From the NCBI GenBank assembly GCA_041648395.1, contig JBAZPC010000003.1, positions 12,801-76,800 of the forward strand: 64,000 bases of DNA. Reading direction: 5' to 3'. Under the pieces are notes generated by a model. The model did no database searches. It saw nothing but the letters and a program-made list of their open reading frames with translations, and was not told the origin of the DNA. The number at the start of each line of letters is the position of its first letter. Positions within the stretch are counted from its first letter, which is position 1. Below are positions 1-64,000 of the stretch, one piece after another. Source of the stretch: Minisyncoccota bacterium. Lineage in GTDB: Bacteria; Patescibacteriota; Minisyncoccia; UBA9983. The position numbers and the translations under genes were made by a program.

Positions 1-2
1 TG

Positions 3-653
3 TTGAAAGAATTTGAGGAGGTTAGAAAAAGAGACGAATTTTTTGAGAAAGAGCTGGCTGACCTCAAGCAGGCCGTCGGCTCGCTTAAAAATCTTTTGCT
101 TGAACTTGAAGAAAAAATTGACCGGGATTTTAAAGTCGGCATAGAAAAAATAAACAAAGAATTCCAGAAATTTTTTGACGAGATGTTCGGCGGGGGAAAG
201 GCAGAATTGAGAAGAGTTGCGCCAGTAAAGAGGGTAAAAAAAGAAGACCCCGAAGACCCGACGTCCGACGTCGGGGAAGTTGAGAATGAGGAAAAAGAAG
301 AGGGCATAGAAGTTTATGTGAATCTGCCGAAAAAGAGAATTCATTCTTTGGATGCGCTTTCCGGCGGGGAGAGGGCGCTCACTTCCATCGCGTTGCTTTT
401 TGCCATGTCCCAGGTCAATCCGCCGCCGTTTTTGGTTTTAGACGAAACAGACGCGGCTCTTGACGAAGCGAATTCGCAGAAGTACGGCAAGATGCTGAAT
501 AATTTGAGCAAACAAACCCAGCTTATTGTCATCACTCACAATCGCGAAACAATGAAGCAGGCGGGGATTTTGTACGGTGTGACAATGGGCTCGGACAGCG
601 TTTCTAAAATCCTCTCCATAAAATTCACCGAAGCGGAAAAAATTGTAAACTAG
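3..653 (+). CDS. smc: chromosome segregation protein SMC, C-terminal fragment (5' end outside window)
   Basis: ABC signature LSGGERALTSIALLFA, Walker B LVLDETDAALD, D-loop/H-loop ITHNRETM. Ends with TAG stop. Confidence 0.8.
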   Translation: MKEFEEVRKRDEFFEKELADLKQAVGSLKNLLLELEEKIDRDFKVGIEKINKEFQKFFDEMFGGGKAELRRVAPVKRVKKEDPEDPTSDVGEVENEEKEEGIEVYVNLPKKRIHSLDALSGGERALTSIALLFAMSQVNPPPFLVLDETDAALDEANSQKYGKMLNNLSKQTQLIVITHNRETMKQAGILYGVTMGSDSVSKILSIKFTEAEKIVN

Positions 654-694
654 GGGTTGCTGATTATTATTTTTTAAGCTATATTTGTGTCTAT

Positions 695-985
695 ATGAAG
701 CAAGAGAAAATACGCGAACAAATTTATAAACAACTTCCTTTAATAAAGAGCAAATATAATGTAAAAAAGATTGGGGTTTTTGGCTCGTTTGTCCGAGGTG
801 AGCAAAAGAAAGGGAGCGATGTTGATATTTTGGTGGAATTTAAAAGTCCTATCGGATTTTTTGAATTTATTCGGTTGGAAAATTTCTTAAGCCACACCTT
901 ACACAAGAAAGTGGACTTGGTTTCTAAAAAATCTATCAAGCCGGCGGTTAAAAAAGAAATTATGAGAGAAGTGCAATATGTCTAA
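695..985 (+). CDS. nucleotidyltransferase-domain antitoxin (MNT of MNT/HepT pair)
   Basis: GVFGSFVRGE...GSDVDILVEF minimal nucleotidyltransferase motif. Overlaps the next ORF by 8 nt. Confidence 0.7.
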   Translation: MKQEKIREQIYKQLPLIKSKYNVKKIGVFGSFVRGEQKKGSDVDILVEFKSPIGFFEFIRLENFLSHTLHKKVDLVSKKSIKPAVKKEIMREVQYV

Positions 986-1322
986 AAGAGGAATTAAACT
1001 TTATCTCGGAGATATAAAAGATTCTATTAGAAAAATAGAAAAGTATACGCGCGGTGTTAATTTTGCTGATTTTTCAGGCGATGAAGAATTGATTGACGCG
1101 GTGGCTAGGAACATTTCTATAATAGGCGAAGCCGTCATAAATATACCCGGTGAAATAAAAACAAAAAATCCTGATGTGGCGTGGAAAGAAATAAAGGGCA
1201 TGAGGAACAAAGTCATTCATGAATATTTTGGTGTTGATGAGGAAATTTTGTGGAAAACTATTCAGGAAGATATCCCAGTGTTCAAAAAGCAAATCAACAA
1301 GCTTTTGAAGGGGATAAAATAA
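978..1322 (+). CDS. HepT-like (DUF86) RNase toxin
   Basis: Rx4HxY motif (RNKVIHEY), ~114 aa, translationally coupled to the MNT ORF. Confidence 0.7.
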   Translation: MSKRGIKLYLGDIKDSIRKIEKYTRGVNFADFSGDEELIDAVARNISIIGEAVINIPGEIKTKNPDVAWKEIKGMRNKVIHEYFGVDEEILWKTIQEDIPVFKKQINKLLKGIK

Positions 1323-1446
1323 TCATAAAATTCACCGAAGCGGGAAAGATTGTGAGTTAAGACGCTTTTGTTGATTAAAAATAAAATATAGGTTATCTTT
1401 AGATTAGAAGCTTTTAGAAACTTTTTTAAAAAAGGAGGGGATAAAA

Positions 1447-1632
1447 ATGGGTAAACAAAAAGAGATTATCGTAAAATTTGATAATCTTGTGCAGGATCAT
1501 CCTGTTATTACGGGCAAAAAAATTCCCGTATATGCTTCAGTACTTCCCAATCAGTTAGACTCGCTTAGGATGGCGGGGAAACGTGGCAGAGAAGCTGCCG
1601 GAATATTCAAAAAAAGGCTTAGTTCTTTTTAA
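1447..1632 (+). CDS. hypothetical small protein
   Basis: Strong RBS AAAGGAGGGG 7 nt upstream, followed by a terminator hairpin. Confidence 0.4.
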   Translation: MGKQKEIIVKFDNLVQDHPVITGKKIPVYASVLPNQLDSLRMAGKRGREAAGIFKKRLSSF

Positions 1633-1650
1633 AATTTAATAGGAGGTAAT

Positions 1651-1686
1651 AAAGAGGCGTAATAACCAAAAGCCTCTTTTTTATTT
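1651..1686 (+). terminator. rho-independent terminator
   Basis: AAGAGGC...GCCTCTT stem followed by a T-run. Confidence 0.5.
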
Positions 1687-1723
1687 GACTTAAAAATGCG
1701 GTTTTGCTAATATTGATTTTGTT

Positions 1724-2059
1724 ATGTTAATGATACGGCTACAGCGGACTGGAAAAAAGCATGACCCGAGTTTTCGGGTTGTTTTGATTGATTCAAGGCG
1801 CGCGGCGAGCAGCGGTTCGGTCTTGGAGATTTTGGGCGACTACAGCGCCACGAGAAAAAAATATAATCTTAACACGGAAAGAATAAAAAGTTTGATGTCC
1901 AAAGGCGCGAAAGTTTCCGACACGGTTCATAATTATTTAGTGAAAGAAAAAATAATAGGAGGCGAAAAACGCGACGTTCTTCATCACACGAAAATAAAAG
2001 CGAAGTTGGCAAAAAAAGCGCCGAAAGAAGCGGCGACACCAGCTCCAGCAACAGCTTGA
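1724..2059 (+). CDS. rpsP: 30S ribosomal protein S16
   Basis: MIRLQRTGKKHDPSFRVVLIDSR... S16 signature, with a Lys/Ala-rich C-terminal extension. Confidence 0.85.
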   Translation: MLMIRLQRTGKKHDPSFRVVLIDSRRAASSGSVLEILGDYSATRKKYNLNTERIKSLMSKGAKVSDTVHNYLVKEKIIGGEKRDVLHHTKIKAKLAKKAPKEAATPAPATA

Positions 2060-2181
2060 CAAACACATTTTTTCGTCTATAATGGAGATTAATAATTCCA
2101 GCAATTCAGGACGGTCGAACGTCCGCCCAAGGTGGACAAGCTGGAGAAGATTTATAAGATAAATTTACAGAGTTCAATACA

Positions 2182-2493
2182 ATGGCTGACATAGACAAGG
2201 ACTTTCTTGAGTTCGTCGTGAAGTCGCTCGTTGATACCCCTTCAGCAGTCAAAGTTGACCGAAAGGTTGACGAGATGGGAGTTCTCATGACTTTGAGAGT
2301 TGACCCAGCCGACATGGGCAAGATCATTGGACGCGACGGCAACACTGCCAAGGCGATCAGAACCCTTTTGAGGGTTGTGGGTCTTAAGAACAATGCCAGA
2401 GTCAATCTCAAGATTGAGGAGCCGGAAGGAAGCACGAGGCCTCCGAGGGCATCCAGGAGCGTTGACGAAGCGATAGAGGACCTAAAGATATAA
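2182..2493 (+). CDS. khpA: KH-domain RNA-binding protein (KhpA-like)
   Basis: KH motif IIGRDGNTAKAIRTLL, and the conserved rpsP-khpA-trmD neighbourhood. Confidence 0.7.
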   Translation: MADIDKDFLEFVVKSLVDTPSAVKVDRKVDEMGVLMTLRVDPADMGKIIGRDGNTAKAIRTLLRVVGLKNNARVNLKIEEPEGSTRPPRASRSVDEAIEDLKI

Positions 2494-2525
2494 TCAAAGA
2501 CGAAAAACCATGCTAATATACAAGC

Positions 2526-3194
2526 ATGGTTTTTCATTTGGTTACGATTTTTCCCGAGGCGATTAAGAGTTATTTTGACAGCTCTATTTTGAAGCGCGCG
2601 CAGGAAAAAAAAATGGTGAAAATAAAATTTTACAATCCGCGGGATTTCGCGAAAGATAAACATAAGCGGGTTGATGACAAGCCGTTTGGCGGAGGACCGG
2701 GGATGGTAATGAAGATTGAACCGCTTGTTAAAGTAATTCAATTTGTAATCTCAAAAATAAAACCTGCCCGACAGCAAGGCGGGTCTCAAAAATCAAAAAT
2801 TATTATTTTAGCGCCGACAGGAAAACAATTTACACAAAAAATGGCTCAAGATTTTGCCAAGAAATACAAAAATATTATTTTAATTTCTGGCCACTACGAA
2901 GGAATTGACGAACGAGTGGCGAAAATTTTCAAAGCGGAAAAAATTTCCGTCGGCCCATATGTTTTGACGGGCGGGGAATTGGCGGCGGGGGTTGTTATTG
3001 ACGCCGTCTCGCGCCACATCCCTGGCGTGCTCGGCAAAGCGGAATCGCTTGAAGAAAAAAGGGGAGCCCTCGGTTTACAGGTCTACACCCGGCCGGAAGT
3101 TTTCAAATGGCGCGGTAAAAAATACCGCGTGCCGAAGGTTTTATTGTCTGGCAATCACAAAAAAATAGAAGAATGGAAACGATTGACACATTAA
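2526..3194 (+). CDS. trmD: tRNA (guanine37-N1)-methyltransferase
   Basis: MVFHLVTIFPEAI..., GGGPGMVM, ISGHYEGIDERV. Confidence 0.85.
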   Translation: MVFHLVTIFPEAIKSYFDSSILKRAQEKKMVKIKFYNPRDFAKDKHKRVDDKPFGGGPGMVMKIEPLVKVIQFVISKIKPARQQGGSQKSKIIILAPTGKQFTQKMAQDFAKKYKNIILISGHYEGIDERVAKIFKAEKISVGPYVLTGGELAAGVVIDAVSRHIPGVLGKAESLEEKRGALGLQVYTRPEVFKWRGKKYRVPKVLLSGNHKKIEEWKRLTH

Positions 3195-3221
3195 TCAGTT
3201 ATAGTAAAATGGAGAAATAAT

Positions 3222-4373
3222 ATGGAAAATCTCACAAGAACACAAACTATATTCTTGGTTTTATTGGTCAGCTTCGTGGTTTCAGTTGCCACGGGTATTG
3301 TTACTGTCACCTTGGTAAATCAGGCGCCGCCGCCTCTGACCCAAAGCATCAGCAGAATAATTGAAAAAGTTATCCCGGGCGGGACACAGCAAGTACAGCA
3401 GATAATTTCCGACACGCGAGAAGAAATGATAACAAACGCCGTTAAGAATATTTCTCCCGCGGTGGTGAGCGTTATAGCCACTAAAGATGTCCCTGTTTTT
3501 GAAGAATATTATGTAAATCCTTTCGGCAACGACAGTTTTTTTAATTTTCAAATTCCTCAATATAGGCAGAAGGGAACGGAGAAGAAGCAGGTTTCCAGCG
3601 GTACGGGATTTTTCGTTTCGGCGGACGGATTTATTGTCACAAACAAACATGTGGTGCAGGACACAGAAGCGGAGTACACGGTTATCAAAAATGACGGTAA
3701 AAAAATTAATGCGAAAATTTTAGCGAGAGATTCTTTTCAAGACGTCGCTATTTTGAAAGTGGAAGGAAAAGATTTTAGTTTTATACCTTTGGGTGATTCC
3801 GGCAAAATAGAAATAGGCCAGACGGCAATTGCTATCGGCAATGCTTTGGGTGAATTTCAAAATACCGTTTCCGTCGGCATAGTGTCGGGGTTGAACAGAA
3901 ATATTGTTGCGAGCGGGGAGGACTTGCAGGGCTTGATTCAGACGGATGCCGCCATCAATGCCGGCAATTCTGGCGGGCCCCTCTTGAATTTGTCTGGTCA
4001 GGCGATCGGCATTAATACGGCCATGGCAAGCGGAGCGGAAAATATGGGTTTTGCCCTGCCGATAAATATTGCCAAAAAAGACATCCAGGACACAAAGGAC
4101 TTCGGCAAAATAAAATATCCATATCTGGGCGTAAGATATAAAATAACGGACCAAGGAGTTATTTTAACAAAAGGACAGAACGGCGAACCGGCTATTTATC
4201 CAAATAGTCCAGCGGCCAAAGCTGGCCTCAAAGAAGGAGATATTATTAAAAACGACTTATCGGCTCTTTTGAATCAGTATCGCGTGGGCGATAAAGTTGA
4301 TTTAAAAATTATTCGCGACGGGAAAGAAATAGCAATATTTATTACTCTCGAAGAGCGTCCAGAGAATCTTTAA
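3222..4373 (+). CDS. HtrA/DegP-family serine protease with PDZ domain
   Basis: N-terminal TM segment. Catalytic triad context HVV..., D..., GNSGGPLLN. C-terminal PDZ-like region. Confidence 0.8.
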   Translation: MENLTRTQTIFLVLLVSFVVSVATGIVTVTLVNQAPPPLTQSISRIIEKVIPGGTQQVQQIISDTREEMITNAVKNISPAVVSVIATKDVPVFEEYYVNPFGNDSFFNFQIPQYRQKGTEKKQVSSGTGFFVSADGFIVTNKHVVQDTEAEYTVIKNDGKKINAKILARDSFQDVAILKVEGKDFSFIPLGDSGKIEIGQTAIAIGNALGEFQNTVSVGIVSGLNRNIVASGEDLQGLIQTDAAINAGNSGGPLLNLSGQAIGINTAMASGAENMGFALPINIAKKDIQDTKDFGKIKYPYLGVRYKITDQGVILTKGQNGEPAIYPNSPAAKAGLKEGDIIKNDLSALLNQYRVGDKVDLKIIRDGKEIAIFITLEERPENL

Positions 4374-4382
4374 AAAAATAAA

Positions 4383-7109
4383 ATGCCTCCATTTGGAAAT
4401 TTTACAACTAAAGCGCAGGAAGCGGTGCGCAAAGCCCATGAAGTGGCGATTGAGCGCGGGCAGAATCATGTTGATGTGATTCATCTTTTGGCCGCTTTGA
4501 CCATGCAAGACGAAAGCATGGTTCTTTCCGTTTTGGACAAATTGCAGGTGGACGTCGTTTTTTTATCCGATTCTATTCTTGACCACATAAGCGAAACGGA
4601 AAAGTCGTCTCTACTTACGCCTTCTTACCAAATTTTTCTCACCACGGAATTGGCGAAAGTTCTTGAGGCCTCGCACAAAATAGCGAGATTCATGAAAGAC
4701 GATTACGTTTCCACCGAACACCTTTTTTTGGCCATTCTGGAAATTCCTTCAAGTGCCAGAGATATGCTCGCAAAATTCAGAATAACAAAAGAAAATACGA
4801 TGAGCGTTTTAAGCGAACTCCGCCAGGCGAATGTCACGGACGTTGATATGCCGAACAAGTCCAAAATTTTGGAAAAATATTCCAGAAATCTCACCAAGCT
4901 CGCGCGCGAAGACAAACTTGACCCGGTGATAGGAAGAGAGGGCGAAATAAAAAGAGTGATGCAAATTTTAAACAGAAGAACGAAAAATAATCCCATACTC
5001 ATCGGCGAAGCCGGAGTGGGGAAGACGGCCATTGTGGAGGGCTTGGCGCAAATGATAGCCAAGGCGGATGTGCCGGAATCGTTGCGCGACAAAGAACTTA
5101 TTTCTCTTGACCTGGGCGCTTTGGTTGCCGGAACGAAATACAGAGGAGAATTTGAAGAACGCTTAAAAACCGTGATGCGCGAGATAGAGCGCGCCAGCGG
5201 GAAAATTATTCTTTTTATAGACGAGATACACACCATTGTCGGCGCGGGCGCCGCGGAGGGAGCCATAGACGCTTCCAATATGCTGAAACCGGCGCTTTCC
5301 CGAGGGGAACTTCACGCCATCGGCGCCACCACCATAAAGGAATACCAAAAGCACATAGAAAAAGATATGGCCTTAACCAGAAGATTTCAACAGGTTTACG
5401 TTGAGGAGCCGTCGATTGATTCCGCCGTTTCAATTATGCGCGGGCTGAAGGAAAAATATGAGCTTCATCACGGCGTGAGAATTACGGATGACGCCATAAA
5501 ATCGGCCGTGAATTTTTCCAGCCGCTACATAACGGACAGATTTTTGCCGGACAAGGCCGTTGATCTCATTGACGAAGCGGCGAGCGCCATGCGCCTTGAG
5601 TTGGACAGCATGCCGGAGGAACTTGAAATAGCGCACAGGGAAATAATGAAATTGGAAATAGAAAAAGAGGCGCTAAAAAAAGAAGCGGAAGGAAAAGATG
5701 AAGCGGCGAACAAGGCGAAAAAAAGAATAAAGGAAATTGAGAAGAGTGTGAGCGATCTCAAGGAAAGAATTTTTTCGCTTGAATTAAAATGGAAAAACGA
5801 AAAGGAATCAATCGCGAACATCAGACAGCTGAAAAAAGATTTTGAAATATTTAAACTGGAAGCGGACACGGCCGAGAGAAAAGTTGATTTGGCTCGCGTG
5901 GCGGAGTTGCGCTACGGAACCTTGCCGTCTTTGGAGAAAAAAATAACGGAAGAGGAAAAGCGATTAAAAAAACTACAGATATCAAGACGCCTATTGAAAG
6001 AAGAGATAACGGAAGAAGATATCGCTGCCGTTGTTTCGCGCTGGACGGGCATTCCGGTTTCCAAAATGCTGGAGAGCGAGGCGGGCAAACTAATGAAACT
6101 TGAAGATGAATTGAGGAAAAGAGTGGTGGGTCAAGATGAAGCTATAATAAAAATCGCCAACGCCATCAGGCGTTCGCGGGCGGGAATTTCTTTTGAAGAC
6201 AGGCCAATCGGTTCGTTTATGTTTTTAGGTCCCACAGGAGTGGGGAAGACGGAGCTCGCCAAGGCCTTGGCGGAATTTATGTTTAACGACGAAAAAGCGC
6301 TCATCAGGGTTGATATGTCAGAATATATGGAACGGCACACCGTTTCCAAATTTATCGGTTCGCCGCCGGGATATGTGGGGCACGAAGAGGGAGGCCAACT
6401 CACGGAGCTTGTCCGCCATCGCCCCTACTCCATAGTTCTTTTTGACGAAATAGAAAAAGCGCATCCGGAGGTGTTCAACATCATGCTTCAAATTTTAGAC
6501 AACGGCCGGCTTACAGACGCCAAAGGCAGGCACGTTAATTTTAAAAATTCCGTTTTGATAATGACATCAAATATCGGCTCTGAATTCGTGCGCAAAATGG
6601 AAAATCTCGGTTTTGCTGTCGCTAAAAACGGCGAAGAAGAAACAGAAAAACAGCTGAAGGAAAAAATAACGCAGGCGCTTGAAGATAAGTTCAGGCCGGA
6701 GTTTTTAAACCGCTTGGACGAGATAATTATTTTCAACAGCCTCACCCACGAAAATCTCAAAAATATCGTAAAAATCCAAATCGGCATCGTTGTTAGCCAA
6801 TTGGCAAAAAAAGATATTGGTCTTGATATTTCCGACCAGGCCCTTTCTTTTTTGGTAAAAGAAGGTTATAATCCGCATTACGGCGCGCGCCCTTTAAAAC
6901 GCTTAATTCAGAATAAAATTTTGAACCAAGCGGCCAATCTCATCATTGCCGGCAAAGTTAGAGAAGGAGGAATTATTTCCGTTGATGTCAAAAACGGCGA
7001 CTTGGCGATAGAGGCCTGCCCGACGGCAAGGCGGGCGGCGGCAAAAGGCAGAGTTAGGGGTAGGTGGCGGAGTGGTCAATCGCACCAGACTGTAAATCTG
7101 GCGGCCTAA
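4383..7109 (+). CDS. clpB: ATP-dependent chaperone ClpB. The ORF reads ~50 nt into tRNA-Tyr.
   Basis: Two AAA+ modules (GEAGVGKT, GPTGVGKT), coiled-coil M domain, sensor-2 GARPLKR. Unusual GC-rich C-terminal tail. Confidence 0.85.
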   Translation: MPPFGNFTTKAQEAVRKAHEVAIERGQNHVDVIHLLAALTMQDESMVLSVLDKLQVDVVFLSDSILDHISETEKSSLLTPSYQIFLTTELAKVLEASHKIARFMKDDYVSTEHLFLAILEIPSSARDMLAKFRITKENTMSVLSELRQANVTDVDMPNKSKILEKYSRNLTKLAREDKLDPVIGREGEIKRVMQILNRRTKNNPILIGEAGVGKTAIVEGLAQMIAKADVPESLRDKELISLDLGALVAGTKYRGEFEERLKTVMREIERASGKIILFIDEIHTIVGAGAAEGAIDASNMLKPALSRGELHAIGATTIKEYQKHIEKDMALTRRFQQVYVEEPSIDSAVSIMRGLKEKYELHHGVRITDDAIKSAVNFSSRYITDRFLPDKAVDLIDEAASAMRLELDSMPEELEIAHREIMKLEIEKEALKKEAEGKDEAANKAKKRIKEIEKSVSDLKERIFSLELKWKNEKESIANIRQLKKDFEIFKLEADTAERKVDLARVAELRYGTLPSLEKKITEEEKRLKKLQISRRLLKEEITEEDIAAVVSRWTGIPVSKMLESEAGKLMKLEDELRKRVVGQDEAIIKIANAIRRSRAGISFEDRPIGSFMFLGPTGVGKTELAKALAEFMFNDEKALIRVDMSEYMERHTVSKFIGSPPGYVGHEEGGQLTELVRHRPYSIVLFDEIEKAHPEVFNIMLQILDNGRLTDAKGRHVNFKNSVLIMTSNIGSEFVRKMENLGFAVAKNGEEETEKQLKEKITQALEDKFRPEFLNRLDEIIIFNSLTHENLKNIVKIQIGIVVSQLAKKDIGLDISDQALSFLVKEGYNPHYGARPLKRLIQNKILNQAANLIIAGKVREGGIISVDVKNGDLAIEACPTARRAAAKGRVRGRWRSGQSHQTVNLAA

Positions 7110-7142
7110 CGGCCTTCGGGGGTTCAAATCCCTCCCTGCCCA
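7058..7142 (+). tRNA. tRNA-Tyr (anticodon GUA), class II long variable arm
   Basis: Acceptor GGGTAGG/CCTGCCC. Anticodon arm CCAGA-CTGTAAA-TCTGG. T arm GGGGG-TTCAAAT-CCCTC. Long variable arm. Confidence 0.8.
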
Positions 7143-7155
7143 CCCGCTTAAAAAT

Positions 7156-7329
7156 ATGAGTCAAGATAAATTAATAAAACTTCAATGCACAAAGTGCAAG
7201 CGCATCAATTACTGGTCGCGCAAAAACAAGAAAAAATCCGCCTCTGGCGGAGAGCCTCGCAAAATCGAGCTCAAGAAGTTTTGCAATTGGTGCAAAAAAC
7301 AAACACCGCACAAAGAGGCGAAGAAATAA
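7156..7329 (+). CDS. rpmG: 50S ribosomal protein L33 (zinc-ribbon type). 57 aa, absent from the ORF track because it is under 60 aa.
   Basis: MSQDKLIKLQCTKCKRINYWSRKNKK...KFCNWCKKQTPHKEAKK. Two CxxC pairs. Position after tRNA-Tyr and before tRNA-Trp. Confidence 0.65.
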   Translation: MSQDKLIKLQCTKCKRINYWSRKNKKKSASGGEPRKIELKKFCNWCKKQTPHKEAKK

Positions 7330-7341
7330 TTATTCTGAAAG

Positions 7342-8148
7342 ATGAAATTCGGTAGAAAATTTTTCGAGGAGCAAGGGCGCGAGATGGCCGATCCAGAATC
7401 TTCGGCCGAGAAGCTGTTACCTTTTCTCAAAAAAATCTCGGAAAACCTGAGAAACGAAGGAGTGCCGGTTGATGAAAATTGCAGGATTGAAATGCATGAT
7501 TTTTTCGATTTACACGGAAAAGAAACCATAGAAACTGACATTAAGAAAGTAAGGAACTTTGAAAAGAGCAAATATTCTAATATCCCAGAAAAAAGAATTG
7601 AAGAAGAAAAACAAAAAACAAACGGAGAAAAGCTAGAAATGCTAATAGTCGTTTTGTTTTCTAAATTTTTGAAGGATAAATTTATTGTGGCAAGATCTTC
7701 TCGTTATGACGATATTGAGAATGGAGTTGATACCATAATTTTAGAAAGAGAAACAGGGAAATTGGTTTGCGCTCTTGATGAGGTAGCAGACACAGAAGGT
7801 AAACAGTACCATGATAAAGTAGAAAAAATCACAAAGAAAAACAAAAAAGGAAGCAAATTGAAATATGGTTTAAAAATGGAAAACGGCAAACTGTCTAAAG
7901 GGGCAGTGGAAGGCGCGCCGATTTTCTACATAGCCCTATCGGAAAGACATCTTAATGAAGGTATAAAAAACCTATCTTTGTCATTGGAAGAAAAATCTGA
8001 TTATGAAAAAAATTTGTTCAGATATTTTACCAGTTCGCTTCAAAGCCAGTATGATTCTTTGGTTCTAGAAAAGCATGTGGACCAGTTAATAAAAAGCAGA
8101 GTGGAAACATTCAAAGAGGTTCTTGATAAATTCAAAGAAAGCAGATAA
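7342..8148 (+). CDS. hypothetical protein (268 aa)
   Basis: Intact ORF, charged and low-complexity, no motif recognised. Confidence 0.45.
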   Translation: MKFGRKFFEEQGREMADPESSAEKLLPFLKKISENLRNEGVPVDENCRIEMHDFFDLHGKETIETDIKKVRNFEKSKYSNIPEKRIEEEKQKTNGEKLEMLIVVLFSKFLKDKFIVARSSRYDDIENGVDTIILERETGKLVCALDEVADTEGKQYHDKVEKITKKNKKGSKLKYGLKMENGKLSKGAVEGAPIFYIALSERHLNEGIKNLSLSLEEKSDYEKNLFRYFTSSLQSQYDSLVLEKHVDQLIKSRVETFKEVLDKFKESR

Positions 8149-8172
8149 TCTTTATTGTATAGTGAAAATTAA

Positions 8173-8243
8173 GGGAGATTAGTTAAATGGTATAATGTTG
8201 GTCTCCAAAACCAACGTCAGGGGTTCGATTCCCTTATCTCCCG
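8173..8243 (+). tRNA. tRNA-Trp (anticodon CCA)
   Basis: Acceptor GGGAGAT/ATCTCCC. Anticodon arm TTGGT-CTCCAAA-ACCAA. T loop TTCGATT. Upstream TATAGT -10-like box. Confidence 0.8.
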
Positions 8244-9133
8244 CTAGTCCACTTTATATCTTTGTTTCTTTTAAACCAAGTCATTTGACGTTTGGCGTAT
8301 TGGCGGTTTTCTAAAATCATTTTTTCTAACATTTCTGTTTTATTAATCTTTCCTTGCAGAAACATTGCCGGATATTTGTATTCAAAACCGAGTTCATAAA
8401 GCCGTTTCCAACTTAATTTGGAGTCATGCAACCTTTTTGTTTCTTTAATTAAACCTTGCCGAAGCATTTTTTTAACCCGTTTTTCTATGCGTTTTTGCAA
8501 TTCTTTTTCCGGTAATTTAATGCCAATAAAAAGATACTGACTACTGACTACTGGATACTGACTACTAACTTTTGGCACCTTGCCAAGAGTTTTTGCTATC
8601 TCTATCGCCCTAATCAGCCGTCGCGGATTTTTTGCATCTATGTTTTTTGCCCTAATTGAATTTAACTTTTTCAGCATTTTGAATAATTTTTCCACAGGCA
8701 TTTTTTCCAGTTTCTTGCGCAATTTCCAATTTGGCGCCACTTCGGCGATTTGCATTCTACCCAGAAGAATATCAATGTAAAAACCAGTTCCGCCACAGAT
8801 GATCGGTGTTTTCCCGCGCGCTAAAATATCCGCAATCGCTTTCTCTCCACATCTTTTAAAGTCCAAGGCAGTAAAAATCTTTTTCGGCGAAGCAATATCA
8901 AGGCAATAATGTGACACGCCTTTCATTTCTTTTTTACTAATTTTCCCCGAGCCGATATTTAGCCCCTTATAAACCTGCCTAGAGTCAGCGGAAATAATTT
9001 CAGCTCGCCCTGACTTATCCCGAACATTGTTGAGGGAGCCGAGTCGAAGGGCAAACTTAACTGCCAGCTCGCTTTTACCAGAAGCAGTGGGTCCAATAAT
9101 GACGATAATTTTATCATTTGTCATTTTACGCAT
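8234..9133 (-). CDS. miaA: tRNA dimethylallyltransferase
   Basis: IIVIIGPTASGKSELAV P-loop, SADSRQVYKGLNIGSGKI. Contains an in-frame heptamer repeat tract. Confidence 0.85.
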   Translation of the reverse strand: MRKMTNDKIIVIIGPTASGKSELAVKFALRLGSLNNVRDKSGRAEIISADSRQVYKGLNIGSGKISKKEMKGVSHYCLDIASPKKIFTALDFKRCGEKAIADILARGKTPIICGGTGFYIDILLGRMQIAEVAPNWKLRKKLEKMPVEKLFKMLKKLNSIRAKNIDAKNPRRLIRAIEIAKTLGKVPKVSSQYPVVSSQYLFIGIKLPEKELQKRIEKRVKKMLRQGLIKETKRLHDSKLSWKRLYELGFEYKYPAMFLQGKINKTEMLEKMILENRQYAKRQMTWFKRNKDIKWTSGR

Positions 9134-9150
9134 ATGCTGAATTTGACTAA

Positions 9151-9987
9151 CTATTTTTGTTCAATATTTTCCAATGGACTTTTAATATTTCTAATTGCCG
9201 GATTGGTGACTTTGGTATAAAGTTGAGTCGTTCTAATATTTTGATGCCCTAATAATTCCTGCACATAACGCACATCCACACCGTTTTCTAATAAATGTGT
9301 GGCAAAACTATGGCGAAGAGAATGAAAAGTGGCGTCTTTTTGAATACCTGCCTTTTTTAATCCGTTTTCAAAAACTTTCTGTGCCGTGCGTTCCGTTAAT
9401 TTTCCTCCCCTGCCGTTCTCAAAAAAGTAATCGTCAACCGGTCTGCTTGTTGCTAAATTTATAATGTCATTTTTGAGCTTCTCGGGGAAAATAGTTATGC
9501 GGTCTTTATCTCCCTTTGCCCCCTTAATATGGATTGTTAATTCTTCAATATTTATATCTTTAATTCTCAAATTTGTTGCTTCACTAACTCGAAAACCGGT
9601 GCCATAAGATAAAGCGATAATTAATTTATGCTTCTGATTTGAAATTGCGTTTATAATATTTTCTATTTCTATCCGAGAAAGAACGACCGGAAGTTTTTTT
9701 GAAGTTTTGGCAAATTTCAAATCAACCGCAATAGCAGATTTCATTACATCGCGGTAAAAATATTTAATCGCGTTAAGATAAAGATTGATGGTTTGCGATG
9801 ATTGCCTCCTTTCCTGTTTTTCTAACAGATATTTTTTGATTACATCAATATTCGGATCTTTTCCAATGGTTCCGATAAAACGAAAAAAATCAGAAAGGCA
9901 TAAAAGGTAGCTCTTAATTGTCTTCCGGCTATAATTGCGCAATTTTAGCTCAATTTCAGTTTTTTGTAATAATTCTTGTAATTGCAT
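9151..9987 (-). CDS. tyrosine site-specific recombinase (XerC/XerD / phage-integrase family)
   Basis: C-terminal catalytic region HSLRHSFATHLLENGVDVRYVQELLGHQNIRTTQLYTKV (R..HxxR..Y). Ends with TAG. Confidence 0.8.
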   Translation of the reverse strand: MQLQELLQKTEIELKLRNYSRKTIKSYLLCLSDFFRFIGTIGKDPNIDVIKKYLLEKQERRQSSQTINLYLNAIKYFYRDVMKSAIAVDLKFAKTSKKLPVVLSRIEIENIINAISNQKHKLIIALSYGTGFRVSEATNLRIKDINIEELTIHIKGAKGDKDRITIFPEKLKNDIINLATSRPVDDYFFENGRGGKLTERTAQKVFENGLKKAGIQKDATFHSLRHSFATHLLENGVDVRYVQELLGHQNIRTTQLYTKVTNPAIRNIKSPLENIEQK

Positions 9988-10151
9988 AAAATTTATATTA
10001 TATTAAAACCAGTCGAAATTTAAGAAAATGCTATCATGTATTCGCACAATATACAAATTATAGCATATTAACAAACAATTATTCGCATAATAACGAGTTA
10101 GCTGAAATAGCAAAAAACAAAATTGGAAAAGTTATTTTTGGAAATTTTTTA

Positions 10152-10188
10152 ACAAAAAAATCCCGAGATAAAAATCATCTCGGGATTG
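10152..10188 (-). terminator. rho-independent terminator for the 10212..10574 gene
   Basis: AATCCCGAGAT...ATCTCGGGATT inverted repeat, U-run on the minus strand. Confidence 0.5.
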
Positions 10189-10211
10189 ATAATGGCTAAC
10201 CTGAACCGCGC

Positions 10212-10574
10212 CTAGATAGCGAGATAAACCTCTTTGATTGGCATTCCCTCGTAGGTGCATGGGAGGTCTTCGCGGTGAAGACGGAAAAATATTTGCCCAT
10301 CCTGCTTGGTTTCGACAAAGCCACCACCTGAAGCATACTTGTGACCATGGGTAACATCGATCACTTTCATTTCAGCGTTCAGCATACCAATCGCGACCTT
10401 GGCGTCGTACAGCTCAGAAAAGTTAGCTCCTTCTGTGGGCAAACATTTTTCCGGCGATCCGAACACTACACAGTATCCGATATCCTCGCTGATTTTTGCG
10501 AAAAATAGAAGCGTGTGCTCATCAGATACACCCTGTACTATTACAACACCCATCTTTCCAATCGTAACTTTCAT
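10212..10574 (-). CDS. hypothetical protein (120 aa)
   Basis: AGGAGG RBS, TAG stop. No recognisable motif. Followed by a 360-bp AT-rich spacer. Confidence 0.45.
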   Translation of the reverse strand: MKVTIGKMGVVIVQGVSDEHTLLFFAKISEDIGYCVVFGSPEKCLPTEGANFSELYDAKVAIGMLNAEMKVIDVTHGHKYASGGGFVETKQDGQIFFRLHREDLPCTYEGMPIKEVYLAI

Positions 10575-10938
10575 GTGTTCCTCCTATTCGTAGTTTTTTG
10601 TTAAAAAATTTCCAAAAATAACTTAGAAATCGACCTCACTAATGGCTTGTTTAATTTAAAGAGCTTTGTAGTAGTATACAAATTTTGATAGAAATGTCAA
10701 CAGTCAGTCGATTTATTTTGTTTTTTGCTACATCAGCTAACACGGCACATGCGGTTAAAAAATTTTGCGTTATTAGACACTTAAATCAAGGTTTGCAAAA
10801 TTTTTGAACCCAAATTGCGCTGACGAAATGGTAAGTTTAGTGATATAATCAAGATAGGCGATAATTAACAAATTTAATCAATAATCCACGGCGCAACTTC
10901 GCATGTGCCGATACGTTAAGTGAAATAATTAAAGCATT

Positions 10939-11937
10939 TTAATTTAATTTTTTGTTTGCGATTTCATTTAATATTTGCCATCTCCTTTTTTTCTCCTCAA
11001 TTGGCACATTGTCTTTCATTTTTGCCGCCGGGGTGCCGGGGCGGGGAGAGTATTTGCCTATATACGCCTTACTGAATTTCAGTTCCTTGAATAATTTTAC
11101 CGTATTTTGGAATTGTTCTTTTGTTTCGCCCGGAAAACCGACAATTATATCCGTTGAAATTTTTACATCTGGAATGGCCTTGCGTATTTTTTTAATTAGG
11201 TTTTTGTAATGGCTGATAGTGTATTTTCTATTCATTTTTTTAAGAATTGCGTTGTCTCCTGACTGCGCTGGCAAGTGAATTTCTCTGGAGACCTTCTTAC
11301 TTTCACTTATTGTTTTTATTAACTTATCTGAAAAATCTTTTGGATGGCTGGACATAAAATAAATTTTAAAATTGTCCGGAATATCATTAATTATTTTCAA
11401 TAATTCGGGAAAACCATATTTATAACTGTTCACATTTTGGCCCAACAGCCAAATCTCTGTTGCTTTTCCGCCAGCTGGCGGATTTACCGCGTTTTTTATG
11501 TCTTGAATTATATTTTTTGCCGGCCGCGAACGCTCGCGGCCGCGGGTGTAAGGGACCGCGCAATATGTGCAAAAATTGTCGCAACCGGTCATTATGGGAA
11601 TATAAGTGGCATTAGAATTTGAGGCGATAGGTGTTAAATCAAAATATTCATCTGGATGCCAGAATTCTATGTTTTTATTTTTAGCTAATAGTTTTTTCTT
11701 ATCTTCTTTAAGAACACATCCGGCGATAATAATTTTTTTGTTTTTTAAATTTCTAATTTTCCCATAAACTCTGTTTGTCGCTGACTGCCTTACTGAACAA
11801 GCGTTAATAACCACGATGTCCGCCGATTCCGGCTTTGCCGTCATTTTATATCCGCTCATTTCCAATTTTCTCGCTATGCGCTCGCTGTCGGCCAAATTCG
11901 CCTGACAGCCAAAAGTAATGATGTGATAGGTTTTCAT
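10939..11937 (-). CDS. MiaB/RimO-family radical-SAM methylthiotransferase (no TRAM domain)
   Basis: MTTase N-domain cysteines (FGCQAN, NACSV, AGCV). Radical SAM CDNFCTYCAVPYTRG. Start taken as MKTYHI. Contains the PPAGG palindrome. Confidence 0.8.
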   Translation of the reverse strand: MKTYHIITFGCQANLADSERIARKLEMSGYKMTAKPESADIVVINACSVRQSATNRVYGKIRNLKNKKIIIAGCVLKEDKKKLLAKNKNIEFWHPDEYFDLTPIASNSNATYIPIMTGCDNFCTYCAVPYTRGRERSRPAKNIIQDIKNAVNPPAGGKATEIWLLGQNVNSYKYGFPELLKIINDIPDNFKIYFMSSHPKDFSDKLIKTISESKKVSREIHLPAQSGDNAILKKMNRKYTISHYKNLIKKIRKAIPDVKISTDIIVGFPGETKEQFQNTVKLFKELKFSKAYIGKYSPRPGTPAAKMKDNVPIEEKKRRWQILNEIANKKLN

Positions 11938-11941
11938 TTTA

Positions 11942-12002
11942 TGCCCGGGAGAGGGGTCGAACCTCCATGGGATTACTCCCACACGATTTTGAGTCGTGCG
12001 CG
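11942..12002 (-). pseudogene. partial tRNA-Leu copy (anticodon arm through 3' acceptor strand), diverged with compensatory stem changes
   Basis: Aligns to nt ~27-85 of the adjacent tRNA-Leu(CAA). T-stem GGAGG/CCTCT and variable-arm changes are compensatory. No 5' acceptor or D arm. Confidence 0.55.
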
Positions 12003-12023
12003 CCCCGCACTAAATTTTCCCGA

Positions 12024-12107
12024 TGCCGAAGGAGGGGGTCGAACCCTCATGGAATTACTTCCACACGATTTTGAGTCGTGCGCGTCTGCCAATTCCGCCA
12101 CTTCGGC
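12024..12107 (-). tRNA. tRNA-Leu (anticodon CAA), class II
   Basis: Acceptor GCCGAAG/CTTCGGC, disc A. Anticodon arm CACGA-CTCAAAA-TCGTG. Long variable arm. T arm GAGGG-TTCGACC-CCCTC. Confidence 0.8.
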
Positions 12108-12238
12108 AAAATTAGTGCGGGGTAAATCTGCCAACCTGCCCCGTAGTTAATGCAAAGCATTATACTTCGGGGTTCCGCCACTTTCTGAATCTTAATAAAT
12201 TTGCGTTCAAAAATCAATTTTAGTATAATTCCACTATT

Positions 12239-13207
12239 ATGGCGCTTAATATAAATCCAAACGAAGGACTTAGAAAACCAATGAGCGTATTTTGGATAGA
12301 GGTTGAGAAAATTAATCCCAACCCTATGCAACCGCGTTCGGATTTTAACGAAGAACGGCTTGCTGATTTAGCGGAATCAATCAGGCAATACGGCGTGCTT
12401 CAGCCCCTCGTTGTCACAAGAAAAGAAATAGAAATTCCCAACGGCGCGAGGGTTGAATACGAACTCATCGCCGGTGAGAGGCGCCTTCGCGCCTCCAGGA
12501 TGGCAGGTCTTTTTCAAGTTCCCGTCATAATTCGCGATGACTCCGACGACAAGGTCAAGCTTGAACTTGCCATCATAGAAAATCTCCAGCGCGAGGATTT
12601 AAATCCCCTTGAACGCGCCTGGGCCTTCAAAAAATTAATTGACAGCTTTAATCTAAAGCATCACGAAGTCGGCCAGCGCGTGGGGAAAAGCAGGGTATTT
12701 GTCACCAACACTTTGAGAATTTTAAATCTGCCAGAAGAAATTCGGAAGGGATTGAGCGACGGAAATATTTCTGAAGGCCACACCCGTCCGCTTTTAATGT
12801 TAAGCGACAGAAAGGAAGACCAGATGAGATTGTTTCAAGAAATAATAAACAGAAAATTGAACGTGCGCGAGGCGGAAAACATATCAAGGAGAATTGCCGT
12901 GGAGCGAGCGAGAAGGAAAGATAATCTGCCCGACCATGAAACTAGAATTTTGGAGGAAAAATTGTCGGAAAATTTAGGAACGAGAGTGCAGATTGAACGC
13001 GACGGAGAAAAAAGAAAAATTCAAATAGAATTTTTCTCCGACGAGGAACTCCACGCCTTTTTAAAAAAAGTGATGAACACAAAAAGCGAAACTGATAATT
13101 TTTACGATGAATTTGAAAATCAAAATGAATTAGGCGAAGAAGATGTCCCAGTCGAATCAAAGCAACCGGAAGGGGAAGACGATTTAATAAATAATTTTTC
13201 TATTTGA
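12239..13207 (+). CDS. ParB/Spo0J-like partition / nuclease-domain protein (no adjacent parA)
   Basis: ParB N-domain QPLVV...IAGERRLRASRMAG, central HTH, acidic tail. Start may be the downstream MSVFWIEV. Confidence 0.7.
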   Translation: MALNINPNEGLRKPMSVFWIEVEKINPNPMQPRSDFNEERLADLAESIRQYGVLQPLVVTRKEIEIPNGARVEYELIAGERRLRASRMAGLFQVPVIIRDDSDDKVKLELAIIENLQREDLNPLERAWAFKKLIDSFNLKHHEVGQRVGKSRVFVTNTLRILNLPEEIRKGLSDGNISEGHTRPLLMLSDRKEDQMRLFQEIINRKLNVREAENISRRIAVERARRKDNLPDHETRILEEKLSENLGTRVQIERDGEKRKIQIEFFSDEELHAFLKKVMNTKSETDNFYDEFENQNELGEEDVPVESKQPEGEDDLINNFSI

Positions 13208-14635
13208 CCTCACTTTTGATTTAATTTGTTTTCTGGCGAAAGTGGTTTTGGCGTGTTTAAGCCACTCGGCGCTCGGCTTTTTGTTTTTTTGCGTTTTGAT
13301 TTCAATGATATCTCCGTTTTTTAAGGTAGTATCCAATGACACAAATTTGTGATTAATGACGGCGCCGTTGGCGCTGTTGCCGATGTCGGAATGCACGGCG
13401 TAGGCGAAATCAATCGCCGTTGAACCTTCCGGCAGGTCAATAACATCACCTATGGGTGTAAAACAAAATACCCTGTCTTTAAAAAAATCTATTCTTAATG
13501 TTTCTAAAAAATCTTTTGAACCGGAAACGCCTGCCTGCCATCCGATAAGCTGATTTACCCAGGCGAGATGGGGATGAAATTTTCCGCCTTCGTCCGGCTT
13601 GCCCGATTCCGCGTAGGCCCAGTGGGCGGCAATGCCGTGCTCGGCCTCCTCGTGCATTTTTTCCGTCCGTATTTGAATTTCTATTATTATCCCGTCCGTG
13701 GCGAAGACGGTAGTGTGCAAGCTTTGGTAGCCGTTCGGTTTCGGCGTGGCGATGTAGTCCTTTATTCTTCCTGGCAAGGGTCTCCATAATTTATGGATTA
13801 TGCCGAGGATTTTATAACAGTCCTCAATGGTTTTGACGATGATTCTTATGGCAATGAAGTCGTAAATTTTATCTATATTCATTTCCACTTCCGGCGTCTG
13901 AAGTTTCTTGAATAAGCTGTAGAGATGCTTGACCCTTGAGTCCATTTTAAAATCTTTTACGCCGTTTTTTGAAAACTCCTTTTGCAGTTCTTTTTTCACT
14001 TTTTCCAAGTCCTTTTCTTTTTCTTCATATTTTTCTTTCAGTATTTTTATGATTTCTTTGTATTCTTCCGGATGGGCGAAGGGGAATGCCAAATCTTCAA
14101 GCTCTCCTTTCAACTCTCCCATACCCAGCCGGTTTGAGAGCGGGGCGAAAATTTCCAATGTTTCCACAGCGATTCTTTTTTGTTTTTCCTTCGGCACATG
14201 CTCAAGGGTCTCCATGTTGTGAAGGCGGTCGGCTAGTTTAATAAGAACAACGCGGATGTCTTTTGCCATAGCCAAAAACATTTTGCGCAGATTTTCAACT
14301 TGCCGTTCTTCACCGCGGTATTTTAACGTGCCGAGTTTTGTGACGCCGGCGACCAAAAAAGAAATTTCCTCCCCAAATTCTTTTTTCAATTGTTTCTCGG
14401 TTATTCCCGTGTCCTCATAGATGTCGTGAAGAAGTCCTGCGGAGATTGCCTTAGCGTCAAGTTGAAGGTGGGCAAGCGTTTTGGCGGTTTCAAAGGGATG
14501 GGCGAAATACGGCTCGTCGGAAAATCTTTTTTGTCCTTCATGTGCCTGCCTTGCGAACTCAAAAGCGCGGGTAATCAGATCAATATCCGCCCTTGATGGC
14601 CTTTTCAGAATGTTGATAATTTCGTTGACATCCAT
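13184..14635 (-). CDS. short bifunctional (p)ppGpp synthetase/hydrolase, Rel/SpoT family (HD + synthetase + TGS, no ACT)
   Basis: HD motif AGLLHDIYEDT. Synthetase motif DYIATPKPNGYQSLHTTV. TGS GDVIDLPEGSTAIDFAY. Confidence 0.85.
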   Translation of the reverse strand: MDVNEIINILKRPSRADIDLITRAFEFARQAHEGQKRFSDEPYFAHPFETAKTLAHLQLDAKAISAGLLHDIYEDTGITEKQLKKEFGEEISFLVAGVTKLGTLKYRGEERQVENLRKMFLAMAKDIRVVLIKLADRLHNMETLEHVPKEKQKRIAVETLEIFAPLSNRLGMGELKGELEDLAFPFAHPEEYKEIIKILKEKYEEKEKDLEKVKKELQKEFSKNGVKDFKMDSRVKHLYSLFKKLQTPEVEMNIDKIYDFIAIRIIVKTIEDCYKILGIIHKLWRPLPGRIKDYIATPKPNGYQSLHTTVFATDGIIIEIQIRTEKMHEEAEHGIAAHWAYAESGKPDEGGKFHPHLAWVNQLIGWQAGVSGSKDFLETLRIDFFKDRVFCFTPIGDVIDLPEGSTAIDFAYAVHSDIGNSANGAVINHKFVSLDTTLKNGDIIEIKTQKNKKPSAEWLKHAKTTFARKQIKSKVRSNRKIIY

Positions 14636-14680
14636 TGTGTTGTATAGTATACTCTCTTTTAGAATAAAAATTAAGGATAT

Positions 14681-14758
14681 TGGGATGTAGCTCAGCCTGG
14701 TCTAGAGCGCCTGAACTTAAAATTCAGGAGGTCGCAGGTTCGAATCCTGCCATTCCCA
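14681..14758 (+). tRNA. atypical tRNA-like gene: anticodon UAA in a 7-nt loop on a 6-bp anticodon stem, short variable loop, T1-C72 acceptor mismatch
   Basis: D arm GCTC-AGCCTGGTCTA-GAGC. Anticodon arm CCTGAA-CTTAAAA-TTCAGG. T arm GCAGG-TTCGAAT-CCTGC. Acceptor TGGGATG/CATTCCC (6 of 7 pairs). Confidence 0.45.
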
Positions 14759-14804
14759 ACCAAACCTTTTTTAGCACATTTTAAATTTAAGTAAGGAGGG
14801 AGAA

Positions 14805-15074
14805 ATGAAGCAAAAACAAAGATTGGAGCAAAAAACCACAATGAAGCAGGAATTTGATATGACTGACATGCAAAGCGTTTGCATTGGTGCTGATGTAAAG
14901 GCACAGGAACTGATTGAAAAACATAAAGGCAACAAAGGGGAGATTGAGAAAGAAATTCTTGAAATGGAAGTTCCTAAGGGAGTTGCAGATATAAAAGATT
15001 TCAATTACCGTGAAGAAATCTGGGGGGCTGCAAAATGGCTCATATCTTACTATAAACCCGGACTGGCGACTTAG
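14805..15074 (+). CDS. hypothetical small protein (89 aa)
   Basis: RBS AGGAGGG 6 nt upstream, TAG stop, strong terminator immediately downstream. Confidence 0.4.
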   Translation: MKQKQRLEQKTTMKQEFDMTDMQSVCIGADVKAQELIEKHKGNKGEIEKEILEMEVPKGVADIKDFNYREEIWGAAKWLISYYKPGLAT

Positions 15075-15095
15075 TCGCCAGTTTTTTTTATTTTT
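15060..15095. terminator. bidirectional rho-independent terminator
   Basis: CTGGCGACT-TAG-TCGCCAG stem flanked by A-run and T-run. Serves the convergent 14805 ORF and topA. Confidence 0.55.
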
Positions 15096-17262
15096 TATGC
15101 GGGTTATAGTTTGCGCACGATTTATTTGAACACCTTTCCGGAATTGTTTTTGTCCCCTCCATCATTAGCGAGCCGCAGGTTTTGCAAACATTTCCCGTAG
15201 GCCGTGATTTCATTATGAATCTGCATTTCGGATAATTATTGCAGGAAAAAAACGGGCCGAATTTGCCGCGGCGCTCCGTGATTTCCCCTCCGCCAGCTGG
15301 CGGATTGCATTTTGGGCATTTCACCCCCGTTTTTTCTTTTGCCTCCTGCTCCGCGCTTTTTTTAATAAATTTGCATTTCGGATAATTGTTGCAGGAAATG
15401 AATTTGCCGAAACGGCCTTCGCGTTCTATTAATTTTCCTGTCGCGCACTCCGGACACGCCTCGCCTGTTTCCTTTGGCCCTTCCATTATTGAACCGTCTA
15501 TTTTACGCGCGCCGGAGCATTTTGGAAATTTCGCGCAGCTCAAAAATCTTCCGTTGCGGGAAAGTTTTATAACCATTGGCCCTCCGCAGACGGGGCATTT
15601 GTGCTCATCGCCGGCCTCACCAAGGTTCGTTATTTTCTCCGCCGTTTTTTCTTTTAATTTCACGTCTTTGGAAAACGGTCCGTAGAAGTCCTTCAGCATT
15701 TTCTCGTATTTTCTTTTCCCTTCGGCTATTTCGTCCAGCTCTTTTTCCATCTCGGCGGTGAACGAGTCGCTGATGTATTGAGCAAAATTTTGTTCCAAGA
15801 AATCGCTTACCACTTCGCCGGTGTCGGTGGGCTTCAGCGCTCTGCCTTCTTTAATGACATAACCGCGGTCGTTGATTGTTTTTATTATTGAAGCGTAAGT
15901 GCTCGGCCGGCCGATGTCTCTTTTCTCCAACTCCTTGATTAGGCCCGCCTCGGTGTATCTCGGCGGCGGCTCGGTTTGCTTCCCTTCGCTTCCAATATTC
16001 AATAACTCCAAAGATTCTCCTTTTGTCAGCTTCGGCAACTCCACATCCTCTCCGCGCGCCGCTGGATCGGCGACAAGCCAGCCAGGGAAAATCATAATAC
16101 TGCCGTTTGCGGAAAAATTTGGAATTTCTCCTTCATCTATATTGGCGCTCACTTTTGTCCGCAGAATTTTCGCGTCCGCCATCTGCGAGGCGACAGTTCT
16201 CTCCCAAATGAGTTTGTAAAGTTTTTTCTGCTCGTCGTTCGCGCCGGCGGATTTCATTCCGAAATTTGTCGGCCGTACCGCTTCGTGCGCTTCCTGCGCC
16301 GTTTTGCTTTTTGACGCGTAGGTACGTGGCAACAAAAATTCTTTTCCGAATTGTTTTTCAATCGTCGCGTAAATTTGCGGTAGCGCTTCTTTGCTGACAT
16401 TTACGCTGTCGGTTCTCATGTAAGTGATAAGACCTTGTTCGTAAAGTTTTTGGGCGACGGACATCGTGCGCGACGGCGCGTATCCCAAGCGCGAGCTGGC
16501 GGTTTGCTGGAGAGTTGAGGTAATGAACGGCGGCCGCGGCGAACGCTTTGCTTCGGTTTGGGTTACATCAACTATTTGCCATTTATTTTTTTTGGCGGCT
16601 TCAATAATTCTTTCCGTTTCTTTTTCGTTTTTTGGCTGTTCATCGCAAGTGAGAATTATTTTATCTTTATTTTCAGTGGAAAATTCTCCGCTTATTACCC
16701 AAAAATTTTCCGGAACAAAAGCGCGAATTTCGCGTTCGCGTTCCATAATTATGCGCAGGGCGGGGGATTGCACACGCCCCGCGGATAGCCCGTAACGGAC
16801 TTTTTTCCATATCAAGCCACTCAAATCGTAGCCGACCAGGCGGTCCAAAACACGGCGCGCCTCTTGCGCCTTCACTAAATCCGCGTCAATATCGCGCGGA
16901 TGTTTTATTGCTTCTTTTATCGCGCTTTCGGTAATTTCGTTAAAAACGATGCGTTTCGGTTTTTTCAGCTCACATGCTTCTTTGATGTGCCAGGCAATCG
17001 ATTCTCCCTCGCGGTCGGGGTCGGTGGCGAGAATGACTTCGCTGGCTTTCTTTGAGAGATCTTTTATTTCTCTGATGACTTTTTCTTTTCCGTGAGAGAT
17101 TTCATAGCGGGGAACAAAGCCGGCAGGGATGTCGATGGCCGTCTTGTTGCTTTTCGGCAGATCGCGAACATGCCCCACGCTGGCGCGGATAATATATTCG
17201 TCTCCCAAATATTTTGAGATTGTTTTTGTTTTTGTCGGCGATTCAACAATAACTAGTTTCAT
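15088..17262 (-). CDS. topA: DNA topoisomerase I with multiple C-terminal zinc ribbons
   Basis: TOPRIM start MKLVIVESPTKTKTISKYLG, catalytic Tyr region, C4 zinc-ribbon repeats. Contains the PPAGG palindrome. Confidence 0.9.
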   Translation of the reverse strand: MKLVIVESPTKTKTISKYLGDEYIIRASVGHVRDLPKSNKTAIDIPAGFVPRYEISHGKEKVIREIKDLSKKASEVILATDPDREGESIAWHIKEACELKKPKRIVFNEITESAIKEAIKHPRDIDADLVKAQEARRVLDRLVGYDLSGLIWKKVRYGLSAGRVQSPALRIIMEREREIRAFVPENFWVISGEFSTENKDKIILTCDEQPKNEKETERIIEAAKKNKWQIVDVTQTEAKRSPRPPFITSTLQQTASSRLGYAPSRTMSVAQKLYEQGLITYMRTDSVNVSKEALPQIYATIEKQFGKEFLLPRTYASKSKTAQEAHEAVRPTNFGMKSAGANDEQKKLYKLIWERTVASQMADAKILRTKVSANIDEGEIPNFSANGSIMIFPGWLVADPAARGEDVELPKLTKGESLELLNIGSEGKQTEPPPRYTEAGLIKELEKRDIGRPSTYASIIKTINDRGYVIKEGRALKPTDTGEVVSDFLEQNFAQYISDSFTAEMEKELDEIAEGKRKYEKMLKDFYGPFSKDVKLKEKTAEKITNLGEAGDEHKCPVCGGPMVIKLSRNGRFLSCAKFPKCSGARKIDGSIMEGPKETGEACPECATGKLIEREGRFGKFISCNNYPKCKFIKKSAEQEAKEKTGVKCPKCNPPAGGGEITERRGKFGPFFSCNNYPKCRFIMKSRPTGNVCKTCGSLMMEGTKTIPERCSNKSCANYNPHKK

Positions 17263-17296
17263 TAATTATGAAGAGTATTTCATTATTTTAATCTTG

Positions 17297-18151
17297 TCAA
17301 ATTTTGCGGATTTCGCCGCCGGATTCTTTAATGTAGCCGTTGAGTTGCATCATGGAAAGGGCAGGGCTTATTTCGTGCGCTGGCAGGTCCAGTTTTCTGA
17401 TGAGTTCGTCTTTTGACATCGGGTCAGTGAGCGCTTCCATAATTTTTTGTTCAAGAGGCGAGAGCGATTGAAGGTCTAGTTTCAAATTTTCTCCTTCGCG
17501 TACGATATCAAAGGCGTCCAAAATATCATCGGCGGAAGTGACAGGAATTGCGCCCATTTTAATTAATTTATTCGTACCTTTGGAATTTTCCTGAAAAATT
17601 GAGCCGGGCACGGCAAAAACATCTCTATTGAAATCCAGAGAAAAATTGGCGGTAATGAGCGCGCCACTTTTTTCCGGCGCCTCTATTACCAATGTGCCTC
17701 TGCACAGGCCGGCGATAATTCTGTTCCTTTGGGGAAAAGTGTGGAGTCCGGCCGGATAATCCCATGGGAATTCGGAAACAAGCGCTCCGCCGGCGCTCAC
17801 AATATCTTCTGCCAATTTTTTATGAGAATGGGGATGGAGAACTTTTTCGTCCAAGCCGGAACCGGGCACGGCAATGGTCGGCAGATTATTTTCAATTGCC
17901 GCGCGGTGGGCGATGGAGTCAATGCCAAGCGCCAATCCGCTCACGATAACGAAGCCGTAACCTCTCAACCCTTCAATAATTTTCTCGCACACCTCTTTTC
18001 CGTAATTGGAAAATTTACGCGTGCCGACAACCGCTAGCCAAATTAAATCTTCGCTTGGCAACTCGCCGATGACATACAAATCCTTCGGCGGGGAAGGAAT
18101 TTCTTTAAGTAAGGCAGGAAATTGGTTTTGTTTCAAAGTTTTTCTTTGCAT
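17297..18151 (-). CDS. dprA: DNA processing protein DprA (Smf)
   Basis: Rossmann region GLALGIDSIAHRAAIENNLPTIAVPGSGLD...AGGALVSEFP. Confidence 0.8.
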   Translation of the reverse strand: MQRKTLKQNQFPALLKEIPSPPKDLYVIGELPSEDLIWLAVVGTRKFSNYGKEVCEKIIEGLRGYGFVIVSGLALGIDSIAHRAAIENNLPTIAVPGSGLDEKVLHPHSHKKLAEDIVSAGGALVSEFPWDYPAGLHTFPQRNRIIAGLCRGTLVIEAPEKSGALITANFSLDFNRDVFAVPGSIFQENSKGTNKLIKMGAIPVTSADDILDAFDIVREGENLKLDLQSLSPLEQKIMEALTDPMSKDELIRKLDLPAHEISPALSMMQLNGYIKESGGEIRKI

Positions 18152-18271
18152 AATTACTATTCTAGCATATCAACTTAGTTTTTATTAAAATCTTTTTTAT
18201 ATCTTCCGCCAGTTAGCCAAATCACGCATATGCGGAAAATGACTAACTGAATTAGGTAAACTTGCAAAATT

Positions 18272-18733
18272 TTGGCGGAGGTGGTAGAAATTAGGGTAGA
18301 AAAAGGTATTTTAAAAAACAAAAAGGAGGATAAGATAATGTTCGGTTTAAGTGACGAAATCAGAGAACTTGAGGCAAATGCATGTCGCAAGGAACGTGTT
18401 TCTTGCGCTGATTGCGGTTATAGTTTTTGGTCTTGTTATGCTATAGGAAATTTTTGTCCTAATTGTAAATCTACCAATTTTAAATCTGTTCCATGGTGGT
18501 ATGGGAGAGATATACCGTCTTCAATCCATGGTAAAAAATTAGCAGATGGCAGAAAAGTCGTGCCAAAGTTTTTTGTGGAAGTTAGGGCAAATATCCACCC
18601 CGTAAATGGAGGCGACCCATTCCTTTCATGGTTGGAAGCAGAAAAATGGTTTAAGGACCATGGATGGGAAATAATGGGCGATGCTGAGTGGTACGCCCAT
18701 AAATATTACAGGAATAGTTTTTTTGAGAAATAA
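18272..18733 (+). CDS. hypothetical zinc-ribbon protein (153 aa)
   Basis: CADCGYSF...CPNCKS. Strong RBS AAAGGAGG. Lies in a duplicated promoter/terminator cassette. Confidence 0.45.
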   Translation: MAEVVEIRVEKGILKNKKEDKIMFGLSDEIRELEANACRKERVSCADCGYSFWSCYAIGNFCPNCKSTNFKSVPWWYGRDIPSSIHGKKLADGRKVVPKFFVEVRANIHPVNGGDPFLSWLEAEKWFKDHGWEIMGDAEWYAHKYYRNSFFEK

Positions 18734-18743
18734 AATAATAATT

Positions 18744-18782
18744 GTCCGCAGTGAAAAAATATACACTGCGGACTTTTTATTT
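18744..18782 (+). terminator. rho-independent terminator
   Basis: GTCCGCAGTG...CACTGCGGAC 10-bp stem plus TTTTT. Confidence 0.55.
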
Positions 18783-18906
18783 GCTCAAAATGTTGCAAAA
18801 ATCTGCTATCGCCTAAAATAGTAACACTTTATAAAATTTAAAATTGGGCAAACTTGCAAAAATTTTGCGGAGGTGGTAGGAATTAAGACAGAAAAATTTA
18901 CATGTA

Positions 18907-18980
18907 GCTAGGGAAGCTCAAGTGGCAAGAGCGCCAGACTCTAAATCTGGAGGTTGGCGGTTCAAATCCGCCCCCTGGCA
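18907..18980 (+). tRNA. type-I tRNA with anticodon CUA (reads UAG; putative amber suppressor, amino-acid identity unknown)
   Basis: Acceptor GCTAGGG/CCCTGGC (U3-G70), disc A73. D arm GCTC-AAGTGGCAA-GAGC. Anticodon arm CCAGA-CTCTAAA-TCTGG. Variable loop AGGTT. T arm GGCGG-TTCAAAT-CCGCC. Confidence 0.7.
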
Positions 18981-18993
18981 GCCATGCAAATAA

Positions 18994-19024
18994 AGGGCGG
19001 TTGAAATACACCGCCTTTTTGTTT
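18994..19024 (+). terminator. rho-independent terminator after tRNA(CUA)
   Basis: GGCGGT...ACCGCC stem plus TTTTTGTTT. Overlaps the track's upstream serS start, which supports the serS start at 19058. Confidence 0.5.
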
Positions 19025-19057
19025 GCTCAAAACAGGTGGATTTGGTATTATAAAATT

Positions 19058-20332
19058 ATGTTAGACATCAAATTTATCAGGGAACATTTGGATTTAGTAA
19101 AAGAGGCCGCGAGGAAAAAGCGCATTGATTTTGATGTGGATAAACTTATTGAAGTTGACGACAGGCGTTTGAAGCTTTTAAAAGAAGTTGAAGAAATGAG
19201 AGCTAGGCAAAACACGGCGAGCGATAAAATAGCGCAGATGTCGGGCGATGAAAGGCAGGATGCTATTAATGAAGTAAAAAAATTAAAAGAGGAATTAACA
19301 ACCAGCGAGGGCGCGCTGAAGATAATAGAAAAAGAATGGGAGGAAATGATGTTATTGGCGCCGAATGTGCCGGACCCCTCCGTGCCGGAAGGCGAGAGCG
19401 ACGCGGATAATGTTGAAGTGCGCAAGTGGGGCGAGCCGACAAAATTTGGCTCCCCGCCCAGGGATTTTGAACCGAAAGGCCATATTGAACTAATGGAAAA
19501 ATTAGGGCTTGTTGATTTGGAACGAGGCGCGAAGGTTGCCGGCTTCCGCGGATATTTTTTGAAAGGTGATGGCGCCATGCTCGCGTTTGCCGTTATGCAA
19601 TTCACTTTGGAAAAATTGGCGGAGCAGGGTTTTGAGCCGTTCATCGCGCCGTCGCTTGTGCGCGAAGATAGTTTTTTGGGAACGGGCTGGCTGCCGCAGG
19701 GAAAAGATGAAATTTATAAAACGCAAGACGATTTGTATTTGGCGGGAACAGCCGAAGTGCCGATGATGGGATTTCATAAAGATGAAATTTTACGCGAGGA
19801 GGATTTGCCAAAAACTTACGTCGCGTTTTCGCCGTGCTTCAGGCGGGAGGCGGGAAGCTACGGCAAGGACACGAAAGGAATTTATCGCTTGCACGAGTTT
19901 ATGAAAATTGAGCAGATTGTTTTGTGCGAGGCGGACCATCAGGAATCCGTGAAATGGCACGAGGAGATTACGCGCAATTCCGAGAATATCATGCAAGCGC
20001 TGAAAATTCCGTATCGCGTGGTGGTGAACTGCGGCGCCGACCTCGGTTTGGGGCAAGTGAAAAAATATGACATTGAGGCGTGGGTGCCGTCATGGAAGAG
20101 ATACGGCGAGACGCATTCGTCTTCTTATTTTCATGACTTTCAAACGAGGCGCCTGAATATCCGCTATAAAGACAAGGAGGGAAAAATTCGTTTCGCGCAT
20201 TCGCTAAACAACACTGCCATCGCCGTCCCGCGCATTTTAATTTCGCTTTTGGAAAACTATCAACAAAAAGACGGCACCGTCATCGTCCCTGAAGTTTTGA
20301 GAAAATATCTCGGCAAAGACATAATTTCGTAA
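19058..20332 (+). CDS. serS: seryl-tRNA synthetase
   Basis: MLDIKFIREHLDLV N-terminal coiled coil. Class II motifs FRREAGS..., GETHSSS. Confidence 0.85.
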   Translation: MLDIKFIREHLDLVKEAARKKRIDFDVDKLIEVDDRRLKLLKEVEEMRARQNTASDKIAQMSGDERQDAINEVKKLKEELTTSEGALKIIEKEWEEMMLLAPNVPDPSVPEGESDADNVEVRKWGEPTKFGSPPRDFEPKGHIELMEKLGLVDLERGAKVAGFRGYFLKGDGAMLAFAVMQFTLEKLAEQGFEPFIAPSLVREDSFLGTGWLPQGKDEIYKTQDDLYLAGTAEVPMMGFHKDEILREEDLPKTYVAFSPCFRREAGSYGKDTKGIYRLHEFMKIEQIVLCEADHQESVKWHEEITRNSENIMQALKIPYRVVVNCGADLGLGQVKKYDIEAWVPSWKRYGETHSSSYFHDFQTRRLNIRYKDKEGKIRFAHSLNNTAIAVPRILISLLENYQQKDGTVIVPEVLRKYLGKDIIS

Positions 20333-20478
20333 AAAATCGCCAAAATTCTCTTTTTAAAATCTTACCACTAGCAAGCGATCGCTTGGGAACGGTAAGATTT
20401 TTATTTGACAAAATTTGCGGGTATGATACACTCATACCAGATTTAAAATTTGAACAAAAAAAGAAAGGAGGCAAAATA

Positions 20479-20673
20479 ATGAGAAAAAGAATTATTCTTT
20501 TTGAAGAAGAGGGGTGCAAATTTAAGGCATACTTAGAAAATATTGATACTCAGAAAGTTATAAGCAGAGAGGATGGGAAAACCAAACTTGAAGCGATAGG
20601 CATGCTTGTCGTAAAACATTATAAGGACTTCGGCTTGCATGAAGTTATCAAAATTGACCCTATTCTTGAATAG
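20479..20673 (+). CDS. hypothetical small protein (64 aa)
   Basis: RBS AAAGGAGG 6 nt upstream of MRKRIILF. Terminator hairpin downstream. Confidence 0.35.
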   Translation: MRKRIILFEEEGCKFKAYLENIDTQKVISREDGKTKLEAIGMLVVKHYKDFGLHEVIKIDPILE

Positions 20674-20738
20674 TGTGTACAAGAGGCGGGGAGGATTAAT
20701 CAATACCCGCCTTTTTTATTTTTTGCTAGAATAAGTTT

Positions 20739-21530
20739 ATGCGGAAGGATATTTTGGAGTCATCCAGAAAAATGAGGCGGCAGAGGACGCTTAGAGGTTT
20801 TTCTGTTTTTGGCGCCGTTGTTTTGGTTTTAATTTTCGCTTTTGCCGGCTTGGCGCGAATTCCTTATTTTAAAATTAAAAAAGTGGCGATTGAAGGCAAC
20901 GCCACTTTAGGCAGCGAAGAATTGATGTCGGGTGTGCTCGGCGCCATGGCGGGAAATTATTTTTTCATTTTTCCAAAAAACAACATCTTACTTGCTTTAA
21001 GCGGAGAGATTGAGAAAAAAATAATAAATGAGTTTCCTCGTGTGAAATCAATTTCAATATCAAAAAACCTCCCCGACTCCCTTTCGACAAAAATAGAAGA
21101 GAGAAAATCAACAGCGCTTTTATGCAAAGACGCCGAATGCTATTTTTTGGACGAGAACGGCTTCGCTTTTGAAAAGTCGCCGTATTTTTCCGGCAATATT
21201 TTCATAAAATTTTCAGACGAAAGAGAATCCTCTACTTGGAAGTCCGGCTTCCAAGTGATTTCTGAAGAGCAATTCAAGGGGCTAATGGCGCTTATTGGTT
21301 CTGCTGCTAGAGAGGGCGTAATAGTGACAGATGTTATTTTAAAAAAAGAGGGGATTTATAATTTAAACACGCAAGAGGGGTGGCAGATTATTTTAAGCGA
21401 GAGAAACGACTTTAAAATCGCGACTGACAATTTTAAAATAACTTTGGATAACCAAATAAAAGACAAACGTTCAAAGCTCGAATACATTGATTTGCGCCTG
21501 GCGAACAAAGTTTTCTACAAATTTAAGTAA
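20739..21530 (+). CDS. FtsQ/DivIB-like cell division protein (POTRA)
   Basis: N-terminal TM, then POTRA-like IKKVAIEGNATLGSEEL... and FtsQ-type C-domain. Weak similarity only. Confidence 0.5.
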   Translation: MRKDILESSRKMRRQRTLRGFSVFGAVVLVLIFAFAGLARIPYFKIKKVAIEGNATLGSEELMSGVLGAMAGNYFFIFPKNNILLALSGEIEKKIINEFPRVKSISISKNLPDSLSTKIEERKSTALLCKDAECYFLDENGFAFEKSPYFSGNIFIKFSDERESSTWKSGFQVISEEQFKGLMALIGSAAREGVIVTDVILKKEGIYNLNTQEGWQIILSERNDFKIATDNFKITLDNQIKDKRSKLEYIDLRLANKVFYKFK

Positions 21531-21531
21531 T

Positions 21532-23268
21532 CTAGAATTTATAAATAAATATTGACGAGCCTGCTCGAGCAACCGGTTCTTTTCCTTTCAGCCAGGAATA
21601 AGTGTCATCCGGTTTTATCGTGAATCCGCGCACAGGTTTTGCTATTGAGCCCTCGCGGGCGTTGGCGGATATGGCAAACCACGAGCCGGCGGACGGCTGA
21701 CCTTTTGATGACCACCAATCCTCATATTTGTCGCCGAAATAATATTTGCCGTCGCCGCCGCCGAAATAATGCAAATCAATTTTGTTGACGCTGTTCTCGT
21801 CCATCCAATCGCGCAGCCGCTTCATATCCTGTCCCCAGTCGTAATTTGAGTCGGTGGCGATTTTATAACCGTTGGCCGTACCGCCGGCAAGAATATTGTA
21901 ATAAGAAAGATAGTAAGGATAAGTGACGATTGTTGAAATAAACATAACGGCAAGCAAAATCCCCGTGAGTATGGTTTTGTTAAATTTGGCTATCACTAGC
22001 GCCACTAAAAAATAAGCGAAGGGCAGAATCGGCATAATGTGACGATGGCCGATATTTAAATTTCCGGTGATTGATTGGAAAACGTAGAAGGCGATAAAAA
22101 ATAAACTGGCGATGATGGTAAAATTATTCTTCATCCATTCGCGCGAAAAAGTTGAGCGCCCTCCTGCGCGGGCAAGAGAAATACTTTTTATGGCAAAGAA
22201 AATGGCGATAATAGTGAGAATATGAAAAATCAAACTTTCTTTGAATAGATAAAGGGTCGGGAAATACCATGGCGTCGCTTCGGAATAAACCGTTCCCATA
22301 AAATGCGAAGCGTTTCCTCCGCCCGCGCGTTGAACCACGGAAACGACGCCGAACAAATATTCAGCCAATGGTTTCAAAACATTCGTTCTTATCATCCACG
22401 CAAACGCAGGCATTGTTTTTCTGCCTAAATTGGAAGAGAGGGTGTCGCTTATGTCTTTTATTTGCAGGTCGCTCGGATAATTCCAGACGTGAAAAATATA
22501 AACAATATAAACAAGCGCCAAAGCAATCAATCCAATCATAATTATTTTCCAGAGTAAAGATAAAATTTTTCCCCTGTTAAGAATCCACCACAGCGCGACA
22601 AGGACAAAAAATATGGGCGCCAGGATGACGGTGGAAAATTTAAAAAGCAAGGCGACGCCCAAAAGCGCGCCGGCGATAAAAACATTTCTCCACGACTGAT
22701 TTTTTAAAAAAGCCAAAAAAGAGGCGATGGCGATAAAAAATCCGAAGGCCGCCGCCATGTCCGTGGTGACGTAGCGCGAGTGGGCGATGATGGTTGGTGA
22801 CATAGTGAAAAGGAAAAGTGTGAGAAAGCCAACTTTATCTCCGTAATTTTTTCGCGTCCAATAAAACAAAATCGCGCCGAACAAAACGGCAAGCAGTATC
22901 ATAGGCAGGCGGGCGAGACGGATTATTTTATCCGCGTCATTACCCGCTCGGTATAGAAAAATCTTTCCCATATCCCATTGGCGGCTAGAAATTTTTTCGC
23001 TCCAAGTCGGAATGTTTGTCGGAAAATTAAGATTTAAAAACATAAGCGGAAGAGCGGAAATGTCTTTCATTAACGGCGGGTGTTCAGGATTGAGGCGCAT
23101 ATCTTTCTGTGTCAGATAGGAATAGCCGGCGGGGATGTGCGCCACTTCGTCAAAAGTGGCAGTTTCGTCCCAAGCGGAAAGGAACGACAGCGCGAACATC
23201 AGCGCCAGCAGGCCGCCCGCGGCGATCCGCCAGCCGGCGGATACAAAATTGTTTTTTATTTTATCCAT
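21532..23268 (-). CDS. GT-C family membrane glycosyltransferase (PMT/ArnT-like)
   Basis: ~12 predicted TM helices and a C-terminal soluble domain. Tandem with a second GT-C gene. Confidence 0.6.
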   Translation of the reverse strand: MDKIKNNFVSAGWRIAAGGLLALMFALSFLSAWDETATFDEVAHIPAGYSYLTQKDMRLNPEHPPLMKDISALPLMFLNLNFPTNIPTWSEKISSRQWDMGKIFLYRAGNDADKIIRLARLPMILLAVLFGAILFYWTRKNYGDKVGFLTLFLFTMSPTIIAHSRYVTTDMAAAFGFFIAIASFLAFLKNQSWRNVFIAGALLGVALLFKFSTVILAPIFFVLVALWWILNRGKILSLLWKIIMIGLIALALVYIVYIFHVWNYPSDLQIKDISDTLSSNLGRKTMPAFAWMIRTNVLKPLAEYLFGVVSVVQRAGGGNASHFMGTVYSEATPWYFPTLYLFKESLIFHILTIIAIFFAIKSISLARAGGRSTFSREWMKNNFTIIASLFFIAFYVFQSITGNLNIGHRHIMPILPFAYFLVALVIAKFNKTILTGILLAVMFISTIVTYPYYLSYYNILAGGTANGYKIATDSNYDWGQDMKRLRDWMDENSVNKIDLHYFGGGDGKYYFGDKYEDWWSSKGQPSAGSWFAISANAREGSIAKPVRGFTIKPDDTYSWLKGKEPVARAGSSIFIYKF

Positions 23269-24734
23269 ACTTTTATTACACCAGAAGGAACAAGCCCTTC
23301 ATCTTTTTTAAAAATATATTTGATATTTTTTTCTTTCTGATATTTTTCCAAATAAGTGTCGGTTAAAAACATAACCGTGTTGACCGACATTGGCATATTT
23401 TGATTTTCCGATTCCATGATAACGTATTTGGGCGTTTCTTTCGGCAGGGAATTAAGATAATTGGCCGTGTCGGCGGCATCTTTGGAAAAAGCGCTCGGGA
23501 CATTAGGGTTGTTTGCCCATTTTATAAAATATTGGTTGAATGTCTGAAGAGAAACAAGAGTGAATAAAATAATAACCAGAACTGCGGCCTTCTGGGGAAT
23601 TTTTTGAAGAACAGCATCAAGGCCGAGGGCGGCGAAAATCATAACGGCAGGAATAACAATAATGGCGCGCAGGGCATGCGGAATACCTTCGTTTGAAATC
23701 ATGACAGGAGCGAGGGCGAGAATAATCCATAAAACGAGTAACGCGTAACGGGGGACGAGGAATTTTTTAAAACTTATTACCAACCCTATTAAAAACAATG
23801 CCGCCACTGGCCACCAGAGTTCGGGCGCGCCGGCGAAGTTGTGCCGCCAGTTGAAATCGCCCGCCACAAAAAACATGCCAATAGTGAGGACGACATTTTT
23901 CCCAAGATCAAAGAGGGGAGTGGGGGAAGTGAAAACGGAAACCTGCGAAGTCCGGCCGAGGAACTCGCTGGGATGGACATAAAAGTAAACAGCCAGAGGC
24001 ATTACGGCGATAAAAATTCCCAGCAGAAAAATAAGTATCTCTTTAAAATATTTATCTTTTAATAAAATTATAAAAGCCGGAATCAAAAGAATTGGCATGA
24101 CGCGGTAGGCGATATAGGAATGGAAACCAAAGCCGAAAATGAGACCGGCGAAAAAAAGAGCGGCAGAGGAAATTATTTTTTTTCTGTGCAATTCCACGTG
24201 CTGTTGGGAGTGAAGCCGTTGGGCGAGAGAATCAGGAAATTCATCTTTATGGTCTTCTTTGGGAATGAGTCGCCAAAGCAGCCACAATCCCCAAACCAAA
24301 AAAAACGGCGCCATGATAGCGCGAAAACCGATGCGGGAAAAATTTATGTGCCAATAACTTGTCGCCAAAAAAAACGAAGCGAAGAGGGCGACGGACTCTT
24401 TTTTAAATAACCCTTTCGTTAAAAGATAAAGTCCGAGTATGGTAAAAATTCCAAACATCGCGCTCACGCCTCGCAACGCCCACGGCTTGTTGCCGAAAAT
24501 CTGCACGGACAGCGCCTGGATGTTTATGAACAATCCCTCGCGGCCGTTGTTTTCGGGATAAAAAACTTTGTAGTTTCCTGTGTCATTCGCTTCCAGGGTG
24601 TTTATGCCATTCACCGCCTCGTCCGAAAAAAGCCCCGGCGGGATGGTTGTTATCTGATAGAAGCGAAAAAACGCGGCAAGAGCCAAAATGGCGAACAAAA
24701 CAATCGTCCTATTTTTTCTCAACCATTCTTCCAT
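23256..24734 (-). CDS. GT39/GT83 (ArnT/PMT-like) membrane glycosyltransferase
   Basis: Start taken at MEEWLRKNRTIV. DE motif in the first loop (LFSDEAVNG). Multi-TM. Confidence 0.65.
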   Translation of the reverse strand: MEEWLRKNRTIVLFAILALAAFFRFYQITTIPPGLFSDEAVNGINTLEANDTGNYKVFYPENNGREGLFINIQALSVQIFGNKPWALRGVSAMFGIFTILGLYLLTKGLFKKESVALFASFFLATSYWHINFSRIGFRAIMAPFFLVWGLWLLWRLIPKEDHKDEFPDSLAQRLHSQQHVELHRKKIISSAALFFAGLIFGFGFHSYIAYRVMPILLIPAFIILLKDKYFKEILIFLLGIFIAVMPLAVYFYVHPSEFLGRTSQVSVFTSPTPLFDLGKNVVLTIGMFFVAGDFNWRHNFAGAPELWWPVAALFLIGLVISFKKFLVPRYALLVLWIILALAPVMISNEGIPHALRAIIVIPAVMIFAALGLDAVLQKIPQKAAVLVIILFTLVSLQTFNQYFIKWANNPNVPSAFSKDAADTANYLNSLPKETPKYVIMESENQNMPMSVNTVMFLTDTYLEKYQKEKNIKYIFKKDEGLVPSGVIKVWIK

Positions 24735-24764
24735 TGATTTATATTTTATCGTATAATTAAAACA

Positions 24765-25130
24765 ATGGAAAGCGAAATTGAATATCTTAAACAAAGGATT
24801 GCGGAGCTGGAGAAGCAGGACGTTAATAAAGAAAAGCCGGAGATAATAAAAGAGGCGATTAATGAGCATGTTGAAAAACAGCCGAAGGAGTTTTCCGGCG
24901 CGGAGCAAAAATTTTCCCAGCAGGAAATACAAGCACGCTCTCAAAAAATAAGTGAGATGAAATCGGGGGAGGCGGGACACAATGACCAGGTGGCCGAACT
25001 TCTTCAAATCGCGCATGATAAGGGAATCCTGAACGCCGTTTCTGTAGTTAGGGCGACAGACGACCCGCACCTTGAAGACGAATTTCACGACGCGCTGGTA
25101 AAATATTTCCAAAACGTTAAAAATGTTTAG
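24765..25130 (+). CDS. hypothetical coiled-coil protein (121 aa)
   Basis: Heptad-rich N-terminus. Overlaps the next gene start by 8 nt (operon). Confidence 0.4.
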   Translation: MESEIEYLKQRIAELEKQDVNKEKPEIIKEAINEHVEKQPKEFSGAEQKFSQQEIQARSQKISEMKSGEAGHNDQVAELLQIAHDKGILNAVSVVRATDDPHLEDEFHDALVKYFQNVKNV

Positions 25131-27540
25131 CTCCCAAATTTCTTTTTATATTTTTCTCTTGCTGGTATTTTTTTTAGTTGTTGTTATTCCCGCGTGGCTT
25201 TTGGCGGGCTATTTTAAAAAGAAAAAAGATATCAGCAAGGCGCTCAATCTTGTTCTCTTTGAAATAACTTTTCCCCAAACCGGCGGATTGCAGGAAGGCG
25301 AAAAGAAAAATTTCAAAGAACTGGTGGCGGCGATGGAGCAATTCTACGCCGGCATGTCTGCCTTCGGCCATTATTTCGCGCTTGAAATCGGCTTGCCTTA
25401 TTTTGGCGACGAAATAGTTTTTTACGCCGCTGTGCCCAAAGACAAAAGCCAACTTTTTGAAAAACAGGTACAAGGGCTTTATCCATTAGCAAGAACGGAA
25501 ATTAAAAAAGACGATTACAATATTTTTAGACCCCAAGGATATTCGTTCGGTACAATTATCAAATTAAAACAGAACGCAATTTTGCCGATTAAGACCTACG
25601 ACAAATTTGAACTGGACCCTCTCCAAATTATCGTCAATGTTTTTTCCAAACTGCAGAAGGAGGGCGAGGGGGCGGCGTTGCAAATTATCGTTTCTCCGTC
25701 CGACGATTCCATTATTAAAAAAGCGAAAACGGCGGCGTCCAAAATGAAAAGCGGAAAAAGTTTCAGAGAGGCAAGCCACGACAAAGGCCTGATTGGCGAG
25801 ATGATAGGTGATTTAGAAGCGGCGTTTTTTGGCAGTCCGCACAACGAGAAAAAAAATAAAGAAGAACCGAAACCAGTGGACGACGAAATAGTGAAGCTCT
25901 TGGAAAGCAAGGCGTCAAAACAGGCGATGCCGGCGAACGTCCGCCTCGTCATTTCCGCCGAAGACAAATCCAAGGCGGAACTTATTTTATCGGAATTGGA
26001 AAGCGCGTTTTTGCAGTTCAATGAAACGCAAGGGAACAGCTTTTATTTCATCCGTCCGTCCGGCCGCCGGCTCAAAAATTTCTTTCATGATTTTTCTTTC
26101 AGGATTCCCCGAAAAGACGACGCCATTCTTTTAAACACAGCCGAGCTTACTTCGCTTTTTCATTTTCCATCCGACTTCACCTCCGCCGTCGCGCCCCAGC
26201 TGAAATATTCGCGGCTGAAAGAAGCGGCGCCGCCGTTGAATCTGCCGCAGTCAGGGCTTCTTCTCGGCAAAAGCGTTTTCAGGGGCGAAGAGAAAAATGT
26301 TTTTATAAATGAAGACGACAGGCGAAGGCATTTTTACATCATCGGCCAGACGGGCACAGGCAAGTCCGTTCTGCTTAAGAATATGATTGCCCAAGACATT
26401 GAAGCGGGACGCGGTGTTTGCTTCATTGACCCGCATGGCTCCGACCTTCAGGATATTCTCTCGCGCATACCAAAAGAACGCGTTGACGATTTGATTTATT
26501 TCAATCCCGGCGATGTCCAGCGCCCGATGGGACTCAATATGCTTGAATACGACCAGAATTATCCGGAACAAAAAACTTTTATTGTCAACGAACTGCTCGG
26601 CATCTTTAATAAACTTTTTGATATGAAGACCGCCGGCGGACCGATGTTTGAACAATATTTTAGAAATGCCGTAATGCTGGTGATGGACGACCCCGCCTCT
26701 GGCAACACGCTTTTTGAAGTGAGCAGAGTTTTGAGCGACAAGGCATTCCGCGAGCTTAAATTATCAAAATGTTCCAATCCGATTACCAAATCATTTTGGA
26801 AAGAAGTGGCGGAGAAGGCGGGCGGAGAGGCGTCGCTTGCCAACATGGTGCCTTACATCACCAGCAAGTTTGATAATTTTCTTTCCAACGACATCATGCG
26901 TCCGATAATCTCGCAGGAAAAATCGGCATTCAATTTCAGAAAAGCGATGGACGAAGGAAAAATTCTGCTGGTCAATCTTTCTAAAGGGCGGCTCGGCGAC
27001 CTCAACTCAAATCTTCTCGGGCTTATCATTGTCGGCAAACTTTTGATGGCGTCATTGTCGCGCGCGGATATGGCGGAGAGCGAACGCAAAGATTTTTATC
27101 TTTACATTGACGAATTCCAAAACGTGACGACCGATTCCATCGCCACCATTCTTTCCGAGGCGAGAAAATATAAATTGGATTTAACTATCGCGCATCAATA
27201 TATCGGCCAGCTGGAAGAGAGCATCAAGAAGGCGGTGTTCGGCAACGTTGGTTCTATGGCGGCGTTTAGAATTGGTGCGGAGGACGCGGAATTTTTGAAG
27301 AATCAATACGAACCGGTTTTCAATTCTCACGACCTCCTCAACATTGATAATTACAACGCCTACCTTAAGCTTTTGGTGGAGGGTCAGACGTCGCGGCCGT
27401 TCAACATCCAAACCGTTGCGTTTAAAAAAGGCAACCCCGAGCTTGGCAAAATGATGGCGCAATTGTCGTCATCGCGCTACGGCAGGACAAAAATGGAAGT
27501 GGAAGAGGAGATAAATAAAAGATATAATATTCAGACATGA
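25123..27540 (+). CDS. membrane-anchored P-loop ATPase, VirD4/TraG/HerA(DUF87)-like, with an uncharacterised N-terminal domain
   Basis: TM helix. Walker A IIGQTGTGKS, IDPHGSD, Walker B LYIDEFQN, TIAHQYIGQL. N-terminal 300 aa paralogous to the 57406..58578 protein. Confidence 0.6.
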   Translation: MFSSQISFYIFLLLVFFLVVVIPAWLLAGYFKKKKDISKALNLVLFEITFPQTGGLQEGEKKNFKELVAAMEQFYAGMSAFGHYFALEIGLPYFGDEIVFYAAVPKDKSQLFEKQVQGLYPLARTEIKKDDYNIFRPQGYSFGTIIKLKQNAILPIKTYDKFELDPLQIIVNVFSKLQKEGEGAALQIIVSPSDDSIIKKAKTAASKMKSGKSFREASHDKGLIGEMIGDLEAAFFGSPHNEKKNKEEPKPVDDEIVKLLESKASKQAMPANVRLVISAEDKSKAELILSELESAFLQFNETQGNSFYFIRPSGRRLKNFFHDFSFRIPRKDDAILLNTAELTSLFHFPSDFTSAVAPQLKYSRLKEAAPPLNLPQSGLLLGKSVFRGEEKNVFINEDDRRRHFYIIGQTGTGKSVLLKNMIAQDIEAGRGVCFIDPHGSDLQDILSRIPKERVDDLIYFNPGDVQRPMGLNMLEYDQNYPEQKTFIVNELLGIFNKLFDMKTAGGPMFEQYFRNAVMLVMDDPASGNTLFEVSRVLSDKAFRELKLSKCSNPITKSFWKEVAEKAGGEASLANMVPYITSKFDNFLSNDIMRPIISQEKSAFNFRKAMDEGKILLVNLSKGRLGDLNSNLLGLIIVGKLLMASLSRADMAESERKDFYLYIDEFQNVTTDSIATILSEARKYKLDLTIAHQYIGQLEESIKKAVFGNVGSMAAFRIGAEDAEFLKNQYEPVFNSHDLLNIDNYNAYLKLLVEGQTSRPFNIQTVAFKKGNPELGKMMAQLSSSRYGRTKMEVEEEINKRYNIQT

Positions 27541-28172
27541 AGAAAAACGACTTAGTAATGGCTTTAGTTCTCGGCGAAGTTTGCGCTTGGTTGATGTTTT
27601 TAATAGGAAAGAATTTAGCATTGGAAAATCCGGCGATGGCGGTGGCTTTGCCGTATTTTAAGTATTTGCCGATTGTTTTTCCTGTTCTTTGCGCGCTTGG
27701 ATTGGCGGCAGCTTATTTCATCAGCAAAATAATCCCGATTGTTTATCAGCTCGGAAAATTTATTCTGGTAGGCGGAACGAATTTCCTCATTGATATGGGC
27801 GTGCTCAATTTTCTTATTTTTTACACCGGCATTTCCGCGGGCCTGCCGCAGTCGGGCTTCAAGGGAGTTTCTTTTTTGGTGGCCGTTTGGAATAGTTATT
27901 TTTTGAATAAATATTGGACATTCAAAAGGGAAACAACTGAAAGCGCGATGAAAGAATTTTCCCAATTTCTTATTGTCACACTCATCGGCTTTGCCATAAA
28001 TCTTGGCGTGGATTACGTTGCTGTTAATATGATAAACCCGCTGGGGGGAATGTTGCCGAAGACATGGGCGCAAGTGGGAGCGATAATTGCCGCCGTCACA
28101 GCGCTGGGATGGAACTTCCTTGGCTACAAATTTTTAGTTTTTGAAACGAAACCAAAAGAGGCGATAAAATAA
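27537..28172 (+). CDS. GtrA-family polysaccharide-synthesis membrane protein
   Basis: ILVGGTNFLIDMGVLNFL...NKYWTFK GtrA motifs. ATGA start/stop overlap with the upstream gene. Confidence 0.55.
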   Translation: MKKNDLVMALVLGEVCAWLMFLIGKNLALENPAMAVALPYFKYLPIVFPVLCALGLAAAYFISKIIPIVYQLGKFILVGGTNFLIDMGVLNFLIFYTGISAGLPQSGFKGVSFLVAVWNSYFLNKYWTFKRETTESAMKEFSQFLIVTLIGFAINLGVDYVAVNMINPLGGMLPKTWAQVGAIIAAVTALGWNFLGYKFLVFETKPKEAIK

Positions 28173-28178
28173 TTTTAA

Positions 28179-29225
28179 ATGAACAAATTAGCTTTATACC
28201 GAAAATACAGACCGAAGGGGTTTGACGAGGTGCTTGGACAGGACCACATCGTGAGCATCTTGAAGAACGCCGTCAAGGCGGGGCGCGTGAGCCACGCCTA
28301 CCTTTTTTCCGGTCCGCGTGGCACGGGCAAAACCAGCGTGGCGAGAATTCTGGCGAAAGAGATCGGCTGTTCCGACATTGACCTTCTAGAAATAGACGCC
28401 GCCTCCTCCCGCGGCATTGACGAAATCCGCGCTCTGCGCGACGCCACCCACTTCGTTCCCCTCCAAGGCAAGGTGAAGGTCTACATAATTGACGAAGTGC
28501 ACATGCTCACCAAGGAGGCGTTCAACGCGCTTTTGAAAACATTAGAAGAACCGCCAGAGCATGTCATTTTTATTCTTGCCACCACGGAACTGGAAAAAGT
28601 GCCGGAAACCATTATTTCCCGTTGCCAAAATTTTTCCTTCCGAAAAATTCCGGAAAATATTTTGCGGGATTCCGTTGTTTCCATTGCCAGAAAAGAGGGT
28701 TTTGATATGGATGAGGAGGCGGCGGGGCTGGTGGCGCTTTTCGCGGACGGTTCGTTCCGCGACAGCCAAGGCATGCTTGACCAAGTTTTTTCTTTGGGTG
28801 ACAAGAACCGCGACCATAAAATCACCGGCAAAGAGATAAGGGAATTTTTGGCGGTGCCGGCAGTGGAAATGGTGGAAAATTTTATCCTCTCAATAATTGA
28901 AAAGAATACAGAGAAGGGTTTGGAGATAATTCAAAAAACGGCAGAGCAAAATAATGACGCAAAAGTTTTTTTGAAGCTGATTTTGCGCGGCGTGCGCTCC
29001 TTGCTCATTTTGCGCCTCGCGCCGGGCATGCAGGAGAAGCTAAAAAAAGCGTTGGGCGAAAGGGAATTCAAATTTTTGGAAGAGCACAAAGACAAACCCC
29101 AGTCGGGCGAGATGGAAAGGGCGCTGAAAATCCTTTTGGACGCCCATGACGCGCGGTCGCGCTCCTATCTGCCTCAGCTTCCATTGGAGTTGGCGCTTAT
29201 GAGAATAACCAGCCAAGAAAATTGA
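28179..29225 (+). CDS. dnaX: DNA polymerase III subunit gamma/tau (short form)
   Basis: YRPKGFDEVLGQDH, GPRGTGKTS, IIDEVHML, SRCQ. Confidence 0.8.
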   Translation: MNKLALYRKYRPKGFDEVLGQDHIVSILKNAVKAGRVSHAYLFSGPRGTGKTSVARILAKEIGCSDIDLLEIDAASSRGIDEIRALRDATHFVPLQGKVKVYIIDEVHMLTKEAFNALLKTLEEPPEHVIFILATTELEKVPETIISRCQNFSFRKIPENILRDSVVSIARKEGFDMDEEAAGLVALFADGSFRDSQGMLDQVFSLGDKNRDHKITGKEIREFLAVPAVEMVENFILSIIEKNTEKGLEIIQKTAEQNNDAKVFLKLILRGVRSLLILRLAPGMQEKLKKALGEREFKFLEEHKDKPQSGEMERALKILLDAHDARSRSYLPQLPLELALMRITSQEN

Positions 29226-29233
29226 AATAAATT

Positions 29234-30130
29234 ATGAATATTGATTTTTTAATATCTGATTCCACTCTCAAATTTTTCGGAGCTATCCTTTTTGTTTTGC
29301 TTTTGGTGATGATTATTCTTATTGTCGCTTTGCAAAATTCAAGGAAACAAAACAGGGAACTCAAAATAAATAATTCGCGGTTGACCGAGGAAGAGAAAAA
29401 ATTCAAAGAGTTGGAAAAAACAAAGGCGGATTTCATTACCACCGTGGCGCATCAATTGAGAACGCCGTTGACCAAAATAAAATGGGCGTTTCAGGCGGTG
29501 GTAAGCGGGGAAGGGGGGAAAATAAGCGCGGAGCAGAAAAAAATCCTTCAGGTCGGAATGGAGGCGAATAATATGATGATAAAGCTGGTGAACGATTTGA
29601 TGGACATAGACAGGACAGACGACACCTACATGGGATACAATTTTGAAATCATTCCCTTGGGAATAATTATTGCCAAAGTCGTCCATGATTTTTCTTTTGA
29701 GGCGAAAGAGAAAAAAATTAATCTGGAATTTCTCATTTCCGACGAAGACACGCCGGACGTGAAAATTGACCAGGTAAAAATGGAGCTGGCGTTGAGCAAT
29801 CTTGTGGACAACGCGCTGGATTACACGCCGGAAGGCGGGGCGGTTAAAATCATTTTGGAAAAAATGGGGAATTATGCTAAGGTTTCCGTGAAAGACAGCG
29901 GGATAGGAATACCAAAAGAAGAGGCGGCGAATTTATTCACGCGCTTTTATCGGGCGAAAAACGCGGTGCGGATAAAAACGGAAGGCACGGGTTTGGGGCT
30001 TTACATTTCTAAAAACATAATAGAAGCGCACGGGGGAAAAATTTGGGTGGAGAGCCCTGCCTCGCCGAGTCAAGGCGGGGAAGAAAACAAAGGCGCGACA
30101 TTTTTCTTCACCGTGCCGTTCGCGATGTAG
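29234..30130 (+). CDS. sensor histidine kinase (HisKA + HATPase_c)
   Basis: TM helix. H-box FITTVAHQLRTPLT. N box LVDNALDYT. G boxes DSGIGIP, GTGLGLYISK. Confidence 0.8.
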   Translation: MNIDFLISDSTLKFFGAILFVLLLVMIILIVALQNSRKQNRELKINNSRLTEEEKKFKELEKTKADFITTVAHQLRTPLTKIKWAFQAVVSGEGGKISAEQKKILQVGMEANNMMIKLVNDLMDIDRTDDTYMGYNFEIIPLGIIIAKVVHDFSFEAKEKKINLEFLISDEDTPDVKIDQVKMELALSNLVDNALDYTPEGGAVKIILEKMGNYAKVSVKDSGIGIPKEEAANLFTRFYRAKNAVRIKTEGTGLGLYISKNIIEAHGGKIWVESPASPSQGGEENKGATFFFTVPFAM

Positions 30131-30181
30131 ATTTATATAAACTGGGGGACAACAAAGGACTTTGTAAAAAGTTTGTAGGTA

Positions 30182-31057
30182 TTAACTAATCGTTGAATTT
30201 TTAACTGGCCACAATTTTAAGTCTAATGAGGATACTTCTTTTTCTATTAGATTTAAATATTTTTTGAGGCCTCTTTTAGTAATAAAATCTATTATATAAA
30301 ACTCACCTAATCTCTCGGCACTTTCTTTGGCTATTTTACTATCAGGGTCAATTTTTTTTATCTCACTTACTTTATAACCACCAGTAAGACGAGAAAGCGA
30401 TGAAAAATCAAGTTTTTCATAATATGCTGGTGTTTCCAGTGCTGTTTGAAATTGTACAAGCTTTTTTTCTTTGACGATTATTTTCTTATCATAATTAGCA
30501 ACAAAAATTTTACCATTAAACAATGTGACGGGTAAGTAAATAGTAGGAACATCTTTTTTGTTGCGGGCAAACCATACTACTGCTTTTGGCAACTTGAACA
30601 CAGCCTCTGTTATTTGCAACGGTTCTATTTTTGATTTTTTACCCTTTTCTCTTCTATAAACAAGATAATTTTGTGCTAGAGAAAATTTAAAATTATATAC
30701 ATGCAAATCACTATACTCTTTGTTTTTTAAAATTTCTGTAGGAATTTCTGGCGAGTGTTTAAACTCATTATACTTACGTCGAGGGCTCTTTTGAGTGCAA
30801 ATAAAAACCCAGTCATCACCTAAATTTTGTTTACATTCAATGATAAGGTAAAGAGTGATACCATTTACCACTTTCGTGGCAATTAAATCAATTTCTCTCT
30901 TTTTTTCTTCGTCTGCGTCAAAAAAATATTGACTCGGAAAAACTTTGTATCCTTGTTTTTCTAAAAAATCTGCAGTCTCTAATTCCAAAACAAATCCGCT
31001 CTCATAGAGAAAATCAACTATTGCACTACTTTCACTTTTTTTCTTTTGTTTGAGCAT
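30182..31057 (-). CDS. hypothetical protein, possible PD-(D/E)xK nuclease fold
   Basis: EIDLIATK...LIIECKQ arrangement (D...ExK). Low-GC region next to tRNA-Gln and a GIY-YIG gene. Weak. Confidence 0.35.
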   Translation of the reverse strand: MLKQKKKSESSAIVDFLYESGFVLELETADFLEKQGYKVFPSQYFFDADEEKKREIDLIATKVVNGITLYLIIECKQNLGDDWVFICTQKSPRRKYNEFKHSPEIPTEILKNKEYSDLHVYNFKFSLAQNYLVYRREKGKKSKIEPLQITEAVFKLPKAVVWFARNKKDVPTIYLPVTLFNGKIFVANYDKKIIVKEKKLVQFQTALETPAYYEKLDFSSLSRLTGGYKVSEIKKIDPDSKIAKESAERLGEFYIIDFITKRGLKKYLNLIEKEVSSLDLKLWPVKNSTIS

Positions 31058-31086
31058 TTATTTGAATTCGTTAAAAACCTTACCAA

Positions 31087-31157
31087 CTGGGGGACATGGA
31101 TTCGAACCATGATTAACGGCTTCAAAGGCCGCTGTCCTACCATTAGACGATCCCCCA
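31087..31157 (-). tRNA. tRNA-Gln (anticodon UUG)
   Basis: U1-A72, G73. Acceptor TGGGGGA/TCCCCCA. Anticodon arm GCGGC-CTTTGAA-GCCGT. T arm CATGG-TTCGAAT-CCATG. Confidence 0.8.
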
Positions 31158-31162
31158 AAATT

Positions 31163-31411
31163 CTATATTTTTTCTAAAATACTTAATTTTTCTTTTGACC
31201 CTTTATAACTTTTTAAATATTTTTCTCTTTCCCTCGCATCCAGCCTATTCTGAAATATTTCTTTGTAAACTATTATAAATGGTGTTCTGCTTTTCGTCGA
31301 CCTTACAAAACCCTTATTATGATAATTTAATCTTATTATTAAGTCCTTGGTAATACCTACATAATAACCATTATCCTTTAAACTTTTTAAAATATAAACG
31401 TAGTAATTCAT
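31163..31411 (-). CDS. standalone GIY-YIG nuclease domain protein (YhbQ/COG2827-like)
   Basis: YYVYIL...GYYVGIT...R..H...E motif spacing. Starts 0 nt after the tRNA-Gln fragment. Confidence 0.7.
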   Translation of the reverse strand: MNYYVYILKSLKDNGYYVGITKDLIIRLNYHNKGFVRSTKSRTPFIIVYKEIFQNRLDAREREKYLKSYKGSKEKLSILEKI

Positions 31412-31454
31412 AGCTGTCCTACCATTAGCCTGCCCGGCCAGGGACGATCCCCCA
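31412..31454 (-). pseudogene. tRNA-Gln 5' fragment (nt 1 to ~29) interrupted by a 15-nt GC-rich insert CCTGCCCGGCCAGGG
   Basis: TGGGGGATCGT[insert]CTAATGGTAGGACAGC is identical to tRNA-Gln positions 1-11 and 12-27. Insert at 31429-31443. Confidence 0.55.
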
Positions 31455-31525
31455 ATATTTTCGCCTTTTTTATTTTTAACATAAATTCGCCAATTTTGCT
31501 ATAATCTGTGCTATAATAAATTTAT

Positions 31526-31921
31526 ATGACAAGTTATGTAATAAACATAGAAAAAGAGACAATAGATAATGCGAATTTTCGCAAAGTTCTTTTTACGGCA
31601 AAAAACAGCCAGCTGGTTGTTATGAGCTTGAAGCCGAAAGAAGAAATCGGCGAGGAGACGCACGGCTTGGACCAATTTTTGAGAATTGAAGAAGGGGAGG
31701 GGAAGGCGGTTTTGGACGGCGTGGAGCATGCCATCAGCGCCGGTTTCGCCGTCGTTGTTCCCGCAGGCGTGAAGCACAATATTATAAATACTTCCAGTGA
31801 AAAAGAAATGAAAATTTACACAGTTTATTCTCCGCCGAATCATCGCGACGGCGTCATGCACGCGACAAAAGAAGAGGCCGAAAAAGACGACGAACATTTT
31901 GACGGAAAAACAACAGAGTAA
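31526..31921 (+). CDS. cupin-domain protein
   Basis: Cupin motifs G(X)5HxH-like (EETHGLDQFLRIEEGEG) and PAGVKHNI. Confidence 0.6.
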   Translation: MTSYVINIEKETIDNANFRKVLFTAKNSQLVVMSLKPKEEIGEETHGLDQFLRIEEGEGKAVLDGVEHAISAGFAVVVPAGVKHNIINTSSEKEMKIYTVYSPPNHRDGVMHATKEEAEKDDEHFDGKTTE

Positions 31922-33162
31922 TGACAAAAGATAAAGAAATAAAAACAGAAGCAAATTTTTACGGACTGGGAATCGCCCCCAGTCTTTTGGATATTTTAGG
32001 AAAATCGGGATTTAAGTCGCCGACGCCGATTCAGACGCAGGCGATTCCCGTGGCGATTCAAGGCAAAGATATTGTCGGCATTGCCCAAACCGGCACAGGC
32101 AAGACATTGGCTTTCGGCATTCCCATGCTCCAGCGTTTGAATCAAATCAAGGGGCAGGGTTTGGTGGTTTTGCCGACGCGCGAGTTGGCTTTGCAGGTGG
32201 AAGAGGCGCTTATTGGAATCGGCCGCGACATAAAATTAAGGACGGCGGTGCTAATCGGCGGCGCTCCATCGGGACCGCAGAAGCGGGCCATTGCAAACAA
32301 ACCGCAAATTATTATTGCCACCCCCGGGCGGCTGATAGACCATCTCCAGCAAAAAAATATTCATCTGAATGACGTCCGAATAATTGTGCTGGATGAAGCC
32401 GACAGAATGCTGGACATGGGGTTCGCTCCGCAAATAAATCAAATTCTTCGCGTACTGCCCAAAGAGCGCCAGACCATGCTTTTTTCCGCCACTATGCCGC
32501 CGGAGATTATGAAGATGGCGGCTGGGCACATGAAGCTGCCTATTCGGGTGGAAATCGCGCCGACGGGCACAACCGTTGAAAAAGTGACCCAAGAACTTTT
32601 TATCGTATCCGGCGCGCAAAAATTCTCTCTTTTAAAAAAATTACTGGAAAGTTATTTGGGCTCGGTTCTTATTTTTTCCAGAACCAAGCATGGCGCCAAA
32701 AAAATCATGCAGCAGTTAAAGGCCGCCGGTGTCAGCGCGGCGGAAATTCATTCCAATCGCTCTTTAAACCAAAGGCGGGAAGCGTTGGCGGGATTCAAGT
32801 CGGGCAGATATCGGACGCTGGTTGCCACTGATATCGCTTCGCGAGGAATAGACGTAAGCGGTATTGAGTTGGTGGTGAATTACGATTTGCCTTCAACCTC
32901 CGATGATTACGTGCATCGCATCGGCCGCACCGCTCGCGCCGGCGCCAGCGGACACGCCATCACTTTTGCCAAACCGGATGAGTTCAGAGAAATTCGCGCC
33001 ATTGAGCGCCTTATCAGGAAAAGTTTGCCTGTATCAAAATTACCGGAACTGCCCGTCGTGCGGACAATTCCAACACCACCTTCAAATCCTCACAGGGCTA
33101 GGCCATCGTATAGCCGCCCTAAAAGAAATTTCCGCCATAGCAGATTTCGCTCAAGAAAATAA
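31921..33162 (+). CDS. DEAD-box ATP-dependent RNA helicase
   Basis: Q motif, AQTGTGKT, PTRELA, DEAD (VLDEADRM), SAT, HRIGRTARAG. Arg-rich tail. Confidence 0.85.
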   Translation: MTKDKEIKTEANFYGLGIAPSLLDILGKSGFKSPTPIQTQAIPVAIQGKDIVGIAQTGTGKTLAFGIPMLQRLNQIKGQGLVVLPTRELALQVEEALIGIGRDIKLRTAVLIGGAPSGPQKRAIANKPQIIIATPGRLIDHLQQKNIHLNDVRIIVLDEADRMLDMGFAPQINQILRVLPKERQTMLFSATMPPEIMKMAAGHMKLPIRVEIAPTGTTVEKVTQELFIVSGAQKFSLLKKLLESYLGSVLIFSRTKHGAKKIMQQLKAAGVSAAEIHSNRSLNQRREALAGFKSGRYRTLVATDIASRGIDVSGIELVVNYDLPSTSDDYVHRIGRTARAGASGHAITFAKPDEFREIRAIERLIRKSLPVSKLPELPVVRTIPTPPSNPHRARPSYSRPKRNFRHSRFRSRK

Positions 33163-33167
33163 ATTTT

Positions 33168-34991
33168 ATGGAAATTAGAAACATTGCAATTATTGCCCAT
33201 GTTGACCACGGGAAGACCACTTTGACCGACGCTTTGTTGCGCCAGACGGGCGTCGGTGAGGAAGGCGTTTCTATGGATTCAAACGCGCTTGAACTTGAGC
33301 GCGGCATTACTATTTATTCAAAAAACGCCGCGATATTTTATCCCTCGACAAGCTCGGGACGAGTCGCAACGAAAATAAATATCGTTGACACGCCCGGCCA
33401 TGCCGATTTCGGTTCCGAAGTGGAGCGTGTTTTGCGTTCTATTGATTCTGTTTTACTGGTTGTGGACGCGCAGGAAGGACCGATGCCGCAAACCCGTTTC
33501 GTTTTGAAAAAATCATTGGAACTCGGTTTGAAGCCGATTGTGGTAATAAATAAAATTGACAAGCCAGCCGCCGATCCGGCGCGATGCGAGGAGCAAGTGC
33601 TGGAATTATTTCTTGAGCTCGGCGCGACGGACGAGCAGGCGAATTTTCCTGTCGTCTATACAAACGGCCGCGCCGGAATCGCCAAGAAAAAACTGGCGGA
33701 TAAGTCGGACAATCTTGAGCCGCTTTTGGAAACAATTCTTGAACATATTCCTTCTTCTGCTAAGGCAACGGACGGCAAAGTCCTCATGCTGCAGCCGTTT
33801 AATCTCGGTTATGATAATTTTTTGGGGCGGCTCGCCGTGGGCCGTGTCCATGAAGGCGTTGTCATGCCGAATCAAAATATTTTTATTAAAAAGCCGAATG
33901 CCGCGCCCGCAACGCCTGAGCGTAGCGATGGCGGGCGGGGCGAAACGCGCGCAGGAAAACTTTCAAAAATTTTTACTTTCAAAGGGCTTCAGAGAATTGA
34001 GGCAACAAGCGCCAACGCCGGCGACATTGTTTTGGTCGCGGGACTTTCAAATATCGATATCGGCGAGACAATCACGACTGACGAAAACGCGCAGCCGCTT
34101 CCTGCCATCGCCATTGATGAGCCGACCATCGCGCTAACTTTTTTGGCGAACAATTCTCCTTTCGGCGGGCGAGAGGGAAAATTTGTGACATCACGGCAAC
34201 TGCGCGAACGTCTTGAACGCGAGCTTGAGGTTAATGTCGGACTAAAAATTGATTTCAGTGTTGCCGATAATTTTCGGGTTTTGGGCCGAGGCGAATTGCA
34301 TGTCGCGATATTGCTTGAAAATATGCGCCGCGAAGGATTTGAACTTCAGGTTTCCCAGCCGCAGGTAATCATTCGGGAAGAAAACGGCGTTAAGATGGAA
34401 CCGTTTGAAGAAGTAATAGTTGATACGCCAAGCGAATATCAAGGAGTAATAATTGAACGGCTCGGAACGCGCGGTTTTGTTTTGCAAAATATGCGCGCTC
34501 ACGACGCCAACACGCGCCTTATTTTTAGCGGGCCAACCCGGGGGCTTCTTGGTTATCGCAATCAGTTTGTCATTGATACGAGAGGCGAGGGCATTCTTGC
34601 TTCGCGTTTTACGAATTTTTCTCCATACGCGGGAGAAATAAAAAAGCGTCCGACTGGTTCCATGGTTTCCATGATTAAGGGCAAAGCGCTTGGCTACGCT
34701 TTGTGGAATTTGCAGGAGCGGGGCATGCTTTACATCGGCCCGGGCGCGGAAGTGTACGAGGGCCAGGTGATTGGCAACACGGCGAAAGGAGAGGAAATGT
34801 TTGTAAATCCAACAAAAGGAAAACAACTCACCAACATGCGGGCATCCGGTTCGGATGACGCCATAAATCTCGTGCCACCCTTTCTTCTCACTGTTGAGCG
34901 GGGGCTGGAAGTTATGGCGGAAGACGATTATTTGGAAATCACGCCAAAGAGTGTGAGATTGCGGAAACAGCATTTTACGGCAAAGAAATGA
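33168..34991 (+). CDS. typA: translational GTPase TypA/BipA
   Basis: [29 protein letters not shown]. Carries an in-frame GC-rich element ([10 protein letters not shown]). Confidence 0.9.
33903..33940. repeat. GC-rich imperfect-palindromic in-frame element (typA copy, encodes [10 protein letters not shown])
   Basis: The core CCCGCCATCGCTACGCTCAGGCGTTGCGGGCG recurs at 41671-41705 (fmt) and, with 3 substitutions and a 1-nt deletion, at 59365-59408 (mnmA). Confidence 0.8.
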
Positions 34992-36250
34992 ACTCGGAAG
35001 AAAAAATTTTTGATGTCGTTGTCGTGGGCGGCGGGCCGGCCGGAATGATGGCGGCCGGCCGGGCGGGTGAATCGGGAGCCAGCGTCGCGCTCTTGGAAAA
35101 AAATAACGCCTTGGGCAGAAAACTTTTACTGACGGGAAAAGGCAGATGCAATATCACGCGGGCGGAATTTGACCCCAAAGATATTATTAAAGAACTGGGC
35201 AAGGAAGGAGATTTTCTCCGCCACGCTTTGTCTGTTTTTGGGACAAGAGAGACGGTTGATTTTTTTGAGAAAAACGGACTGAAAACAAAAGTTGAAAGAG
35301 GTAAAAGAATTTTTCCCCAAAGCGGCGAGGCCGGCGACGTTTTAAAAATTCTAGCCGCATATTTAAAACAAAATAAAGTGAAAATGATGCTTGGCGCGGA
35401 GGTTAAGGAAATCGCGGTTGATAAAAACAAAAAAAAGATTTCAAAAATAATTTTACAAAATGGCGAAGAAATTTACGCGAAAAATTTTATCATTACGACC
35501 GGCGGGAAGTCCTATCCCGGCACCGGTTCCACTGGCGACGGCTATAGATGGATGGGAAAAATTGGCCACACTATTGTTGAAACGAGGCCGGCTTTGGTTC
35601 CCGTGGCAATCAAGGAAAGTTGGCCGAAAGTGGCGCAAGGGTTGTCTCTAAAAAATGTCGGATTATCCGTTTTTCAAAACGGCAAAAAGAAAGCCAGCCG
35701 TTTTGGGGAACTTCTTTTTACTCATTTCGGGTTAAGCGGCCCCATTGTTTTGGATTTGAGCGGGGAGATCGGCGCGCTTTTGAAAAAGGGCGCCGTTAAA
35801 TTATTTCTTGATTTGAAACCCGCGTTGGATTTTCAAACAATGGATAAAAGATTGCAGAATGATTTTTCCAAATACAGCAATAAATTTTTTAAAAATTGCC
35901 TGGATGATTTGCTCCCCAAAAAAATGATTCCGGTTATTGTTGAATTATCAGGAATTCCTGCGTTGAAGAAAGTTAACGAAATAACAAAACAGGAAAGGCA
36001 GAAATTGGTTAAGTTGTTGAAGGGACTGGAAATGACCGCTGGTTCTCTTTTGGGCATGGAGACGGCGATAATCACATTGGGCGGAGTTTCTTTGAAAGAA
36101 ATAGACGCCAAGACGATGAAATCAAAACTGATTGAAAATTTATTTTTTGCCGGAGAAATAATAAATTTACACGGCCCGACCGGCGGTTATAATTTGCAAA
36201 TTTGCTGGAGCACCGGCCGTCTCGCCGGCCAAACCGCGGGAAAAGTTTAA
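34988..36250 (+). CDS. HI0933/BaiN-family FAD-dependent flavoprotein
   Basis: FDVVVVGGGPAGMMAA dinucleotide fold, then LLLTGKGRCNIT. Confidence 0.75.
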   Translation: MNSEEKIFDVVVVGGGPAGMMAAGRAGESGASVALLEKNNALGRKLLLTGKGRCNITRAEFDPKDIIKELGKEGDFLRHALSVFGTRETVDFFEKNGLKTKVERGKRIFPQSGEAGDVLKILAAYLKQNKVKMMLGAEVKEIAVDKNKKKISKIILQNGEEIYAKNFIITTGGKSYPGTGSTGDGYRWMGKIGHTIVETRPALVPVAIKESWPKVAQGLSLKNVGLSVFQNGKKKASRFGELLFTHFGLSGPIVLDLSGEIGALLKKGAVKLFLDLKPALDFQTMDKRLQNDFSKYSNKFFKNCLDDLLPKKMIPVIVELSGIPALKKVNEITKQERQKLVKLLKGLEMTAGSLLGMETAIITLGGVSLKEIDAKTMKSKLIENLFFAGEIINLHGPTGGYNLQICWSTGRLAGQTAGKV

Positions 36251-36364
36251 ACAAACAACAACTGTTGTCGTTTGGCCTTGGAAATTACACCAAAAAGCAT
36301 CCGCTTGCGCAAACAGGAGAAGAGGTAATTTAATTATTCTTGGATTTGTGATAAAATAGAAAAT

Positions 36365-37063
36365 ATGATAATGAACTTTTTTAGAAAGGATTTAAACCTT
36401 AAAAATAGATGGTGGCACCGACTTTTGTTTGTTGCTTTTATTCTAGCTTTTGTCGTAGTTGTTGGTTTTAGTATTTCAAATATGTCGAACGATGCGCAAT
36501 TGCCGAAATATACAAAAGTCGGCATGTTGTCTGACCGCATGGATACAGAAATTCGCCTCATAGGTAATTTAGTTAAACCTGACGAAAAAATTGCCGTTCA
36601 TGAACATAATTTATACGGTTCATATCTTGGTGAAAGCTTTTATGACGGGAATGGCGGCTGGTTATTGGAACAAGAATATTATTGCTCAAAAAATATTTCT
36701 GACAAAGTTGAAGAGATTTCACGCCAAACTGGTATATATGACTATAGTGGTCCAAAAGATTACACCATCGGCGGCTCATTAGAAGATTTTAAAAAATATT
36801 TACTAAAAGTTAATGCGAATTGTGTGGACGTTAGAAAACTAGACCCTAGCGATCAAATTGGAAATGTAAAAACAGTACTTGGATGGGGACTAGAAGCAGA
36901 TGGAATGGCAGTATGGCAAGAATCGTTAATCAAATCTATTTTTGCAGTTTTGCAAACGCTATTCTTTATAGCTATCGGCTCCCTTGTTCTCTTGGTGCTT
37001 TATTATAAAGTTTTTCTTTACATCGTTTTTGGTCGCTGGAGAAACGATAAAGATAAAAATTGA
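36365..37063 (+). CDS. hypothetical membrane protein (N- and C-terminal TM)
   Basis: Extended -10 TGTGATAAAAT upstream. No motif. Confidence 0.4.
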   Translation: MIMNFFRKDLNLKNRWWHRLLFVAFILAFVVVVGFSISNMSNDAQLPKYTKVGMLSDRMDTEIRLIGNLVKPDEKIAVHEHNLYGSYLGESFYDGNGGWLLEQEYYCSKNISDKVEEISRQTGIYDYSGPKDYTIGGSLEDFKKYLLKVNANCVDVRKLDPSDQIGNVKTVLGWGLEADGMAVWQESLIKSIFAVLQTLFFIAIGSLVLLVLYYKVFLYIVFGRWRNDKDKN

Positions 37064-37145
37064 TTATAAATAACATGCCAAAAAATACAAAAAATTAACA
37101 ATTCTTTTGATAATTTTGTTGGTTTTTTGGTAGTATCTACGCTGG

Positions 37146-37604
37146 TTGAGGTTTGTTGTAAAAATCAAGAAAATTTTGGCAAGGAATATGAACGAAGAAA
37201 AACTACGACAAATTAATTTGGAGAGGATAAAGGTTTATTACGAACTTCTTATCACGGCGGTATGGGAACGATATAAGCTGTTGCCACAAATTAGCGCCCT
37301 CGCCGCAACTTTATTAATCATTGCCACTTTTAACGAGAAAGTTATTTTATTAACAAATCGTGTCCGTTTCTTGATAATCATTTTTATTTTATTAATACCA
37401 ATTAGTATTATTGGCTATCTTGTTGCTTTACATCAAGCAGAAAATCACGCAAAAAAGAAAATAAAAGAAATTACTGGTAAAGAATTACCAACAAAAAAAC
37501 AAAGCAATTTTTTTATAGCTTATCTTCCTTGGTGTATAGCAGGGATTATTTCTATACTCGTTATTTTCGTAGCTTTTTTGGTATGGCAAGGTTTTACTCG
37601 TTAA
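37146..37604 (+). CDS. hypothetical membrane protein (start may be at 37188, MNEEKL)
   Basis: Three predicted TM segments. AAGGA RBS before the 37188 start. Confidence 0.4.
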   Translation: MRFVVKIKKILARNMNEEKLRQINLERIKVYYELLITAVWERYKLLPQISALAATLLIIATFNEKVILLTNRVRFLIIIFILLIPISIIGYLVALHQAENHAKKKIKEITGKELPTKKQSNFFIAYLPWCIAGIISILVIFVAFLVWQGFTR

Positions 37605-37869
37605 ACAATTAAATTTATCCTTTTCGCAACCCATTTCGGCGAGCGAGTAGGTAATTAGGCAAAAGTAATGTTGCATTTTTCAGCGATAGCATAATTTTGC
37701 AACAATATTTATTAATCGACTTGCGATATCAGTTTTTAAAAACTCAAATCAAATTAGTCATTTTCTGCATATGCTGGATTTGACTAATCTTAATATGACC
37801 CACAAACTGACTTACGATGTCGGTTTTTTGTATTTATGGCGGGATTTTGTTATCATTTTATTTAATCTT

Positions 37870-38637
37870 ATGACCCAGGATAAAGTTTATATTTATGGAA
37901 GGCATGCCGTTGCCGAGGCGCTTAAGCGCGCGCCGAAGGCGTTGAGAAAGATATTTCTCTCATCGCCCTCCAAAGGCGGGCAAGCAGGTGCTGACGCAAA
38001 CCTAAAAGAGCTTATCCGCCAATCCGGGGTTCCGACGGTGCCGCTTGCGTCGGGAAGGGAATTGCGGGACATCAGCGGTTCAGAGGCGCATCAAGGCGTT
38101 ATTGGGCTTATATCTTTGAAGGGCTTAATGCGTCAATATGATGAATTTGCCGGCGGGCTTTCGATCAGTCCTAACACGGCGCTTGTTCTTCTTGATGAAA
38201 TTCAGGACCCGCACAATGTGGGAGCGATAATCCGCTCGGCTGCCGCTTTCGGAATTTCCGGTGTCTTAATCCCCGAACACAATCAGGCGCCAATCACTAG
38301 CGCGGTGGTGAAGGTCTCCGCTGGCATGGCATTCAGTATCCCGTTGGTTTCAATCGGCAACATTAATGGCACGGTTCGCGATTTGAAGAAGCGCGGTTTT
38401 TGGGTTCTTGGTCTTGATGGAAACGCCAAGAAATCAATCGCCGATGAATCTTTTGACACCCCGACTTTATTTATTCTCGGCAACGAAGCGAAGGGCATCC
38501 GTCAGAAAACGCGCGAACTCTGCGACGCGCTTGTTTCCATTCCGATAGACCCGAAATGCGAATCGCTGAATGTGGCGGCCTCCGCCGCCGTAGCGCTTTA
38601 CGCATGGAGCGCGAAACATGATATAATTAAGCCATGA
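37870..38637 (+). CDS. rlmB: TrmH/SpoU-family rRNA 2'-O-methyltransferase (RlmB-like)
   Basis: KVYIYGRHAVAEAL, LLDEIQDPHNVGAIIRSAAAFG, LGNEAKGIR, SLNVAASAAVALY. Confidence 0.8.
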   Translation: MTQDKVYIYGRHAVAEALKRAPKALRKIFLSSPSKGGQAGADANLKELIRQSGVPTVPLASGRELRDISGSEAHQGVIGLISLKGLMRQYDEFAGGLSISPNTALVLLDEIQDPHNVGAIIRSAAAFGISGVLIPEHNQAPITSAVVKVSAGMAFSIPLVSIGNINGTVRDLKKRGFWVLGLDGNAKKSIADESFDTPTLFILGNEAKGIRQKTRELCDALVSIPIDPKCESLNVAASAAVALYAWSAKHDIIKP

Positions 38638-39005
38638 ACATAAATATAAAAGCGACAAACATGGAGCTCACGTCGGCCATCAGAGATTTTACGGAGAAAA
38701 AAATCAGCGGACTGGGAAAATTTATCGGTCGCGATGACGACGCAATCAAAGTATTTGTGGAAGTGGGGATAACCACACGCCATCATCATTCTGGAAACAT
38801 TTTCCGCGCCGAGATTCAAATTACCGCTCCGCATATAGAGAAAGGAGTAAGAACAGAGGCGGTTGATGACGATTTGTACACGGCCATTGAAAAGGCGAAA
38901 GACGAGATGAAATTAGAGCTCACGAAAATTAAAGACAGGAAAATTTCTTTGATAAGAAGGGGAGTGAGGGCGTTTAGAAAATTCATTCCGTTTTTAGGAG
39001 AGTGA
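38634..39005 (+). CDS. hpf: ribosome hibernation promoting factor / RaiA family
   Basis: MNINIKATNMELT...IEKAKDEM typical YfiA/HPF fold sequence. Confidence 0.75.
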   Translation: MNINIKATNMELTSAIRDFTEKKISGLGKFIGRDDDAIKVFVEVGITTRHHHSGNIFRAEIQITAPHIEKGVRTEAVDDDLYTAIEKAKDEMKLELTKIKDRKISLIRRGVRAFRKFIPFLGE

Positions 39006-39011
39006 ACTAAA

Positions 39012-39626
39012 ATGAAAAACTTGATAAAAGAATTAATTTCTTCCGGGTATCTCAAGACGTCGCGGCTTATTGAGGCGTTTCAAAAAATAGACAGAAAGGA
39101 CTTTGTGCCGGAAAAAATAAAAGATGAGGCCTACATGAATTCCGCTTTGCTTATCGGCCACGGCCAAACGATTTCCCAGCCGTTGACTGTCGCTTTCATG
39201 CTGGAGTTATTGCAGCCGGAAGAGGGGAATAAAATTATGGAAATCGGCTCCGGTTCGGGATGGCAGACGGCGTTGCTGGCTTCGGCGGTGGGGGATAAAG
39301 GCAAAGTGCTTGCCATAGAACTTATTCCCGAATTGTGCGCTTTTGGAAAGAAAAATGTTTTAAAATACGATTTTATTAAAAAGGGTGTCGTTAAATTTTT
39401 CTGTTTCAATGCCGCAAAAGGCCTGCCGGAAGAAGCGCCTTTTGACAGAATAATTTCCGCCGCCTCGGCGGAAGAAATTCCCAAGGCGTGGAAAGAGCAG
39501 TTAAAAATAGGCGGAAGAATGGTTTTGCCGATAAAAGACGCTGTGTATTTGCTTATCAAAAAAAGCGAAGATAAATTTGAAGAACAAGTTTTCCCTGGTT
39601 TCGCTTTCGTGCCGTTTGTAGTATAA
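39012..39626 (+). CDS. pcm: protein-L-isoaspartate O-methyltransferase
   Basis: IGHGQTISQPLTVAFMLELL, EIGSGSGWQTALLA SAM-binding motif. Confidence 0.85.
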   Translation: MKNLIKELISSGYLKTSRLIEAFQKIDRKDFVPEKIKDEAYMNSALLIGHGQTISQPLTVAFMLELLQPEEGNKIMEIGSGSGWQTALLASAVGDKGKVLAIELIPELCAFGKKNVLKYDFIKKGVVKFFCFNAAKGLPEEAPFDRIISAASAEEIPKAWKEQLKIGGRMVLPIKDAVYLLIKKSEDKFEEQVFPGFAFVPFVV

Positions 39627-39674
39627 TAAAATTATATTATCAGAATAATATTATTAATAATTTAGTATAAATAT

Positions 39675-39929
39675 ATGCAAGACAACAAAAAAGTGATTTT
39701 GATAGCCGTGGTCGCAATAATTTTAGGGCTGGCGGGCGGATATTACGCCGGCAATTTGCAAGGCAATAAAGCGGGAATTGCTTCCGGCCGCCAGCAGGTT
39801 CTAGACGAGCAAAAGAAGGTGCAGGAGGAGGCGCTGAAAGCGGCGCAGAAAGCCGCCAATCCGTTTTCCGACGTGACGGAAAAAGCGAATCCGTTCAAAG
39901 ACGTTTATACGAATCCTTTCGCGCAATAA
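39675..39929 (+). CDS. hypothetical small membrane-anchored protein
   Basis: Single N-terminal TM, coiled-coil remainder. Confidence 0.4.
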   Translation: MQDNKKVILIAVVAIILGLAGGYYAGNLQGNKAGIASGRQQVLDEQKKVQEEALKAAQKAANPFSDVTEKANPFKDVYTNPFAQ

Positions 39930-39933
39930 AAAT

Positions 39934-41550
39934 ATGGCAAGCAAAAAATTTGCAAGCAAAAAAATATTTTTGAATGTTGCCGCTATAATTTTTTCTTTGG
40001 GAATCATCAGTGTCGCCAATGCGGTGAACCCTTTTGATATTTCCTATCCCGTGGCGGAACTGGGAAATTGTGGTTCACAGGAAGAGTGTAAGTCGTTTTG
40101 TGACAATCCCGACAATCAGGTCGCGTGCGTTGAATGGGCGCAAGGCAAGGGCTTTGTGACGGAGGGAGAAGTTAAGCGGGTCAAGGACATGAGGAGATTT
40201 GATGATGGAGCAGCGCCGATAGAGGACTTCGGCCCTAATGGGTGCAAAACCCCGCAGGAATGTGACGCGTTCTGTAAGGTTTTAGAAAACTTAAACGAGT
40301 GTTTGAGTTATAGTGTTTCTCATGGGTATATGCCTCAAGAAGAGGCGGACAAGATATTGGCAAAAGTAAACAAAGGAGGCCCCGGCGGATGCAAGGGTCC
40401 GCAGGAATGCGATACATTTTGCCGCAATCCGGAAAATATTGAGACATGTATGAACTTTGCCGTTGAGGATGGGAAAATCAGCAAAGAAGAAGCGGACTTT
40501 ATAATAACCCAGACGAAAGAATTCGGCGCCGGACATGGAAGAAAAGGGGGGGCAGGAAAATCAGGCCAACAACGCGGACCGGCGGAACCGAAAATTGACG
40601 AGCAAAAAGCGCTAAAGGTCTTAGAAGAAAAAGGCGGAGGACCGGGCGGGTGCAAATCAATGGAGGAATGCGGAAATTATTGCGGCACTCCGGAACACGG
40701 AGAAGAGTGCATGAACTTTGCCGTTGAGAACGGATTCATGCCTCCGGAGGAAATGGAAAAAGCAAAAAAAATGATGACGATGGCAGGTCCCGGCGGATGC
40801 AAAGGTCCGCAGGAATGCGACGCATATTGCAGCCAGGAAGGCCATGGCGAAGAGTGTATGAATTTTTCTCTGCAAAACGGATTAGTATCGCCTGAAGAAG
40901 GGGAGAAAATGAAGAGAGAAATGGAAATTGTCAAAAAGCTTCAAGGGGGAGGAATGTCCGGCCCGGGCGGGTGCAAGGGTCCGCAGGAATGCCAGGCTTA
41001 TTGTTCGGACCAATCTCACATGGAGGAGTGCATGAGTTTTGCCACTCAAAACGGAATGATGAACAGAGGCGATGCTAATATGAGAATGCAACAAGTGCAA
41101 GACGCGCAATCAATGATACAAATGGGAGAACAAAGCAGACAAAGATTCATGATGCCTCCTCAAGGGGGCCTGCCCGATGGCAAGGCGGGCGAAATGGGTC
41201 CGCCTCCCGAAGGATTTCGGGGATTTATGTCGCCACCGCCTGGCAGTATGCAACCACCGCCACAAGGAGGAATGCTGCCTCCGGAAGGATACCAAATGCC
41301 GCCTCAGGGAATAATGCCACCAACGACAGGAGGAGGTTTTGTTCCGCCTGGGGGATTTATACCGCCGCCATATGGCAGTATGCAGCCGCCACCGGGAATG
41401 ATGCAGCCAGCGAATATGATGCCACCGGAAGGAATGATACAGCCACCGCCGACAAATATGATACCTCCTCCGCCATCAGAACTGATGCCGTCTACTAATT
41501 TACCTGGGCTTATTCTTAAGCCGTTTCTGGATATTTTTAGGGCTTGGTAG
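39934..41550 (+). CDS. secreted/anchored cysteine-rich repeat protein with Pro/Gln/Met-rich low-complexity tail
   Basis: Signal/TM at the N-terminus. About 7 repeats of ~45 aa: GPGGCKGPQECD(A/T)(F/Y)C...E(E/T)CMNFA..NG. C-terminal PPxG/MxPP tract. Confidence 0.55.
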   Translation: MASKKFASKKIFLNVAAIIFSLGIISVANAVNPFDISYPVAELGNCGSQEECKSFCDNPDNQVACVEWAQGKGFVTEGEVKRVKDMRRFDDGAAPIEDFGPNGCKTPQECDAFCKVLENLNECLSYSVSHGYMPQEEADKILAKVNKGGPGGCKGPQECDTFCRNPENIETCMNFAVEDGKISKEEADFIITQTKEFGAGHGRKGGAGKSGQQRGPAEPKIDEQKALKVLEEKGGGPGGCKSMEECGNYCGTPEHGEECMNFAVENGFMPPEEMEKAKKMMTMAGPGGCKGPQECDAYCSQEGHGEECMNFSLQNGLVSPEEGEKMKREMEIVKKLQGGGMSGPGGCKGPQECQAYCSDQSHMEECMSFATQNGMMNRGDANMRMQQVQDAQSMIQMGEQSRQRFMMPPQGGLPDGKAGEMGPPPEGFRGFMSPPPGSMQPPPQGGMLPPEGYQMPPQGIMPPTTGGGFVPPGGFIPPPYGSMQPPPGMMQPANMMPPEGMIQPPPTNMIPPPPSELMPSTNLPGLILKPFLDIFRAW

Positions 41551-42442
41551 ATCTATTACCCCTCAAAAAATCTTCATAAAGCATTTCGTTTTTGCCTTCC
41601 GGTTTGACGCGTTTGATGGCGAGTTTACCGTCTTCTATTTCTACTTCGGTTATTATGATTCTTTTGCCGTGCCCGCCATCGCTACGCTCAGGCGTTGCGG
41701 GCGGGTTGTTTAGAAAAAAATAAGTCCCAGGCCATGGAGTTAGAGCGCGGACTTTGCGCGCGATGTTTTCCGCCGGCTCGTTCAAATTTATTAAGCTGTC
41801 TTCTTTTGTTATTTTTTTGGTGAAAGTCGCTTGGCTATGATCTTGCTCTTGCGTCTTTATTTTTCCTTCAATCCAATCGGGAATAACTTTCACAAGCAGC
41901 TCACCACCTAACTCCGCCAGTTTTTCTTCCAACTCTTTGTGATATAACTTGGAACTTAGAGCTTGGAGCTTGGAGCTTGCGACAATGTCGCCGTGGTCAA
42001 CTTCCTCGTCTATTTTTATTATCGTCACCCCCGTTTCTTCTTCATCGCTCAAAATAAATGACTGGATAGGCGAGGGACCGCGGAATTTCGGCAGAAGAGA
42101 AGGATGGACATTAAGCGCGCCGTATTTCGGAATGTTTAAAATTTCAAGAGGAATAATTTTGCCGTAATCGGCGACAATGAATAGGTCTGGCTTGAATCTT
42201 GAAACTTGAATCATGAAACTCGAATCTAGTTTATCTGGCTGGTCTAATTTTATGTTCCATGTTTTATGTTCCATGTTCCATAACTTTACCGGTGACGGCT
42301 GGAGTTCCATTTTTCTGCCTTTTGGCTTGTCGGGCGTGGTGACAACCAATTCCGGTACAAAGCCGTTCTGGCATAAAACTTCCAAAACCTTCGCGGCAAA
42401 ATCCCCGGTGCCAAAAAAAACGAATTTAACGCCGTTTTTCAT
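41537..42442 (-). CDS. fmt: methionyl-tRNA formyltransferase
   Basis: VKFVFFGTGDFAAKVLEVL. Formyltransferase core HPSLLPKFRG. Carries a GC-rich in-frame element and heptamer repeat tracts. Confidence 0.8.
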   Translation of the reverse strand: MKNGVKFVFFGTGDFAAKVLEVLCQNGFVPELVVTTPDKPKGRKMELQPSPVKLWNMEHKTWNIKLDQPDKLDSSFMIQVSRFKPDLFIVADYGKIIPLEILNIPKYGALNVHPSLLPKFRGPSPIQSFILSDEEETGVTIIKIDEEVDHGDIVASSKLQALSSKLYHKELEEKLAELGGELLVKVIPDWIEGKIKTQEQDHSQATFTKKITKEDSLINLNEPAENIARKVRALTPWPGTYFFLNNPPATPERSDGGHGKRIIITEVEIEDGKLAIKRVKPEGKNEMLYEDFLRGNRSTKP

Positions 42443-42546
42443 ATTTTTAGTATTATAAAATTTTATCAGCTTTCTTTCCTAGTGGCAAATTTTAGCAAAA
42501 AAATAAAAGAGGCTAGGTAGTCCAAGCCTCTTTTACAGACCTCCTT

Positions 42547-42909
42547 TTAATTTAATGATAAGAAAGTTTTTATGGGCCCGTAATCTCCTATATGCCCACT
42601 ATAGCCCTTATTGTCTCTAATTGTATCTAAACCGTTTCTGCTATCAACCTTTTGCCAATCGTTGTTTTCATAAAATTCTCTTGGAAGTTTCATTTTTGGT
42701 GCTTCTAACCAGGCAGTATATACATTTAGAGACTCGTGATAAGACACCTCAATAATCTCAAGTTCTTCTACCATGCACTCCAAATTCATCTTCATTCCCG
42801 CATAGACAATTGGCAGTTCTATTAATTTTCTACACAATGAATAATCGTTTTTTCTATCATCTTTTTCATTATCTGGACGAAAAATTACAATAACCCTCAT
42901 TTTATTCAC
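42547..42909 (-). CDS. hypothetical protein (120 aa)
   Basis: Strong RBS GGAGGTG. No motif. Confidence 0.4.
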   Translation of the reverse strand: MNKMRVIVIFRPDNEKDDRKNDYSLCRKLIELPIVYAGMKMNLECMVEELEIIEVSYHESLNVYTAWLEAPKMKLPREFYENNDWQKVDSRNGLDTIRDNKGYSGHIGDYGPIKTFLSLN

Positions 42910-43075
42910 CTCCCCCTCATCATTTATTTTTAAGATGCGAAAATCGCACTTTACTTTCTATAAAATAGTGTAGCAAATTACGCAACAAAAGTCAATATCA
43001 AGCAATATTATAATTGGACAAAATTCTGCTATCGCCGAAAAGTGTCCAAGTGCCAAAAAATAAATACTTTCTACT

Positions 43076-43624
43076 TTATACTTTATACTTCTCTAGAATT
43101 TCCGCTTTGTCTGTAAATATAATTCCATTTAGGTGGTCTGTTTCGTGCTGGATTATTTGCGCCAAGAGACCGGAGGCGCCACGGGTGAATTTTTTGCCGT
43201 TTTCATCATATGCTTCCACGGACAATTTATCCGCGCGTTTTACCGTGCCAAACATTCCCTCCACACTCAAACATCCTTCGCCGACAACCTGTTTCTTTTT
43301 TGATATTTTTTTAATAACGGGATTTATAAAAACCCACGGGTCGGTTTTCTCTTTCTTTTTTTGTCTCTGACGTCCGACATCGGGGCTATCAGGACTCGAT
43401 GTCGGACGTCGAGGGATGAGGGCGTTCTTATCTATAATAAAAAGGCGGACAGATTCGCCGATTTGCGGCGCCGCCAAGGCCACGCCGTTTTCCGCGAGAG
43501 ACAAAACGTCGGACATCTTCTTAATCAAGTCCTTTATTTTTTTCTCTTTAATATCCTTCACCGGCACTTCCTTCGCAATTTGCCGAAGAACCTTATTTCC
43601 TTTTTGTACGATTTTTGCAATCAT
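43076..43624 (-). CDS. def: peptide deformylase with a 14-codon palindromic insertion
   Basis: GVALAAPQIG, EGCLSVEG, HETDHLNG motifs. Insert RRPTSSPDSPDVGRQ is encoded by a 42-nt foldback. Confidence 0.85.
   Translation of the reverse strand: MIAKIVQKGNKVLRQIAKEVPVKDIKEKKIKDLIKKMSDVLSLAENGVALAAPQIGESVRLFIIDKNALIPRRPTSSPDSPDVGRQRQKKKEKTDPWVFINPVIKKISKKKQVVGEGCLSVEGMFGTVKRADKLSVEAYDENGKKFTRGASGLLAQIIQHETDHLNGIIFTDKAEILEKYKV
43369..43410. repeat. 42-nt foldback inside def: 14-bp perfect inverted repeat GACGTCCGACATCG / CGATGTCGGACGTC with a 14-nt loop
   Basis: A related 19-bp palindrome CCCGACGTC-C-GACGTCGGG lies at 257-276 inside smc. Confidence 0.8.
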
Positions 43625-43634
43625 GTTTTGTAAA

Positions 43635-45494
43635 TTATAGCAAACTTTCGGGGTCTATGTTTATTTTCCACGCCGGAGACAAGGAAGAAAGAATTTCCCG
43701 CAGTTCTTTTTGCCCGGCGGGCCAGGTGCCCTGCTCCACTTTCAATAAAATATTCCAGATGTATTTATTTTTTATTTTTGGCGTAAAAGAGGAATAACTT
43801 ATCGGCTTCCATTTGGCAAGCCGTTTTTCCAATTCATCTATGTCTTTTTTAAGCTTGGGCTTATTTTTATTTTCTCCCGTAATTTTAATGAGCAAGGAGA
43901 ACGGCGGGTAATCGGATTCCTTTCTAGACTCTATTTCCGCTCTGTAAAACCCCGAAACATTTCCCTTTATTGCCTCTTCAAACACTTTTTGCTCCGGCAT
44001 TTTTGTTTGTATGTAAAATTTTTTCTTTGCCAGCAATTTCAGTTTTATGAGAAGCTGAAAAATTTTTTCATTTATTTTGAAATCAGGCAAGGTGAAAAGG
44101 GGATCAATGGAGGCGACGGCAACAACATCAACCAGCTTGTCCGCCAGCTGGCGGAGATAAGAAAACATTATTTCCGTTCCTATTAAAATTGCCCCGGGTG
44201 TTGCCAAAAAACTATCCGCTATTTCTCTACCTTGTTTTTCCGTTTTTATGGCGTCGCTGTCCATTATAAATATCTTTGCTTGCGGGAATGATTTCTTTAT
44301 TTCCTCGGCTGTTTTTCTTATACCTGCGCCATATTCTTCAAGTTTCCAGCTTTGGCAGGAAGGACATTTTTCAGGTGTAATAGTTTCTTTCAGGCATTTA
44401 TGGCAAAGCCACACTCCGCCAGCTGGCGGATTTCCTTCTTTTTTATGAAGGACAAGCGGCGATTCGCATTTTTCGCATAAAACAGGACGGGAACAGTCTT
44501 TGCACACCGTGATGGGCGAATACCCCCGCCGGTTGGAGAATAAAATTATTTTTTCTTTTTTTTCTACGGCCTCGCCGATTTTCTTTTTCAATTCGTCTTC
44601 GCCGATTACCGCCTGCTCAATTTCCGAAAAAATTCTCCGACCGGCCGTGAAGTTATTTCTATGGCAAGTTTCCGCTCTCAAAACGACATCTCCGAAAATA
44701 AGGCGAACCCCTCTTTTTTGAGCGATGAATTCCGCCACTTTTCTCACGTCAATGTACGGTCTAGTTTGAAGCTTGTAAAAAGGCGAGCTTTCTTTGTCTA
44801 TTATCAAAGTACCGATGTCTTCTCTAGGTAAAGAAAGAAACGACCTAGTGGTGGCTATAAGAAGCGGATGTTCTTCTTTTAAGGCGAAAGACCATAACTC
44901 TTTTATTTTTTTCTTTTTTAATCCGAAGTGCATTACTATGGCGTACCTTTCTATACCCTTTTGCAGTTCAGGAAAAATATTTTCCATATCGGCCGCCGTC
45001 GGCAGGCAGAGAAAAATGGAACGATTCCTAGCAAATTCTTCACGGGTGATTCTTTTGTAATATTGGATTCTTTCTTCTCTGTCTCCCTGAAAAAGAACGG
45101 TCTCGTGATATTTATTCGCGCCGGCGTCTGATTCCGTTTGGCTAGAATTTGACGCCGCCGGGTCTTCCAAAATTATTTGAGGCACAAGATCTTTAATGAC
45201 TGACCCGACCGGCGCTAGAAAATAATTTGATATCCCCTTGCACGCTTCCATAAATTTCGGCAAAAGAAATTTTTCTGCCTTTACCGTTTTTATTGATTTG
45301 AGAGAAAAATCCGCCCGGCGCAAATCCGTTTTCGCCGTTCTCAATTCCTGCGAGGAGACGACTATGGCCGGAATTATTTTTTTGCGCACCGGCACTGTGA
45401 CCAAAGCGCCCGCTTCAATGTTTTTTGAAGTGAAATAAGAGAGGTTTTCCCTAAAAACTCCTTTAGTAATCGGCACGACACTTAGAATCCTCAT
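43635..45494 (-). CDS. priA: primosomal protein N' (PriA helicase)
   Basis: Helicase motifs (GVTGSGKT-like, DEEH), Cys4-Cys4 zinc-binding region CKDCSRP...CEKC...CHKC...CPSC. PPAGG palindrome between the Cys pairs. Confidence 0.85.
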   Translation of the reverse strand: MRILSVVPITKGVFRENLSYFTSKNIEAGALVTVPVRKKIIPAIVVSSQELRTAKTDLRRADFSLKSIKTVKAEKFLLPKFMEACKGISNYFLAPVGSVIKDLVPQIILEDPAASNSSQTESDAGANKYHETVLFQGDREERIQYYKRITREEFARNRSIFLCLPTAADMENIFPELQKGIERYAIVMHFGLKKKKIKELWSFALKEEHPLLIATTRSFLSLPREDIGTLIIDKESSPFYKLQTRPYIDVRKVAEFIAQKRGVRLIFGDVVLRAETCHRNNFTAGRRIFSEIEQAVIGEDELKKKIGEAVEKKEKIILFSNRRGYSPITVCKDCSRPVLCEKCESPLVLHKKEGNPPAGGVWLCHKCLKETITPEKCPSCQSWKLEEYGAGIRKTAEEIKKSFPQAKIFIMDSDAIKTEKQGREIADSFLATPGAILIGTEIMFSYLRQLADKLVDVVAVASIDPLFTLPDFKINEKIFQLLIKLKLLAKKKFYIQTKMPEQKVFEEAIKGNVSGFYRAEIESRKESDYPPFSLLIKITGENKNKPKLKKDIDELEKRLAKWKPISYSSFTPKIKNKYIWNILLKVEQGTWPAGQKELREILSSLSPAWKINIDPESLL

Positions 45495-45495
45495 T

Positions 45496-46329
45496 TTACG
45501 GAAGTTGTATCTTTATTAATGCGTCCTCGTCCAGAATGTAAATAGAAGAGCTGTTTTTGTAAGTAATGAATATCGGGTCTTTTCCTTTATAAATCGGCTG
45601 TTTGGATTGCCCGCCCCTCTTGTCTATTTCCATGGCGAAGATGCCGTTTTGATAGGCGACGATGATGGCGTCTTTTCTTCCCGGATAGAAGTCCGCGTTT
45701 TTTATCTGACTTGGTGATTTAAATACAAGATTTTTACTTGTCTCCAGATAATAAGGCCGGGAATTTTCATCTCCGTTCCACTCAACCCAGATTCCGTTTT
45801 CTTTCCGGTTCCACCACAACTTTTGGCGGTCTCGGCTCACCAACCTTTCAATGGTCGTCGTTGATGTTGAAGAAATTTTCTTCGTTCCTTTTATTATGTT
45901 GTAGATATCGTCGTATTCGGTTTTTTGGAGAGGAGAAAAATTTTCGCGTTTTACAATTTCTCCGTCAATTTCTTTCGGCAGAAGCAATGCGCGAGCCTCG
46001 GCCACCATCTGGCTTTTGACTTCCATTTTTTTTGACCACGGCCAATATCCGTCTTTGGCTATCAAAATTGAATAAGTGTTCGGGCGCAGGCCGGAAAGAT
46101 AGAGGCCGCTCTGAATGATATTCGTTTCTTTTTCCAGCTTGTCGTTGACGAAAATTTGCGCGCCGGAAACAGGCGAGGCGACATAAAGCCCGCCGGTTTT
46201 TTTAAGCGTCCAGTTTGAGCCAAGCCGGTAGCCGTTGGAATAAAGAAGAACAACCGGTGCCGCGGCTAAAAAGACCAAAACGCAGATTATCAAAGCCATT
46301 CTCCTTTTCCCGATAGTAAGTCCTCCCAT
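45496..46329 (-). CDS. PEGA-domain membrane-anchored protein
   Basis: N-terminal TM. PEGA-like segment SGAQIFVNDK...YSILIAKDGYWPW. Confidence 0.5.
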   Translation of the reverse strand: MGGLTIGKRRMALIICVLVFLAAAPVVLLYSNGYRLGSNWTLKKTGGLYVASPVSGAQIFVNDKLEKETNIIQSGLYLSGLRPNTYSILIAKDGYWPWSKKMEVKSQMVAEARALLLPKEIDGEIVKRENFSPLQKTEYDDIYNIIKGTKKISSTSTTTIERLVSRDRQKLWWNRKENGIWVEWNGDENSRPYYLETSKNLVFKSPSQIKNADFYPGRKDAIIVAYQNGIFAMEIDKRGGQSKQPIYKGKDPIFITYKNSSSIYILDEDALIKIQLP

Positions 46330-46377
46330 AATCCCTTAATTTTTGCAAAAAAACGGAAAAAAGTAAATAATAGCATT

Positions 46378-47700
46378 ATGCATAGTTATATTGTTGACGG
46401 CGGAAGGAGGTTGAAGGGGAGCGTGACGATTAACGCTTCCAAGAATTCGGCAACGGCGATTTTAATCGCCTCGCTTTTGAATGAAGGAAAAACGACCATC
46501 AAAAATCTTCCAAAGATAGAAGAGGTCTTTAGAATCATAGAAGTGCTGGAAAGCATCGGCGTAAAAACGGAATGGAAGGGCAGGGCGCTTGAAATCATTC
46601 CACCTAAAAATTTTTCTATAAATAAAATAAACGTGGAGGCGGCGCAGAAGACGCGGAGCGTCGTGCTTCTGATCGGCGCCTTGGCGCGCAAGCTGAAAAA
46701 ATTTTCCTTGCCCGACTCCGGCGGCTGCAAACTTGGCCGGCGCACCATAATGCCGCACATTTACGCTTTGGAGGACTTCGGTATAAAAATAAGCTCATCC
46801 TGCGACAAGCTGGACATAGACGCTTCAAAAATAAAACCGGCGAAAGAAATAATAATGTACGAATCAGGCGACACGGCCACGGAAAACGCCATCATGATTG
46901 CCTCCATAATTCCACAAAAGACGATTATTAAATTCGCTTCCGCGAATTACCAAGTGCAGGATTTGTGCTACTTTTTGAAAAAATTAGGAGTGAAGATAAA
47001 GGGGATTGGCGCGACTACATTGGAAATTATTGGCAGAAAAAAATTAAATCAAGACATTGAATATTATCTTACGGAAGATCCGGTGGAATCAATGCTTTTT
47101 ATTTCCGCGGCAATAGTGACAAAATCATCCATTATTCTTAAAAGATGTCCCATGGAGTTTTTGGAGCTGGAGCTTTTCAAGTTGAAAAAGATGGGATTTA
47201 AGTTTAAAATAACAAAGGAATACAAAGCGAGAAACGGCTTCAACCGGCTGGCGGACATAAAAACTTTTCCTTCCAAACTTGTCGCGCCGGTGGAAAAAAT
47301 TTACGGCCGTCCTTTTCCCGGAGTGAACATAGACAATCTGCCGTTCTTTGTACCCATTGCCACCCAGGCGAAAGGCGAGACGCTCATTCACGATTGGGTT
47401 TACGAAAATCGCGCGATTTATTACGCAGAACTGAATCGCTTGGGCGCGAACATAAGATTGGCTGACCCGCACCGCGTTTTCATAGAGGGGCCGACAAAAC
47501 TAAGAGCAGCGGAAATTACGTGTCCATTCGCTCTTCGTCCATCGGCGATAATTCTAGTGGCGATGCTCGCAGCCAAAGGAAGGTCAATACTAAAAAATAC
47601 TTATACTATTGAGAGAGGATATGAAGATTTGTGCGGAAGATTTAGAAAATTAGGAGCGATGGTTGAAAAAAAGAAAGCGAATATTGAATTTTTGGAGTAA
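46378..47700 (+). CDS. murA: UDP-N-acetylglucosamine 1-carboxyvinyltransferase
   Basis: EPSP-synthase fold. MHSYIVDGGRRLKGSVTINASKNSATAILIASLL. Catalytic Cys region KLGRRTI (Cys to Asp-type variant context). Confidence 0.85.
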   Translation: MHSYIVDGGRRLKGSVTINASKNSATAILIASLLNEGKTTIKNLPKIEEVFRIIEVLESIGVKTEWKGRALEIIPPKNFSINKINVEAAQKTRSVVLLIGALARKLKKFSLPDSGGCKLGRRTIMPHIYALEDFGIKISSSCDKLDIDASKIKPAKEIIMYESGDTATENAIMIASIIPQKTIIKFASANYQVQDLCYFLKKLGVKIKGIGATTLEIIGRKKLNQDIEYYLTEDPVESMLFISAAIVTKSSIILKRCPMEFLELELFKLKKMGFKFKITKEYKARNGFNRLADIKTFPSKLVAPVEKIYGRPFPGVNIDNLPFFVPIATQAKGETLIHDWVYENRAIYYAELNRLGANIRLADPHRVFIEGPTKLRAAEITCPFALRPSAIILVAMLAAKGRSILKNTYTIERGYEDLCGRFRKLGAMVEKKKANIEFLE

Positions 47701-47764
47701 AAATGTTAAGGTGAAGATGGAAAGTAAGATTGAAAATTGAAAATTAAATAAGGAGGATTTAGAG

Positions 47765-48313
47765 ATGAAATTCATTACCCCGATTTTACACAAGGAACAA
47801 ACTGGTTTAGCTAAATTCTGCGACGATGTTACACAACTCTTCTTAAGATGGATGAACAACCCGGCAGTTTACAGGTTTTTAGGAGACAGAGAGATTACTT
47901 TTTATTCTATAAGAGATGCCCAAAACCATGTTATGGCCATAGAAAAGGAGTCGCTTTTAATAGTGGCTAAAGAAGAAGATGTATGGATACCTATTGGCTA
48001 CATCTGTCTAAATCTCAGACCAAGACACAAAATTGCGAACTTTACCATCGTAATTGGTGAAGAAAAATTTAGGGACAAAGGGCATGGCAAAACGGCAACG
48101 AGTTTAACACTGACTTATGCGTTTAAACAACTCGGATTGTTTGCTGTTCACCTTGTTGTTTCTAAAAACAATCAAAATGCGATAGCCGTGTATGAGAAAA
48201 CCGGTTTCAAGGTTTGCGGAATTAGACATGGAGCTAGAATGGAAGACGGCGAGAGAACTGACGAGATTTTGATGGAGTGTACCCAAGATATGTATTATAA
48301 TAGGAGGCGATGA
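47765..48313 (+). CDS. GNAT family N-acetyltransferase (RimJ/RimL-like)
   Basis: Acetyl-CoA binding region RDKGHGKTATSLTLTYAF... Confidence 0.7.
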   Translation: MKFITPILHKEQTGLAKFCDDVTQLFLRWMNNPAVYRFLGDREITFYSIRDAQNHVMAIEKESLLIVAKEEDVWIPIGYICLNLRPRHKIANFTIVIGEEKFRDKGHGKTATSLTLTYAFKQLGLFAVHLVVSKNNQNAIAVYEKTGFKVCGIRHGARMEDGERTDEILMECTQDMYYNRRR

Positions 48314-48984
48314 GTATGATAAAGCCGATTGTAAACTATATTCTTTGGCTCATGGGAATAAGAAAAATCTTACCCCAAAAGTTTGTGAACAGAGTTGTTG
48401 TGGAAGAAAACAGGGAGGGTTTGGTGCAGGTATGCGAAACCGCGCGTCTCAAAATAAGCAAATACTACCCGGGAATTCCAAAACTTAGGAAGGAGGTTGT
48501 TAGGCGTCTCGCAACGGTTGCTGATAGTCTTCCGAACGAATATCTTATTATTTTGGCAGAGGGCTTCCGTTCATTGGAACGTCAAAAAGAACTGTGGAAT
48601 GAGCAGTATGCCAAGATAGAAGGGGAAAATCCTGAACTATCATCCTCGGAAATAGACAGAAGGACTCGACTTTTTGTCGCTAAACCAGTAAACGGATATG
48701 GTGGCCATCAGACTGGCGGCGCTGTTGACGTAACGCTTGGCGACAAAAACAGCAAAGAGTTATTTCTTGGCACGAAAATGCACGAGTGCTCGTCGAAGAC
48801 CGTAATCGACTCAAAAGGCATCAGTTCTGAAGCCAAAAATCTGAGAGCAATTCTTCTTGAAGCCATGCGCTCAGCCGGGTTCGTAAACTATCCTGGTGAG
48901 TGGTGGCATTTTTCCTACGGGGACAGATTATGGGCGGCATATAGTTGTTTCAAAAAATGCCAATACGGTCCAGTCAGGGAGTAA
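48310..48984 (+). CDS. peptidase M15 (VanY-like D-Ala-D-Ala carboxypeptidase)
   Basis: HQTGGAVDV, EWWHFSYGD zinc-binding motifs. Confidence 0.7.
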   Translation: MSMIKPIVNYILWLMGIRKILPQKFVNRVVVEENREGLVQVCETARLKISKYYPGIPKLRKEVVRRLATVADSLPNEYLIILAEGFRSLERQKELWNEQYAKIEGENPELSSSEIDRRTRLFVAKPVNGYGGHQTGGAVDVTLGDKNSKELFLGTKMHECSSKTVIDSKGISSEAKNLRAILLEAMRSAGFVNYPGEWWHFSYGDRLWAAYSCFKKCQYGPVRE

Positions 48985-49062
48985 GTGGGGGGTTCATTGC
49001 GAACCCCTCTTTTTAATTTGCAAAAAACGAAGGAAAAGTTTAGAGTGGGAATAAAGAATACT

Positions 49063-50076
49063 ATGGCGTTTTTTATAAAAAAAATTGGAATTGATTTGGG
49101 AACGGCGAACACGCTGGTTTTTTTGCCGGGCCAAGGCGTGATTCTGAACGAGCCGTCCGTGGTTGCCATTTCCGTGCCTGACAATAAAGTTTTGGCAGTG
49201 GGCGACGAGGCGAAAGTTATGATAGGAAAAACACCCGACAACATTATCGCTTATCGGCCGATGAAAGACGGAGTGATAGCCGACTATCGCGTGACAGAGG
49301 TGATGCTCAAATATTATATTTCCAAAGCGCTGGGCAAATGGAATATCCTGAAGCCGGAGGTTATGATTTCCGTGCCGGCGGGCGTGACGTCCACCGAAAG
49401 GCGCGCGGTCGTTGAGGCGGCAATGAAAGCGGGAGCGAAGGCGGCCTACGTGGTAAAAGAGCCGATTTTGGCGGCCATCGGCGCCGACATTCCTATCTAC
49501 GAGCCGTCGGGACATATGATTGTGGACATCGGCGGAGGCACGACGGACGCGGCTGTTATTTCGCTTGGCGGAATCGTGGCGTCCACATCCGTGAAAGTGG
49601 CGGGAAATAAAATTGACCAGGCGATTGCCGATTACATCAAAAAAACTTTTAATCTCGCCATTGGCGAAAAGACAGCAGAAGAAATAAAAATAAAAATCGG
49701 CTCGGCGGTGCCAGTGGAAGACGAACTCACTTATAAAATAAAAGGAAGAGATTTTTTGACGGGACTCCCGCGAAGCACGGACATCACGACGAACGAAATT
49801 GTCAAAGCGATTGAGAGCGAACTTAGGGAGATGATGAAGGCGATAAAAGTCGTTCTTCAAAACACTCCGCCGGAACTTTCCTCCGACATTATAGATAACG
49901 GCATTACCATGACAGGCGGCACTTCTCTTTTGCGCAACATGGACGAGTTGGTCTACCGCGCGACAGGCGTGAAGGCAAGAATCGCCGAAGACGCTTTGCT
50001 CTGCGTGGCAAAGGGCACCGGCGTGGCGTTGGAACACCTGGACACTTACAAAAAGAGCATCATCGCGAAGAGATAA
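49063..50076 (+). CDS. mreB: rod shape-determining protein MreB
   Basis: IGIDLGTANTLVF, DIGGGTTDAAVIS actin-fold phosphate motifs. Confidence 0.85.
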   Translation: MAFFIKKIGIDLGTANTLVFLPGQGVILNEPSVVAISVPDNKVLAVGDEAKVMIGKTPDNIIAYRPMKDGVIADYRVTEVMLKYYISKALGKWNILKPEVMISVPAGVTSTERRAVVEAAMKAGAKAAYVVKEPILAAIGADIPIYEPSGHMIVDIGGGTTDAAVISLGGIVASTSVKVAGNKIDQAIADYIKKTFNLAIGEKTAEEIKIKIGSAVPVEDELTYKIKGRDFLTGLPRSTDITTNEIVKAIESELREMMKAIKVVLQNTPPELSSDIIDNGITMTGGTSLLRNMDELVYRATGVKARIAEDALLCVAKGTGVALEHLDTYKKSIIAKR

Positions 50077-50863
50077 GTTTTTTCAAGATTTTTATATCTT
50101 CCGTTACTTCCGGATAATCGGTCTCGCAGATGAGGTCGTTTTTTTGTTTTTTGGCGAAGGCGGCGATTTGCGCGAAACCCTCCATGCCGATTTTTCCTTT
50201 GCCGATGTGCTCATGCCTGTCTTTGCGCGAGCCGAGGTCGGTGGCGCTGTCGTTGGCGTGGATGAGTTTTATGTTTTTGAAGTTAATGCTGCCGGATTTC
50301 CAATCATAACCGGAAGCGAAGCCGTGTTGAGTGTCCAAGCAGATGCCGGCAAGAGCGGGCGATTTTATTTTACTTAAAATTTCTTCAATTTCTTTTATAT
50401 CCGCGCCAATTATTTTTCCCGCGCCGGCGGAATTTTCAATGAGTAACTTCGCGCTCCCATTGTATCCGTCCAAAACTTTTTCCAAACCCTCTATTACTTT
50501 TTTTATTGCTTCTGCGTTTTCCATTTCCTTTGCCGAGCCGAGATGGGTCATGACGTATTTCGCGCCAAGCAGGGAAGCGCGCTCCAGTTCTGTTCTAATC
50601 GCGCTTATTGAACCATATCTTATCCTGTTATCGGTGGAGGCGAGATTTATATAATAGGGCGCGTGGATGTAGACATCGTGTAACCCGTAACGTGTAACGC
50701 GTAACTTGAAATTTTTTACAACTTCTGGAGTGAGCTCCTGACCGCTTCCGCCCTGTGGCGGGCGGGAAAAAATCTGCATCACCTCGCAACCCAACTCTCG
50801 CGCCATCTTTGGCGCGTTCTCAATCCCTCCCCGTATGGACACATGACAACCAACTCGTGTCAT
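50060..50863 (-). CDS. nfo: endonuclease IV (AP endonuclease family 2)
   Basis: HAPYYINLAS, LIENSAG, ICLDTQHGFASG, HANDS metal-binding motifs. Contains a heptamer repeat tract. Confidence 0.85.
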   Translation of the reverse strand: MTRVGCHVSIRGGIENAPKMARELGCEVMQIFSRPPQGGSGQELTPEVVKNFKLRVTRYGLHDVYIHAPYYINLASTDNRIRYGSISAIRTELERASLLGAKYVMTHLGSAKEMENAEAIKKVIEGLEKVLDGYNGSAKLLIENSAGAGKIIGADIKEIEEILSKIKSPALAGICLDTQHGFASGYDWKSGSINFKNIKLIHANDSATDLGSRKDRHEHIGKGKIGMEGFAQIAAFAKKQKNDLICETDYPEVTEDIKILKKLISSR

Positions 50864-50903
50864 AATGTTTGTAATTATAACTCAATTTTGTTATTTTGTT
50901 TTT

Positions 50904-51926
50904 ATGTCATTAAGTATTGGTATTGTTGGGCTTCCTAATGTCGGTAAAAGTACGCTTTTTAAGGCGTTGACGAAGAAACAAGTTGATATTGCTAATTATC
51001 CTTTTTGCACTATTGACCCGAATGTCGGCGTGGTGCAGGTGCCGGACCCTAGACTTGCCAAACTCTCGGAGTTTAGCAAGTCGGGCAAGACGGTGCCGGC
51101 AGCCATTGAATTTGTGGACATCGCCGGTTTGGTGAAAGGCGCGGCGGAAGGGGAGGGGCTGGGAAATAAATTTTTGTCGCACATTCGCGAAGTGGACGCC
51201 ATCTGCGAAGTGGTGCGCGCGTTCAAGAATGACAACATCATTCACGTTCACAATAAAATTGACCCGGAAAATGACATCGGAGTTATTGAAACGGAACTTA
51301 TTCTTGCTGATTTGGAAACAGCGACAAAACGACTGGGAACCTTGGAAAAAGAGGTGCGTTCGCTGGACAAGGAGGCGATCAAGAAACAGGAAATCGTAAA
51401 AAAAATTAAAGCGGGGCTGGAGGCGGGGAAGCCGGCAAGGGGAATTGTTTCTCCTGACGAATTTATTTTAGTAAAAGATTTGCAACTACTTACTTTTAAG
51501 CCGATTCTTTATGTTTACAATGTTTCTGGTGATGAACCGACGCCCGGCGTCGGTTTAAAGCTAGATATTAAAACAGAAGAGGATTTAATGGACATGAGCG
51601 AAGAAGAAAAAAAAGAGCTGGGCGTGGAAAGCAATATTGATAAATTAATTATAGAAGCGTATAAATTACTCGGCCTGATGACTTTTTTCACGACGGGCGA
51701 GGATGAGAGTCGCGCGTGGACGGTCAAAATCGGTTCAACGGCGCCGGAGGCGGGCGTCGCCATTCACACCGACTTCAAGGAAAAATTTATCCGCGCCGAG
51801 GTGATAAATTGGCAGGATTTGCTCAACGCCGGATCCTACGCCGCCGCGCGCGAAAAAGGCCTCATCCGCACCGAGGGCAAAACTTATGTCGTCAAAGACG
51901 GGGATGTGATAGAGTTTAAAATATGA
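50904..51926 (+). CDS. ychF: ribosome-binding ATPase YchF
   Basis: GIVGLPNVGKSTLF, DIAGLVKGA, C-terminal TGS GDVIEFK. Confidence 0.85.
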   Translation: MSLSIGIVGLPNVGKSTLFKALTKKQVDIANYPFCTIDPNVGVVQVPDPRLAKLSEFSKSGKTVPAAIEFVDIAGLVKGAAEGEGLGNKFLSHIREVDAICEVVRAFKNDNIIHVHNKIDPENDIGVIETELILADLETATKRLGTLEKEVRSLDKEAIKKQEIVKKIKAGLEAGKPARGIVSPDEFILVKDLQLLTFKPILYVYNVSGDEPTPGVGLKLDIKTEEDLMDMSEEEKKELGVESNIDKLIIEAYKLLGLMTFFTTGEDESRAWTVKIGSTAPEAGVAIHTDFKEKFIRAEVINWQDLLNAGSYAAAREKGLIRTEGKTYVVKDGDVIEFKI

Positions 51927-52183
51927 AAATAATTGAAATTTTAGCATTAATAGCCGGTGTTGCCATGAGTTTCGCCAGTTATCCGCAGATATTTAAAATT
52001 TATAAGGCAAAAAGCGCACAAAATATTTCTTTAATCACATTTAGCATTTTTTTATTTGGATGCATTATTTGGATAATTTATGGCGTGAGTATTAAAAATC
52101 AACCGATAATTTTGAGTTATTCTATTGGACTACTTGGAAATTCAGGAGTTTTATTAGGGATACTAAAATTTAAGCGTTCATGA
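51923..52183 (+). CDS. SemiSWEET / PQ-loop family small membrane transporter
   Basis: 86 aa, three TM helices, SYPQIFKIY PQ motif. Confidence 0.6.
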   Translation: MKIIEILALIAGVAMSFASYPQIFKIYKAKSAQNISLITFSIFLFGCIIWIIYGVSIKNQPIILSYSIGLLGNSGVLLGILKFKRS

Positions 52184-52755
52184 AACAAAAAAATATTATT
52201 CAATTACTAGAATTGTTGTCTGAACTGGACGGATTAAAAAATATACAAAGGCTTAGTCCTGTAAAAGGAAGAAAATTAGCGGAAAACGATGCAGAACATA
52301 CATGGCATACACTAATGTGGTTTTTGCTTTTAGAGCCGTTTTTAGAAAAGAAAATAAATTCTGAAAAAATTTTAAAAATGATTTTAATTCATGATTTGCC
52401 GGAAATTTATACAGGAGATATAGTGGCTTTTTCTAAAAACCATACCCATACTAAAAAAGAACATGAAGGGGCCAAAAAAATATTCAAAAAATTTCCCAAA
52501 CAAATAAATAAAAAATACTTAAATTTATGGAAAGAATTTGAAAGCAACAAAACAAAAGAAGCAAAAATTGCGAAAGCATTAGATAAACTTCAGCCGCTTT
52601 TACAGCACACAGAACTGGAATGGAAAGGGTGGAAATGGACGAAAGAAAGTATAAAAGTTGTAGAAAAAAACAAAAGAAACCATATTGAATTTAATAATAC
52701 TCTTTTGGATATCTATGAGTATTTGATAAAAAGAGCCCACAAAATATCAAAATAA
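52180..52755 (+). CDS. HD-domain phosphohydrolase (YfbR-like)
   Basis: AEHTWHT...ILIHDLPEIYTGD HD motif. Confidence 0.65.
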   Translation: MKQKNIIQLLELLSELDGLKNIQRLSPVKGRKLAENDAEHTWHTLMWFLLLEPFLEKKINSEKILKMILIHDLPEIYTGDIVAFSKNHTHTKKEHEGAKKIFKKFPKQINKKYLNLWKEFESNKTKEAKIAKALDKLQPLLQHTELEWKGWKWTKESIKVVEKNKRNHIEFNNTLLDIYEYLIKRAHKISK

Positions 52756-52864
52756 TCACCCAATCCCTATTCTACCTAAAAAGGCCGATCGGCCCACAGA
52801 GGGAGAATGGGAAAAATAAAAAAGCTAACGGAAAAACCATTAGCTTTTTAGCGCACCCAGAAAA

Positions 52865-53104
52865 TTATTTTAAAAGAAGTCCACCGAGTTTTTCTCCACT
52901 TAATTCGTACTCGATTTGCGACTTGTAAATTTCTTCATCTTTGTTGGTGGGGATAGATGCGAGAGCAACCATGTATCCCAAAAGATATGATCTTCTCGCT
53001 CTGAGAACTTTTATTTCCTCGGCAATGCGCTCTTTTTTTGTTCTTTTTTGATCAAGAATAAAACCAAGAGCAAGTAAAACGATGCCTATAAAAATAATCT
53101 CCAT
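52865..53104 (-). CDS. hypothetical small membrane protein
   Basis: N-terminal TM. RBS GGAGG. Confidence 0.35.
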   Translation of the reverse strand: MEIIFIGIVLLALGFILDQKRTKKERIAEEIKVLRARRSYLLGYMVALASIPTNKDEEIYKSQIEYELSGEKLGGLLLK

Positions 53105-53131
53105 AACGACCTCCTATTTTACTGTTAATCT

Positions 53132-53211
53132 GCAAGATTTTATCCCACCAAGGCAAGATTTTATCCCACCAAGGCAAGATTTTATCCCACCAAGGCAAGA
53201 TTTTATTCTGC
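53132..53211. repeat. intergenic 21-nt tandem repeat GCAAGATTTTATCCCACCAAG, 3 perfect units plus 1 partial
   Basis: Units at 53132-53152, 53153-53173, 53174-53194, partial 53195-53211. Lies in the divergent promoter region between 52865(-) and 53286(+). Confidence 0.75.
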
Positions 53212-53285
53212 GATGAGTATAGCAAATTGTCAAAAAAAGTCAAGGGTTTTGTAAAAAAGTTATAACAAGAGTATAATATCGTCAT

Positions 53286-53834
53286 ATGAAAAACATAAAA
53301 AAATGGGTATTGGCAATTTCTATTGTAGTCGTTTTGAACTTATTTTTTAATTACGGAATCTATACATTTTATAAAAATCCAAAATTTGAAAATTTTTGCA
53401 AACCGGAATTAAACAGCAATTTTTACACAACGAGGCAAGCATGTGAAGCGGTTGGCGGTTTATGGAATGAAAATTTTCCAAAAGCTGTTCCGATGCCGGC
53501 GGCTCCCGCTGAAAATGTCCGAACGGGAAATATCCAAACCGGCTATTGCGACGTTTATCACACCTGCCAGAAAGATTTCAATAAAACTGAAGCTATTTAC
53601 AACAGAAATGTTTTTATTATTTTAGTGCCACTCGGATTAATTTCTCTAGTAGTGGGATTACTGATGGGAATTTCTGGAGCCGTTTCAACAGGGCTCTCCT
53701 TCGGCGGTATTTTGTCCATGATAATCGGCTCCATAAGATATTGGTCTGACATGAATGATTACTTGAGGTTCGGTTTGCTCGGAGTGGCGCTTATTATTCT
53801 CATCTGGCTGGGTATCAGAAAATTCAAGGATTAG
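53286..53834 (+). CDS. hypothetical membrane protein
   Basis: N-terminal TM, Cys-containing ectodomain, two C-terminal TMs. Confidence 0.4.
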   Translation: MKNIKKWVLAISIVVVLNLFFNYGIYTFYKNPKFENFCKPELNSNFYTTRQACEAVGGLWNENFPKAVPMPAAPAENVRTGNIQTGYCDVYHTCQKDFNKTEAIYNRNVFIILVPLGLISLVVGLLMGISGAVSTGLSFGGILSMIIGSIRYWSDMNDYLRFGLLGVALIILIWLGIRKFKD

Positions 53835-53838
53835 AAAA

Positions 53839-56352
53839 ATGAATCCGTACAGCCATAAAAAAATTGAAAAGAAGTGGCAAAAGTATTGGGAGAAAAATAA
53901 ACTTGACCAGGCGAAAGATTTTTCCAAAAGGCCTAAATATTATTGTCTCGTAGAATTTCCTTATCCGTCGGGAGACGGCTTGCATGTAGGCCACACTCGA
54001 AGCTATACTGCCATGGATATAATTGCCCGCAAAAGAAGAATGCAGGGCTACAACGTGCTTTATCCCATGGGCTGGGACGCTTTCGGTTTGCCGACGGAAA
54101 ATTACGCTATTAAAAAAGGAGTTCACCCAAGCGTTATTACAAAAAAGAATACAGATAATTTTAGAAGGCAATTAAAATCATTAGCTTTTTCTTTTGATTG
54201 GAGCAGGGAAATAAATACTACCGACCCGAAATATTATAAATGGACGCAGTGGATATTTTTGCAGCTTTTTAAGAAGGGCTTGGCGTACAAGCATAAAATG
54301 CCGATAAACTGGTGCTTGTCTTGCAAAGTCGGTTTGGCGAACGAGGAGGTGGTGGACGGCAAGTGCGAGCGTTGCGGGGGGCAGACGGAAAAAAGGGAAA
54401 AAGAGCAATGGATGTTGGCCATAACGAAATACGCCGACCGGCTAGATAAGGATTTGGATCCGCCAGCTGGCGGATTAGATTATCTGGAAAAAATAAAAAT
54501 CCAGCAGAGAAATTGGATAGGGAAATCAGAAGGAGCGGAGATTGAATTCAAGATTCAAGATTCAAGTTTCAAGTTTCAAGTTTTTACCACACGCGTTGAT
54601 ACTATTTTTGGTTGCACTTATGTAGTTGTTGCGCCCGAGCATGAGATAATCTCAAAACTAAAATCGCAAATATTAAATCTGAGCGAAGTTGAAAAATATA
54701 TTAATGAAGCGAAAAGAAAATCAGACCTGCAAAGGACGGAATTGCAAAAAGAAAAAACTGGCGTTGAATTGAAGGGCATGAAAGCCATTAATCCTTTCAA
54801 TAATGAAGAAGTGTCGGTGTTTGTGGCGGACTATGTTTTGGGGCATTATGGCACAGGCGCGGTAATGGCCGTCCCCGCGCACGACGAACGCGATTTTGAA
54901 TTCGCGAAGAAATATGGATTACCGGTGCGGCAATCGGTCGCCAGAAATTCTAATTTCTTAAGGACGGACGACGAGGGAAATCCTACGAAATCAGAAATTT
55001 CTGGCTCCCTTAGTGAGTGTTTTGTTGAAGATGGCGTCCTTGCTGATTCCGGCCAGTTTTCCGGCCTGACTTCTGCCGAGGCGTGCGGGGAGATGGTGAA
55101 ATGGCTGGAGGAAAAGAAGTTGGGGAAAAAAGTGGTTAAATTTCACTTGCGCGACTGGGTTTTCTCCCGCCAGCATTATTGGGGCGAGCCGATACCGATA
55201 GTGAATTGTCCAAAATGCGGCCTAGTACCGGTGCCGGAAAAAGATTTGCCGGTAAAATTGCCTGATGTAAAAAAATACGAACCGACTGACACGGGCGAAT
55301 CGCCGTTGGCGGCTATTTTAAAATGGGTGAATGTAAAATGCCCGAAGTGCAAAGGTCCGGCAAAAAGGGAAACCGACACCATGCCAAACTGGGCGGGATC
55401 GTCTTGGTATTATCTCGCATATTTAATGCTCGAAAATAAAAAATCAAATCTCAAAAATCAAAAATATGTTTGGGATAAGAAAAAATTAAAATATTGGATG
55501 CCCGTTGATTGGTACAACGGCGGAATGGAGCACACAACTTTGCATTTATTATATTCACGATTTTGGAATAAATTTTTATTTGACATCAAGGCGGCGCCGA
55601 CAAGCGAGCCGTATAAAAAAAGAACTTCGCATGGAATGATACTTGGACCGGACGGAGAGAAGATGTCCAAGTCGCGCGGCAATGTGATAAATCCGGACGA
55701 TATGGTTTCCGCTTATGGCGCAGACGCTTACCGTTTGTACCAAATGTTTATGGGGCCGTTTGATCAAGCGATACCATGGGACCCGAAAGGCATTGAAGGC
55801 ACGAGTAGGTTTTTGGGAAGAGTGTGGAAGTTGTTATCAGCCGTCAGCTATCAGTCGTCAACCAAAGAGCAAAAGCTGAAAGCTGAAAGCGGAAAGCTGA
55901 AGACTTTATTGCACAAAACCATCAAAAAAGTTTCTGAAGATATTGAAAGCATGCGGTTCAACACAGCTGTCAGTTCACTCATGATTTTATCAAACGAGAT
56001 GGAGAAACAGGAAGAAATACTGACTACTGATTACCTAATACTGGTTACTCTTTTAAGTCCTTTTGCTCCTCATATCTGCGAAGAAATTTGGAGCAAGCTT
56101 GGTAACAAAAAATCAATCTTTTTGGAAAAATGGCCGAAGTTTGATTCCCAAAAAATAAGAGAAGATAGTTTTGAATTGGTGATGCAAGTGAACGGCAAAG
56201 TGAGAGACAGGTTTGAGGCGCCGACGGATATTTCCGAAAATGACGCCATGTTATTGACATTGAAACGCGAAAATGTTAAAAAGTGGATAGGCGATAAACA
56301 AGTCAAAAAAGTCATATTTATCCAAAATAAGCTGATAAATTTAATAGCATAA
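53839..56352 (+). CDS. leuS: leucyl-tRNA synthetase
   Basis: HVGHTRSYT (HIGH), KMSKS. Editing domain. Carries the 18-bp palindrome and two heptamer tracts. Confidence 0.9.
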   Translation: MNPYSHKKIEKKWQKYWEKNKLDQAKDFSKRPKYYCLVEFPYPSGDGLHVGHTRSYTAMDIIARKRRMQGYNVLYPMGWDAFGLPTENYAIKKGVHPSVITKKNTDNFRRQLKSLAFSFDWSREINTTDPKYYKWTQWIFLQLFKKGLAYKHKMPINWCLSCKVGLANEEVVDGKCERCGGQTEKREKEQWMLAITKYADRLDKDLDPPAGGLDYLEKIKIQQRNWIGKSEGAEIEFKIQDSSFKFQVFTTRVDTIFGCTYVVVAPEHEIISKLKSQILNLSEVEKYINEAKRKSDLQRTELQKEKTGVELKGMKAINPFNNEEVSVFVADYVLGHYGTGAVMAVPAHDERDFEFAKKYGLPVRQSVARNSNFLRTDDEGNPTKSEISGSLSECFVEDGVLADSGQFSGLTSAEACGEMVKWLEEKKLGKKVVKFHLRDWVFSRQHYWGEPIPIVNCPKCGLVPVPEKDLPVKLPDVKKYEPTDTGESPLAAILKWVNVKCPKCKGPAKRETDTMPNWAGSSWYYLAYLMLENKKSNLKNQKYVWDKKKLKYWMPVDWYNGGMEHTTLHLLYSRFWNKFLFDIKAAPTSEPYKKRTSHGMILGPDGEKMSKSRGNVINPDDMVSAYGADAYRLYQMFMGPFDQAIPWDPKGIEGTSRFLGRVWKLLSAVSYQSSTKEQKLKAESGKLKTLLHKTIKKVSEDIESMRFNTAVSSLMILSNEMEKQEEILTTDYLILVTLLSPFAPHICEEIWSKLGNKKSIFLEKWPKFDSQKIREDSFELVMQVNGKVRDRFEAPTDISENDAMLLTLKRENVKKWIGDKQVKKVIFIQNKLINLIA
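54458..54475. repeat. 18-bp perfect palindrome ATCCGCCAGCTGGCGGAT inside leuS (encodes DPPAGG)
   Basis: Self-complementary. Related copies at 11468-11483, 15289-15304, 44415-44430, 62793-62809. Confidence 0.85.
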
Positions 56353-56368
56353 GAAAATAAACAATATA

Positions 56369-57403
56369 ATGGTTATTCTTTCGTTCAACCCAAAAGACGT
56401 TAATAAGAATTTAACCTCTGTTTTAAACGACAGAGCGAGAGACATAATTCTCCAGCGTTACGGCATGGCCAAGTCGCCGGAAAGAAAAACCCTTGAGGCT
56501 ATCGGCCAGGTTTACGGCATCACCCGCGAGAGGGTGAGGCAGCTTGAGAATTTCGCCCTTAATTCCATCAGACAGAGCAAAAATTTTTCAACCCAAGAAG
56601 ACGCGTTGGCGGAGCTGAACGATTATATCTCAAAAAAAGGAGGCCTTTTGTCAGAACAAGATATTCTTAATGAGTTATCAGATAATGGAGACCAGTATAC
56701 TAAAAATAATATTTACTTTTTGCTTGTTCTCGGAGACGATTTCAAAAAAATAAAAGAAGACGATTATTTCAACCATCGCTGGACGACTAACGAAGGCAGA
56801 GCGCAAAAAATCCACGAAGTTTTAGACAAGCTCCATAAAAAAGTCAAAGAAGATATTTTATTGGCAGAGAAGGAAATAATTTCCATCACGCAAGATTATG
56901 CGAAAGATGTTATGGGAGAAAAGACAAAAGACGACATTGTCCGTTCCTGGCTCAATATGTCAAAAGTGGTTGATAAAAATGTTTTAGGAGAATGGGGAAA
57001 TGTAAAATCGTCAAACATTCATCCGCGAGGTGTGCGCGATCTCGCCTTTACGGTTTTGAGAAAAAACGGATCGCCCATGCACTTCAGTGAAATAACAAAA
57101 GCGATATCCGAAATTTTTCCTAAAAAAGCGCACCCTGCCACCGTTCACAATGAACTCATCAAAGATTCGCGTTTCGTTCTTGTCGGACGCGGCATGTATG
57201 CCCTGAAAGAATGGGGATACGCTTCAGGCACGGTTCGCCAGATAATCAAAAGTATTCTTAAGTCATCCGGACCCCTCACAAAAGAGGAAATTATAAAGAA
57301 AGTCCTGAAAGAACGATACGTGAAAGAAAACACCATTTTGGTAAATTTGCAAAACAGCAAATATTTTAAGAGAAATAAAAACGGCGCTTATTCAGCTGTT
57401 TAA
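56369..57403 (+). CDS. sigma-70 region-4-like HTH domain protein (344 aa)
   Basis: LNDRARDIILQRYGM...TLEAIGQVYGITRERVRQLEN resembles sigma70 r4. Remainder unknown. Confidence 0.5.
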   Translation: MVILSFNPKDVNKNLTSVLNDRARDIILQRYGMAKSPERKTLEAIGQVYGITRERVRQLENFALNSIRQSKNFSTQEDALAELNDYISKKGGLLSEQDILNELSDNGDQYTKNNIYFLLVLGDDFKKIKEDDYFNHRWTTNEGRAQKIHEVLDKLHKKVKEDILLAEKEIISITQDYAKDVMGEKTKDDIVRSWLNMSKVVDKNVLGEWGNVKSSNIHPRGVRDLAFTVLRKNGSPMHFSEITKAISEIFPKKAHPATVHNELIKDSRFVLVGRGMYALKEWGYASGTVRQIIKSILKSSGPLTKEEIIKKVLKERYVKENTILVNLQNSKYFKRNKNGAYSAV

Positions 57404-57405
57404 TT

Positions 57406-58578
57406 ATGCCAGCTTTTATTCAGGATATTTTTATTTTAACCAAGGGTTTTTTATTTGAGAATTGGTATTTCTTTTTACCGCTTTTTCTAACCCTTGTTTT
57501 TTGGGATTTTTGGGTAAATTATATTAGGACCAAATTTATTTATAATCTCAAATGGACCACTTTGGAAGTGAAATTGCCGAGGGAAATAACAAAGAGTCCG
57601 CGGGCGATGGAGATTGTCTTAAATATGTTCCATCAAACAAAGGATGGAAATTTTTGGGAAAAATATTGGTTAGGATTTTTGAGGCCGTGGTTCAGCTTGG
57701 AAATAGTCGGCATCAACGGAGAAATTCATTTTTTTATTTGCACTCAATCGTTTTTTAGAAATCTTATTGAGGCGCAGATTTACGCCCAATATCCGGAAGT
57801 GGAAATCGTGGAAGTTGAAGATTATTCCAAAATGGCTTTTACGGAAGGCCTTGGCACAGAATGGGGATGTTTTGGGACGGAGTTTGAACTTATAGCGGAA
57901 GATGCTTATCCCATAAGAACTTATGTTGATTACGGCCTTCATGAGACATTGACTAAGGAAGAGCAAAAGAGCGATCCTATGACCTCCTTTATTGAGCTTC
58001 TCGGCTCTTTGAAAGAAGGGGAGAATATTTGGTTTCAAATTTTAATACGAGCGACAAAAAAGGAATGGAGAGATGAAGGCAAGGCGCTGATTGACGAAAT
58101 AATGGAGAGAGGTAAAAAACTTGCTGAAGGGGAACAGGCGAAAAAATTATCTTCTGGCGAGATAGAAATAATAAAAGCAATTGAGCGCGACGTCTCTAAG
58201 CTTGGCTTTGACGTGGGGATAAGGGCGCTTTATCTTGCCAGAACAGATAAATTTAATGCCATAAATATTTCATCAATAATAGGTTCAATGAAGCAATATA
58301 ATGCCGTGAATTTAAACGGCTTTAAGCCGGCGCGCGCAACTTCTTTGGACTATTGGTGGAGATTGAAAAAGTGGCGGGAGCCAAGAATGAAAATAAAAAT
58401 GATGGATGCCTATAGAAAGCGCTCGTATTTTTATGTGCCTTATTCGCGCAAGCCGTTTGTTTTAAACACCGAAGAGTTGGCGACGATTTTTCACTTCCCG
58501 GGCAGGGTGGCAGAAACCCCGACCTTCGGCAGGATTGAAGCGAAGAAGGGCGAACCGCCGGCGGGCTTGCCCGTATAG
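57406..58578 (+). CDS. membrane protein paralogous to the N-terminal domain of the 25123..27540 ATPase
   Basis: Shared blocks FSLEIVGINGEIHFF / FALEIGLPYFGDEIVFY, and FVLNTEELATIFHFPG / ILLNTAELTSLFHFPS. Confidence 0.5.
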   Translation: MPAFIQDIFILTKGFLFENWYFFLPLFLTLVFWDFWVNYIRTKFIYNLKWTTLEVKLPREITKSPRAMEIVLNMFHQTKDGNFWEKYWLGFLRPWFSLEIVGINGEIHFFICTQSFFRNLIEAQIYAQYPEVEIVEVEDYSKMAFTEGLGTEWGCFGTEFELIAEDAYPIRTYVDYGLHETLTKEEQKSDPMTSFIELLGSLKEGENIWFQILIRATKKEWRDEGKALIDEIMERGKKLAEGEQAKKLSSGEIEIIKAIERDVSKLGFDVGIRALYLARTDKFNAINISSIIGSMKQYNAVNLNGFKPARATSLDYWWRLKKWREPRMKIKMMDAYRKRSYFYVPYSRKPFVLNTEELATIFHFPGRVAETPTFGRIEAKKGEPPAGLPV

Positions 58579-58602
58579 GATAGGGATTGCCTGTTTAAAA
58601 TA

Positions 58603-59253
58603 ATGTTTTCAATTTCAAGGATACAAACAATTATTGCTGTTCTTTTCCTCTGCGCTCTGATTTTGCCGGGTCTGTTTTATCGTTTGTTTTTTAGGGAAGA
58701 TATCCAAATATTGGCTCCTCAAATAAGAATTACTATTCCTGAGGGTTATACCACAAAAGACATCGCGGAACGCTTGAAAAATTTCAGAAATTTTAACAAA
58801 GAAGAATTTTTAAAAATTGCCGAAGATAAAGAAGGATATTTATTCCCAGACACTTATTTTTTTACCAGCAAGGAAATGCCGGAAGAAATTATAGAAAAGA
58901 TGGAAAATAATTTTAAAGTGAAAGCCGGCGATGTTCAAAAAGATATTCTCATAATGGCGTCCATCATAGAAAAAGAAGCGCGCAACAAAGAAGATAGGAG
59001 AATTATCTCCGGTATTTTATGGAAACGATTGAAAATAAATATGCCCTTGCAGGTGGATGTCAGTTTGTACACTTATGACAATAAAGGTCTTCCTCCAATG
59101 CCGATTTGCAATCCCGGGCTGGATGCCATAGACGCGGCAAAAAACCCTGTTGATTCAAAATATTGGTATTATCTTTCCGACAAAAAGGGTGTGACCCACT
59201 TTGCCAGAACTTTTGAAGAGCATAAGCGGAATAGGGCAAAATATGGCATCTAA
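58603..59253 (+). CDS. mltG: endolytic murein transglycosylase MltG (YceG-like)
   Basis: N-terminal TM. YceG motifs GYLFPDTYFF, E...MASIIEKEA. Confidence 0.75.
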   Translation: MFSISRIQTIIAVLFLCALILPGLFYRLFFREDIQILAPQIRITIPEGYTTKDIAERLKNFRNFNKEEFLKIAEDKEGYLFPDTYFFTSKEMPEEIIEKMENNFKVKAGDVQKDILIMASIIEKEARNKEDRRIISGILWKRLKINMPLQVDVSLYTYDNKGLPPMPICNPGLDAIDAAKNPVDSKYWYYLSDKKGVTHFARTFEEHKRNRAKYGI

Positions 59254-60376
59254 AAAACTGAAAGTTTTTGTGGGGATGAGCGGGGGCGTGGACTCTTCTG
59301 TGGCGGCTTTGCTTTTACAAAAACAAAATTATGACTTGGTTGGCTGTTTTATAAAGGGCTGGTACCCGCCCGCCTTCGCAAGCTCAGGCGTTGCGGGCGG
59401 GCCCGCTGGTTTTTATTGTTCCTGGAAAGAAGACAGGCGTGACGTCATGCGCGTGTGCGCCAAGCTCGGCATTCCATTCATCACCATTGATGCGGAAAAA
59501 GAGTATAAGCGCGACGTGGTTGATTACATGCTGCGCGAATACAAGGCGGGACGGACGCCGAATCCCGACGTAATGTGCAATAAAAACATCAAGTTTGGAA
59601 TTTTTTTAAAAAAAGCGCTGGCGATGGGGGCGGATTACATAGCCACAGGGCATTATGTGAAAATTGAAAATTGTAAATTGAAAATTGCTCATGATTTAAA
59701 CAAAGACCAATCTTATTTTCTTTGGACGCTTACGCAAAAGCAATTAAAATACTGCCTTTTTCCGATTGGCGATTTATCAAAACCGCAGGTAAGGGAATTG
59801 GCGAGAAAAAATAATTTGCCCACGGCGGAAAAAGACGAAAGCATGGGTGTTTGTTTTATCGGCGAATTCCCGATGGCGGATTTTCTTAAGAAATATATAA
59901 AAACAAAAAAGGGGAAAGTGGTTACAACAGAGGGGAAGATTATCGGCGAACATGAAGGCGTGATGTTTTATACTATCGGTCAACGTCATGGTTGGGGCGG
60001 GCTTGCCCGCCGAAGCTTTAGCGAAGGCGGGGTGCCGTATTATATCGTGGCAAAAGACATTAAGAAAAATTTAATTATAGTAGCGGATAAAGCGAGCGAG
60101 GAAAATTTTTACAAAAAAGAAGTGGAAATAGAAAATGTAAATTGGATTTCCGGGAAAACGCCACTTGGAAACTTAGTTTCCAAGTTATACAAAGCGCGTA
60201 TTAGATACCGCCAGCCGTTGCAAAATTGCCGCATTAAAATTACAAAAGATGAGAAAAATCAGCGATCGCATAATTATCGAATCTTTTTTACTAGGCCACA
60301 AAGGGCGGTAACCTCGGGTCAGTCGTTGGTTTTGTATGACGGGCAAACAATGCTCGGCGGAGGGATTATAAAATAA
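59243..60376 (+). CDS. mnmA: tRNA-specific 2-thiouridylase MnmA
   Basis: VFVGMSGGVDSSVAA PP-loop. Catalytic Cys context. Carries a GC-rich element and a heptamer tract. Confidence 0.85.
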   Translation: MASKKLKVFVGMSGGVDSSVAALLLQKQNYDLVGCFIKGWYPPAFASSGVAGGPAGFYCSWKEDRRDVMRVCAKLGIPFITIDAEKEYKRDVVDYMLREYKAGRTPNPDVMCNKNIKFGIFLKKALAMGADYIATGHYVKIENCKLKIAHDLNKDQSYFLWTLTQKQLKYCLFPIGDLSKPQVRELARKNNLPTAEKDESMGVCFIGEFPMADFLKKYIKTKKGKVVTTEGKIIGEHEGVMFYTIGQRHGWGGLARRSFSEGGVPYYIVAKDIKKNLIIVADKASEENFYKKEVEIENVNWISGKTPLGNLVSKLYKARIRYRQPLQNCRIKITKDEKNQRSHNYRIFFTRPQRAVTSGQSLVLYDGQTMLGGGIIK

Positions 60377-60452
60377 GTTGCAAAAAACTGGATAATTTGG
60401 TAGGAATAAAAACAGAAAGAAGCTTAAAAATTTCAAATAAGAAGGAGGATGT

Positions 60453-60887
60453 ATGGTAAAATTGATTGTTTTGGAAACGGATACAACAGAGGAAAACCTT
60501 TTCTTTAACTTAGTCAGCCGCGGGAGATGGGATAGGCCTTATTATTTTTCGGTGGACAATTACGACTGGAGCAAAGGAGTAGTCACTTTTTCAATGCTTT
60601 GCTGTTCGCCGTCGCCTGTAATGAAAGTGGGTATTGCTGGAAATCTGATTGTAACGAGTGAAAAATGTATTGAAGAATTAAAGGATTGGTTGAAAGAATG
60701 GGGCGTACAATCAAGAAAGAAAATGACAAGGTCTTTCTTAGAACCAGCAAAAGCTCAGACCTTTCACAAAAAGTTAAGAGAAGAAGTTTCCGAAAAAGAA
60801 AGGCAAAAGGCAGGAGAAAGGGTTGCAAAAAGGATCAAAAGTTTTCTAAGTGCGGTAGATGAGGACCTTTTGGCAATGTGCAGATAA
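60453..60887 (+). CDS. hypothetical protein (144 aa)
   Basis: RBS AAGGAGG. Upstream promoter-like motif related to the 18258/18849 copies. Terminator downstream. Confidence 0.4.
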   Translation: MVKLIVLETDTTEENLFFNLVSRGRWDRPYYFSVDNYDWSKGVVTFSMLCCSPSPVMKVGIAGNLIVTSEKCIEELKDWLKEWGVQSRKKMTRSFLEPAKAQTFHKKLREEVSEKERQKAGERVAKRIKSFLSAVDEDLLAMCR

Positions 60888-60960
60888 AGGCGATTTTGTA
60901 AAAGCGGGGAGATGATATCAAGCCGCTTTTTATTTTTTGTATTTTATTTATAATACTCTT

Positions 60961-62676
60961 ATGACTTCCCATGAAATTCGTGAAAAATTCTTAAAGTTTT
61001 TTGAGGAAAAAGGGCATGCGGTTATTCCGTCTGCCTCTTTGATTCCTTCGGAAACAGACCCAACTGTGCTTTTTACCACTGCCGGCATGCACCCGTTGGT
61101 GCCTTATCTTTTAGGTGAGGAACATCCAGGCGGGAAGCGCGTGGCGAATTCGCAAAAATGCATCCGCACGGGCGACATAGACGAAGTGGGCGATGAAAGC
61201 CATCTCACTTTTTTTGAAATGTTGGGAAATTGGTCATTTGGGGACTATTTTAAAAAAGAAGCGATTGAATGGAGCTGGGAGTTTTTAACGGATAAAAAAT
61301 GGCTGGGGATTGATAAAAATAAATTAAGCGTGACGGTTTTTGAAGGCGACTCAAACGCCCCGCGCGATGAAGAATCGGCGCAAATTTGGCAGTCACTCGG
61401 CGTGCCAAAAGAAAAAATTTTTTATAAAGGAAAAGAAGATAACTGGTGGGGGCCGGCGGGCGCGACAGGGCCGTGCGGACCATGCACGGAAATGTTTATA
61501 GATAATATGGAGGTGTGGAATGACGTTTTTATGCAATACAACAAAACGGCGGATGGCAGTTTTGAACCACTCAAGCAAAAACCTGCCCGCAATGCTACGC
61601 ATAGCGTTGCAGGCGGGAATGTTGATACGGGGATGGGGCTGGAAAGAATCGCCATGGTGATACAGGGCGTCAATTCAGTTTACGAAACGGATTTGTTTGC
61701 GCCGATAATAAATAAAATAGAAAAGCTATCAGCAAACAGCTATCAGCTATCAGCTAAATCTTATCGCATTATCGCCGACCATATTAAGGCGAGCGTATTT
61801 ATAATTGCCGACGGGGTGATGACGTCCAATACAGGTAAAGGATATGTTTTACGTCGCTTAATAAGGCGCGCGGTAAGACACGGAAAATTATTGGGTATAG
61901 AAAAAGATTTTACAAAAGAAATTGCCGAGGTTGTTGTTGAAATTTATAAAGAACATTATCCAGAGGTAAAGAATAACGAATCAAGAATTATGAATGAATT
62001 GGAAAAAGAGGAAAAGAAATTTAAAGAGACATTAGAAAAAGGTCTGAAAGAATTTGAAAAAGGAACGGAACCATTTATTCTTTTTACGACCTTCGGTTTT
62101 CCGTTTGAATTAACCCAAGAGTTGGCAAAGGAAAAGGGGATTAAAATTGATATTGAAAATTTTAATGAGCAATTAAAAGCTCATCAACAGCTTTCCCGCA
62201 CGGCTTCCGTGGGTATGTTTAAGGGCGGGTTGGCGGACGCGGGTGAGATGACCACAAAATATCATACTGCCACGCATTTGCTTTTGGCGGCGTTAAGAGA
62301 GATTTTAGACGGGGATATAATTCAAAAAGGGAGTAATATCACAGCCGAGCGTTTGCGTTTTGATTTCAATTATCCGCAAAAAATAACAGACGAGCAGATT
62401 AAAAAAATTGAGGACTTAGTTAATGAAAAAATTCAGGAAAAAATTCCGGTGGAAATGATTGAATTGCCGAAAGAAGAAGCGTTGAAGGCGACCAAGTCGT
62501 CTTTTGATGAAGGTAAATACGGAGATATTGTGAAAGTTTATAAAATAGGAAATTTTAGCGTGGAATTGTGTGGCGGACCCCATGTCGCCAATACCGGCGA
62601 ACTCGGCCGTTTTAAAATCACCAAAGAAGAAGCGTCTTCTGCGGGCGTGCGGAGAATCAAGGCGGTATTGGAGTAA
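60961..62676 (+). CDS. alaS: alanyl-tRNA synthetase, short form (catalytic + editing core, no C-terminal domain)
   Basis: MTSHEIREKFLKFFEEKGH, class II motifs, editing HxxxH...CGGPH. Contains a heptamer tract. Confidence 0.85.
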   Translation: MTSHEIREKFLKFFEEKGHAVIPSASLIPSETDPTVLFTTAGMHPLVPYLLGEEHPGGKRVANSQKCIRTGDIDEVGDESHLTFFEMLGNWSFGDYFKKEAIEWSWEFLTDKKWLGIDKNKLSVTVFEGDSNAPRDEESAQIWQSLGVPKEKIFYKGKEDNWWGPAGATGPCGPCTEMFIDNMEVWNDVFMQYNKTADGSFEPLKQKPARNATHSVAGGNVDTGMGLERIAMVIQGVNSVYETDLFAPIINKIEKLSANSYQLSAKSYRIIADHIKASVFIIADGVMTSNTGKGYVLRRLIRRAVRHGKLLGIEKDFTKEIAEVVVEIYKEHYPEVKNNESRIMNELEKEEKKFKETLEKGLKEFEKGTEPFILFTTFGFPFELTQELAKEKGIKIDIENFNEQLKAHQQLSRTASVGMFKGGLADAGEMTTKYHTATHLLLAALREILDGDIIQKGSNITAERLRFDFNYPQKITDEQIKKIEDLVNEKIQEKIPVEMIELPKEEALKATKSSFDEGKYGDIVKVYKIGNFSVELCGGPHVANTGELGRFKITKEEASSAGVRRIKAVLE

Positions 62677-62695
62677 AAATGTTATAATTCAACCA

Positions 62696-63880
62696 ATGAG
62701 TTTTTTAGGAAAAAAGAAGGATGAAATTATTGCCGTCATAAATATCGGCAGCGCTTCGGTTAGCGGAATGATGGTAAAAAAATCGGCCGGCAATCCGCCG
62801 GCTGGCGGAGCCGAAATAATAACCAGCGCCAAAATTCCAGTAAACTTTCTAGCAGATGTGGATTATGCCGCCTTTTGGCGATGCACTTGCGACTCGCTTA
62901 AAAAAGTCATTGATAAATTGCTGGTTGGTTATCCAAAAGGCCCCGATAAAGTTCTTTGTGTTTTTTCGCCTCTTTGGGGAATTTCCCAGACAAGGGTGAT
63001 AAGAGTGAGGAGGGAGGAACCGTTCACGGCGACTCAAGAATTTCTGGATGAACTTATTGATAACGAAATAAAAATTTTTCAAGCCCAATGGCACAATAGA
63101 ATCCCGTATCTGAAAGACGATTCAGAGCTGGTTGAGAAAGAAATAATCAAAACAACTTTAAACGGCTACAGCGTAAAAAATCCGTTTGGCAAAAAAGCAA
63201 AAAAGATGGATGTTTTTGTACATTTGAGTTTGGTAGTAAGGGGGGCGAAGGACTCTATCCAAAAATATTTTTTTGATAATTTTGGAGATGTGCTGGTTGT
63301 TTTCCATACCTTGCCTTTTGTTGTTTTTTCCTCGCTGAAAGGCATAATAAACGCGGAGGAGGGATTCCTTTTTTCCGACATCGGCGGAGAGACAAGCGAC
63401 ATCTCTCTCGTGCGTAAAAATATTATTGAAGAAACTTTGACCTTTCCGCGCGGGAGGAATTTTTTAATAAGAAACATAGCCAAAGAATTTAAAACTTTCA
63501 TTGATGAGGCAAAATCGCTTCTGGCGAGCTTTAGGAAGGGAGATTTAAACAAAGCGTCTTCTGATAAAATTTCAGCAGTCATAAACGCCGCTCAAGCAGA
63601 ATGGTGCGGATTTGCGGAAAAGGCGCTGGGGGAAATTTATCAAAATTCGCCGTTACCGATGGCTTTTATAATGGTAAGTGACGAAAATGTCGGACAGGAA
63701 TTTTCCGAATGCGCCAAGAACGAATCTTTCGCGAAATTCACCGTCCTCGGCAAGCCGTTTGATGTAAAACAAATTTCCGCCGACGCCTTAAAACACAACT
63801 TCAAATTCAAGCGCAGCTTTGCGCAAGACAACGACGTCTTCCTGATGCTCATCTCCCTCTTCGCCGACAAAAATTTGTAA
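62696..63880 (+). CDS. actin-like ATPase, FtsA/PilM-like
   Basis: VINIGSASVSG and DIGGETSDISLV phosphate motifs. Contains a PPAGG element variant. Confidence 0.5.
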   Translation: MSFLGKKKDEIIAVINIGSASVSGMMVKKSAGNPPAGGAEIITSAKIPVNFLADVDYAAFWRCTCDSLKKVIDKLLVGYPKGPDKVLCVFSPLWGISQTRVIRVRREEPFTATQEFLDELIDNEIKIFQAQWHNRIPYLKDDSELVEKEIIKTTLNGYSVKNPFGKKAKKMDVFVHLSLVVRGAKDSIQKYFFDNFGDVLVVFHTLPFVVFSSLKGIINAEEGFLFSDIGGETSDISLVRKNIIEETLTFPRGRNFLIRNIAKEFKTFIDEAKSLLASFRKGDLNKASSDKISAVINAAQAEWCGFAEKALGEIYQNSPLPMAFIMVSDENVGQEFSECAKNESFAKFTVLGKPFDVKQISADALKHNFKFKRSFAQDNDVFLMLISLFADKNL

Positions 63881-64000
63881 AGGTGTAGAAAAACACGAAA
63901 AATAGCACAAAAAATAACACAGAAATAAATTTTCAATGCAAAGTATCCCCTAACCATTGCTATCGCATCGTATAGGTGATAGTATGAGTTAGTATGAAGT

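What the first reader, a model, noticed from the sequence alone, without database searches (positions are those of the whole stretch)
617..1360. MNT/HepT toxin-antitoxin pair inserted at the 3' end of smc with a 37-nt direct repeat regenerating the smc terminus
The last 37 nt of smc (617-653, ...IKFTEAEKIVN*) recur at 1324-1360 immediately after the HepT stop. The first 20 of 20 nt are identical and 13 of the last 17 match, and the copy still reads IKFTEAGKIVS* in frame. The 700 bp in between holds only the overlapping MNT (695-985) and HepT (978-1322) genes. This is the signature of a two-gene cassette that inserted at the smc 3' end, with target duplication or recombination through a short homology carried by the cassette.
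Basis: seen in the sequence. Interest (0 to 1): 0.55.

Follow-up and report, generated by a model that had tools for sequence, protein, structure and literature searches.

The report
Leftover smc end beside inserted toxin–antitoxin
A two-gene toxin–antitoxin module sits just after the smc chromosome-maintenance gene of a Paceibacterota bacterium, followed by a 37-base dead copy of the smc gene end; this copy is most likely a scar of the recombination that assembled the locus, which makes it a tidy but fairly ordinary trace of horizontal gene transfer.

Summary
The repeat is real. It brackets a 667-bp MNT/HepT module (657-1323). The arrangement recurs in a second contig and, diverged, in a sister lineage. 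Four close relatives have smc followed directly by rpsP (40-46 nt). Others carry different small genes there, so the gap is an accessory-gene hot spot.

The downstream copy is not a decayed target-site duplication. Its type ("...GTGAGTTAA") is the working smc end of a TA-free relative. The upstream type ("...AAYTAG GGG TTG") is the working end in two others. The same cassette family in other phyla carries no smc-like sequence, and its joint to the relic is not at a fixed cassette end. There is no integrase and no terminal inverted repeats.

Four other MNT/HepT loci (gap, NUDIX, ferredoxin, tatD) show the same gene-end relics. Differences between the copies are mostly synonymous (36 of 49 at third codon positions).

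Best reading: a gene-end displacement scar from homology-assisted illegitimate recombination, with an ORF61 module also involved. Interest is modest.

The parts
3..653 (+). 3' part of smc (the window starts inside the gene; the full gene is 730 aa in L001)
   Evidence: PF02463 SMC_N, E=2e-27. Full gene and rnc-smc synteny in L001. Homologues are listed.
617..653 (+). Tail a: the functional smc terminus (IKFTEAEKIVN*, stop TAG), the upstream repeat copy. It is N-type and is followed by GGG TTG.
   Evidence: The same type ('AAT TAG GGG TTG') ends smc in the TA-free relatives L153 and L003.
657..694 (+). Left end of the TA module with its own promoter: TTGCTG (657-662), 17-nt spacer, TATATT (680-685), and ATG 9 nt further on (probably a leaderless or near-leaderless mRNA; this is an inference).
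   Evidence: Homology to cassettes in other phyla starts at 657. The hexamers are read from the sequence.
695..985 (+). mntA-like antitoxin (minimal nucleotidyltransferase, 96 aa), with a GSx10DxD motif at residues 30-44.
   Evidence: PF01909 E=1e-17. NCBIfam MntA_antitoxin scores 51 bits, below the cut-off of 60. PDB 1WOT E=6e-10. Motif.
978..1322 (+). hepT-like RNase toxin (114 aa), with an RX4HXY motif at residues 76-83. It overlaps mntA by 8 nt.
   Evidence: PF01934 E=3e-31. NCBIfam HepT_toxin scores 47 bits, below the cut-off of 60. Motif.
1324..1360 (+). Tail b: a displaced, non-coding relic of an alternative (S-type) smc terminus (IKFTEAGKIVS*, stop TAA).
   Evidence: 31/37 identity to 617-653. 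An orthologous relic with the same start point is in L130. The 'GTG AGT TAA' ending is the working smc end of L152. No Rfam match and no unusual fold (z=-1.25).
1361..1446 (+). Spacer with a putative ORF61 promoter (TTGATT 1371-1376, 17-nt spacer, TATCTT 1394-1399) and a strong ribosome-binding site (AAGGAGGGG, 1432-1440).
   Evidence: Conserved between the window and L130. The hexamers are read from the sequence and were not found by the consensus scan.
1447..1632 (+). ORF61, a small conserved hypothetical gene (FDNLVQxHPxIxGKxIPV family). It is a second accessory unit of the same gap.
   Evidence: 77% homologue in L130 in the same position. A roughly 55% homologue lies between smc and rpsP in L153 (by eye from the translations). 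Distant relatives are found elsewhere. GC3 is 33%.
1651..1686 (+). Intrinsic-terminator-like hairpin plus T-run closing the inserted block.
   Evidence: Fold -15 kcal/mol, z=-2.1.
1685..1713 (+). rpsP promoter (TTGACT, 17 nt, TAATAT). This is the right edge of the sequence shared with empty-site relatives.
   Evidence: It is identical to the smc-rpsP spacer of L004 and L153.
1724..2059 (+). rpsP (ribosomal protein S16), the conserved right flank.
   Evidence: PF00886. Synteny in all relatives.

Best explanation
The gap between smc and rpsP in this Paceibacterota clade is a hot spot where small accessory genes are swapped in, using the two conserved flanking genes as recombination arms. In the ancestor of this genome and of L130, two such units were stitched together. 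One is a self-contained MNT/HepT (type VII) toxin-antitoxin module with its own promoter. The other is an ORF61 unit.

The exchange that joined them was one-sided. One end recombined by homology in a conserved flank. The other end was an illegitimate joint that fell 37 nt inside an smc gene of a related lineage. This is homology-facilitated illegitimate recombination (HFIR), also describable as '3'-end displacement'.

The result is that smc keeps one complete terminus (tail a, N-type). A 37-nt piece of another lineage's smc terminus (tail b, S-type) is stranded between the hepT stop and ORF61 as a non-coding relic.

Shown: the anatomy, the empty sites, the alternative occupants of the gap, the two allelic tail types, and the variable joint. 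Inferred: the direction of the event (TA plus tail a coming in from the left, or tail b plus ORF61 coming in from the right), the uptake route (natural transformation), and later gene conversion as the cause of the perfect 20-nt block.

The TA pair itself presumably works as described for HepT/MntA: an RNase toxin held inactive by AMPylation from the nucleotidyltransferase antitoxin. The relic has no function.
For: (1) Empty sites in L003, L004, L005 and L152, with smc followed by rpsP after 40-46 nt.

(2) The gap has at least five states in relatives whose S16 protein falls in the same 90%-identity cluster: empty; TA+relic+ORF61 (window); HepT+relic+ORF61+DUF2283 (L130); orfA+ORF61 homologue (L153); and a 53-aa gene plus DUF2283 (L154).

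(3) Tail b's ending GTGAGTTAA equals the functional smc end of L152. Tail a's AAYTAG+GGG+TTG equals the functional end plus spacer of L153 and L003. The two copies are therefore allelic types, not a fresh duplicate.

(4) The relic starts at the same smc codon in the window and in L130. The cassette side of the joint differs: about 1 nt versus 16 nt of the cassette's conserved 3' UTR is retained.

(5) The cassette family elsewhere has unrelated flanks and no smc-like sequence.

(6) The same scar occurs at other MNT/HepT loci: the gap tail (L100, 83 nt), a NUDIX gene tail (L117, 72 nt), a ferredoxin tail (L120, with an in-frame 39-nt indel), and the tatD head (L086, 145 nt, where the joint shows AAATTG microhomology).

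(7) Such flanking repeats scoring 20 or more occur at 7/41 cassettes, against 0/224 random placements and 2/137 other gene units (Fisher P=6e-4).

(8) Pooled over the five loci, only 13 of 49 differences between copies are at codon positions 1 or 2. About 54% would be expected for in-situ duplication plus neutral decay of one copy (P=9e-5). Both copies therefore evolved mainly as working genes, that is, in different genomes.

(9) HFIR, and duplications of 109-950 bp of the homologous locus after one-sided-homology transfer, are experimentally documented (PMC3240628). Analogous 3'-end and immunity-gene displacement at T6SS/Rhs loci is ascribed to HFIR (PMC5361080). Patescibacteria (Saccharibacteria) are naturally competent (PMC10633639).

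(10) TA and ORF61 are compositionally foreign, with GC3 of 33-38% against 44-61%.
Against: The window's own repeat is too short to carry the codon-position test (2 of 6 differences at positions 1-2). That argument rests mainly on L086, L100 and L120.

Both window copies share GAA at codon 5 of the 12-codon tail, where L130's relic and three relatives have GAG. This requires gene conversion or a parallel change.

No recombination breakpoint is visible inside smc when it is compared with L003 and L004, and no donor genome was found.

The left side of L130 (its smc end and MNT) lies off the contig, so the shared ancestry of the whole arrangement is inferred from the right half only.

HFIR as usually described gives insertion plus deletion. 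A duplication-like product needs the illegitimate joint to fall inside the homologous gene.

Most cassettes (34 of 41, plus 3 further families) show no relic.
Confidence: 0.55

Rival explanations
1. Campbell-type single crossover. A circular or re-circularised DNA carrying the TA module plus a short smc-tail segment integrated by RecA recombination within that 37-40 nt homology. This leaves hybrid copies on both sides, and the perfect 20-nt block marks the crossover.
For: The geometry fits exactly: copies abut both module ends. There is a 20/20 identical block followed by divergence (P=0.005). In E. coli, most products of one-sided-homology transfer were such duplications, formed by single crossover of re-circularised molecules (PMC3240628). 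The xenologous tail types are also expected under this model.
Against: 37 nt is at or below the usual minimum for efficient RecA crossover, and the documented duplications were 109-950 bp. It requires a donor in which the TA already sat next to an smc tail. It does not explain why ORF61 is also absent from the empty sites. Gene conversion explains the identical block equally well.
Confidence: 0.17
2. In-situ target-site duplication. The module inserted by a cut-and-fill mechanism with staggered breaks about 37-40 nt apart. The two initially identical copies then diverged, the downstream one decaying.
For: The direct repeats abut the insert directly. Both copies are equally far (2-3 changes) from the clade consensus. 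Tail a's changes are synonymous, as expected for the functional copy.
Against: There is no transposase, no terminal inverted repeats at 657/1323, and no fixed cassette end. The repeat lengths elsewhere range from 37 to 145 nt. The relic would have had to converge on L152's S-type ending, and tail a on the L153/L003 N-type ending plus GGG. The pooled codon-position bias contradicts duplication followed by neutral decay (P=9e-5). In L120 the relic differs by an in-frame 13-codon indel.
Confidence: 0.08
3. Site-specific integration. A mini-element mobilised in trans by a tyrosine or serine recombinase targets the smc 3' end and carries a replacement gene end (attP mimic), as prophages e14 and 21 do in icd. 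The 20-nt block would be the att core.
For: There is an identical 20-nt core with diverged arms. The gene end is restored. Several different small units occupy the same gap.
Against: No integrase lies within about 4 kb upstream or 6 kb downstream. The cassette in other genomes has no smc-like att. The joint on the cassette side is variable. Other occupants of the gap (L153, L154) have no relic and sit at different points: after the stop in L153, and after the rpsP promoter in L154. Both 'arms' occur naturally in TA-free genomes.
Confidence: 0.07
4. The downstream copy is functional now, for example as a translated tail, a regulatory RNA element or a HepT-related target site, and is conserved for that reason.
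For: The reading frame and stop are retained in the window and in L130. Four of the five differences between these two relics are synonymous (P about 0.05, my calculation).
Against: The relic's frame relative to hepT differs between the window (+2) and L130 (+1). No start codon or ribosome-binding site serves it. The only ORF covering it is a 36-aa GTG ORF inside hepT. There is no Rfam hit and no significant structure. Frame retention is expected for a 37-nt piece recently cut from a working gene.
Confidence: 0.03

Closest known systems
HepT/MntA (HEPN/MNT) type VII toxin-antitoxin modules (Shewanella oneidensis SO_3165/3166; PMC7641770, PMC4621449)
   Same: Antitoxin-first, overlapping two-gene operon. 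MNT domain with GSx10DxD. HepT-like domain with RX4HXY, the RNase motif with the Tyr that MntA adenylylates according to the cited work. Small size. Wide horizontal spread.
   Different: Scores are below the NCBIfam equivalog cut-offs (51 and 47 bits against 60). There is no direct PDB sequence hit for the toxin. Activity is untested. The finding concerns the insertion scar, not the TA biochemistry.
Homology-facilitated illegitimate recombination (de Vries & Wackernagel 2002; Prudhomme et al. 2002; as summarised in PMC3240628)
   Same: Foreign DNA is captured next to a conserved anchor gene. One joint is homologous and one illegitimate. There is a short microhomology at the illegitimate joint in L086 (AAATTG). 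The joint positions are variable.
   Different: The classical outcome is insertion plus deletion. Here the illegitimate joint lies inside the anchor gene's homologue, so a short xenologous duplicate remains. The process is inferred from sequence and was not observed.
C-terminal (3'-end) displacement at Rhs/CDI/T6SS effector-immunity loci (Jackson et al. 2009; Kirchberger et al. 2017, PMC5361080)
   Same: An incoming module with a new gene end pushes the old 3' end downstream, where it remains as an orphan fragment. Arrays build up at one hot spot. The process is ascribed to HFIR.
   Different: There the displaced tips are functional toxin domains with immunity genes, and the variation is adaptive. 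Here the displaced piece is 37 nt of a housekeeping gene with no function, and the payload is a TA pair.
Prophage e14 / phage 21 integration into the 3' end of icd in E. coli (recalled from memory: Hill et al. 1989; Campbell et al. 1992; not checked with the tools)
   Same: The target gene's 3' end is replaced by an element-borne near-copy. The original end is left as a diverged pseudo-copy on the far side of the insert.
   Different: That case needs an integrase and a fixed att core, and the element is more than 10 kb. Here there is no integrase, no fixed cassette end, and both tail types are ordinary alleles of the host gene.

Membership tests
HepT/MntA type VII toxin-antitoxin | Toxin with a HepT-like (DUF86/HEPN) domain | tested here: met
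   PF01934, E=2.7e-31, 108 bits against a cut-off of 23.5.
HepT/MntA type VII toxin-antitoxin | RX4HXY catalytic/AMPylation motif in the toxin | tested here: met
   RNKVIHEY at residues 76-83.
HepT/MntA type VII toxin-antitoxin | Antitoxin is a minimal nucleotidyltransferase with a G[GS]x9-13Dx[DE] motif | tested here: met
   PF01909 E=1.3e-17. GSFVRGEQKKGSDVD at residues 30-44. PDB 1WOT E=6e-10.
HepT/MntA type VII toxin-antitoxin | Adjacent co-oriented genes, antitoxin first, forming one operon | tested here: met
   695-985 and 978-1322 overlap by 8 nt (ATGTCTAA). The same order is seen in 40 other loci.
HepT/MntA type VII toxin-antitoxin | Passes the NCBIfam equivalog models MntA_antitoxin and HepT_toxin | tested here: not met
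   51.2 and 46.9 bits against a cut-off of 60. It is a member at the Pfam-family level only.
HepT/MntA type VII toxin-antitoxin | Toxicity of HepT and its neutralisation by AMPylation | not testable with these tools
   Needs expression and mass spectrometry.
Transposable element with target-site duplication | Transposase, terminal inverted repeats, and a duplication of fixed length that is identical when formed | tested here: not met
   There is no such gene. No inverted repeat pairs the ends at 657 and 1323. The repeats are 37-145 nt long and xenologous.
Integrase-mediated integrative element (att sites) | Identical core sequence in both flanking repeats | tested here: met
   A 20/20 identical block. 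It is also explicable by gene conversion or by coding conservation.
Integrase-mediated integrative element (att sites) | Integrase in or next to the element, and an att-like sequence carried by the element wherever it occurs, joined at a fixed end | tested here: not met
   No integrase in the window's first 8 kb or in L001. Other cassettes lack smc-like sequence, and the joint varies from +1 to +65 nt after the stop.
Integron gene cassette | An attC recombination site (imperfect palindrome) at the cassette 3' end, and intI nearby | tested here: not met
   No significant fold at 1300-1450 (z=-1.25). No conserved palindrome after the stop in the cassette family. No intI.
HFIR / gene-end displacement scar | Empty site in close relatives, and conserved genes on both sides usable as anchors | tested here: met
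   L003, L004, L005 and L152 are empty. The smc and rpsP flanks are 78-91% identical.
HFIR / gene-end displacement scar | The stranded fragment derives from a different allele or lineage than the working gene end | tested here: met
   S-type relic against N-type working end, each found as a working end in relatives. Pooled synonymous bias at five loci.
HFIR / gene-end displacement scar | Microhomology of 3-10 nt at the illegitimate joint | tested here: inconclusive
   L086 shows AAATTG shared by tatD and the cassette's -35 region. In the window an ATAAAAT occurs on both sides of the joint, but the joint itself (TAAT|CATAAAA) is not resolved, and a 14-16 nt indel separates the window from L130.
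HFIR / gene-end displacement scar | Identified donor, and a recombination breakpoint in the anchor gene | tested here: inconclusive
   A sliding-window comparison of smc with L003 and L004 shows no breakpoint. No donor was found. The look-up quotas were exhausted.

The most novel reading that the evidence does not exclude
Gene-end relics next to MNT/HepT cassettes (5 of about 44 independent loci, in Patescibacteria, Chloroflexota and Balneolia) may mark a general and so far undescribed route by which small toxin-antitoxin and other accessory cassettes spread. In this route the cassette travels with a fragment of a conserved housekeeping gene that acts as a portable homology arm, and it lands at gene ends by homology-guided capture with no element-encoded recombinase. 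The resulting xenologous relics would be a scannable class of scars that identify donor lineage and direction of transfer.
Probability: 0.15. Interest if true: 0.55.

Novelty: new member of a known kind. Interest (0 to 1): 0.3.

Why it matters
The locus gives a clean, datable example of how a recombinase-free toxin-antitoxin cassette became fixed next to an essential gene in a reduced CPR genome. The stranded 37-nt smc fragment records that the event joined DNA of two related lineages.

The same kind of scar at gap, tatD, NUDIX and ferredoxin genes in other phyla suggests that homology-assisted illegitimate recombination is a recurrent way for such cassettes to enter genomes. It also suggests that short 'pseudo gene ends' beside accessory genes can be used as markers of that process.

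It does not reveal a new molecular machine.

Tried and rejected
(1) A sliding-window nucleotide comparison of the full smc gene with L003 and L004, run to find an imported 3' segment, showed no breakpoint.

(2) Searches for a function in the relic found no Rfam family, no unusual RNA fold, and no conserved frame relation to hepT.

(3) A PDB sequence search with HepT gave no hit at E<=1e-3.

(4) Three further cassette families (L131-L140 next to infA, L141-L144, L145-L149) were tested for flanking repeats, and none was found.

(5) L091 and L103 scored as repeat-flanked, but they turned out to be three-copy intergenic/regulatory repeats in cassette arrays rather than gene-end relics, so I excluded them from the codon test.

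(6) ORF61 was followed up as a possible clue to the donor. It is a small orphan family found in several contexts and does not identify a donor.

(7) I tried to read the original HFIR papers (PMC122324, PMC122325). They are not held, so I used the summary in PMC3240628.

(8) The left half of the L130 locus could not be recovered.

(9) One literature query failed on syntax.
Full report
**Observation.** The sequence is as described. Window 617-653 is the end of smc (…IKFTEAEKIVN, stop TAG). It recurs at 1324-1360, two bases after the hepT stop, with 31 of 37 identities. All six differences are transitions. The 20-mer is unique to these two sites in the 64-kb window even at three mismatches, against 0.01 expected. 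The clustering of all differences in the last 17 positions has P=0.005. Between the copies lie only an MNT nucleotidyltransferase gene (695-985) and a HepT-like gene (978-1322), which overlap by 8 nt. A second contig from ENA is identical over 6.3 kb. A diverged sister lineage from another sample (L130) has the same order of hepT end, smc-tail copy and ORF61, so this is not an assembly artefact.

**Organism and neighbourhood.** The full gene (730 aa, L001) is annotated as coming from a Candidatus Paceibacterota MAG. It lies in the order nusB/NUDIX – rnc – smc – … – rpsP – KH – trmD.

**The TA module.**
- MNT has PF01909 and a GSx10DxD motif. HepT has PF01934 and an RX4HXY motif.
- Both fall below the NCBIfam equivalog cut-offs for MntA and HepT. 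They are therefore family members at Pfam level and plausibly work like the Shewanella HepT/MntA pair, an RNase blocked by adenylylation (PMC7641770). This is untested.
- The module is AT-rich: 33% GC, and GC3 of 34-38% against 44-61% in the neighbours.
- Its nearest relatives (74-84% protein identity, 76-79% nt) sit in Kuenenbacteria, Uhrbacteria, Brennerbacteria and other lineages, with unrelated flanks.
- DNA homology to those cassettes runs from window 657 to 1322. It starts at a conserved promoter, TTGCYG-17-TATATT, which ends 9 nt before the ATG. In other genomes it continues about 20 nt past the stop into a conserved 3' UTR.
- The mobile unit is thus 657-1323. It is abutted on the left by tail a plus GGG, and on the right directly by tail b.

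**Empty sites and a hot spot.**
- Four close relatives have smc followed by rpsP after 40-46 nt: L003, L004, L005 and L152. The rpsP promoter TTGACT-17-TAATAT starts right after the stop.
- Against these, the window has about 1028 extra bases (660-1687). The extra material is the TA module, the relic, an 86-nt spacer, a small gene (ORF61, 1447-1632) and a terminator.
- Other relatives whose S16 protein falls in the same 90%-identity cluster carry other things in the same gap. L153 has an unknown 94-aa gene plus an ORF61 homologue. L154 has a 53-aa gene plus DUF2283 between the rpsP promoter and rpsP. L130 has hepT–relic–ORF61 and also DUF2283.
- The gap is an accessory-gene hot spot with at least five states.

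**Which copy is which.** An alignment of all tails shows two natural types of smc end in the clade.
- Tail a (…GTA AAC TAG GGG TTG) is of the type that ends smc in the TA-free L153 and L003 (…GTG AAT TAG GGG TTG).
- The relic tail b (…GTG AGT TAA) is shared by L130's relic and is the working smc end of the TA-free L152.
- The relic begins at the same smc codon in the window and in L130. The two therefore descend from one event, which predates their split (91% nt identity in rpsP–KH, against 78-86% for the others).
- On the cassette side, L130 keeps 16 nt of the cassette's 3' UTR and the window keeps about 1 nt.
- The two copies are thus allelic (xenologous) versions of the smc end brought side by side. 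They are not a fresh duplicate of one sequence.
- The perfect 20-nt block, including a GAA codon that both window copies share but L130's relic lacks, is best explained by later gene conversion between the repeats or by the crossover itself (inference).

**The same scar elsewhere.**
- I compared the 220 nt upstream of mntA with the 220 nt downstream of hepT in 41 loci. Seven scored far above shuffles, with scores of 20-93 against a shuffle maximum of 9-13. The comparison was 0 of 224 random placements and 2 of 137 other gene units (Fisher P=6e-4).
- Two of the seven (L091, L103) are multi-copy intergenic repeats.
- The other five are gene-end relics:
  - smc tail (window, 37 nt);
  - gap tail (L100, 83 nt, relic 6 nt after the hepT stop);
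  - a NUDIX gene tail plus 34 nt of spacer (L117, Chloroflexota, 72 nt);
  - a ferredoxin gene tail (L120, Balneolia, with an in-frame 39-nt indel);
  - the first 117 coding bases of tatD plus its ribosome-binding site (L086, Uhrbacteria, 145 nt). Here the relic is the upstream copy, and it ends in AAATTG, shared with the cassette's -35 region.
- In each relic the reading frame is retained, and in the four 3'-tail relics the stop codon as well.
- Pooled, 36 of 49 differences between the working copy and the relic are at third codon positions. Only 13 are at positions 1-2, whereas about 54% would be expected if one copy had decayed neutrally after an in-situ duplication (P=9e-5).
- Both copies therefore spent most of their divergence as working genes, that is, in different genomes.
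- Relics lie 1 to 65 nt from the hepT stop, so there is no fixed cassette end.
- Three further cassette families had no relic.

**Mechanism.** These facts fit homology-assisted illegitimate recombination. Incoming DNA from a related lineage is anchored by homology in a conserved flank. Its other end is joined illegitimately, and when that joint falls a few dozen bases inside the homologous gene, a short foreign gene end is left stranded.
- HFIR with 3-10 bp microhomology is documented in naturally competent bacteria. In E. coli, one-sided-homology transfer mostly gave duplications of 109-950 bp of the homologous locus through single crossover of re-circularised molecules (PMC3240628).
- The same logic has been proposed for displaced 3' ends and orphan immunity genes at T6SS/Rhs loci (PMC5361080).
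- Saccharibacteria, which are also Patescibacteria, are naturally competent (PMC10633639).
- I cannot tell whether TA plus tail a entered a genome that had S-type smc followed by ORF61, or whether tail b plus ORF61 entered a genome that had N-type smc followed by TA. No donor was found, and no breakpoint inside smc was seen.

**Rivals.**
- A transposon-like target duplication is disfavoured. There is no transposase and no terminal inverted repeat. The repeat lengths range from 37 to 145 nt. The tail types and the codon bias also argue against it.
- An integrase/att mechanism is disfavoured. No integrase lies within about 4 kb upstream or 6 kb downstream. The cassette carries no smc-like att elsewhere, and the joints are variable. 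Other occupants of the gap lack relics and sit at other points. Both 'arms' are ordinary alleles.
- A present function for the relic is unlikely.

**Verdict.** It is wrong about target duplication and about the homology being a property of the cassette, and it is incomplete about the size of the insert. This is a new example of a known kind of event: a horizontally acquired type VII TA module with a gene-end displacement scar at a hot spot. The cross-phylum recurrence of such relics is the only part that might merit a systematic survey.

Noticed in passing
window 18250-18304 and 18842-18896: A 55-nt direct repeat (85% identical) brackets a single orphan Cys-rich ORF (18338-18733, 131 aa, no Pfam hit) and its terminator. 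The repeat looks like the promoter region of the tRNA gene that follows. This is the same 'small gene inserted with a duplicated target segment' pattern as at smc.
   Followed up: partly
window 18907-18980: A tRNA with anticodon CTA, which ARAGORN labels tRNA-Pyl; it is amber-suppressor-like. Yet TAG terminates 9 of 54 long ORFs in the window, including smc itself. If it is active, smc would be extended by only 8 residues.
   Followed up: partly
L130 453-665; L154 2125-2495: A DUF2283 gene sits between the rpsP promoter and the rpsP start codon in two relatives, so it shares the ribosomal-protein promoter. In L154 it is preceded by an overlapping 53-aa gene, possibly a DUF4258-like toxin partner.
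   Followed up: partly
window 1371-1383 and 1685-1697: The ORF61 unit is itself bracketed by a 12-13 nt repeat of the promoter -35 region (TTGATTAAAAAT / TTGACTTAAAAAT). This may be an older scar of the same kind.
   Followed up: no
L001 1793-3985 and homologues P0001-P0120: The 'smc' of this whole clade is only 713-780 aa, against about 1,180 aa for canonical bacterial SMC. The precomputed Pfam lists show SMC_N and AAA domains but no hinge domain. The rnc-smc synteny is kept.
   Followed up: no
L086 1773-1873 and 2403-2503; L086 2766-3445: A HAD-hydrolase gene is flanked by a 101-nt, 97% identical, GC-rich structured direct repeat. HicB/HicA-like genes lie just upstream of the tatD relic, so several accessory cassettes are stacked in front of tatD.
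   Followed up: partly
L103 3612-3682, 4411-4482, 5043-5067; L091 3551-3589, 4372-4402, 5294-5333: Three-copy hairpin-plus-promoter-like repeats separate successive small cassettes (MNT/HepT, then a DUF433-like pair in L103). This gives an integron-like array appearance without an identified integrase in the stretch held.
   Followed up: no
HepT homologues P0122-P0240: Most of the closest HepT relatives (73-84% identity) lie on contigs of about 1-3 kb. This is consistent with the cassette being multi-copy or strain-variable and breaking metagenome assemblies.
   Followed up: no
window 40230-41471: Tandem, diverged coding repeats (49-nt units with Cys-rich 'GPGGCKGPQECD' periodicity, followed by Pro/Met-rich 21-nt periodic repeats) lie inside a 538-aa ORF (39934-41550).
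   Followed up: no

Follow-up and report, generated by a model that had tools for sequence, protein, structure and literature searches.

The 64-kb stretch of DNA analysed here (the window) belongs to a metagenome-assembled genome of Candidatus Paceibacterota, a groundwater member of the candidate phyla radiation (CPR) with a tiny genome. Tandem Repeats Finder detected 12 tandem arrays of period 7 in it, with 3.1–5.3 copies each (Table 1). All 12 sit within miaA, fmt, def, nfo, leuS, mnmA and a short-form alaS, and are translated through in frame. These gene names, given in an initial annotation of the same DNA, are backed by NCBIfam equivalog or subfamily matches, and its view that such tracts are unusual for essential enzymes is supported. 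Nine arrays were recovered where that annotation had placed them; those at 43064–43090, 55433–55465 and 61967–61988 are additional, the last being the least convincing of the set. Two minor tracts complete the inventory. One, inside an open reading frame at 23256–25112, is assigned with low confidence to the unit family of the nfo array. The other, the sole intergenic instance within the window, shares the unit of the mnmA array and is followed, 5 nt downstream, by AAGGAGG, the ribosome-binding site of a gene whose start is at 47765.

Table 1. Heptamer arrays and minor tracts in the window. Units are given in coding orientation unless marked.
Feature	Position	Strand	Unit	Copies	Matches	Encoded peptide or remark
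miaA array	8535–8570	-	AGTAGTC/GTCAGTA	5.1	82%	VSSQYPVVSSQY
Decayed heptamer tract, weak	23732–23762	-	GTAACGC (+ strand)	~2.5		lag-7 scan
fmt array, site 2	41948–41979	-	CCAAGCT	4.6	88%	ASSKLQALSSK
fmt array, site 1	42191–42227	-	TTCAAGW	5.3	76%	LDSSFMIQVSRFK
fmt array	42252–42281	-	ATGGAAC	4.3	82%	LWNMEHKTWNI
def 3'-end array	43064–43090	-	AAGTATA	3.9	90%	spans stop codon
Short intergenic tract	47729–47745	+	ATTGAAA	2.4		Tandem Repeats Finder, lag-7 scan
nfo array	50680–50705	-	TTACGCG/GTTACNC	3.7	84%	KLRVTRYGLH
leuS array, site 1	54547–54583	+	TTCAAGW	5.3	96%	FKIQDSSFKFQVF
leuS array, site 2	55433–55465	+	AAAATCA	4.7	80%	ENKKSNLKNQKY
leuS array, site 3	55872–55901	+	AAAGCTG	4.3	91%	QKLKAESGKLK
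mnmA array	59658–59687	+	TGAAAAT	4.3	91%	VKIENCKLKIA
alaS array	61724–61756	+	AGCTATC	4.7	84%	KLSANSYQLSAK
alaS array, weak	61967–61988	+	TAAAGAA	3.1	80%	

Period 7 is the uniquely enriched period in the window. Our own detector found five strong arrays at period 7 and none at periods 4–6 and 8–15; twenty dinucleotide shuffles gave at most 0.05 strong arrays per shuffle, none of them at period 7. With a threshold of at least 18 matches in 21, a lag scan returned six segments at lag 7 and none at lags 4–6 and 8–12; at 15–16 matches in 21, there were 13–14 segments at lag 7 versus 0–7 at other lags, the harmonic at 14 excepted. Assembly artefact, which the initial annotation had named as a possible undoing of the tracts, found no support: a separate megahit contig from ENA is 100% identical across 14.5 kb, five arrays included, orthologous arrays are present in dozens of unrelated metagenomes, and the open reading frames are intact. 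General caution over a metagenome-assembled genome is all that speaks for chance or artefact. Contradicted by the shuffles, the control lags, the independent assembly and the orthologous arrays, this explanation has a negligible probability in our judgement.

The tracts are heptamer repeats at the level of DNA, not of protein. One 7-nt unit is translated in all three frames, which upholds their initial description as period-7 DNA repeats; the near-duplications of seven residues quoted with it are also correct. Where a perfect array would encode a stop, the deviating base falls on that codon. In leuS site 3 (GGA for TGA) and in mnmA (TGT for TGA), the base that removes the in-frame stop is the sole deviation from perfect periodicity. 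A perfect miaA array would give an in-frame TAG, the actual codon being TAT, and a perfect version of the weak alaS array would hold an in-frame TAA. In def, the array itself provides the TAA stop codon. Protein-level selection for 7-residue repeats, such as heptad-like helices or strand–turn units, with the DNA periodicity as a by-product, would accord with the a/d-type hydrophobic spacing of some encoded repeats (ISNLKSQ, LQALSSK) and with the peptide of LeuRS site 1, which fits a β hairpin directly before VFTTR. However, a 7-aa repeat predicts a DNA period of 21 nt, not 7 nt, a heptamer read in three frames gives unrelated residues, some arrays would encode stops if perfect, and arrays are denser in non-coding DNA. 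A protein-level origin is contradicted by the 7-nt period and by intergenic arrays, and we consider it very improbable.

The picture of 3 × 7 = 21-nt insertions that was proposed initially is true of few tracts. The array at leuS site 2 adds 7 aa (21 nt) relative to most orthologues, that at site 3 about 8 aa, and the alaS array at 61724 adds 11 aa (33 nt) relative to the L163 orthologue (L numbers denote loci of relatives). The two N-terminal fmt tracts, at 42191 and 42252, account for 3 aa each compared to relatives (the closest ones for 42191), and the length change is 0 at leuS site 1 and, against relatives, at fmt site 2. Compared with solved homologues, MiaA is 2 aa longer than PDB 3D3Q and carries its array in the variable linker before the β strand LFIGI, Nfo is 2 aa shorter than PDB 4HNO and shows no insertion, and MnmA is 5 aa shorter than PDB 9HLV and shows no net insertion. 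The fmt array at 42252 aligns with the helix after the PDKPKGRK loop, and array sites in general coincide with indel-rich segments of the protein families. Rather than adding 21 nt, most window arrays replace variable segments, which have kept their length while repeats displaced their sequence. The def array has clearly grown out of native codons: its unit AAGTATA matches the C-terminal ...GAA AAG TAT (EKY) in the def genes of relatives.

Nor are the tracts recent or private to the window genome. Matching protein positions bear heptamer arrays in relatives of only 45–80% amino-acid identity, which makes the arrays a lineage-wide feature. Across 80 metagenomic fmt loci of relatives (661 kb), 63 arrays occur at period 7 versus at most 13 at any other period, and array density is 92–188 per Mb in related Parcubacteria loci versus 20 per Mb in Firmicutes control loci. 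Forty of the 63 fall at the same two Fmt positions, with differing units; of the period-7 arrays in relatives, 28 are at site 2, and site 1 carries arrays, hairpin doublets or GC hairpins. LeuRS sites are likewise recurrent. At leuS site 1, which hosts whole-domain insertions in some relatives, a 63-nt region contains five heptamers in most relatives, and the variants are homogeneous within a lineage: TTCAAGW in the window and L163, TTCAAAA in L162, TTCAGAA/TTTAGAA in L165 and TTTCAAA in L001 and L005. This constant length of five units, with lineage-specific variants common to four or five of them, shows concerted evolution. The site 2 array is common to the window and L165, where it is 96% perfect; L163 has another unit there, ATTTAAA, and the array is absent from the closest relative, L162. 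Site 3 in relatives holds decayed heptamers, hairpin doublets or GC hairpins.

A process targeted at coding DNA or constrained by frame, as first suggested, is at odds with the distribution in relatives. Outside the hot spots used for fetching loci, 17 non-coding arrays stand against 22 coding ones; non-coding DNA makes up 8.7% of that sequence, so arrays are about eight times denser there. Frame-keeping is therefore a survivorship filter. Between two strains that are 99.85% identical across 16.4 kb, the sole multi-base indel is one 7-nt unit in an intergenic heptamer array, supporting the initial proposal of a slippage-type process in this lineage. Thirteen strain-level variants of LeuRS include none that differs in length in frame.

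We lean, with somewhat better than even confidence, towards the view that the arrays are heptamers resembling cyanobacterial STRRs, made and homogenised by unit-wise slippage and then sifted by selection, which would retain those that leave the frame open at permissive sites of the protein. In its favour we count the period specificity, survival in frame, recurrence at orthologous hot spots, concerted evolution, the one-unit indel between strains, the greater density in non-coding DNA, the growth of the def array from native codons, the indel-rich setting of array sites and the arrays' failure to fold. A mutational process specific to 7-nt units, most likely strand slippage in replication or repair, would duplicate and delete units anywhere in the genome. 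Arrays would build up freely in non-coding DNA; in coding DNA, only those would survive that keep the frame, contain no stop codon and fall where the protein can accommodate a low-complexity segment. We infer that such selection may be the only cause of the hot spots. Once established, an array would last very long at its site, and repeated contraction and expansion, or conversion, would homogenise it, gradually replacing the native sequence of a length-constrained segment. Because each unit position of a homogenised heptamer would serve in turn as codon base 1, 2 and 3, no unit-wide change would be silent, and divergence would be slowed. Arrays are sometimes better conserved than the catalytic core (82–100% versus 66–83%); between L085 and L097, the array is identical at 33 of 33 positions, and identity stops at its edges. 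Several points count against slippage. This conservation is one, since homogenisation by itself is not expected to hold back divergence between species. An essential gene could pass from one unit to four only by gaining several units at once or by way of non-functional intermediates, the 13 LeuRS variants show no length change in frame, and the mechanism gives no reason for 7 over 5, 6 or 8.

The units, moreover, are not arbitrary local sequences. Among 100 arrays of related genomes, 22 non-orthologous site pairs share a 14-mer versus 2.9–5.3 expected, and 0 of 500 nulls reach 22. The shared cores in either orientation that the initial annotation had pointed out are thus strong across relatives but weak in the window alone, where three families occur twice (TTCAAGW in leuS site 1 and fmt at 42191, TTACGCG in nfo and at 23732, TGAAAAT in mnmA and at 47729) and sharing is not significant (P 0.03–0.26). 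Fmt site 1 also has the miaA unit TACTGAC in L083 and L084 and the nfo unit in L082, L085 and L088; leuS of L163 contains the nfo unit as well. Shared units are found in both orientations relative to translation (GAAAATT in mnmA versus AATTTTC in fmt), and at the mnmA site of L001 the family of the window's mnmA array runs the other way (AATTTTC...), while L163 has a hairpin doublet there. Two 31-nt arrays, one in fmt of L116 and one between genes of L165, share the irregular unit AATGRCC and agree at 30 of 31 positions; the mreB genes of these two are only 65% identical. Both the excess of shared pairs and this near-identity weigh against slippage. The vocabulary is limited and common to unrelated sites, and would admit a sequence-specific process that disperses arrays.

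The arrays could accordingly be copies of a dispersed family of sequence-specific elements, copied to new sites in both orientations by conversion or by a process like that of a mobile element, the coding arrays being in-frame survivors of insertion instead of local expansions. This process may connect with small hairpin (REP/REPIN-like) elements and IS200-like Y1 transposases. Besides the shared vocabulary and the AATGRCC array, it would fit the small hairpin insertions, namely hairpin doublets and GC-rich palindromes, that array sites carry in relatives: a 21-nt GC palindrome lies inside one array (L107 versus L109), and one hairpin doublet recurs in two L163 genes. Intergenic arrays of L165 form inverted pairs flanking a palindrome, and L163 and L165–167 have Y1_Tnp genes close to leuS. 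However, neither the window nor the other 160 loci contain a transposase or Y1_Tnp homologue, and the arrays lack defined ends, target duplications and hairpin potential (folding z from −1.6 to +0.5). Growth of the def array from native codons, the occurrence of unit-wise indels, and gradual unit variants among orthologous arrays, as descent predicts, also count against dispersal, as does the non-significant sharing within the window. We regard dispersal as unlikely.

A rather improbable alternative is that the arrays are functional nucleic-acid motifs held by selection or drive, their presence in genes being an accommodation at tolerant protein sites comparable to that of DNA uptake sequences. 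Candidates include binding sites for a protein that recognises DNA or RNA in 7-nt units, elements of translational control beside ribosome-binding sites, and uptake or recombination signals in organisms dependent on imported DNA. Nucleotide conservation that exceeds the catalytic core and ends exactly at array edges would be expected of such motifs, as would a limited vocabulary in both orientations, the inverted pairs of L165, and arrays directly upstream of Shine–Dalgarno sequences (47729 in the window, 9298 in L161), a placement resembling that of the TAACTGA repeats of Beggiatoaceae (PMC4679880). The patchy distribution of LeuRS site 2 is compatible with recombination. Yet the analysis identified no binding protein or phenotype and no rule of strand or position, recognition would have to extend to many different units, arrays in coding DNA have decayed in some lineages (L162) with nothing taking their place, and translation in all frames together with homogenisation can explain the conservation.

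In many genomes, no class of long simple sequence repeats (SSRs) is more abundant than heptanucleotide repeats, for which polymerase slippage is a proposed origin (Mrazek 2007, as summarised in PMC4679880 and PMC4692102). As far as these summaries go, the STRRs of heterocystous cyanobacteria and bacterial heptanucleotide SSRs likewise consist of 3–8 tandem 7-nt units, favour period 7 over neighbouring periods, and fall into a few unit families dispersed through the genome, slippage being the proposed mechanism; they are described as mainly intergenic, multiples of three being typical of coding DNA. In contrast, the window arrays all lie in frame inside essential genes of a CPR host, at sites conserved throughout a deep lineage; our literature search found no paper tying CPR or Parcubacteria to heptamer repeats. 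The TAACTGA repeats of marine Beggiatoaceae, cyanobacteria and some Bacteroidetes (PMC4679880) are similar in their 2–6 units at many sites per genome, frequent position directly upstream of start codons, patchy phylogenetic distribution with no evident transfer mechanism, and translation of reverse-orientation copies as 7-aa repeats. They have one dominant unit per genome, with stops in all frames in one orientation, and are largely intergenic or in hypothetical proteins, whereas many unit families occupy housekeeping enzymes here. GGGAATC/GGGGAYT repeats of Xanthomonas and Nostoc (PMC4692102) are also over-represented heptamer arrays whose genomic positions are conserved while their length and sequence vary among relatives, some of them forming convergent inverted pairs, but they are G-rich, quadruplex-forming and intergenic, where ours are AT-rich, unstructured and coding. 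In phase-variable contingency loci with SSRs, such as the HMW1A heptanucleotides of Haemophilus influenzae (PMC8262952), repeat number also shifts by whole-unit slippage; those tracts are long, perfect and polymorphic, and switch expression through frame or spacing in surface or accessory genes or promoters, whereas the arrays described here belong to essential genes, are short and imperfect, and do not vary among the 13 strain-level LeuRS variants. Rickettsia palindromic elements (RPEs) are small repeats in frame at tolerant sites of protein-coding genes, and REPINs are hairpin doublets dispersed by an IS200-like RAYT (Y1) transposase (PMC3116915). Hairpins of these types share hot spots with heptamer arrays in relatives, but the arrays themselves are tandem, not palindromic, and unfolded, and the window has no RAYT-like gene. 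The arrays represent, in the CPR, a form of the poorly understood heptamer repeats of bacteria that spans a whole lineage and resembles STRRs.

Tandem Repeats Finder detected 12 period-7 arrays in the window (3.1–5.3 copies, 70–96% matches), nine of them at tracts that the initial annotation, a model's reading of the sequence alone, had reported as in-frame heptamer repeats in housekeeping genes. The host genes, assigned by NCBIfam matches, are miaA, fmt, def, nfo, leuS, mnmA and a short-form alaS of a metagenome-assembled genome of Candidatus Paceibacterota (Parcubacteria, CPR). A match/mismatch detector found five strong arrays at period 7 and none at periods 4–6 and 8–15, while 20 dinucleotide-preserving shuffles of the window gave at most 0.05 arrays per shuffle, none with period 7. 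The lag scan (at least 18/21 matches) returned six segments at lag 7, while lags 4–6 and 8–12 gave none; under looser settings lag 7 gave 13–14 segments against 0–7 at other lags, the harmonic 14 excepted. Period 7 is preferred over other periods both in the window and in related loci totalling about 0.8 Mb. Across 14.5 kb holding five arrays, the window matches an independently assembled ENA contig exactly; together with the shuffles and control lags, this identity rules out chance or an assembly artefact. All 12 strong arrays are coding, and the only intergenic tract has 2.4 copies. The in-frame reading and the imperfect seven-residue duplications originally described are both seen in every array, and the observation is confirmed. 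Eleven of the 12 arrays fall within the last 20 kb of the window (41948–61988) and none between 9 and 41.9 kb, a clustering that may stem from gene content (aminoacyl-tRNA synthetases and tRNA-modification enzymes).

Coordinates of repeats and associated features in the window and in fetched DNA loci of related genomes (L numbers). Net lengths are relative to orthologues or solved homologues; "new" marks arrays found by Tandem Repeats Finder beyond those of the initial annotation.
Feature	Position	Strand	Remarks
miaA array	from 8535		net length +2 aa
fmt array, site 2	41948-41979		net length 0
fmt array, site 1	42191-42227
two N-terminal fmt tracts			net length +3 aa each
def array	43064-43090		new
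nfo array	from 50680		net length -2 aa
leuS array, site 1	54547-54583		net length 0
leuS array, site 2	55433-55465		new; net length +7 aa
leuS array, site 3	55872-55901		net length about +8 aa
mnmA array	from 59658		net length -5 aa
alaS array	from 61724		net length +11 aa
alaS array	61967-61988		new
weak tract	23732		looser lag scan
weak tract	47729		looser lag scan
GC-rich hairpin/palindrome	7004-7053
GC-rich hairpin/palindrome	33892-33957
GC-rich hairpin/palindrome	41153-41192
GC-rich hairpin/palindrome	41666-41708		fmt
GC-rich hairpin/palindrome	43369-43410		def
GC-rich hairpin/palindrome	54458-54475		leuS
GC-rich hairpin/palindrome	59364-59402		mnmA
GC-rich hairpin/palindrome	61582-61617		alaS
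GC-rich hairpin/palindrome	62793-62811
tRNA gene, anticodon CUA	18907-18980	+	ARAGORN 'Pyl'; Rfam tRNA 65.6 bits
small membrane-protein ORF	52865-53104	-
21-bp tandem repeat GCAAGATTTTATCCCACCAAG	53132-53206		perfect, 3.6 copies
ORF	53286-53834
in-frame hairpin doublets	fmt site 1		L089, L099-L104, L107, L109, L112, L114
in-frame hairpin doublets	fmt site 2		L087, L091, L096, L106, L108, L126, L158
in-frame hairpin doublets	leuS site 3 and mnmA		L163
IS200-like Y1 transposase gene	L163 11029-11730	-
IS200-like Y1 transposase gene	L165 1645-2352	-	same gene in L166, L167
intergenic arrays	L165 14515-14604, 16339-16428
intergenic arrays	L161 9298-9327, 4017-4123

Along each array, the heptamer unit passes through all three frames in turn. 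We rebuilt every array as a perfect repeat and read it in the frame of its gene: the perfect versions of four arrays (miaA, leuS 55872, mnmA and alaS 61967) contain an in-frame stop. At leuS 55872 and mnmA, the sole break in perfect periodicity is the base that removes this stop; as an intact gene guarantees a mismatch at stop codons, the informative part is that these two arrays have no other mismatch. The def array starts within the final codons of the native gene (EKY in relatives), makes the TAA stop and extends into the 3' untranslated region. Its unit clearly originates from local sequence; as a general rule, a local-seed origin is contradicted by the unit vocabulary shared between sites. 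The window also encodes a tRNA whose CUA anticodon would read the amber stop and which may be a suppressor tRNA; TAG is still the stop in 8 of 56 long ORFs of the window and has therefore not been reassigned wholesale.

Protein sites were mapped by sequence alignment to solved homologues; an AlphaFold model of Fmt, built from a 16-sequence alignment, reached a pLDDT of 59 and was too poor for this purpose. The proposal that the tracts are inserts of three heptamers, adding 21 nt and seven codons, fits few of them, as their net lengths show. Most arrays therefore occupy variable segments rather than extend them. Protein-level selection for a seven-residue repeat is ruled out by the DNA period, which is 7 and not 21 nt, and by the common occurrence of non-coding arrays.

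Arrays recur at orthologous positions in relatives. Of the 63 period-7 arrays in 80 metagenomic loci encoding Fmt relatives at 45–72% identity, 40 belong to fmt itself and sit at two positions, which correspond to window Fmt residues of about 72–87 and 154–168 and match two window fmt tracts. The units vary by lineage (TTACGCG, TACTGAC, CCTACCA or CTACAAG at one site; AATCTCA, AATTTCC, GAAGCAC, AAATTCG or AAGAATC at the other), and some of the arrays are perfect. Fmt relatives further off (at most 51% identity) have ordinary sequence at these positions. The three LeuRS sites behave in the same way, both in protein relatives and in DNA loci. At site 1, nearly all relatives carry 63 nt with five heptamers, and each lineage has a variant common to four or five units: AAG in the window and L163, AAA in L162 and AGA in L165. 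Because the units sit in different frames, these lineage-wide variants do not come from protein selection; site 1 shows concerted evolution. At site 2, the closest relative (81% identity) lacks the array and has the canonical FLRYIDPKNNK, and the array-bearing YYLAY...VWD version is common to the window and a 64% relative. This patchiness suggests recombination between lineages or repeated origin.

Two related loci, L165 and L166, are 99.85% identical over 16.4 kb, and their sole multi-base indel is one 7-nt unit in an intergenic (AGCTTTT)n array; the coding arrays were unchanged among 13 strain-level LeuRS variants. In Patescibacteria loci of about 0.88 Mb in total (8.7% non-coding), the arrays away from the fmt and leuS hot spots number 17 non-coding and 22 coding, corresponding to an about eight-fold higher density per base in non-coding DNA. 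The array-forming process is therefore not aimed at genes, and frame-keeping and hot spots are best read as survivorship. Of the frame-constrained slippage or targeted insertion put forward by the initial annotation, slippage is likely, but the apparent targeting and frame constraint are better read as selection, given the non-coding excess. Period-7 arrays number 20 per Mb in Firmicutes control loci fetched with the same leuS query, 92–95 in the Patescibacteria sets and 188 in the window. Phase-variable contingency loci are ruled out by the essential housekeeping nature of the genes, the short, imperfect arrays and the constancy among the strain-level LeuRS variants. On balance, we lean towards STRR-like heptamer repeats: slippage by whole units would generate the arrays, and selection would retain them where the protein tolerates them.

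Several properties are not explained by plain slippage. The first is a limited set of units dispersed over many loci of the window and its relatives. Among 100 arrays in 51 site classes, 22 non-orthologous class pairs have a common 14-mer, compared with 5.3 ± 2.3 expected from shuffled unit columns and 2.9 ± 1.7 from random genomic heptamers; none of 500 null sets reached 22. The cores said to be shared in either orientation are thus real, and at the mnmA site itself the units are GAAAATT in the window but AATTTTC-type in L001. Within the window, three unit families turn up twice: TTCAAGW (leuS, fmt), TTACGCG (nfo, 23732) and TGAAAAT (mnmA, 47729). A unit-sharing test confined to the window was not significant (P 0.03–0.26), and the excess emerged only with the 100 arrays. 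A further property is an array common to diverged genomes: fmt of L116 and an intergenic spacer of L165 carry a 31-nt array built on one irregular unit, with 30/31 identity, and the mreB genes of these genomes are 65% identical. Conservation is another. Arrays of the AATCTCA family keep 82–100% identity in genome comparisons in which the Fmt catalytic core reaches 66–83%; in L085 and L097 a perfect 33-nt array is shared, and identity stops at the array edges. Conservation is partly explained by the all-frame reading, since a homogenised heptamer array offers no silent unit-wide substitution; function or drive may also play a part. The limited vocabulary, the orientation, the L116/L165 array, the conservation and the patchiness nevertheless go beyond plain slippage.

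Several of these properties would fit the main rival explanation, a dispersing, sequence-specific element family, which we consider rather unlikely. The arrays would then not be ordinary microsatellites but a dispersed family with a 7-nt unit, spreading between loci and perhaps between CPR genomes, kept near-invariant through drive or function (for example, as an uptake or recombination signal, or through a heptamer-reading protein), and, with tiny hairpins, would have colonised fixed 'landing sites' in essential Parcubacteria genes; this fuller version is likewise doubtful. The single-unit indel and the excess in non-coding DNA are in line with the slippage-and-filtering reading.

The array positions of Fmt, LeuRS and MnmA also receive small in-frame insertions of three kinds in relatives: hairpin doublets of about 40 nt (CTTGGACAT...ATGTCCAAG, TTGGCGGTTAAACCGCCAA, CAAAGGTTAAACCTTTG); GC-rich palindromes of 14–21 nt encoding PPAGG-like peptides; and, in one case, a 21-nt palindrome within a heptamer array. 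The layout of the doublets, a hairpin followed by its own reverse complement, is like that of REPINs, and an identical CAAAGGTTAAACCTTTG doublet in two genes of L163 shows that doublets behave as dispersed elements. GC-rich hairpins of the window lie in frame in housekeeping genes of a genome with 42% GC and encode peptides that are PPAGG-like, PPAFASSGVAGGPAGF-like or like one further 12-letter peptide; several have common sequence (CCCGC..GCTCAGGCGTTGCGGGCGGG; CCTGCCCGAYGGCAAGGCGGGC). The PPAGG insert of the window is also found in LeuRS of some relatives only. The heptamer arrays themselves do not form hairpins of the REP/REPIN or RPE palindromic type, as ruled out by their folding z of −1.6 to +0.5, compared with −4.3 and −7.2 for GC hairpins of the same genes. 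A transposon with a 7-bp target duplication was rejected: GC-hairpin insertions in arrays are exactly 21 nt with no added unit (L093 versus L095, L107 versus L109).

Two related lineages encode, within a few kb of leuS, IS200-like Y1 transposases of 233–235 aa (PF01797; HUH and Tyr motifs), possible RAYT-like partners for the hairpin elements; Pfam searches of candidate ORFs and tblastn found no Y1_Tnp homologue either in the 64 kb of the window or in the other loci. In some relatives, LeuRS site 1 accommodates an entire inserted domain, ASCH-like (PF04266) in protein P0122 and an alpha/beta-hydrolase in P0137, and many other LeuRS relatives have a NUDIX domain (PF00293) and a length of 940–1000 aa. 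What arrays, hairpins and domains most simply have in common is a limited number of tolerant sites; hairpins and arrays may also be linked mechanistically. Upstream of leuS, the intergenic region that separates a small membrane-protein ORF from the divergent ORF at 53286 contains the perfect tandem repeat GCAAGATTTTATCCCACCAAG, which lacks an internal 7-nt period and looks iteron- or operator-like.

Heptamer repeats have been an unexplained bacterial oddity since they were described in cyanobacteria. The arrays described here lie inside universally conserved genes and can therefore be assigned an exactly orthologous address across hundreds of genomes, so that birth, homogenisation, decay and replacement can be traced on a protein alignment, which is impossible for intergenic repeats. 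Unexpected were the persistence of arrays at given protein positions despite deep divergence, a nucleotide conservation exceeding that of the catalytic core and a vocabulary common to unrelated sites. The occurrence of arrays, tiny hairpins and whole domains at the same addresses points to few tolerant sites through which CPR proteins change. As frameshift-prone spots in essential genes, the arrays will also affect CPR gene calling and alignment. Within the library searched, the literature on heptamer repeats and on CPR bacteria showed no link between the two.

Small dispersed repeats in Nostoc were reportedly treated by Elhai in 2008. According to PMC4679880 and PMC4692102, heptanucleotide repeats form the largest class of long simple-sequence repeats in many bacteria, and polymerase slippage has been put forward as their origin; cyanobacterial STRRs are likewise described as mainly intergenic heptanucleotide repeats. 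Also mainly intergenic are GGGAATC repeats in Xanthomonas and Nostoc (PMC4692102) and TAACTGA repeats in Beggiatoaceae, which often adjoin start codons and have no known spread route (PMC4679880). Our arrays resemble STRRs in the 7-nt period and the limited, dispersed unit set. In contrast to the mainly intergenic STRRs, those of the window are all coding, whereas in relatives non-coding DNA is the more densely populated. Some intergenic arrays of relatives flank a central palindrome as inverted pairs, where the neighbouring genes are convergent or in tandem; others lie directly upstream of a Shine-Dalgarno sequence (TTAGTNA units), and both arrangements recall the Xanthomonas and Beggiatoaceae repeats. 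Occurrence in both orientations, tolerant protein sites and inverted intergenic pairs may also be seen as indirect parallels to DNA uptake sequences. Given their likeness to described heptamer repeats, the arrays belong to a known repeat class; new are the host lineage, the in-frame residence in essential genes at conserved addresses, and the measurable concerted evolution and conservation.

Follow-up and report, generated by a model that had tools for sequence, protein, structure and literature searches.

The window, by which we mean the whole 64,000-nt stretch analysed here, belongs to a Candidatus Paceibacterota (CPR) MAG and contains five exact and two one-mismatch copies of the 16-mer TCCGCCAGCTGGCGGA, against 0.01 expected from dinucleotide shuffles when matches are scored at up to two mismatches (n=7). 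The mismatch spectrum is 5, 2 and 0 copies at 0, 1 and 2 mismatches. A 15-nt variant, TCCGCCTCTGGCGGA, is also present within the gene for ribosomal protein L33. All eight copies are intragenic, spread over seven genes and spanning 7-63 kb. These copies, followed by three possible decayed ones, are:

7237-7251, plus strand: 15-nt variant TCCGCC-TCT-GGCGGA (3-nt loop) in rpmG (L33, 7156-7329), read as S-A-S-G-G
11467-11482, minus strand: exact 16-mer in a MiaB/RimO-like radical-SAM gene (10939-11982), read as N-PPAGG
15289-15304, minus strand: exact 16-mer in topA (15088-17262), read as N-PPAGG
23226-23241, minus strand: one-mismatch copy (sense TCCGCCGGCTGGCGGA) in a PMT_2-family glycosyltransferase ORF (21532-23268), read as S-A-G-W-R-I
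44140-44155, minus strand: exact 16-mer in priA (43635-45494), read as L-R-Q-L-A-D
44415-44430, minus strand: exact 16-mer in priA (43635-45494), read as N-PPAGG
54458-54475, plus strand: full 18-bp palindrome ATCCGCCAGCTGGCGGAT (16-mer core 54459-54474) in leuS (53839-56352), read as D-PPAGG-L
62794-62809, plus strand: one-mismatch copy (A7>G, loop GGCT) in an actin/FtsA-like conserved CPR ORF (62696-63880), read as N-PPAGG
25272-25287, plus strand: possible decayed copy with 4 mismatches in ORF 25123-27540, F-P-Q-T-G-G in the PPxGG frame
50747-50762, minus strand: possible decayed copy with 4 mismatches in ORF 50060-50863, R-P-P-Q-G-G
47240-47255, plus strand: possible decayed copy with 3 mismatches and an intact right half in an EPSP-synthase gene (46378-47700), F-N-R-L-A-D

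Five of the eight copies are read as (N/D)PPAGG, and LRQLAD, SAGWRI and SASGG occur once each. The SAGWRI copy occupies codons 10-15, near the N-terminus of the PMT_2-family ORF, and the leuS copy is the only full 18-bp palindrome among the window copies. An earlier note on this DNA had listed five copies on an AT-rich background. All five exist and each is read as (N/D)PPAGG in its host frame, but the MiaB-like copy was placed one base off, the count rises from five to the eight listed above, three of them in other frames, and the background is only moderately AT-rich, since the GC content of the window is ~42%. Matches with three to four mismatches are in excess in the window (8 observed vs 0.9 expected), and copies with three to five mismatches likewise exceed expectation. 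Isolated half-sites in the window show no enrichment (2 observed vs ~0.9 expected), and CAGCTG itself is neither avoided nor special.

Insertion relative to orthologues

Comparison with orthologues covered seven of the eight window sites, all but the SAGWRI copy at 23226. On the evidence of these alignments, the copies compared are lineage-specific insertions in variable loops, as the earlier note had predicted; the loops include the Cys-rich region of priA and the zinc-ribbon knuckle of topA. The unit of 18 nt, or six codons, proposed there does not hold: the net gain is 12 nt, or four residues, at all six 16-mer sites compared, and 15 nt for the L33 variant. Over all sites the length change is typically +12 nt and occasionally +9, +15 or 0, and the blastn gaps are 12.

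The rpmG copy sits in the loop between the two Cys pairs of L33, and alignment with T. thermophilus L33 gives a clean 5-residue gap precisely opposite SASGG. The MiaB-like protein has four additional residues relative to 30 or more orthologues, and P0259 has a filled copy at the same site, P0254 a decayed one. The topA copy comes immediately after CPKC of the C-terminal zinc ribbon, where ~60 relatives have C-xx-GE and the window has C-NPPAGG-GE; this site is filled in L172, and decayed with a shifted register in L128 and L140. The LRQLAD copy of priA adds four residues (LADK) relative to 28 of 31 relatives, and CTGGCGGACAAG is identical at this site in P0136, whose PriA is 55% identical. The PPAGG copy of priA is in a loop of the Cys-rich (zinc) region, opposite a 6-residue gap in K. 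pneumoniae PriA (4NL4). Opposite the leuS copy, T. thermophilus LeuRS has a 4-residue gap (DLE----GL), and the AF2 model places the copy between two helices, 195-205 and 215-226, where pLDDT is <50. The FtsA-like copy adds four residues relative to family representatives, which show (D/N)-G at that turn. The element is absent from most orthologues, including the solved E. coli and K. pneumoniae PriA, T. thermophilus LeuRS and T. thermophilus L33.

No direct repeat was found at the flanks of any copy, and no target duplication in filled and empty comparisons, where 1-7 target nt are replaced or re-used. At LeuRS site 1, GAT AAA GTT is changed to GAT CCG CCA GCT GGC GGA TTA identically in two clades, which resembles patch replacement more than simple insertion. 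The same resemblance is seen at LeuRS site 3 of the relatives P0012 and P0003, where IRQLAD stands in place of ISKLKS with no length change. Because the closest empty alleles are only 80-86% identical to the filled ones, the exact insertion junction is not fixed, and five target remnants (TCCG, TCCA, TCGA, TGGA, and CGGA) are all compatible with the alignments.

Hairpin structure

The conserved part of the element is the 6-bp stem TCCGCC/GGCGGA, kept even at synonymous positions, and not the CAGCTG centre pointed out in the earlier note. The loop is usually AGCT, which gives a 16-nt perfect palindrome, and loops of 2-5 nt and of several sequences are found on the same stem; among near-copies, 16 of 20 differences fall within the four loop positions. 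A loop that varies in both sequence and length marks the element as a hairpin, as opposed to a protein site with fixed spacing. The concentration of differences in the loop and the conserved synonymous stem positions could mean that function or drive maintains the hairpin, so that it would not be neutral once inserted.

The stability of the 6-bp stem with a tetraloop is -11 to -15 kcal/mol. Coding copies have three stem substitutions, all C>T on the sense strand, which retain a G.U pair in the mRNA and lose it in the antisense RNA. A terminator-like T tail is absent on the sense strand at every copy, and terminator-like calls on the antisense strand were obtained for two of the seven 16-mers (15289 and 44415) and for the 15-nt rpmG copy. 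Symmetrised flanks of 119 half-sites showed a weak A/C preference at -1 only, and no fixed tetranucleotide.

Distribution in Patescibacteria

The 16-mer unit is found in unrelated genes of many CPR classes. Its codons are identical in unrelated genes, which bears out the proposal of a repeat at the DNA level as opposed to a peptide native to all its hosts. The palindrome is the commonest GC-rich palindrome in 1.2 Mb of relatives. Furthermore, 22 of 25 copies within long CPR ORFs are in the PPAGG frame (P ~2e-8 under equal frames), a strong phase bias of the kind that the earlier note expected. The note had also held that the same hexapeptide at the same positions in unrelated taxa would speak against insertion. 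Such shared positions do occur in some other CPR lineages (LeuRS of P0007 and P0008, TopA of L172, MiaB of P0259, and PriA of P0136 and P0149), but nearer relatives are empty, and therefore we read them as recurrent gain or lateral spread at hot spots. For example, 9 of 120 homologues have a copy at MiaB site 2, and in every case the closest sequences, at 80-83% identity, lack it; the LeuRS-1, PriA-B and TopA sites show the same patchy filling. Copy density varies from seven in the 64-kb window to five exact copies in 1.1 Mb of TopA-linked loci and none in 22 kb of L126. Decay series are seen as well, with forms such as NPLTGG, NPPVGK, NLPAGG, PPTGGG, and DPPVDG.

Two genomes carry a 30-nt double unit, TCCGCCCAGGRCSGA followed by TCCGCCTCKGGCGGA (+8 residues), one of them in TopA and the other in MiaB, and its occurrence in two unrelated genes is difficult to obtain other than by copying. 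In a non-coding case, L063, two tRNA-Asn fragments have the 16-mer in their D-loop, where it stands in place of 3 nt. This gain is +13, so the multiple-of-three rule is confined to coding DNA. Intergenic copies in other genomes have A-tract/T-tract surroundings. Small stand-alone GIY-YIG genes adjoin tRNAs and are flanked by copies of the same hairpin. Among the window ORFs scanned, no mobilising gene or terminal structure and no Y1_Tnp was found. L209 does have a Y1_Tnp gene, but the hairpin at its flanks is another one, GTGCAGCAC-N3-GTGCTGCAC.

Discussion

We consider it somewhat likelier than otherwise that the element is a tiny, non-autonomous, hairpin-forming repeat which enters genes by copying, and that selection then sorts the copies by reading frame and by the tolerance of the loop. 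This reading draws on the insertions relative to orthologues, the identical units, the frame bias, the recurrence at hot spots, the conserved stem with its free loop, and the decay of copies. Against it, the scans gave no mobilising gene, target-site duplication or terminal structure, LeuRS sites 1 and 3 look like patch replacements, the net length varies (0, +9, +12 and +15), and the conserved stem may point to upkeep by function or drive. A pre-formed unit would be written into a site with few target bases lost or re-used, the gain being typically 12 nt with the 16-mer and 15 nt with the 15-mer. Since Patescibacteria genomes are almost wholly coding, copies would survive only at tolerated sites and in tolerated frames. 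The length change would have to be divisible by three, the frame would have to give small turn-forming residues (PPAGG, SASGG, and more rarely RQLAD), and the site would have to be a surface loop that accepts indels, in many cases a turn at Asn/Asp-Gly or the knuckle of a zinc ribbon. After insertion, copies would decay through ordinary substitution. The spread is presumably the work of an enzyme that recognises either the hairpin or a break as its substrate, and selection would supply the frame and loop filter.

Alternatively, though in our view rather unlikely, the 16-mer may be a recognised DNA motif that accumulates via selection or molecular drive without transposition. As an uptake signal, its filled alleles would be preferentially taken up in natural transformation and recombine into related lineages; as a binding site, it would be a non-canonical parS or the like, bound by a chromosomal protein, for instance the ParB whose gene lies in the window. 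The retention of the stem at synonymous positions speaks for recognition, but loops of 2, 3, 4, and 5 nt on one stem are incompatible with a fixed-spacing dimeric site, and half-sites are unenriched. Identical filled alleles occur at orthologous sites despite saturated synonymous divergence, with nearer relatives empty, yet identity is not raised beyond ~20-35 nt around shared filled sites, and copies lie in unrelated gene neighbourhoods, as with leuS in L123. The zero length change at LeuRS site 3 would also fit a recognised motif, whereas the mismatch spectrum is not the continuum expected of stepwise drive, and the composite double unit is common to unrelated genes. The window encodes both DprA (17297-18151) and ParB (12239-13207), two copies are within 2.1 kb of parB, and neither the window nor 2.3 Mb of relatives yielded a canonical parS, all in favour of such a motif; against it, the density differs >10-fold among related genomes. 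No origin is visible in the GC skew of the 64-kb window.

Less probable still is that the hairpin is kept for an RNA-level function and that its spread is secondary. Antisense termination inside genes, mRNA protection or processing, and ribosome slowing at domain boundaries can be envisaged for so stable a stem and tetraloop, but the hairpin is dispensable in many orthologues and its copies visibly decay. That all three stem substitutions keep G.U pairing in the mRNA only is in line with such a role, although three changes are too few for a test. Similarly, the copies at 15289 and 44415 are terminator-like on the antisense strand, and the A-tract/T-tract contexts of intergenic copies are typical of bidirectional terminators, but the T-rich tail is found at only two of seven copies and is in any case to be expected opposite coding sequence that is rich in Lys and Asn. 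Finally, it is scarcely credible that the pattern stems from chance, from native coding sequence or from an artefact of assembly or library, and this is refuted for the window copies. High-GC genomes do have single occurrences of the 16-mer within ordinary coding sequence, read as xRQLAE or SASWR, and native Ala-rich peptides can mimic the stem, as does SAASAE of the PCMT gene at 39456, which is conserved in L207. However, the expected window count is 0.01, the copies are in frame in alignment gaps and show decay series, and independent assemblies (ENA, JGI, NCBI, and Logan; different assemblers) reproduce them.

The element behaves much like the Rickettsia palindromic elements, and the parallel drawn by the earlier note is fair in this respect. 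Both are palindromic, lie in frame within many unrelated conserved protein genes of a reduced genome, add a tolerated surface peptide and have no known transposase, and in-frame insertions absent from orthologues were found here in LeuRS, TopA, PriA, MiaB, the FtsA-like ORF, and L33. However, Rickettsia palindromic elements are about 100-150 bp with an extended hairpin, add 30-50 residues and are confined to Rickettsia, whereas the present unit is 15-16 nt (18 at most), adds four to five residues, occurs in many Patescibacteria classes and has no sequence relation to them. HIP1 is likewise a short perfect palindrome, abundant inside coding regions with a frame preference, and it spreads by substitution without length change, as LeuRS site 3 arose. 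Unlike HIP1, which is 8 bp and occurs about once per kb, nearly all sites here are insertions (seven of seven window sites compared change length), the loop length is variable, and the density is ~1 per 8-10 kb at most. DUS, USS, and parS are also short motifs that are over-represented and lie within genes, where frame and loop tolerate them. The sequences of DUS and USS are fixed and not palindromic, and parS is a 16-bp palindrome with fixed spacing, whereas the stem here has spacers of 2-5 nt and no similarity to TGTTNCACGTGAAACA, and its density is patchy among relatives instead of uniformly high. The terminal inverted repeats and target-site duplication of MITEs are absent from the copies.

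Two further systems share the hairpin character. REP/REPIN sequences, too, are short, GC-rich hairpins whose stem is conserved, and the hairpin-flanked GIY-YIG genes mirror the RAYT genes with their REPs on either side. However, REPs lie outside genes, measure 20-40 nt and have a GTAG/CGTC head (PMC3733652), whereas all eight window copies are intragenic, the flanks have no fixed tetranucleotide such as GTAG or CGTC, and no Y1 gene was found among the window ORFs scanned. Yeast mitochondrial GC clusters and byp-like insertions are patchy and strain-specific and also enter protein genes (PMC4464245, PMC8811140). Like these GC-rich hairpin units, the present element has invaded a relatively AT-rich compact genome in a patchy manner, but the yeast clusters are mitochondrial, 30-50 nt or more, and in some cases bypassed untranslated, whereas the element here is bacterial, 15-16 nt, in frame, and presumably translated.

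The flanking of tRNA-adjacent genes by the same hairpin hints that small stand-alone GIY-YIG nucleases might be the agent. It is a tentative and doubtful further step to propose an undescribed class of ultra-small (15-16 nt) hairpin elements that are mobilised or homed by these nucleases. In that case, the enzyme would cut short targets such as Asn/Asp-Gly codon pairs and the hairpin would enter the break, so that essential genes throughout the radiation would carry translated 'scars' of four to five residues. Of the repeats known to have spread into protein-coding genes, the element may be the smallest.

Hairpin units inside genes of the window

The window, which is ~42% GC and ~87% coding, contains seven matches to the 16-mer TCCGCCAGCTGGCGGA at two or fewer mismatches, where dinucleotide-preserving shuffles predict 0.01. 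The earlier note had reported five copies, translated in the host frame as (N/D)PPAGG; all five are present and are read in this way, but two further copies (44140 and 23226) had been missed. An eighth member, with an identical stem and a 3-nt loop, lies inside rpmG, and the full 18-bp palindrome is found in the leuS copy only (54458-54475).

Members of the hairpin unit family in the window
Start 11467, exact, MiaB-like gene
Start 15289, exact, topA
Start 44140, exact, second priA copy, reads LRQLAD
Start 44415, exact, priA
Start 54459, exact, leuS
Start 23226, one mismatch, close to the N-terminus of a PMT_2-family ORF, reads SAGWRI
Start 62794, one mismatch, FtsA-like ORF
7237-7251, TCCGCCTCTGGCGGA, rpmG, reads SASGG

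Pfam confirmed the hosts as a MiaB/RimO-like radical-SAM enzyme, TopA, a PMT_2 glycosyltransferase, PriA, LeuRS, and L33. The "FtsA-like" ORF gave no match in the Pfam scan and is a member of a large conserved CPR family. A protein annotated from a Candidatus Paceibacterota MAG has the same sequence as the window LeuRS, and an ENA contig is identical to positions 43839-64000. Chance or artefact is excluded as the source of the copies. Matches with three or four mismatches are also in excess (8 observed, ~0.9 expected), and several share the reading frames of the copies (FPQTGG, RPPQGG, and FNRLAD), as expected for decayed copies. An Rfam scan of the window returned six tRNAs only, with no match at the copies. 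A tRNA with anticodon CUA (18907-18980, plus strand), labelled "Pyl" by ARAGORN, may be a suppressor or specialised decoder, since TAG is the stop of 7 of the 51 window ORFs.

Conservation of a stem-loop

Which part of the unit is conserved can be seen from 14 near-copies with one or two mismatches, gathered irrespective of position. Sixteen of their 20 differences from the consensus fall in central positions 7-10 (P ~4e-7). At synonymous third positions of the PPAGG frame, those in the loop (7 and 10) vary ten times and those in the stem (4, 13, and 16) once, and where the stem differs in coding copies (three cases) the change is always C>T on the sense strand, keeping a G.U pair. The 6-bp stem is also found with loops of 2, 3, and 5 nt, some of these being native Ala-rich coding (SAASAE in PCMT) and others clear insertions. 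Furthermore, a 30-nt double hairpin unit, TCCGCCCAGGRCSGA followed by TCCGCCTCKGGCGGA and encoding SAQxxSASGG, adds eight residues each to TopA in locus L130 (2613-2642) and to MiaB in locus L266 (6499-6528). The hairpins have a stability of -11 to -15 kcal/mol as RNA or ssDNA. The conserved stem, the free loop sequence and length, and this stability together show that conservation acts on a stem-loop rather than on a palindrome of fixed spacing.

The CAGCTG (PvuII-type) centre, which the earlier note had listed as a feature, is incidental; the window shows no avoidance of CAGCTG, and a PvuII-type restriction link was rejected on this ground. Other short palindromes are avoided, with TCGA and GATC at 0.24 and 0.27 of expectation in the whole window and TTCGAA, ATCGAT, and AACGTT found 2, 3, and 3 times against 53, 22, and 24 expected. 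Strong restriction-modification pressure is the suggested cause; avoidance like that of the window is shared by several relatives, and no link between it and the hairpin unit was seen. An origin of the unit from a tRNA T-arm was rejected; the likeness is taken as coincidence because the arms stand in opposite order.

Insertion relative to orthologues

When aligned with orthologues, the window copies read as insertions at every site compared, that is, at all sites except the SAGWRI copy at 23226, and the gaps are lineage-specific, as the earlier note had anticipated. Its inserted unit of 18 nt or six codons has to be revised, since the net gain of the 16-mer in these alignments is 12 nt, and blastn of filled alleles (with the unit) against empty ones likewise gives gaps of 12. 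In LeuRS, the window has DLDPPAGGLDY where most of 22 close homologues have DLDK----VDY and T. thermophilus has DLE----GL. In TopA, the insert immediately follows the zinc-ribbon CPKC, with C-NPPAGG-GE in the window against C-xx-GE in ~60 relatives. NPPAGG of PriA lies within a loop of the Cys-rich region, is +4 versus relatives, and corresponds to a 6-residue gap in K. pneumoniae PriA; in the second PriA copy, LADK are the added residues. The MiaB-like protein has AVNPPAGGKATE in place of AVQK----GAKE, the FtsA-like ORF is +4 at a (D/N)-G turn, and in L33 a clean 5-residue gap coincides exactly with SASGG.

An AF2 model of LeuRS, of moderate quality (pLDDT 63) and used solely to place the site, puts the insert between two helices in a low-confidence loop. 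The insert-bearing loops also hold unrelated insertions in other lineages and are thus generally indel-tolerant. GC-rich or long lineage-specific inserts in LeuRS loops (LVSPPARGGVRGG in homologue P0056, PARRCYASSVAGG in P0014, and ~100 residues directly after LeuRS site 2 in P0002) hint at further insert families.

Distribution, recurrence and junctions

When one genome per species was scanned for exact matches, the 16-mer was found at no fewer than 120 loci. About 41 of those listed belong to Patescibacteria, well in excess of the group's share of sequence, and represent many classes (Saccharibacteria, Microgenomates lineages, and many Parcubacteria lineages). Most other matches listed either reflect normal xRQLAE/SASWR coding in high-GC genomes or are pieces of larger Bacteroidota repeats. 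The frame preference proposed in the earlier note was confirmed: in CPR ORFs of at least 150 residues, 22 of 25 copies use the PPAGG frame (P ~2e-8 for equal frames), and about half are preceded by AA (Asn). Phage can be rejected as the vector, the 55 viral-contig matches being mostly high-GC coding coincidences without the N-PPAGG pattern. Density among relatives is patchy.

Density of the 16-mer
Window, 7 per 64 kb
Several relatives, 1-3 per 4-13 kb
L126, none in 22 kb
TopA-linked loci, 5 exact copies in 1.1 Mb

Two other repeats were seen in these genomes. In a Shapirobacteria contig (L036, 1091-1560 and 3908-4065), the 16-mer is one module of an intergenic repeat of at least 160 nt, which has several more hairpins and a terminator-like end and stands upstream of two successive genes. 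A second palindromic family, built on the core ATTCGCGCGAAT between conserved flanks, is present as eight copies in L126, L136, L167, and L168, mostly intergenic or at ORF ends.

Filled alleles of a given site turn up in scattered lineages, with nearer relatives empty. The earlier note had named the hexapeptide at matching sites in unrelated taxa as a refutation; such alleles do occur in other CPR lineages, but their nearer relatives are empty. LeuRS site 1 is filled in P0001 and the 70%-identical P0007/8 and empty in the 80%-identical P0002/3. PriA-B, the LRQLAD copy, is filled in the window, P0136 (55% identity), and P0149; MiaB site 1 in the window and P0259, with a decayed copy in P0254; and MiaB site 2 in nine homologues, each with empty nearest neighbours. 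TopA is filled in the window and L172, and the decayed copies of L128/L140 are shifted in register by one codon, which implies an independent TopA event. Third-position identity around shared filled sites is raised no farther than ~20-35 nt, which excludes recent lateral transfer of long patches.

Filled/empty pairs, for which the closest empty alleles available are 80-86% identical, showed neither target-site duplication nor fixed flanks, and duplication models of 2 nt, 4 nt, or AT do not fit them. Nor does a constant 12-nt insert at a single junction fit all sites. A filled site stripped of 12 nt would retain a 4-nt remnant, for which there are five possibilities (TCCG, TCCA, TCGA, TGGA, or CGGA), and the empty state favoured by orthologues in the FtsA-like ORF, MiaB site 1, TopA, and LeuRS site 1 is an Asn/Asp-Gly turn (N|G to N-PPAG-G). 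The closest empty PriA allele has AAT CCG GCG (N-P), PriA-B fits ATC|GAC, and in two clades LeuRS site 1 has an identical 18 nt in place of AAA GTT. Other net changes are +9 (MiaB site 2), +15 (P0256), +13 (a non-coding tRNA fragment), and 0 (LeuRS site 3). We infer that the unit would be written into a break or gap, with a few bases variably lost or re-used, and that selection would then retain only in-frame, tolerated outcomes.

Alternatively, the 16-mer may be a recognised binding or uptake motif, parS-like or DUS-like. The retention of the stem even at synonymous positions and the identical filled alleles of distant lineages would fit this, as would the presence of ParB (12239-13207) and DprA genes in a window where canonical parS is absent; none was found in 2.3 Mb of related loci either, nor any alternative conserved palindrome near parB. 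The explanation is weakened, however, by the variable loop length, the patchy density, the double unit shared by unrelated genes, the lack of enrichment of isolated half-sites in the window, and a mismatch spectrum (5, 2, and 0 matches at 0, 1, and 2 mismatches) that forms no continuum. In a different CPR lineage (L175, L181-L189), a conserved intergenic palindrome, TTTTCCACGTGGAAAG, resembles parS. An RNA-level role, as antisense termination or mRNA structure, finds weak support.

Candidate agents

For the writing of the unit into genes, a candidate agent is a GIY-YIG gene associated with tRNAs.

Candidate cassette and recombination-related genes of the window
31163-31411, minus strand, GIY-YIG gene of 82 residues, directly upstream of tRNA-Gln
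31086-31158, tRNA-Gln
31086-31470, minus strand, region in which a duplicated 5' part of tRNA-Gln precedes the GIY-YIG gene, its D-loop broken by the GC hairpin CCTGGCCGGGCAGG
9151-9987, XerC/D-like tyrosine recombinase
17297-18151, DprA
25123-27540, HerA/TraG-like ATPase

The layout of a GIY-YIG gene with a displaced tRNA fragment recurs in L063, L157, L166, and L179, and has the appearance of a mobile cassette that targets a tRNA and restores it. At L063, L179, L030, and L056, loci with the GIY-YIG layout, the hairpin has the TCCGCC/GGCGGA stem. Two tRNA-Asn fragments with the exact 16-mer in their D-loop flank the gene in L063, TCCGCCagaGGCGGA and CCCGCCtttGGCGGG, sited in anticodon loops, flank it in L179, and in L030 and L056 (a Mucilaginibacter isolate) it is preceded by the 16-mer at a distance of 96 and 157 nt, respectively. 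The motif is within 160 nt of each of the three GIY-YIG genes found in motif-selected loci. Among loci not so selected, one of eight GIY-YIG genes (L179) is flanked by stem-family hairpins and L157 has one ~220 nt downstream, against a background of about one such hairpin in every 45 kb. Because the window's own cassette has a different hairpin, the link is no more than suggestive.

A Y1/RAYT transposase was rejected as the agent, as the only Y1_Tnp found has its own, different hairpins. Hairpins of the form GTGCAGCAC-N3-GTGCTGCAC stand on either side of this IS200-like gene (L209, 6880-7665), a REP/RAYT-like arrangement in a Patescibacteria contig that is unrelated to the 16-mer. The XerC/D-like, DprA, and HerA/TraG-like genes have a bearing on recombination and DNA uptake, but no link between them and the hairpin unit was seen.

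Relation to known repeats and implications

The hairpin unit is closest in behaviour to Rickettsia palindromic elements (RPEs), the parallel drawn in the earlier note, and closest in form to REP hairpins. Compared on the generally known sizes of RPEs, HIP1, and DUS, it is too short for an RPE; unlike REPs, it sits inside genes in the window and lacks both the GTAG head and a RAYT gene, and it also lacks features that define MITEs, HIP1, parS, and DUS. In the literature searched, we found no mention of the 14-mer and nothing linking PPAGG, Patescibacteria, and palindromic in-frame insertions. It is best taken as an intragenic palindromic repeat, and could prove to be more should the GIY-YIG link hold.

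If this is confirmed, no shorter repeat would be known from protein-coding genes that it has colonised, and the unit would directly give rise to lineage-specific loop insertions in the CPR core enzymes LeuRS, TopA, PriA, and MiaB and in L33. Its inserts can distort CPR marker-gene alignments and phylogenies. The copies would also be a natural guide to which loops of essential proteins tolerate insertions and a marker of lateral exchange between uncultivated lineages, and may give a handle on a DNA-writing activity.
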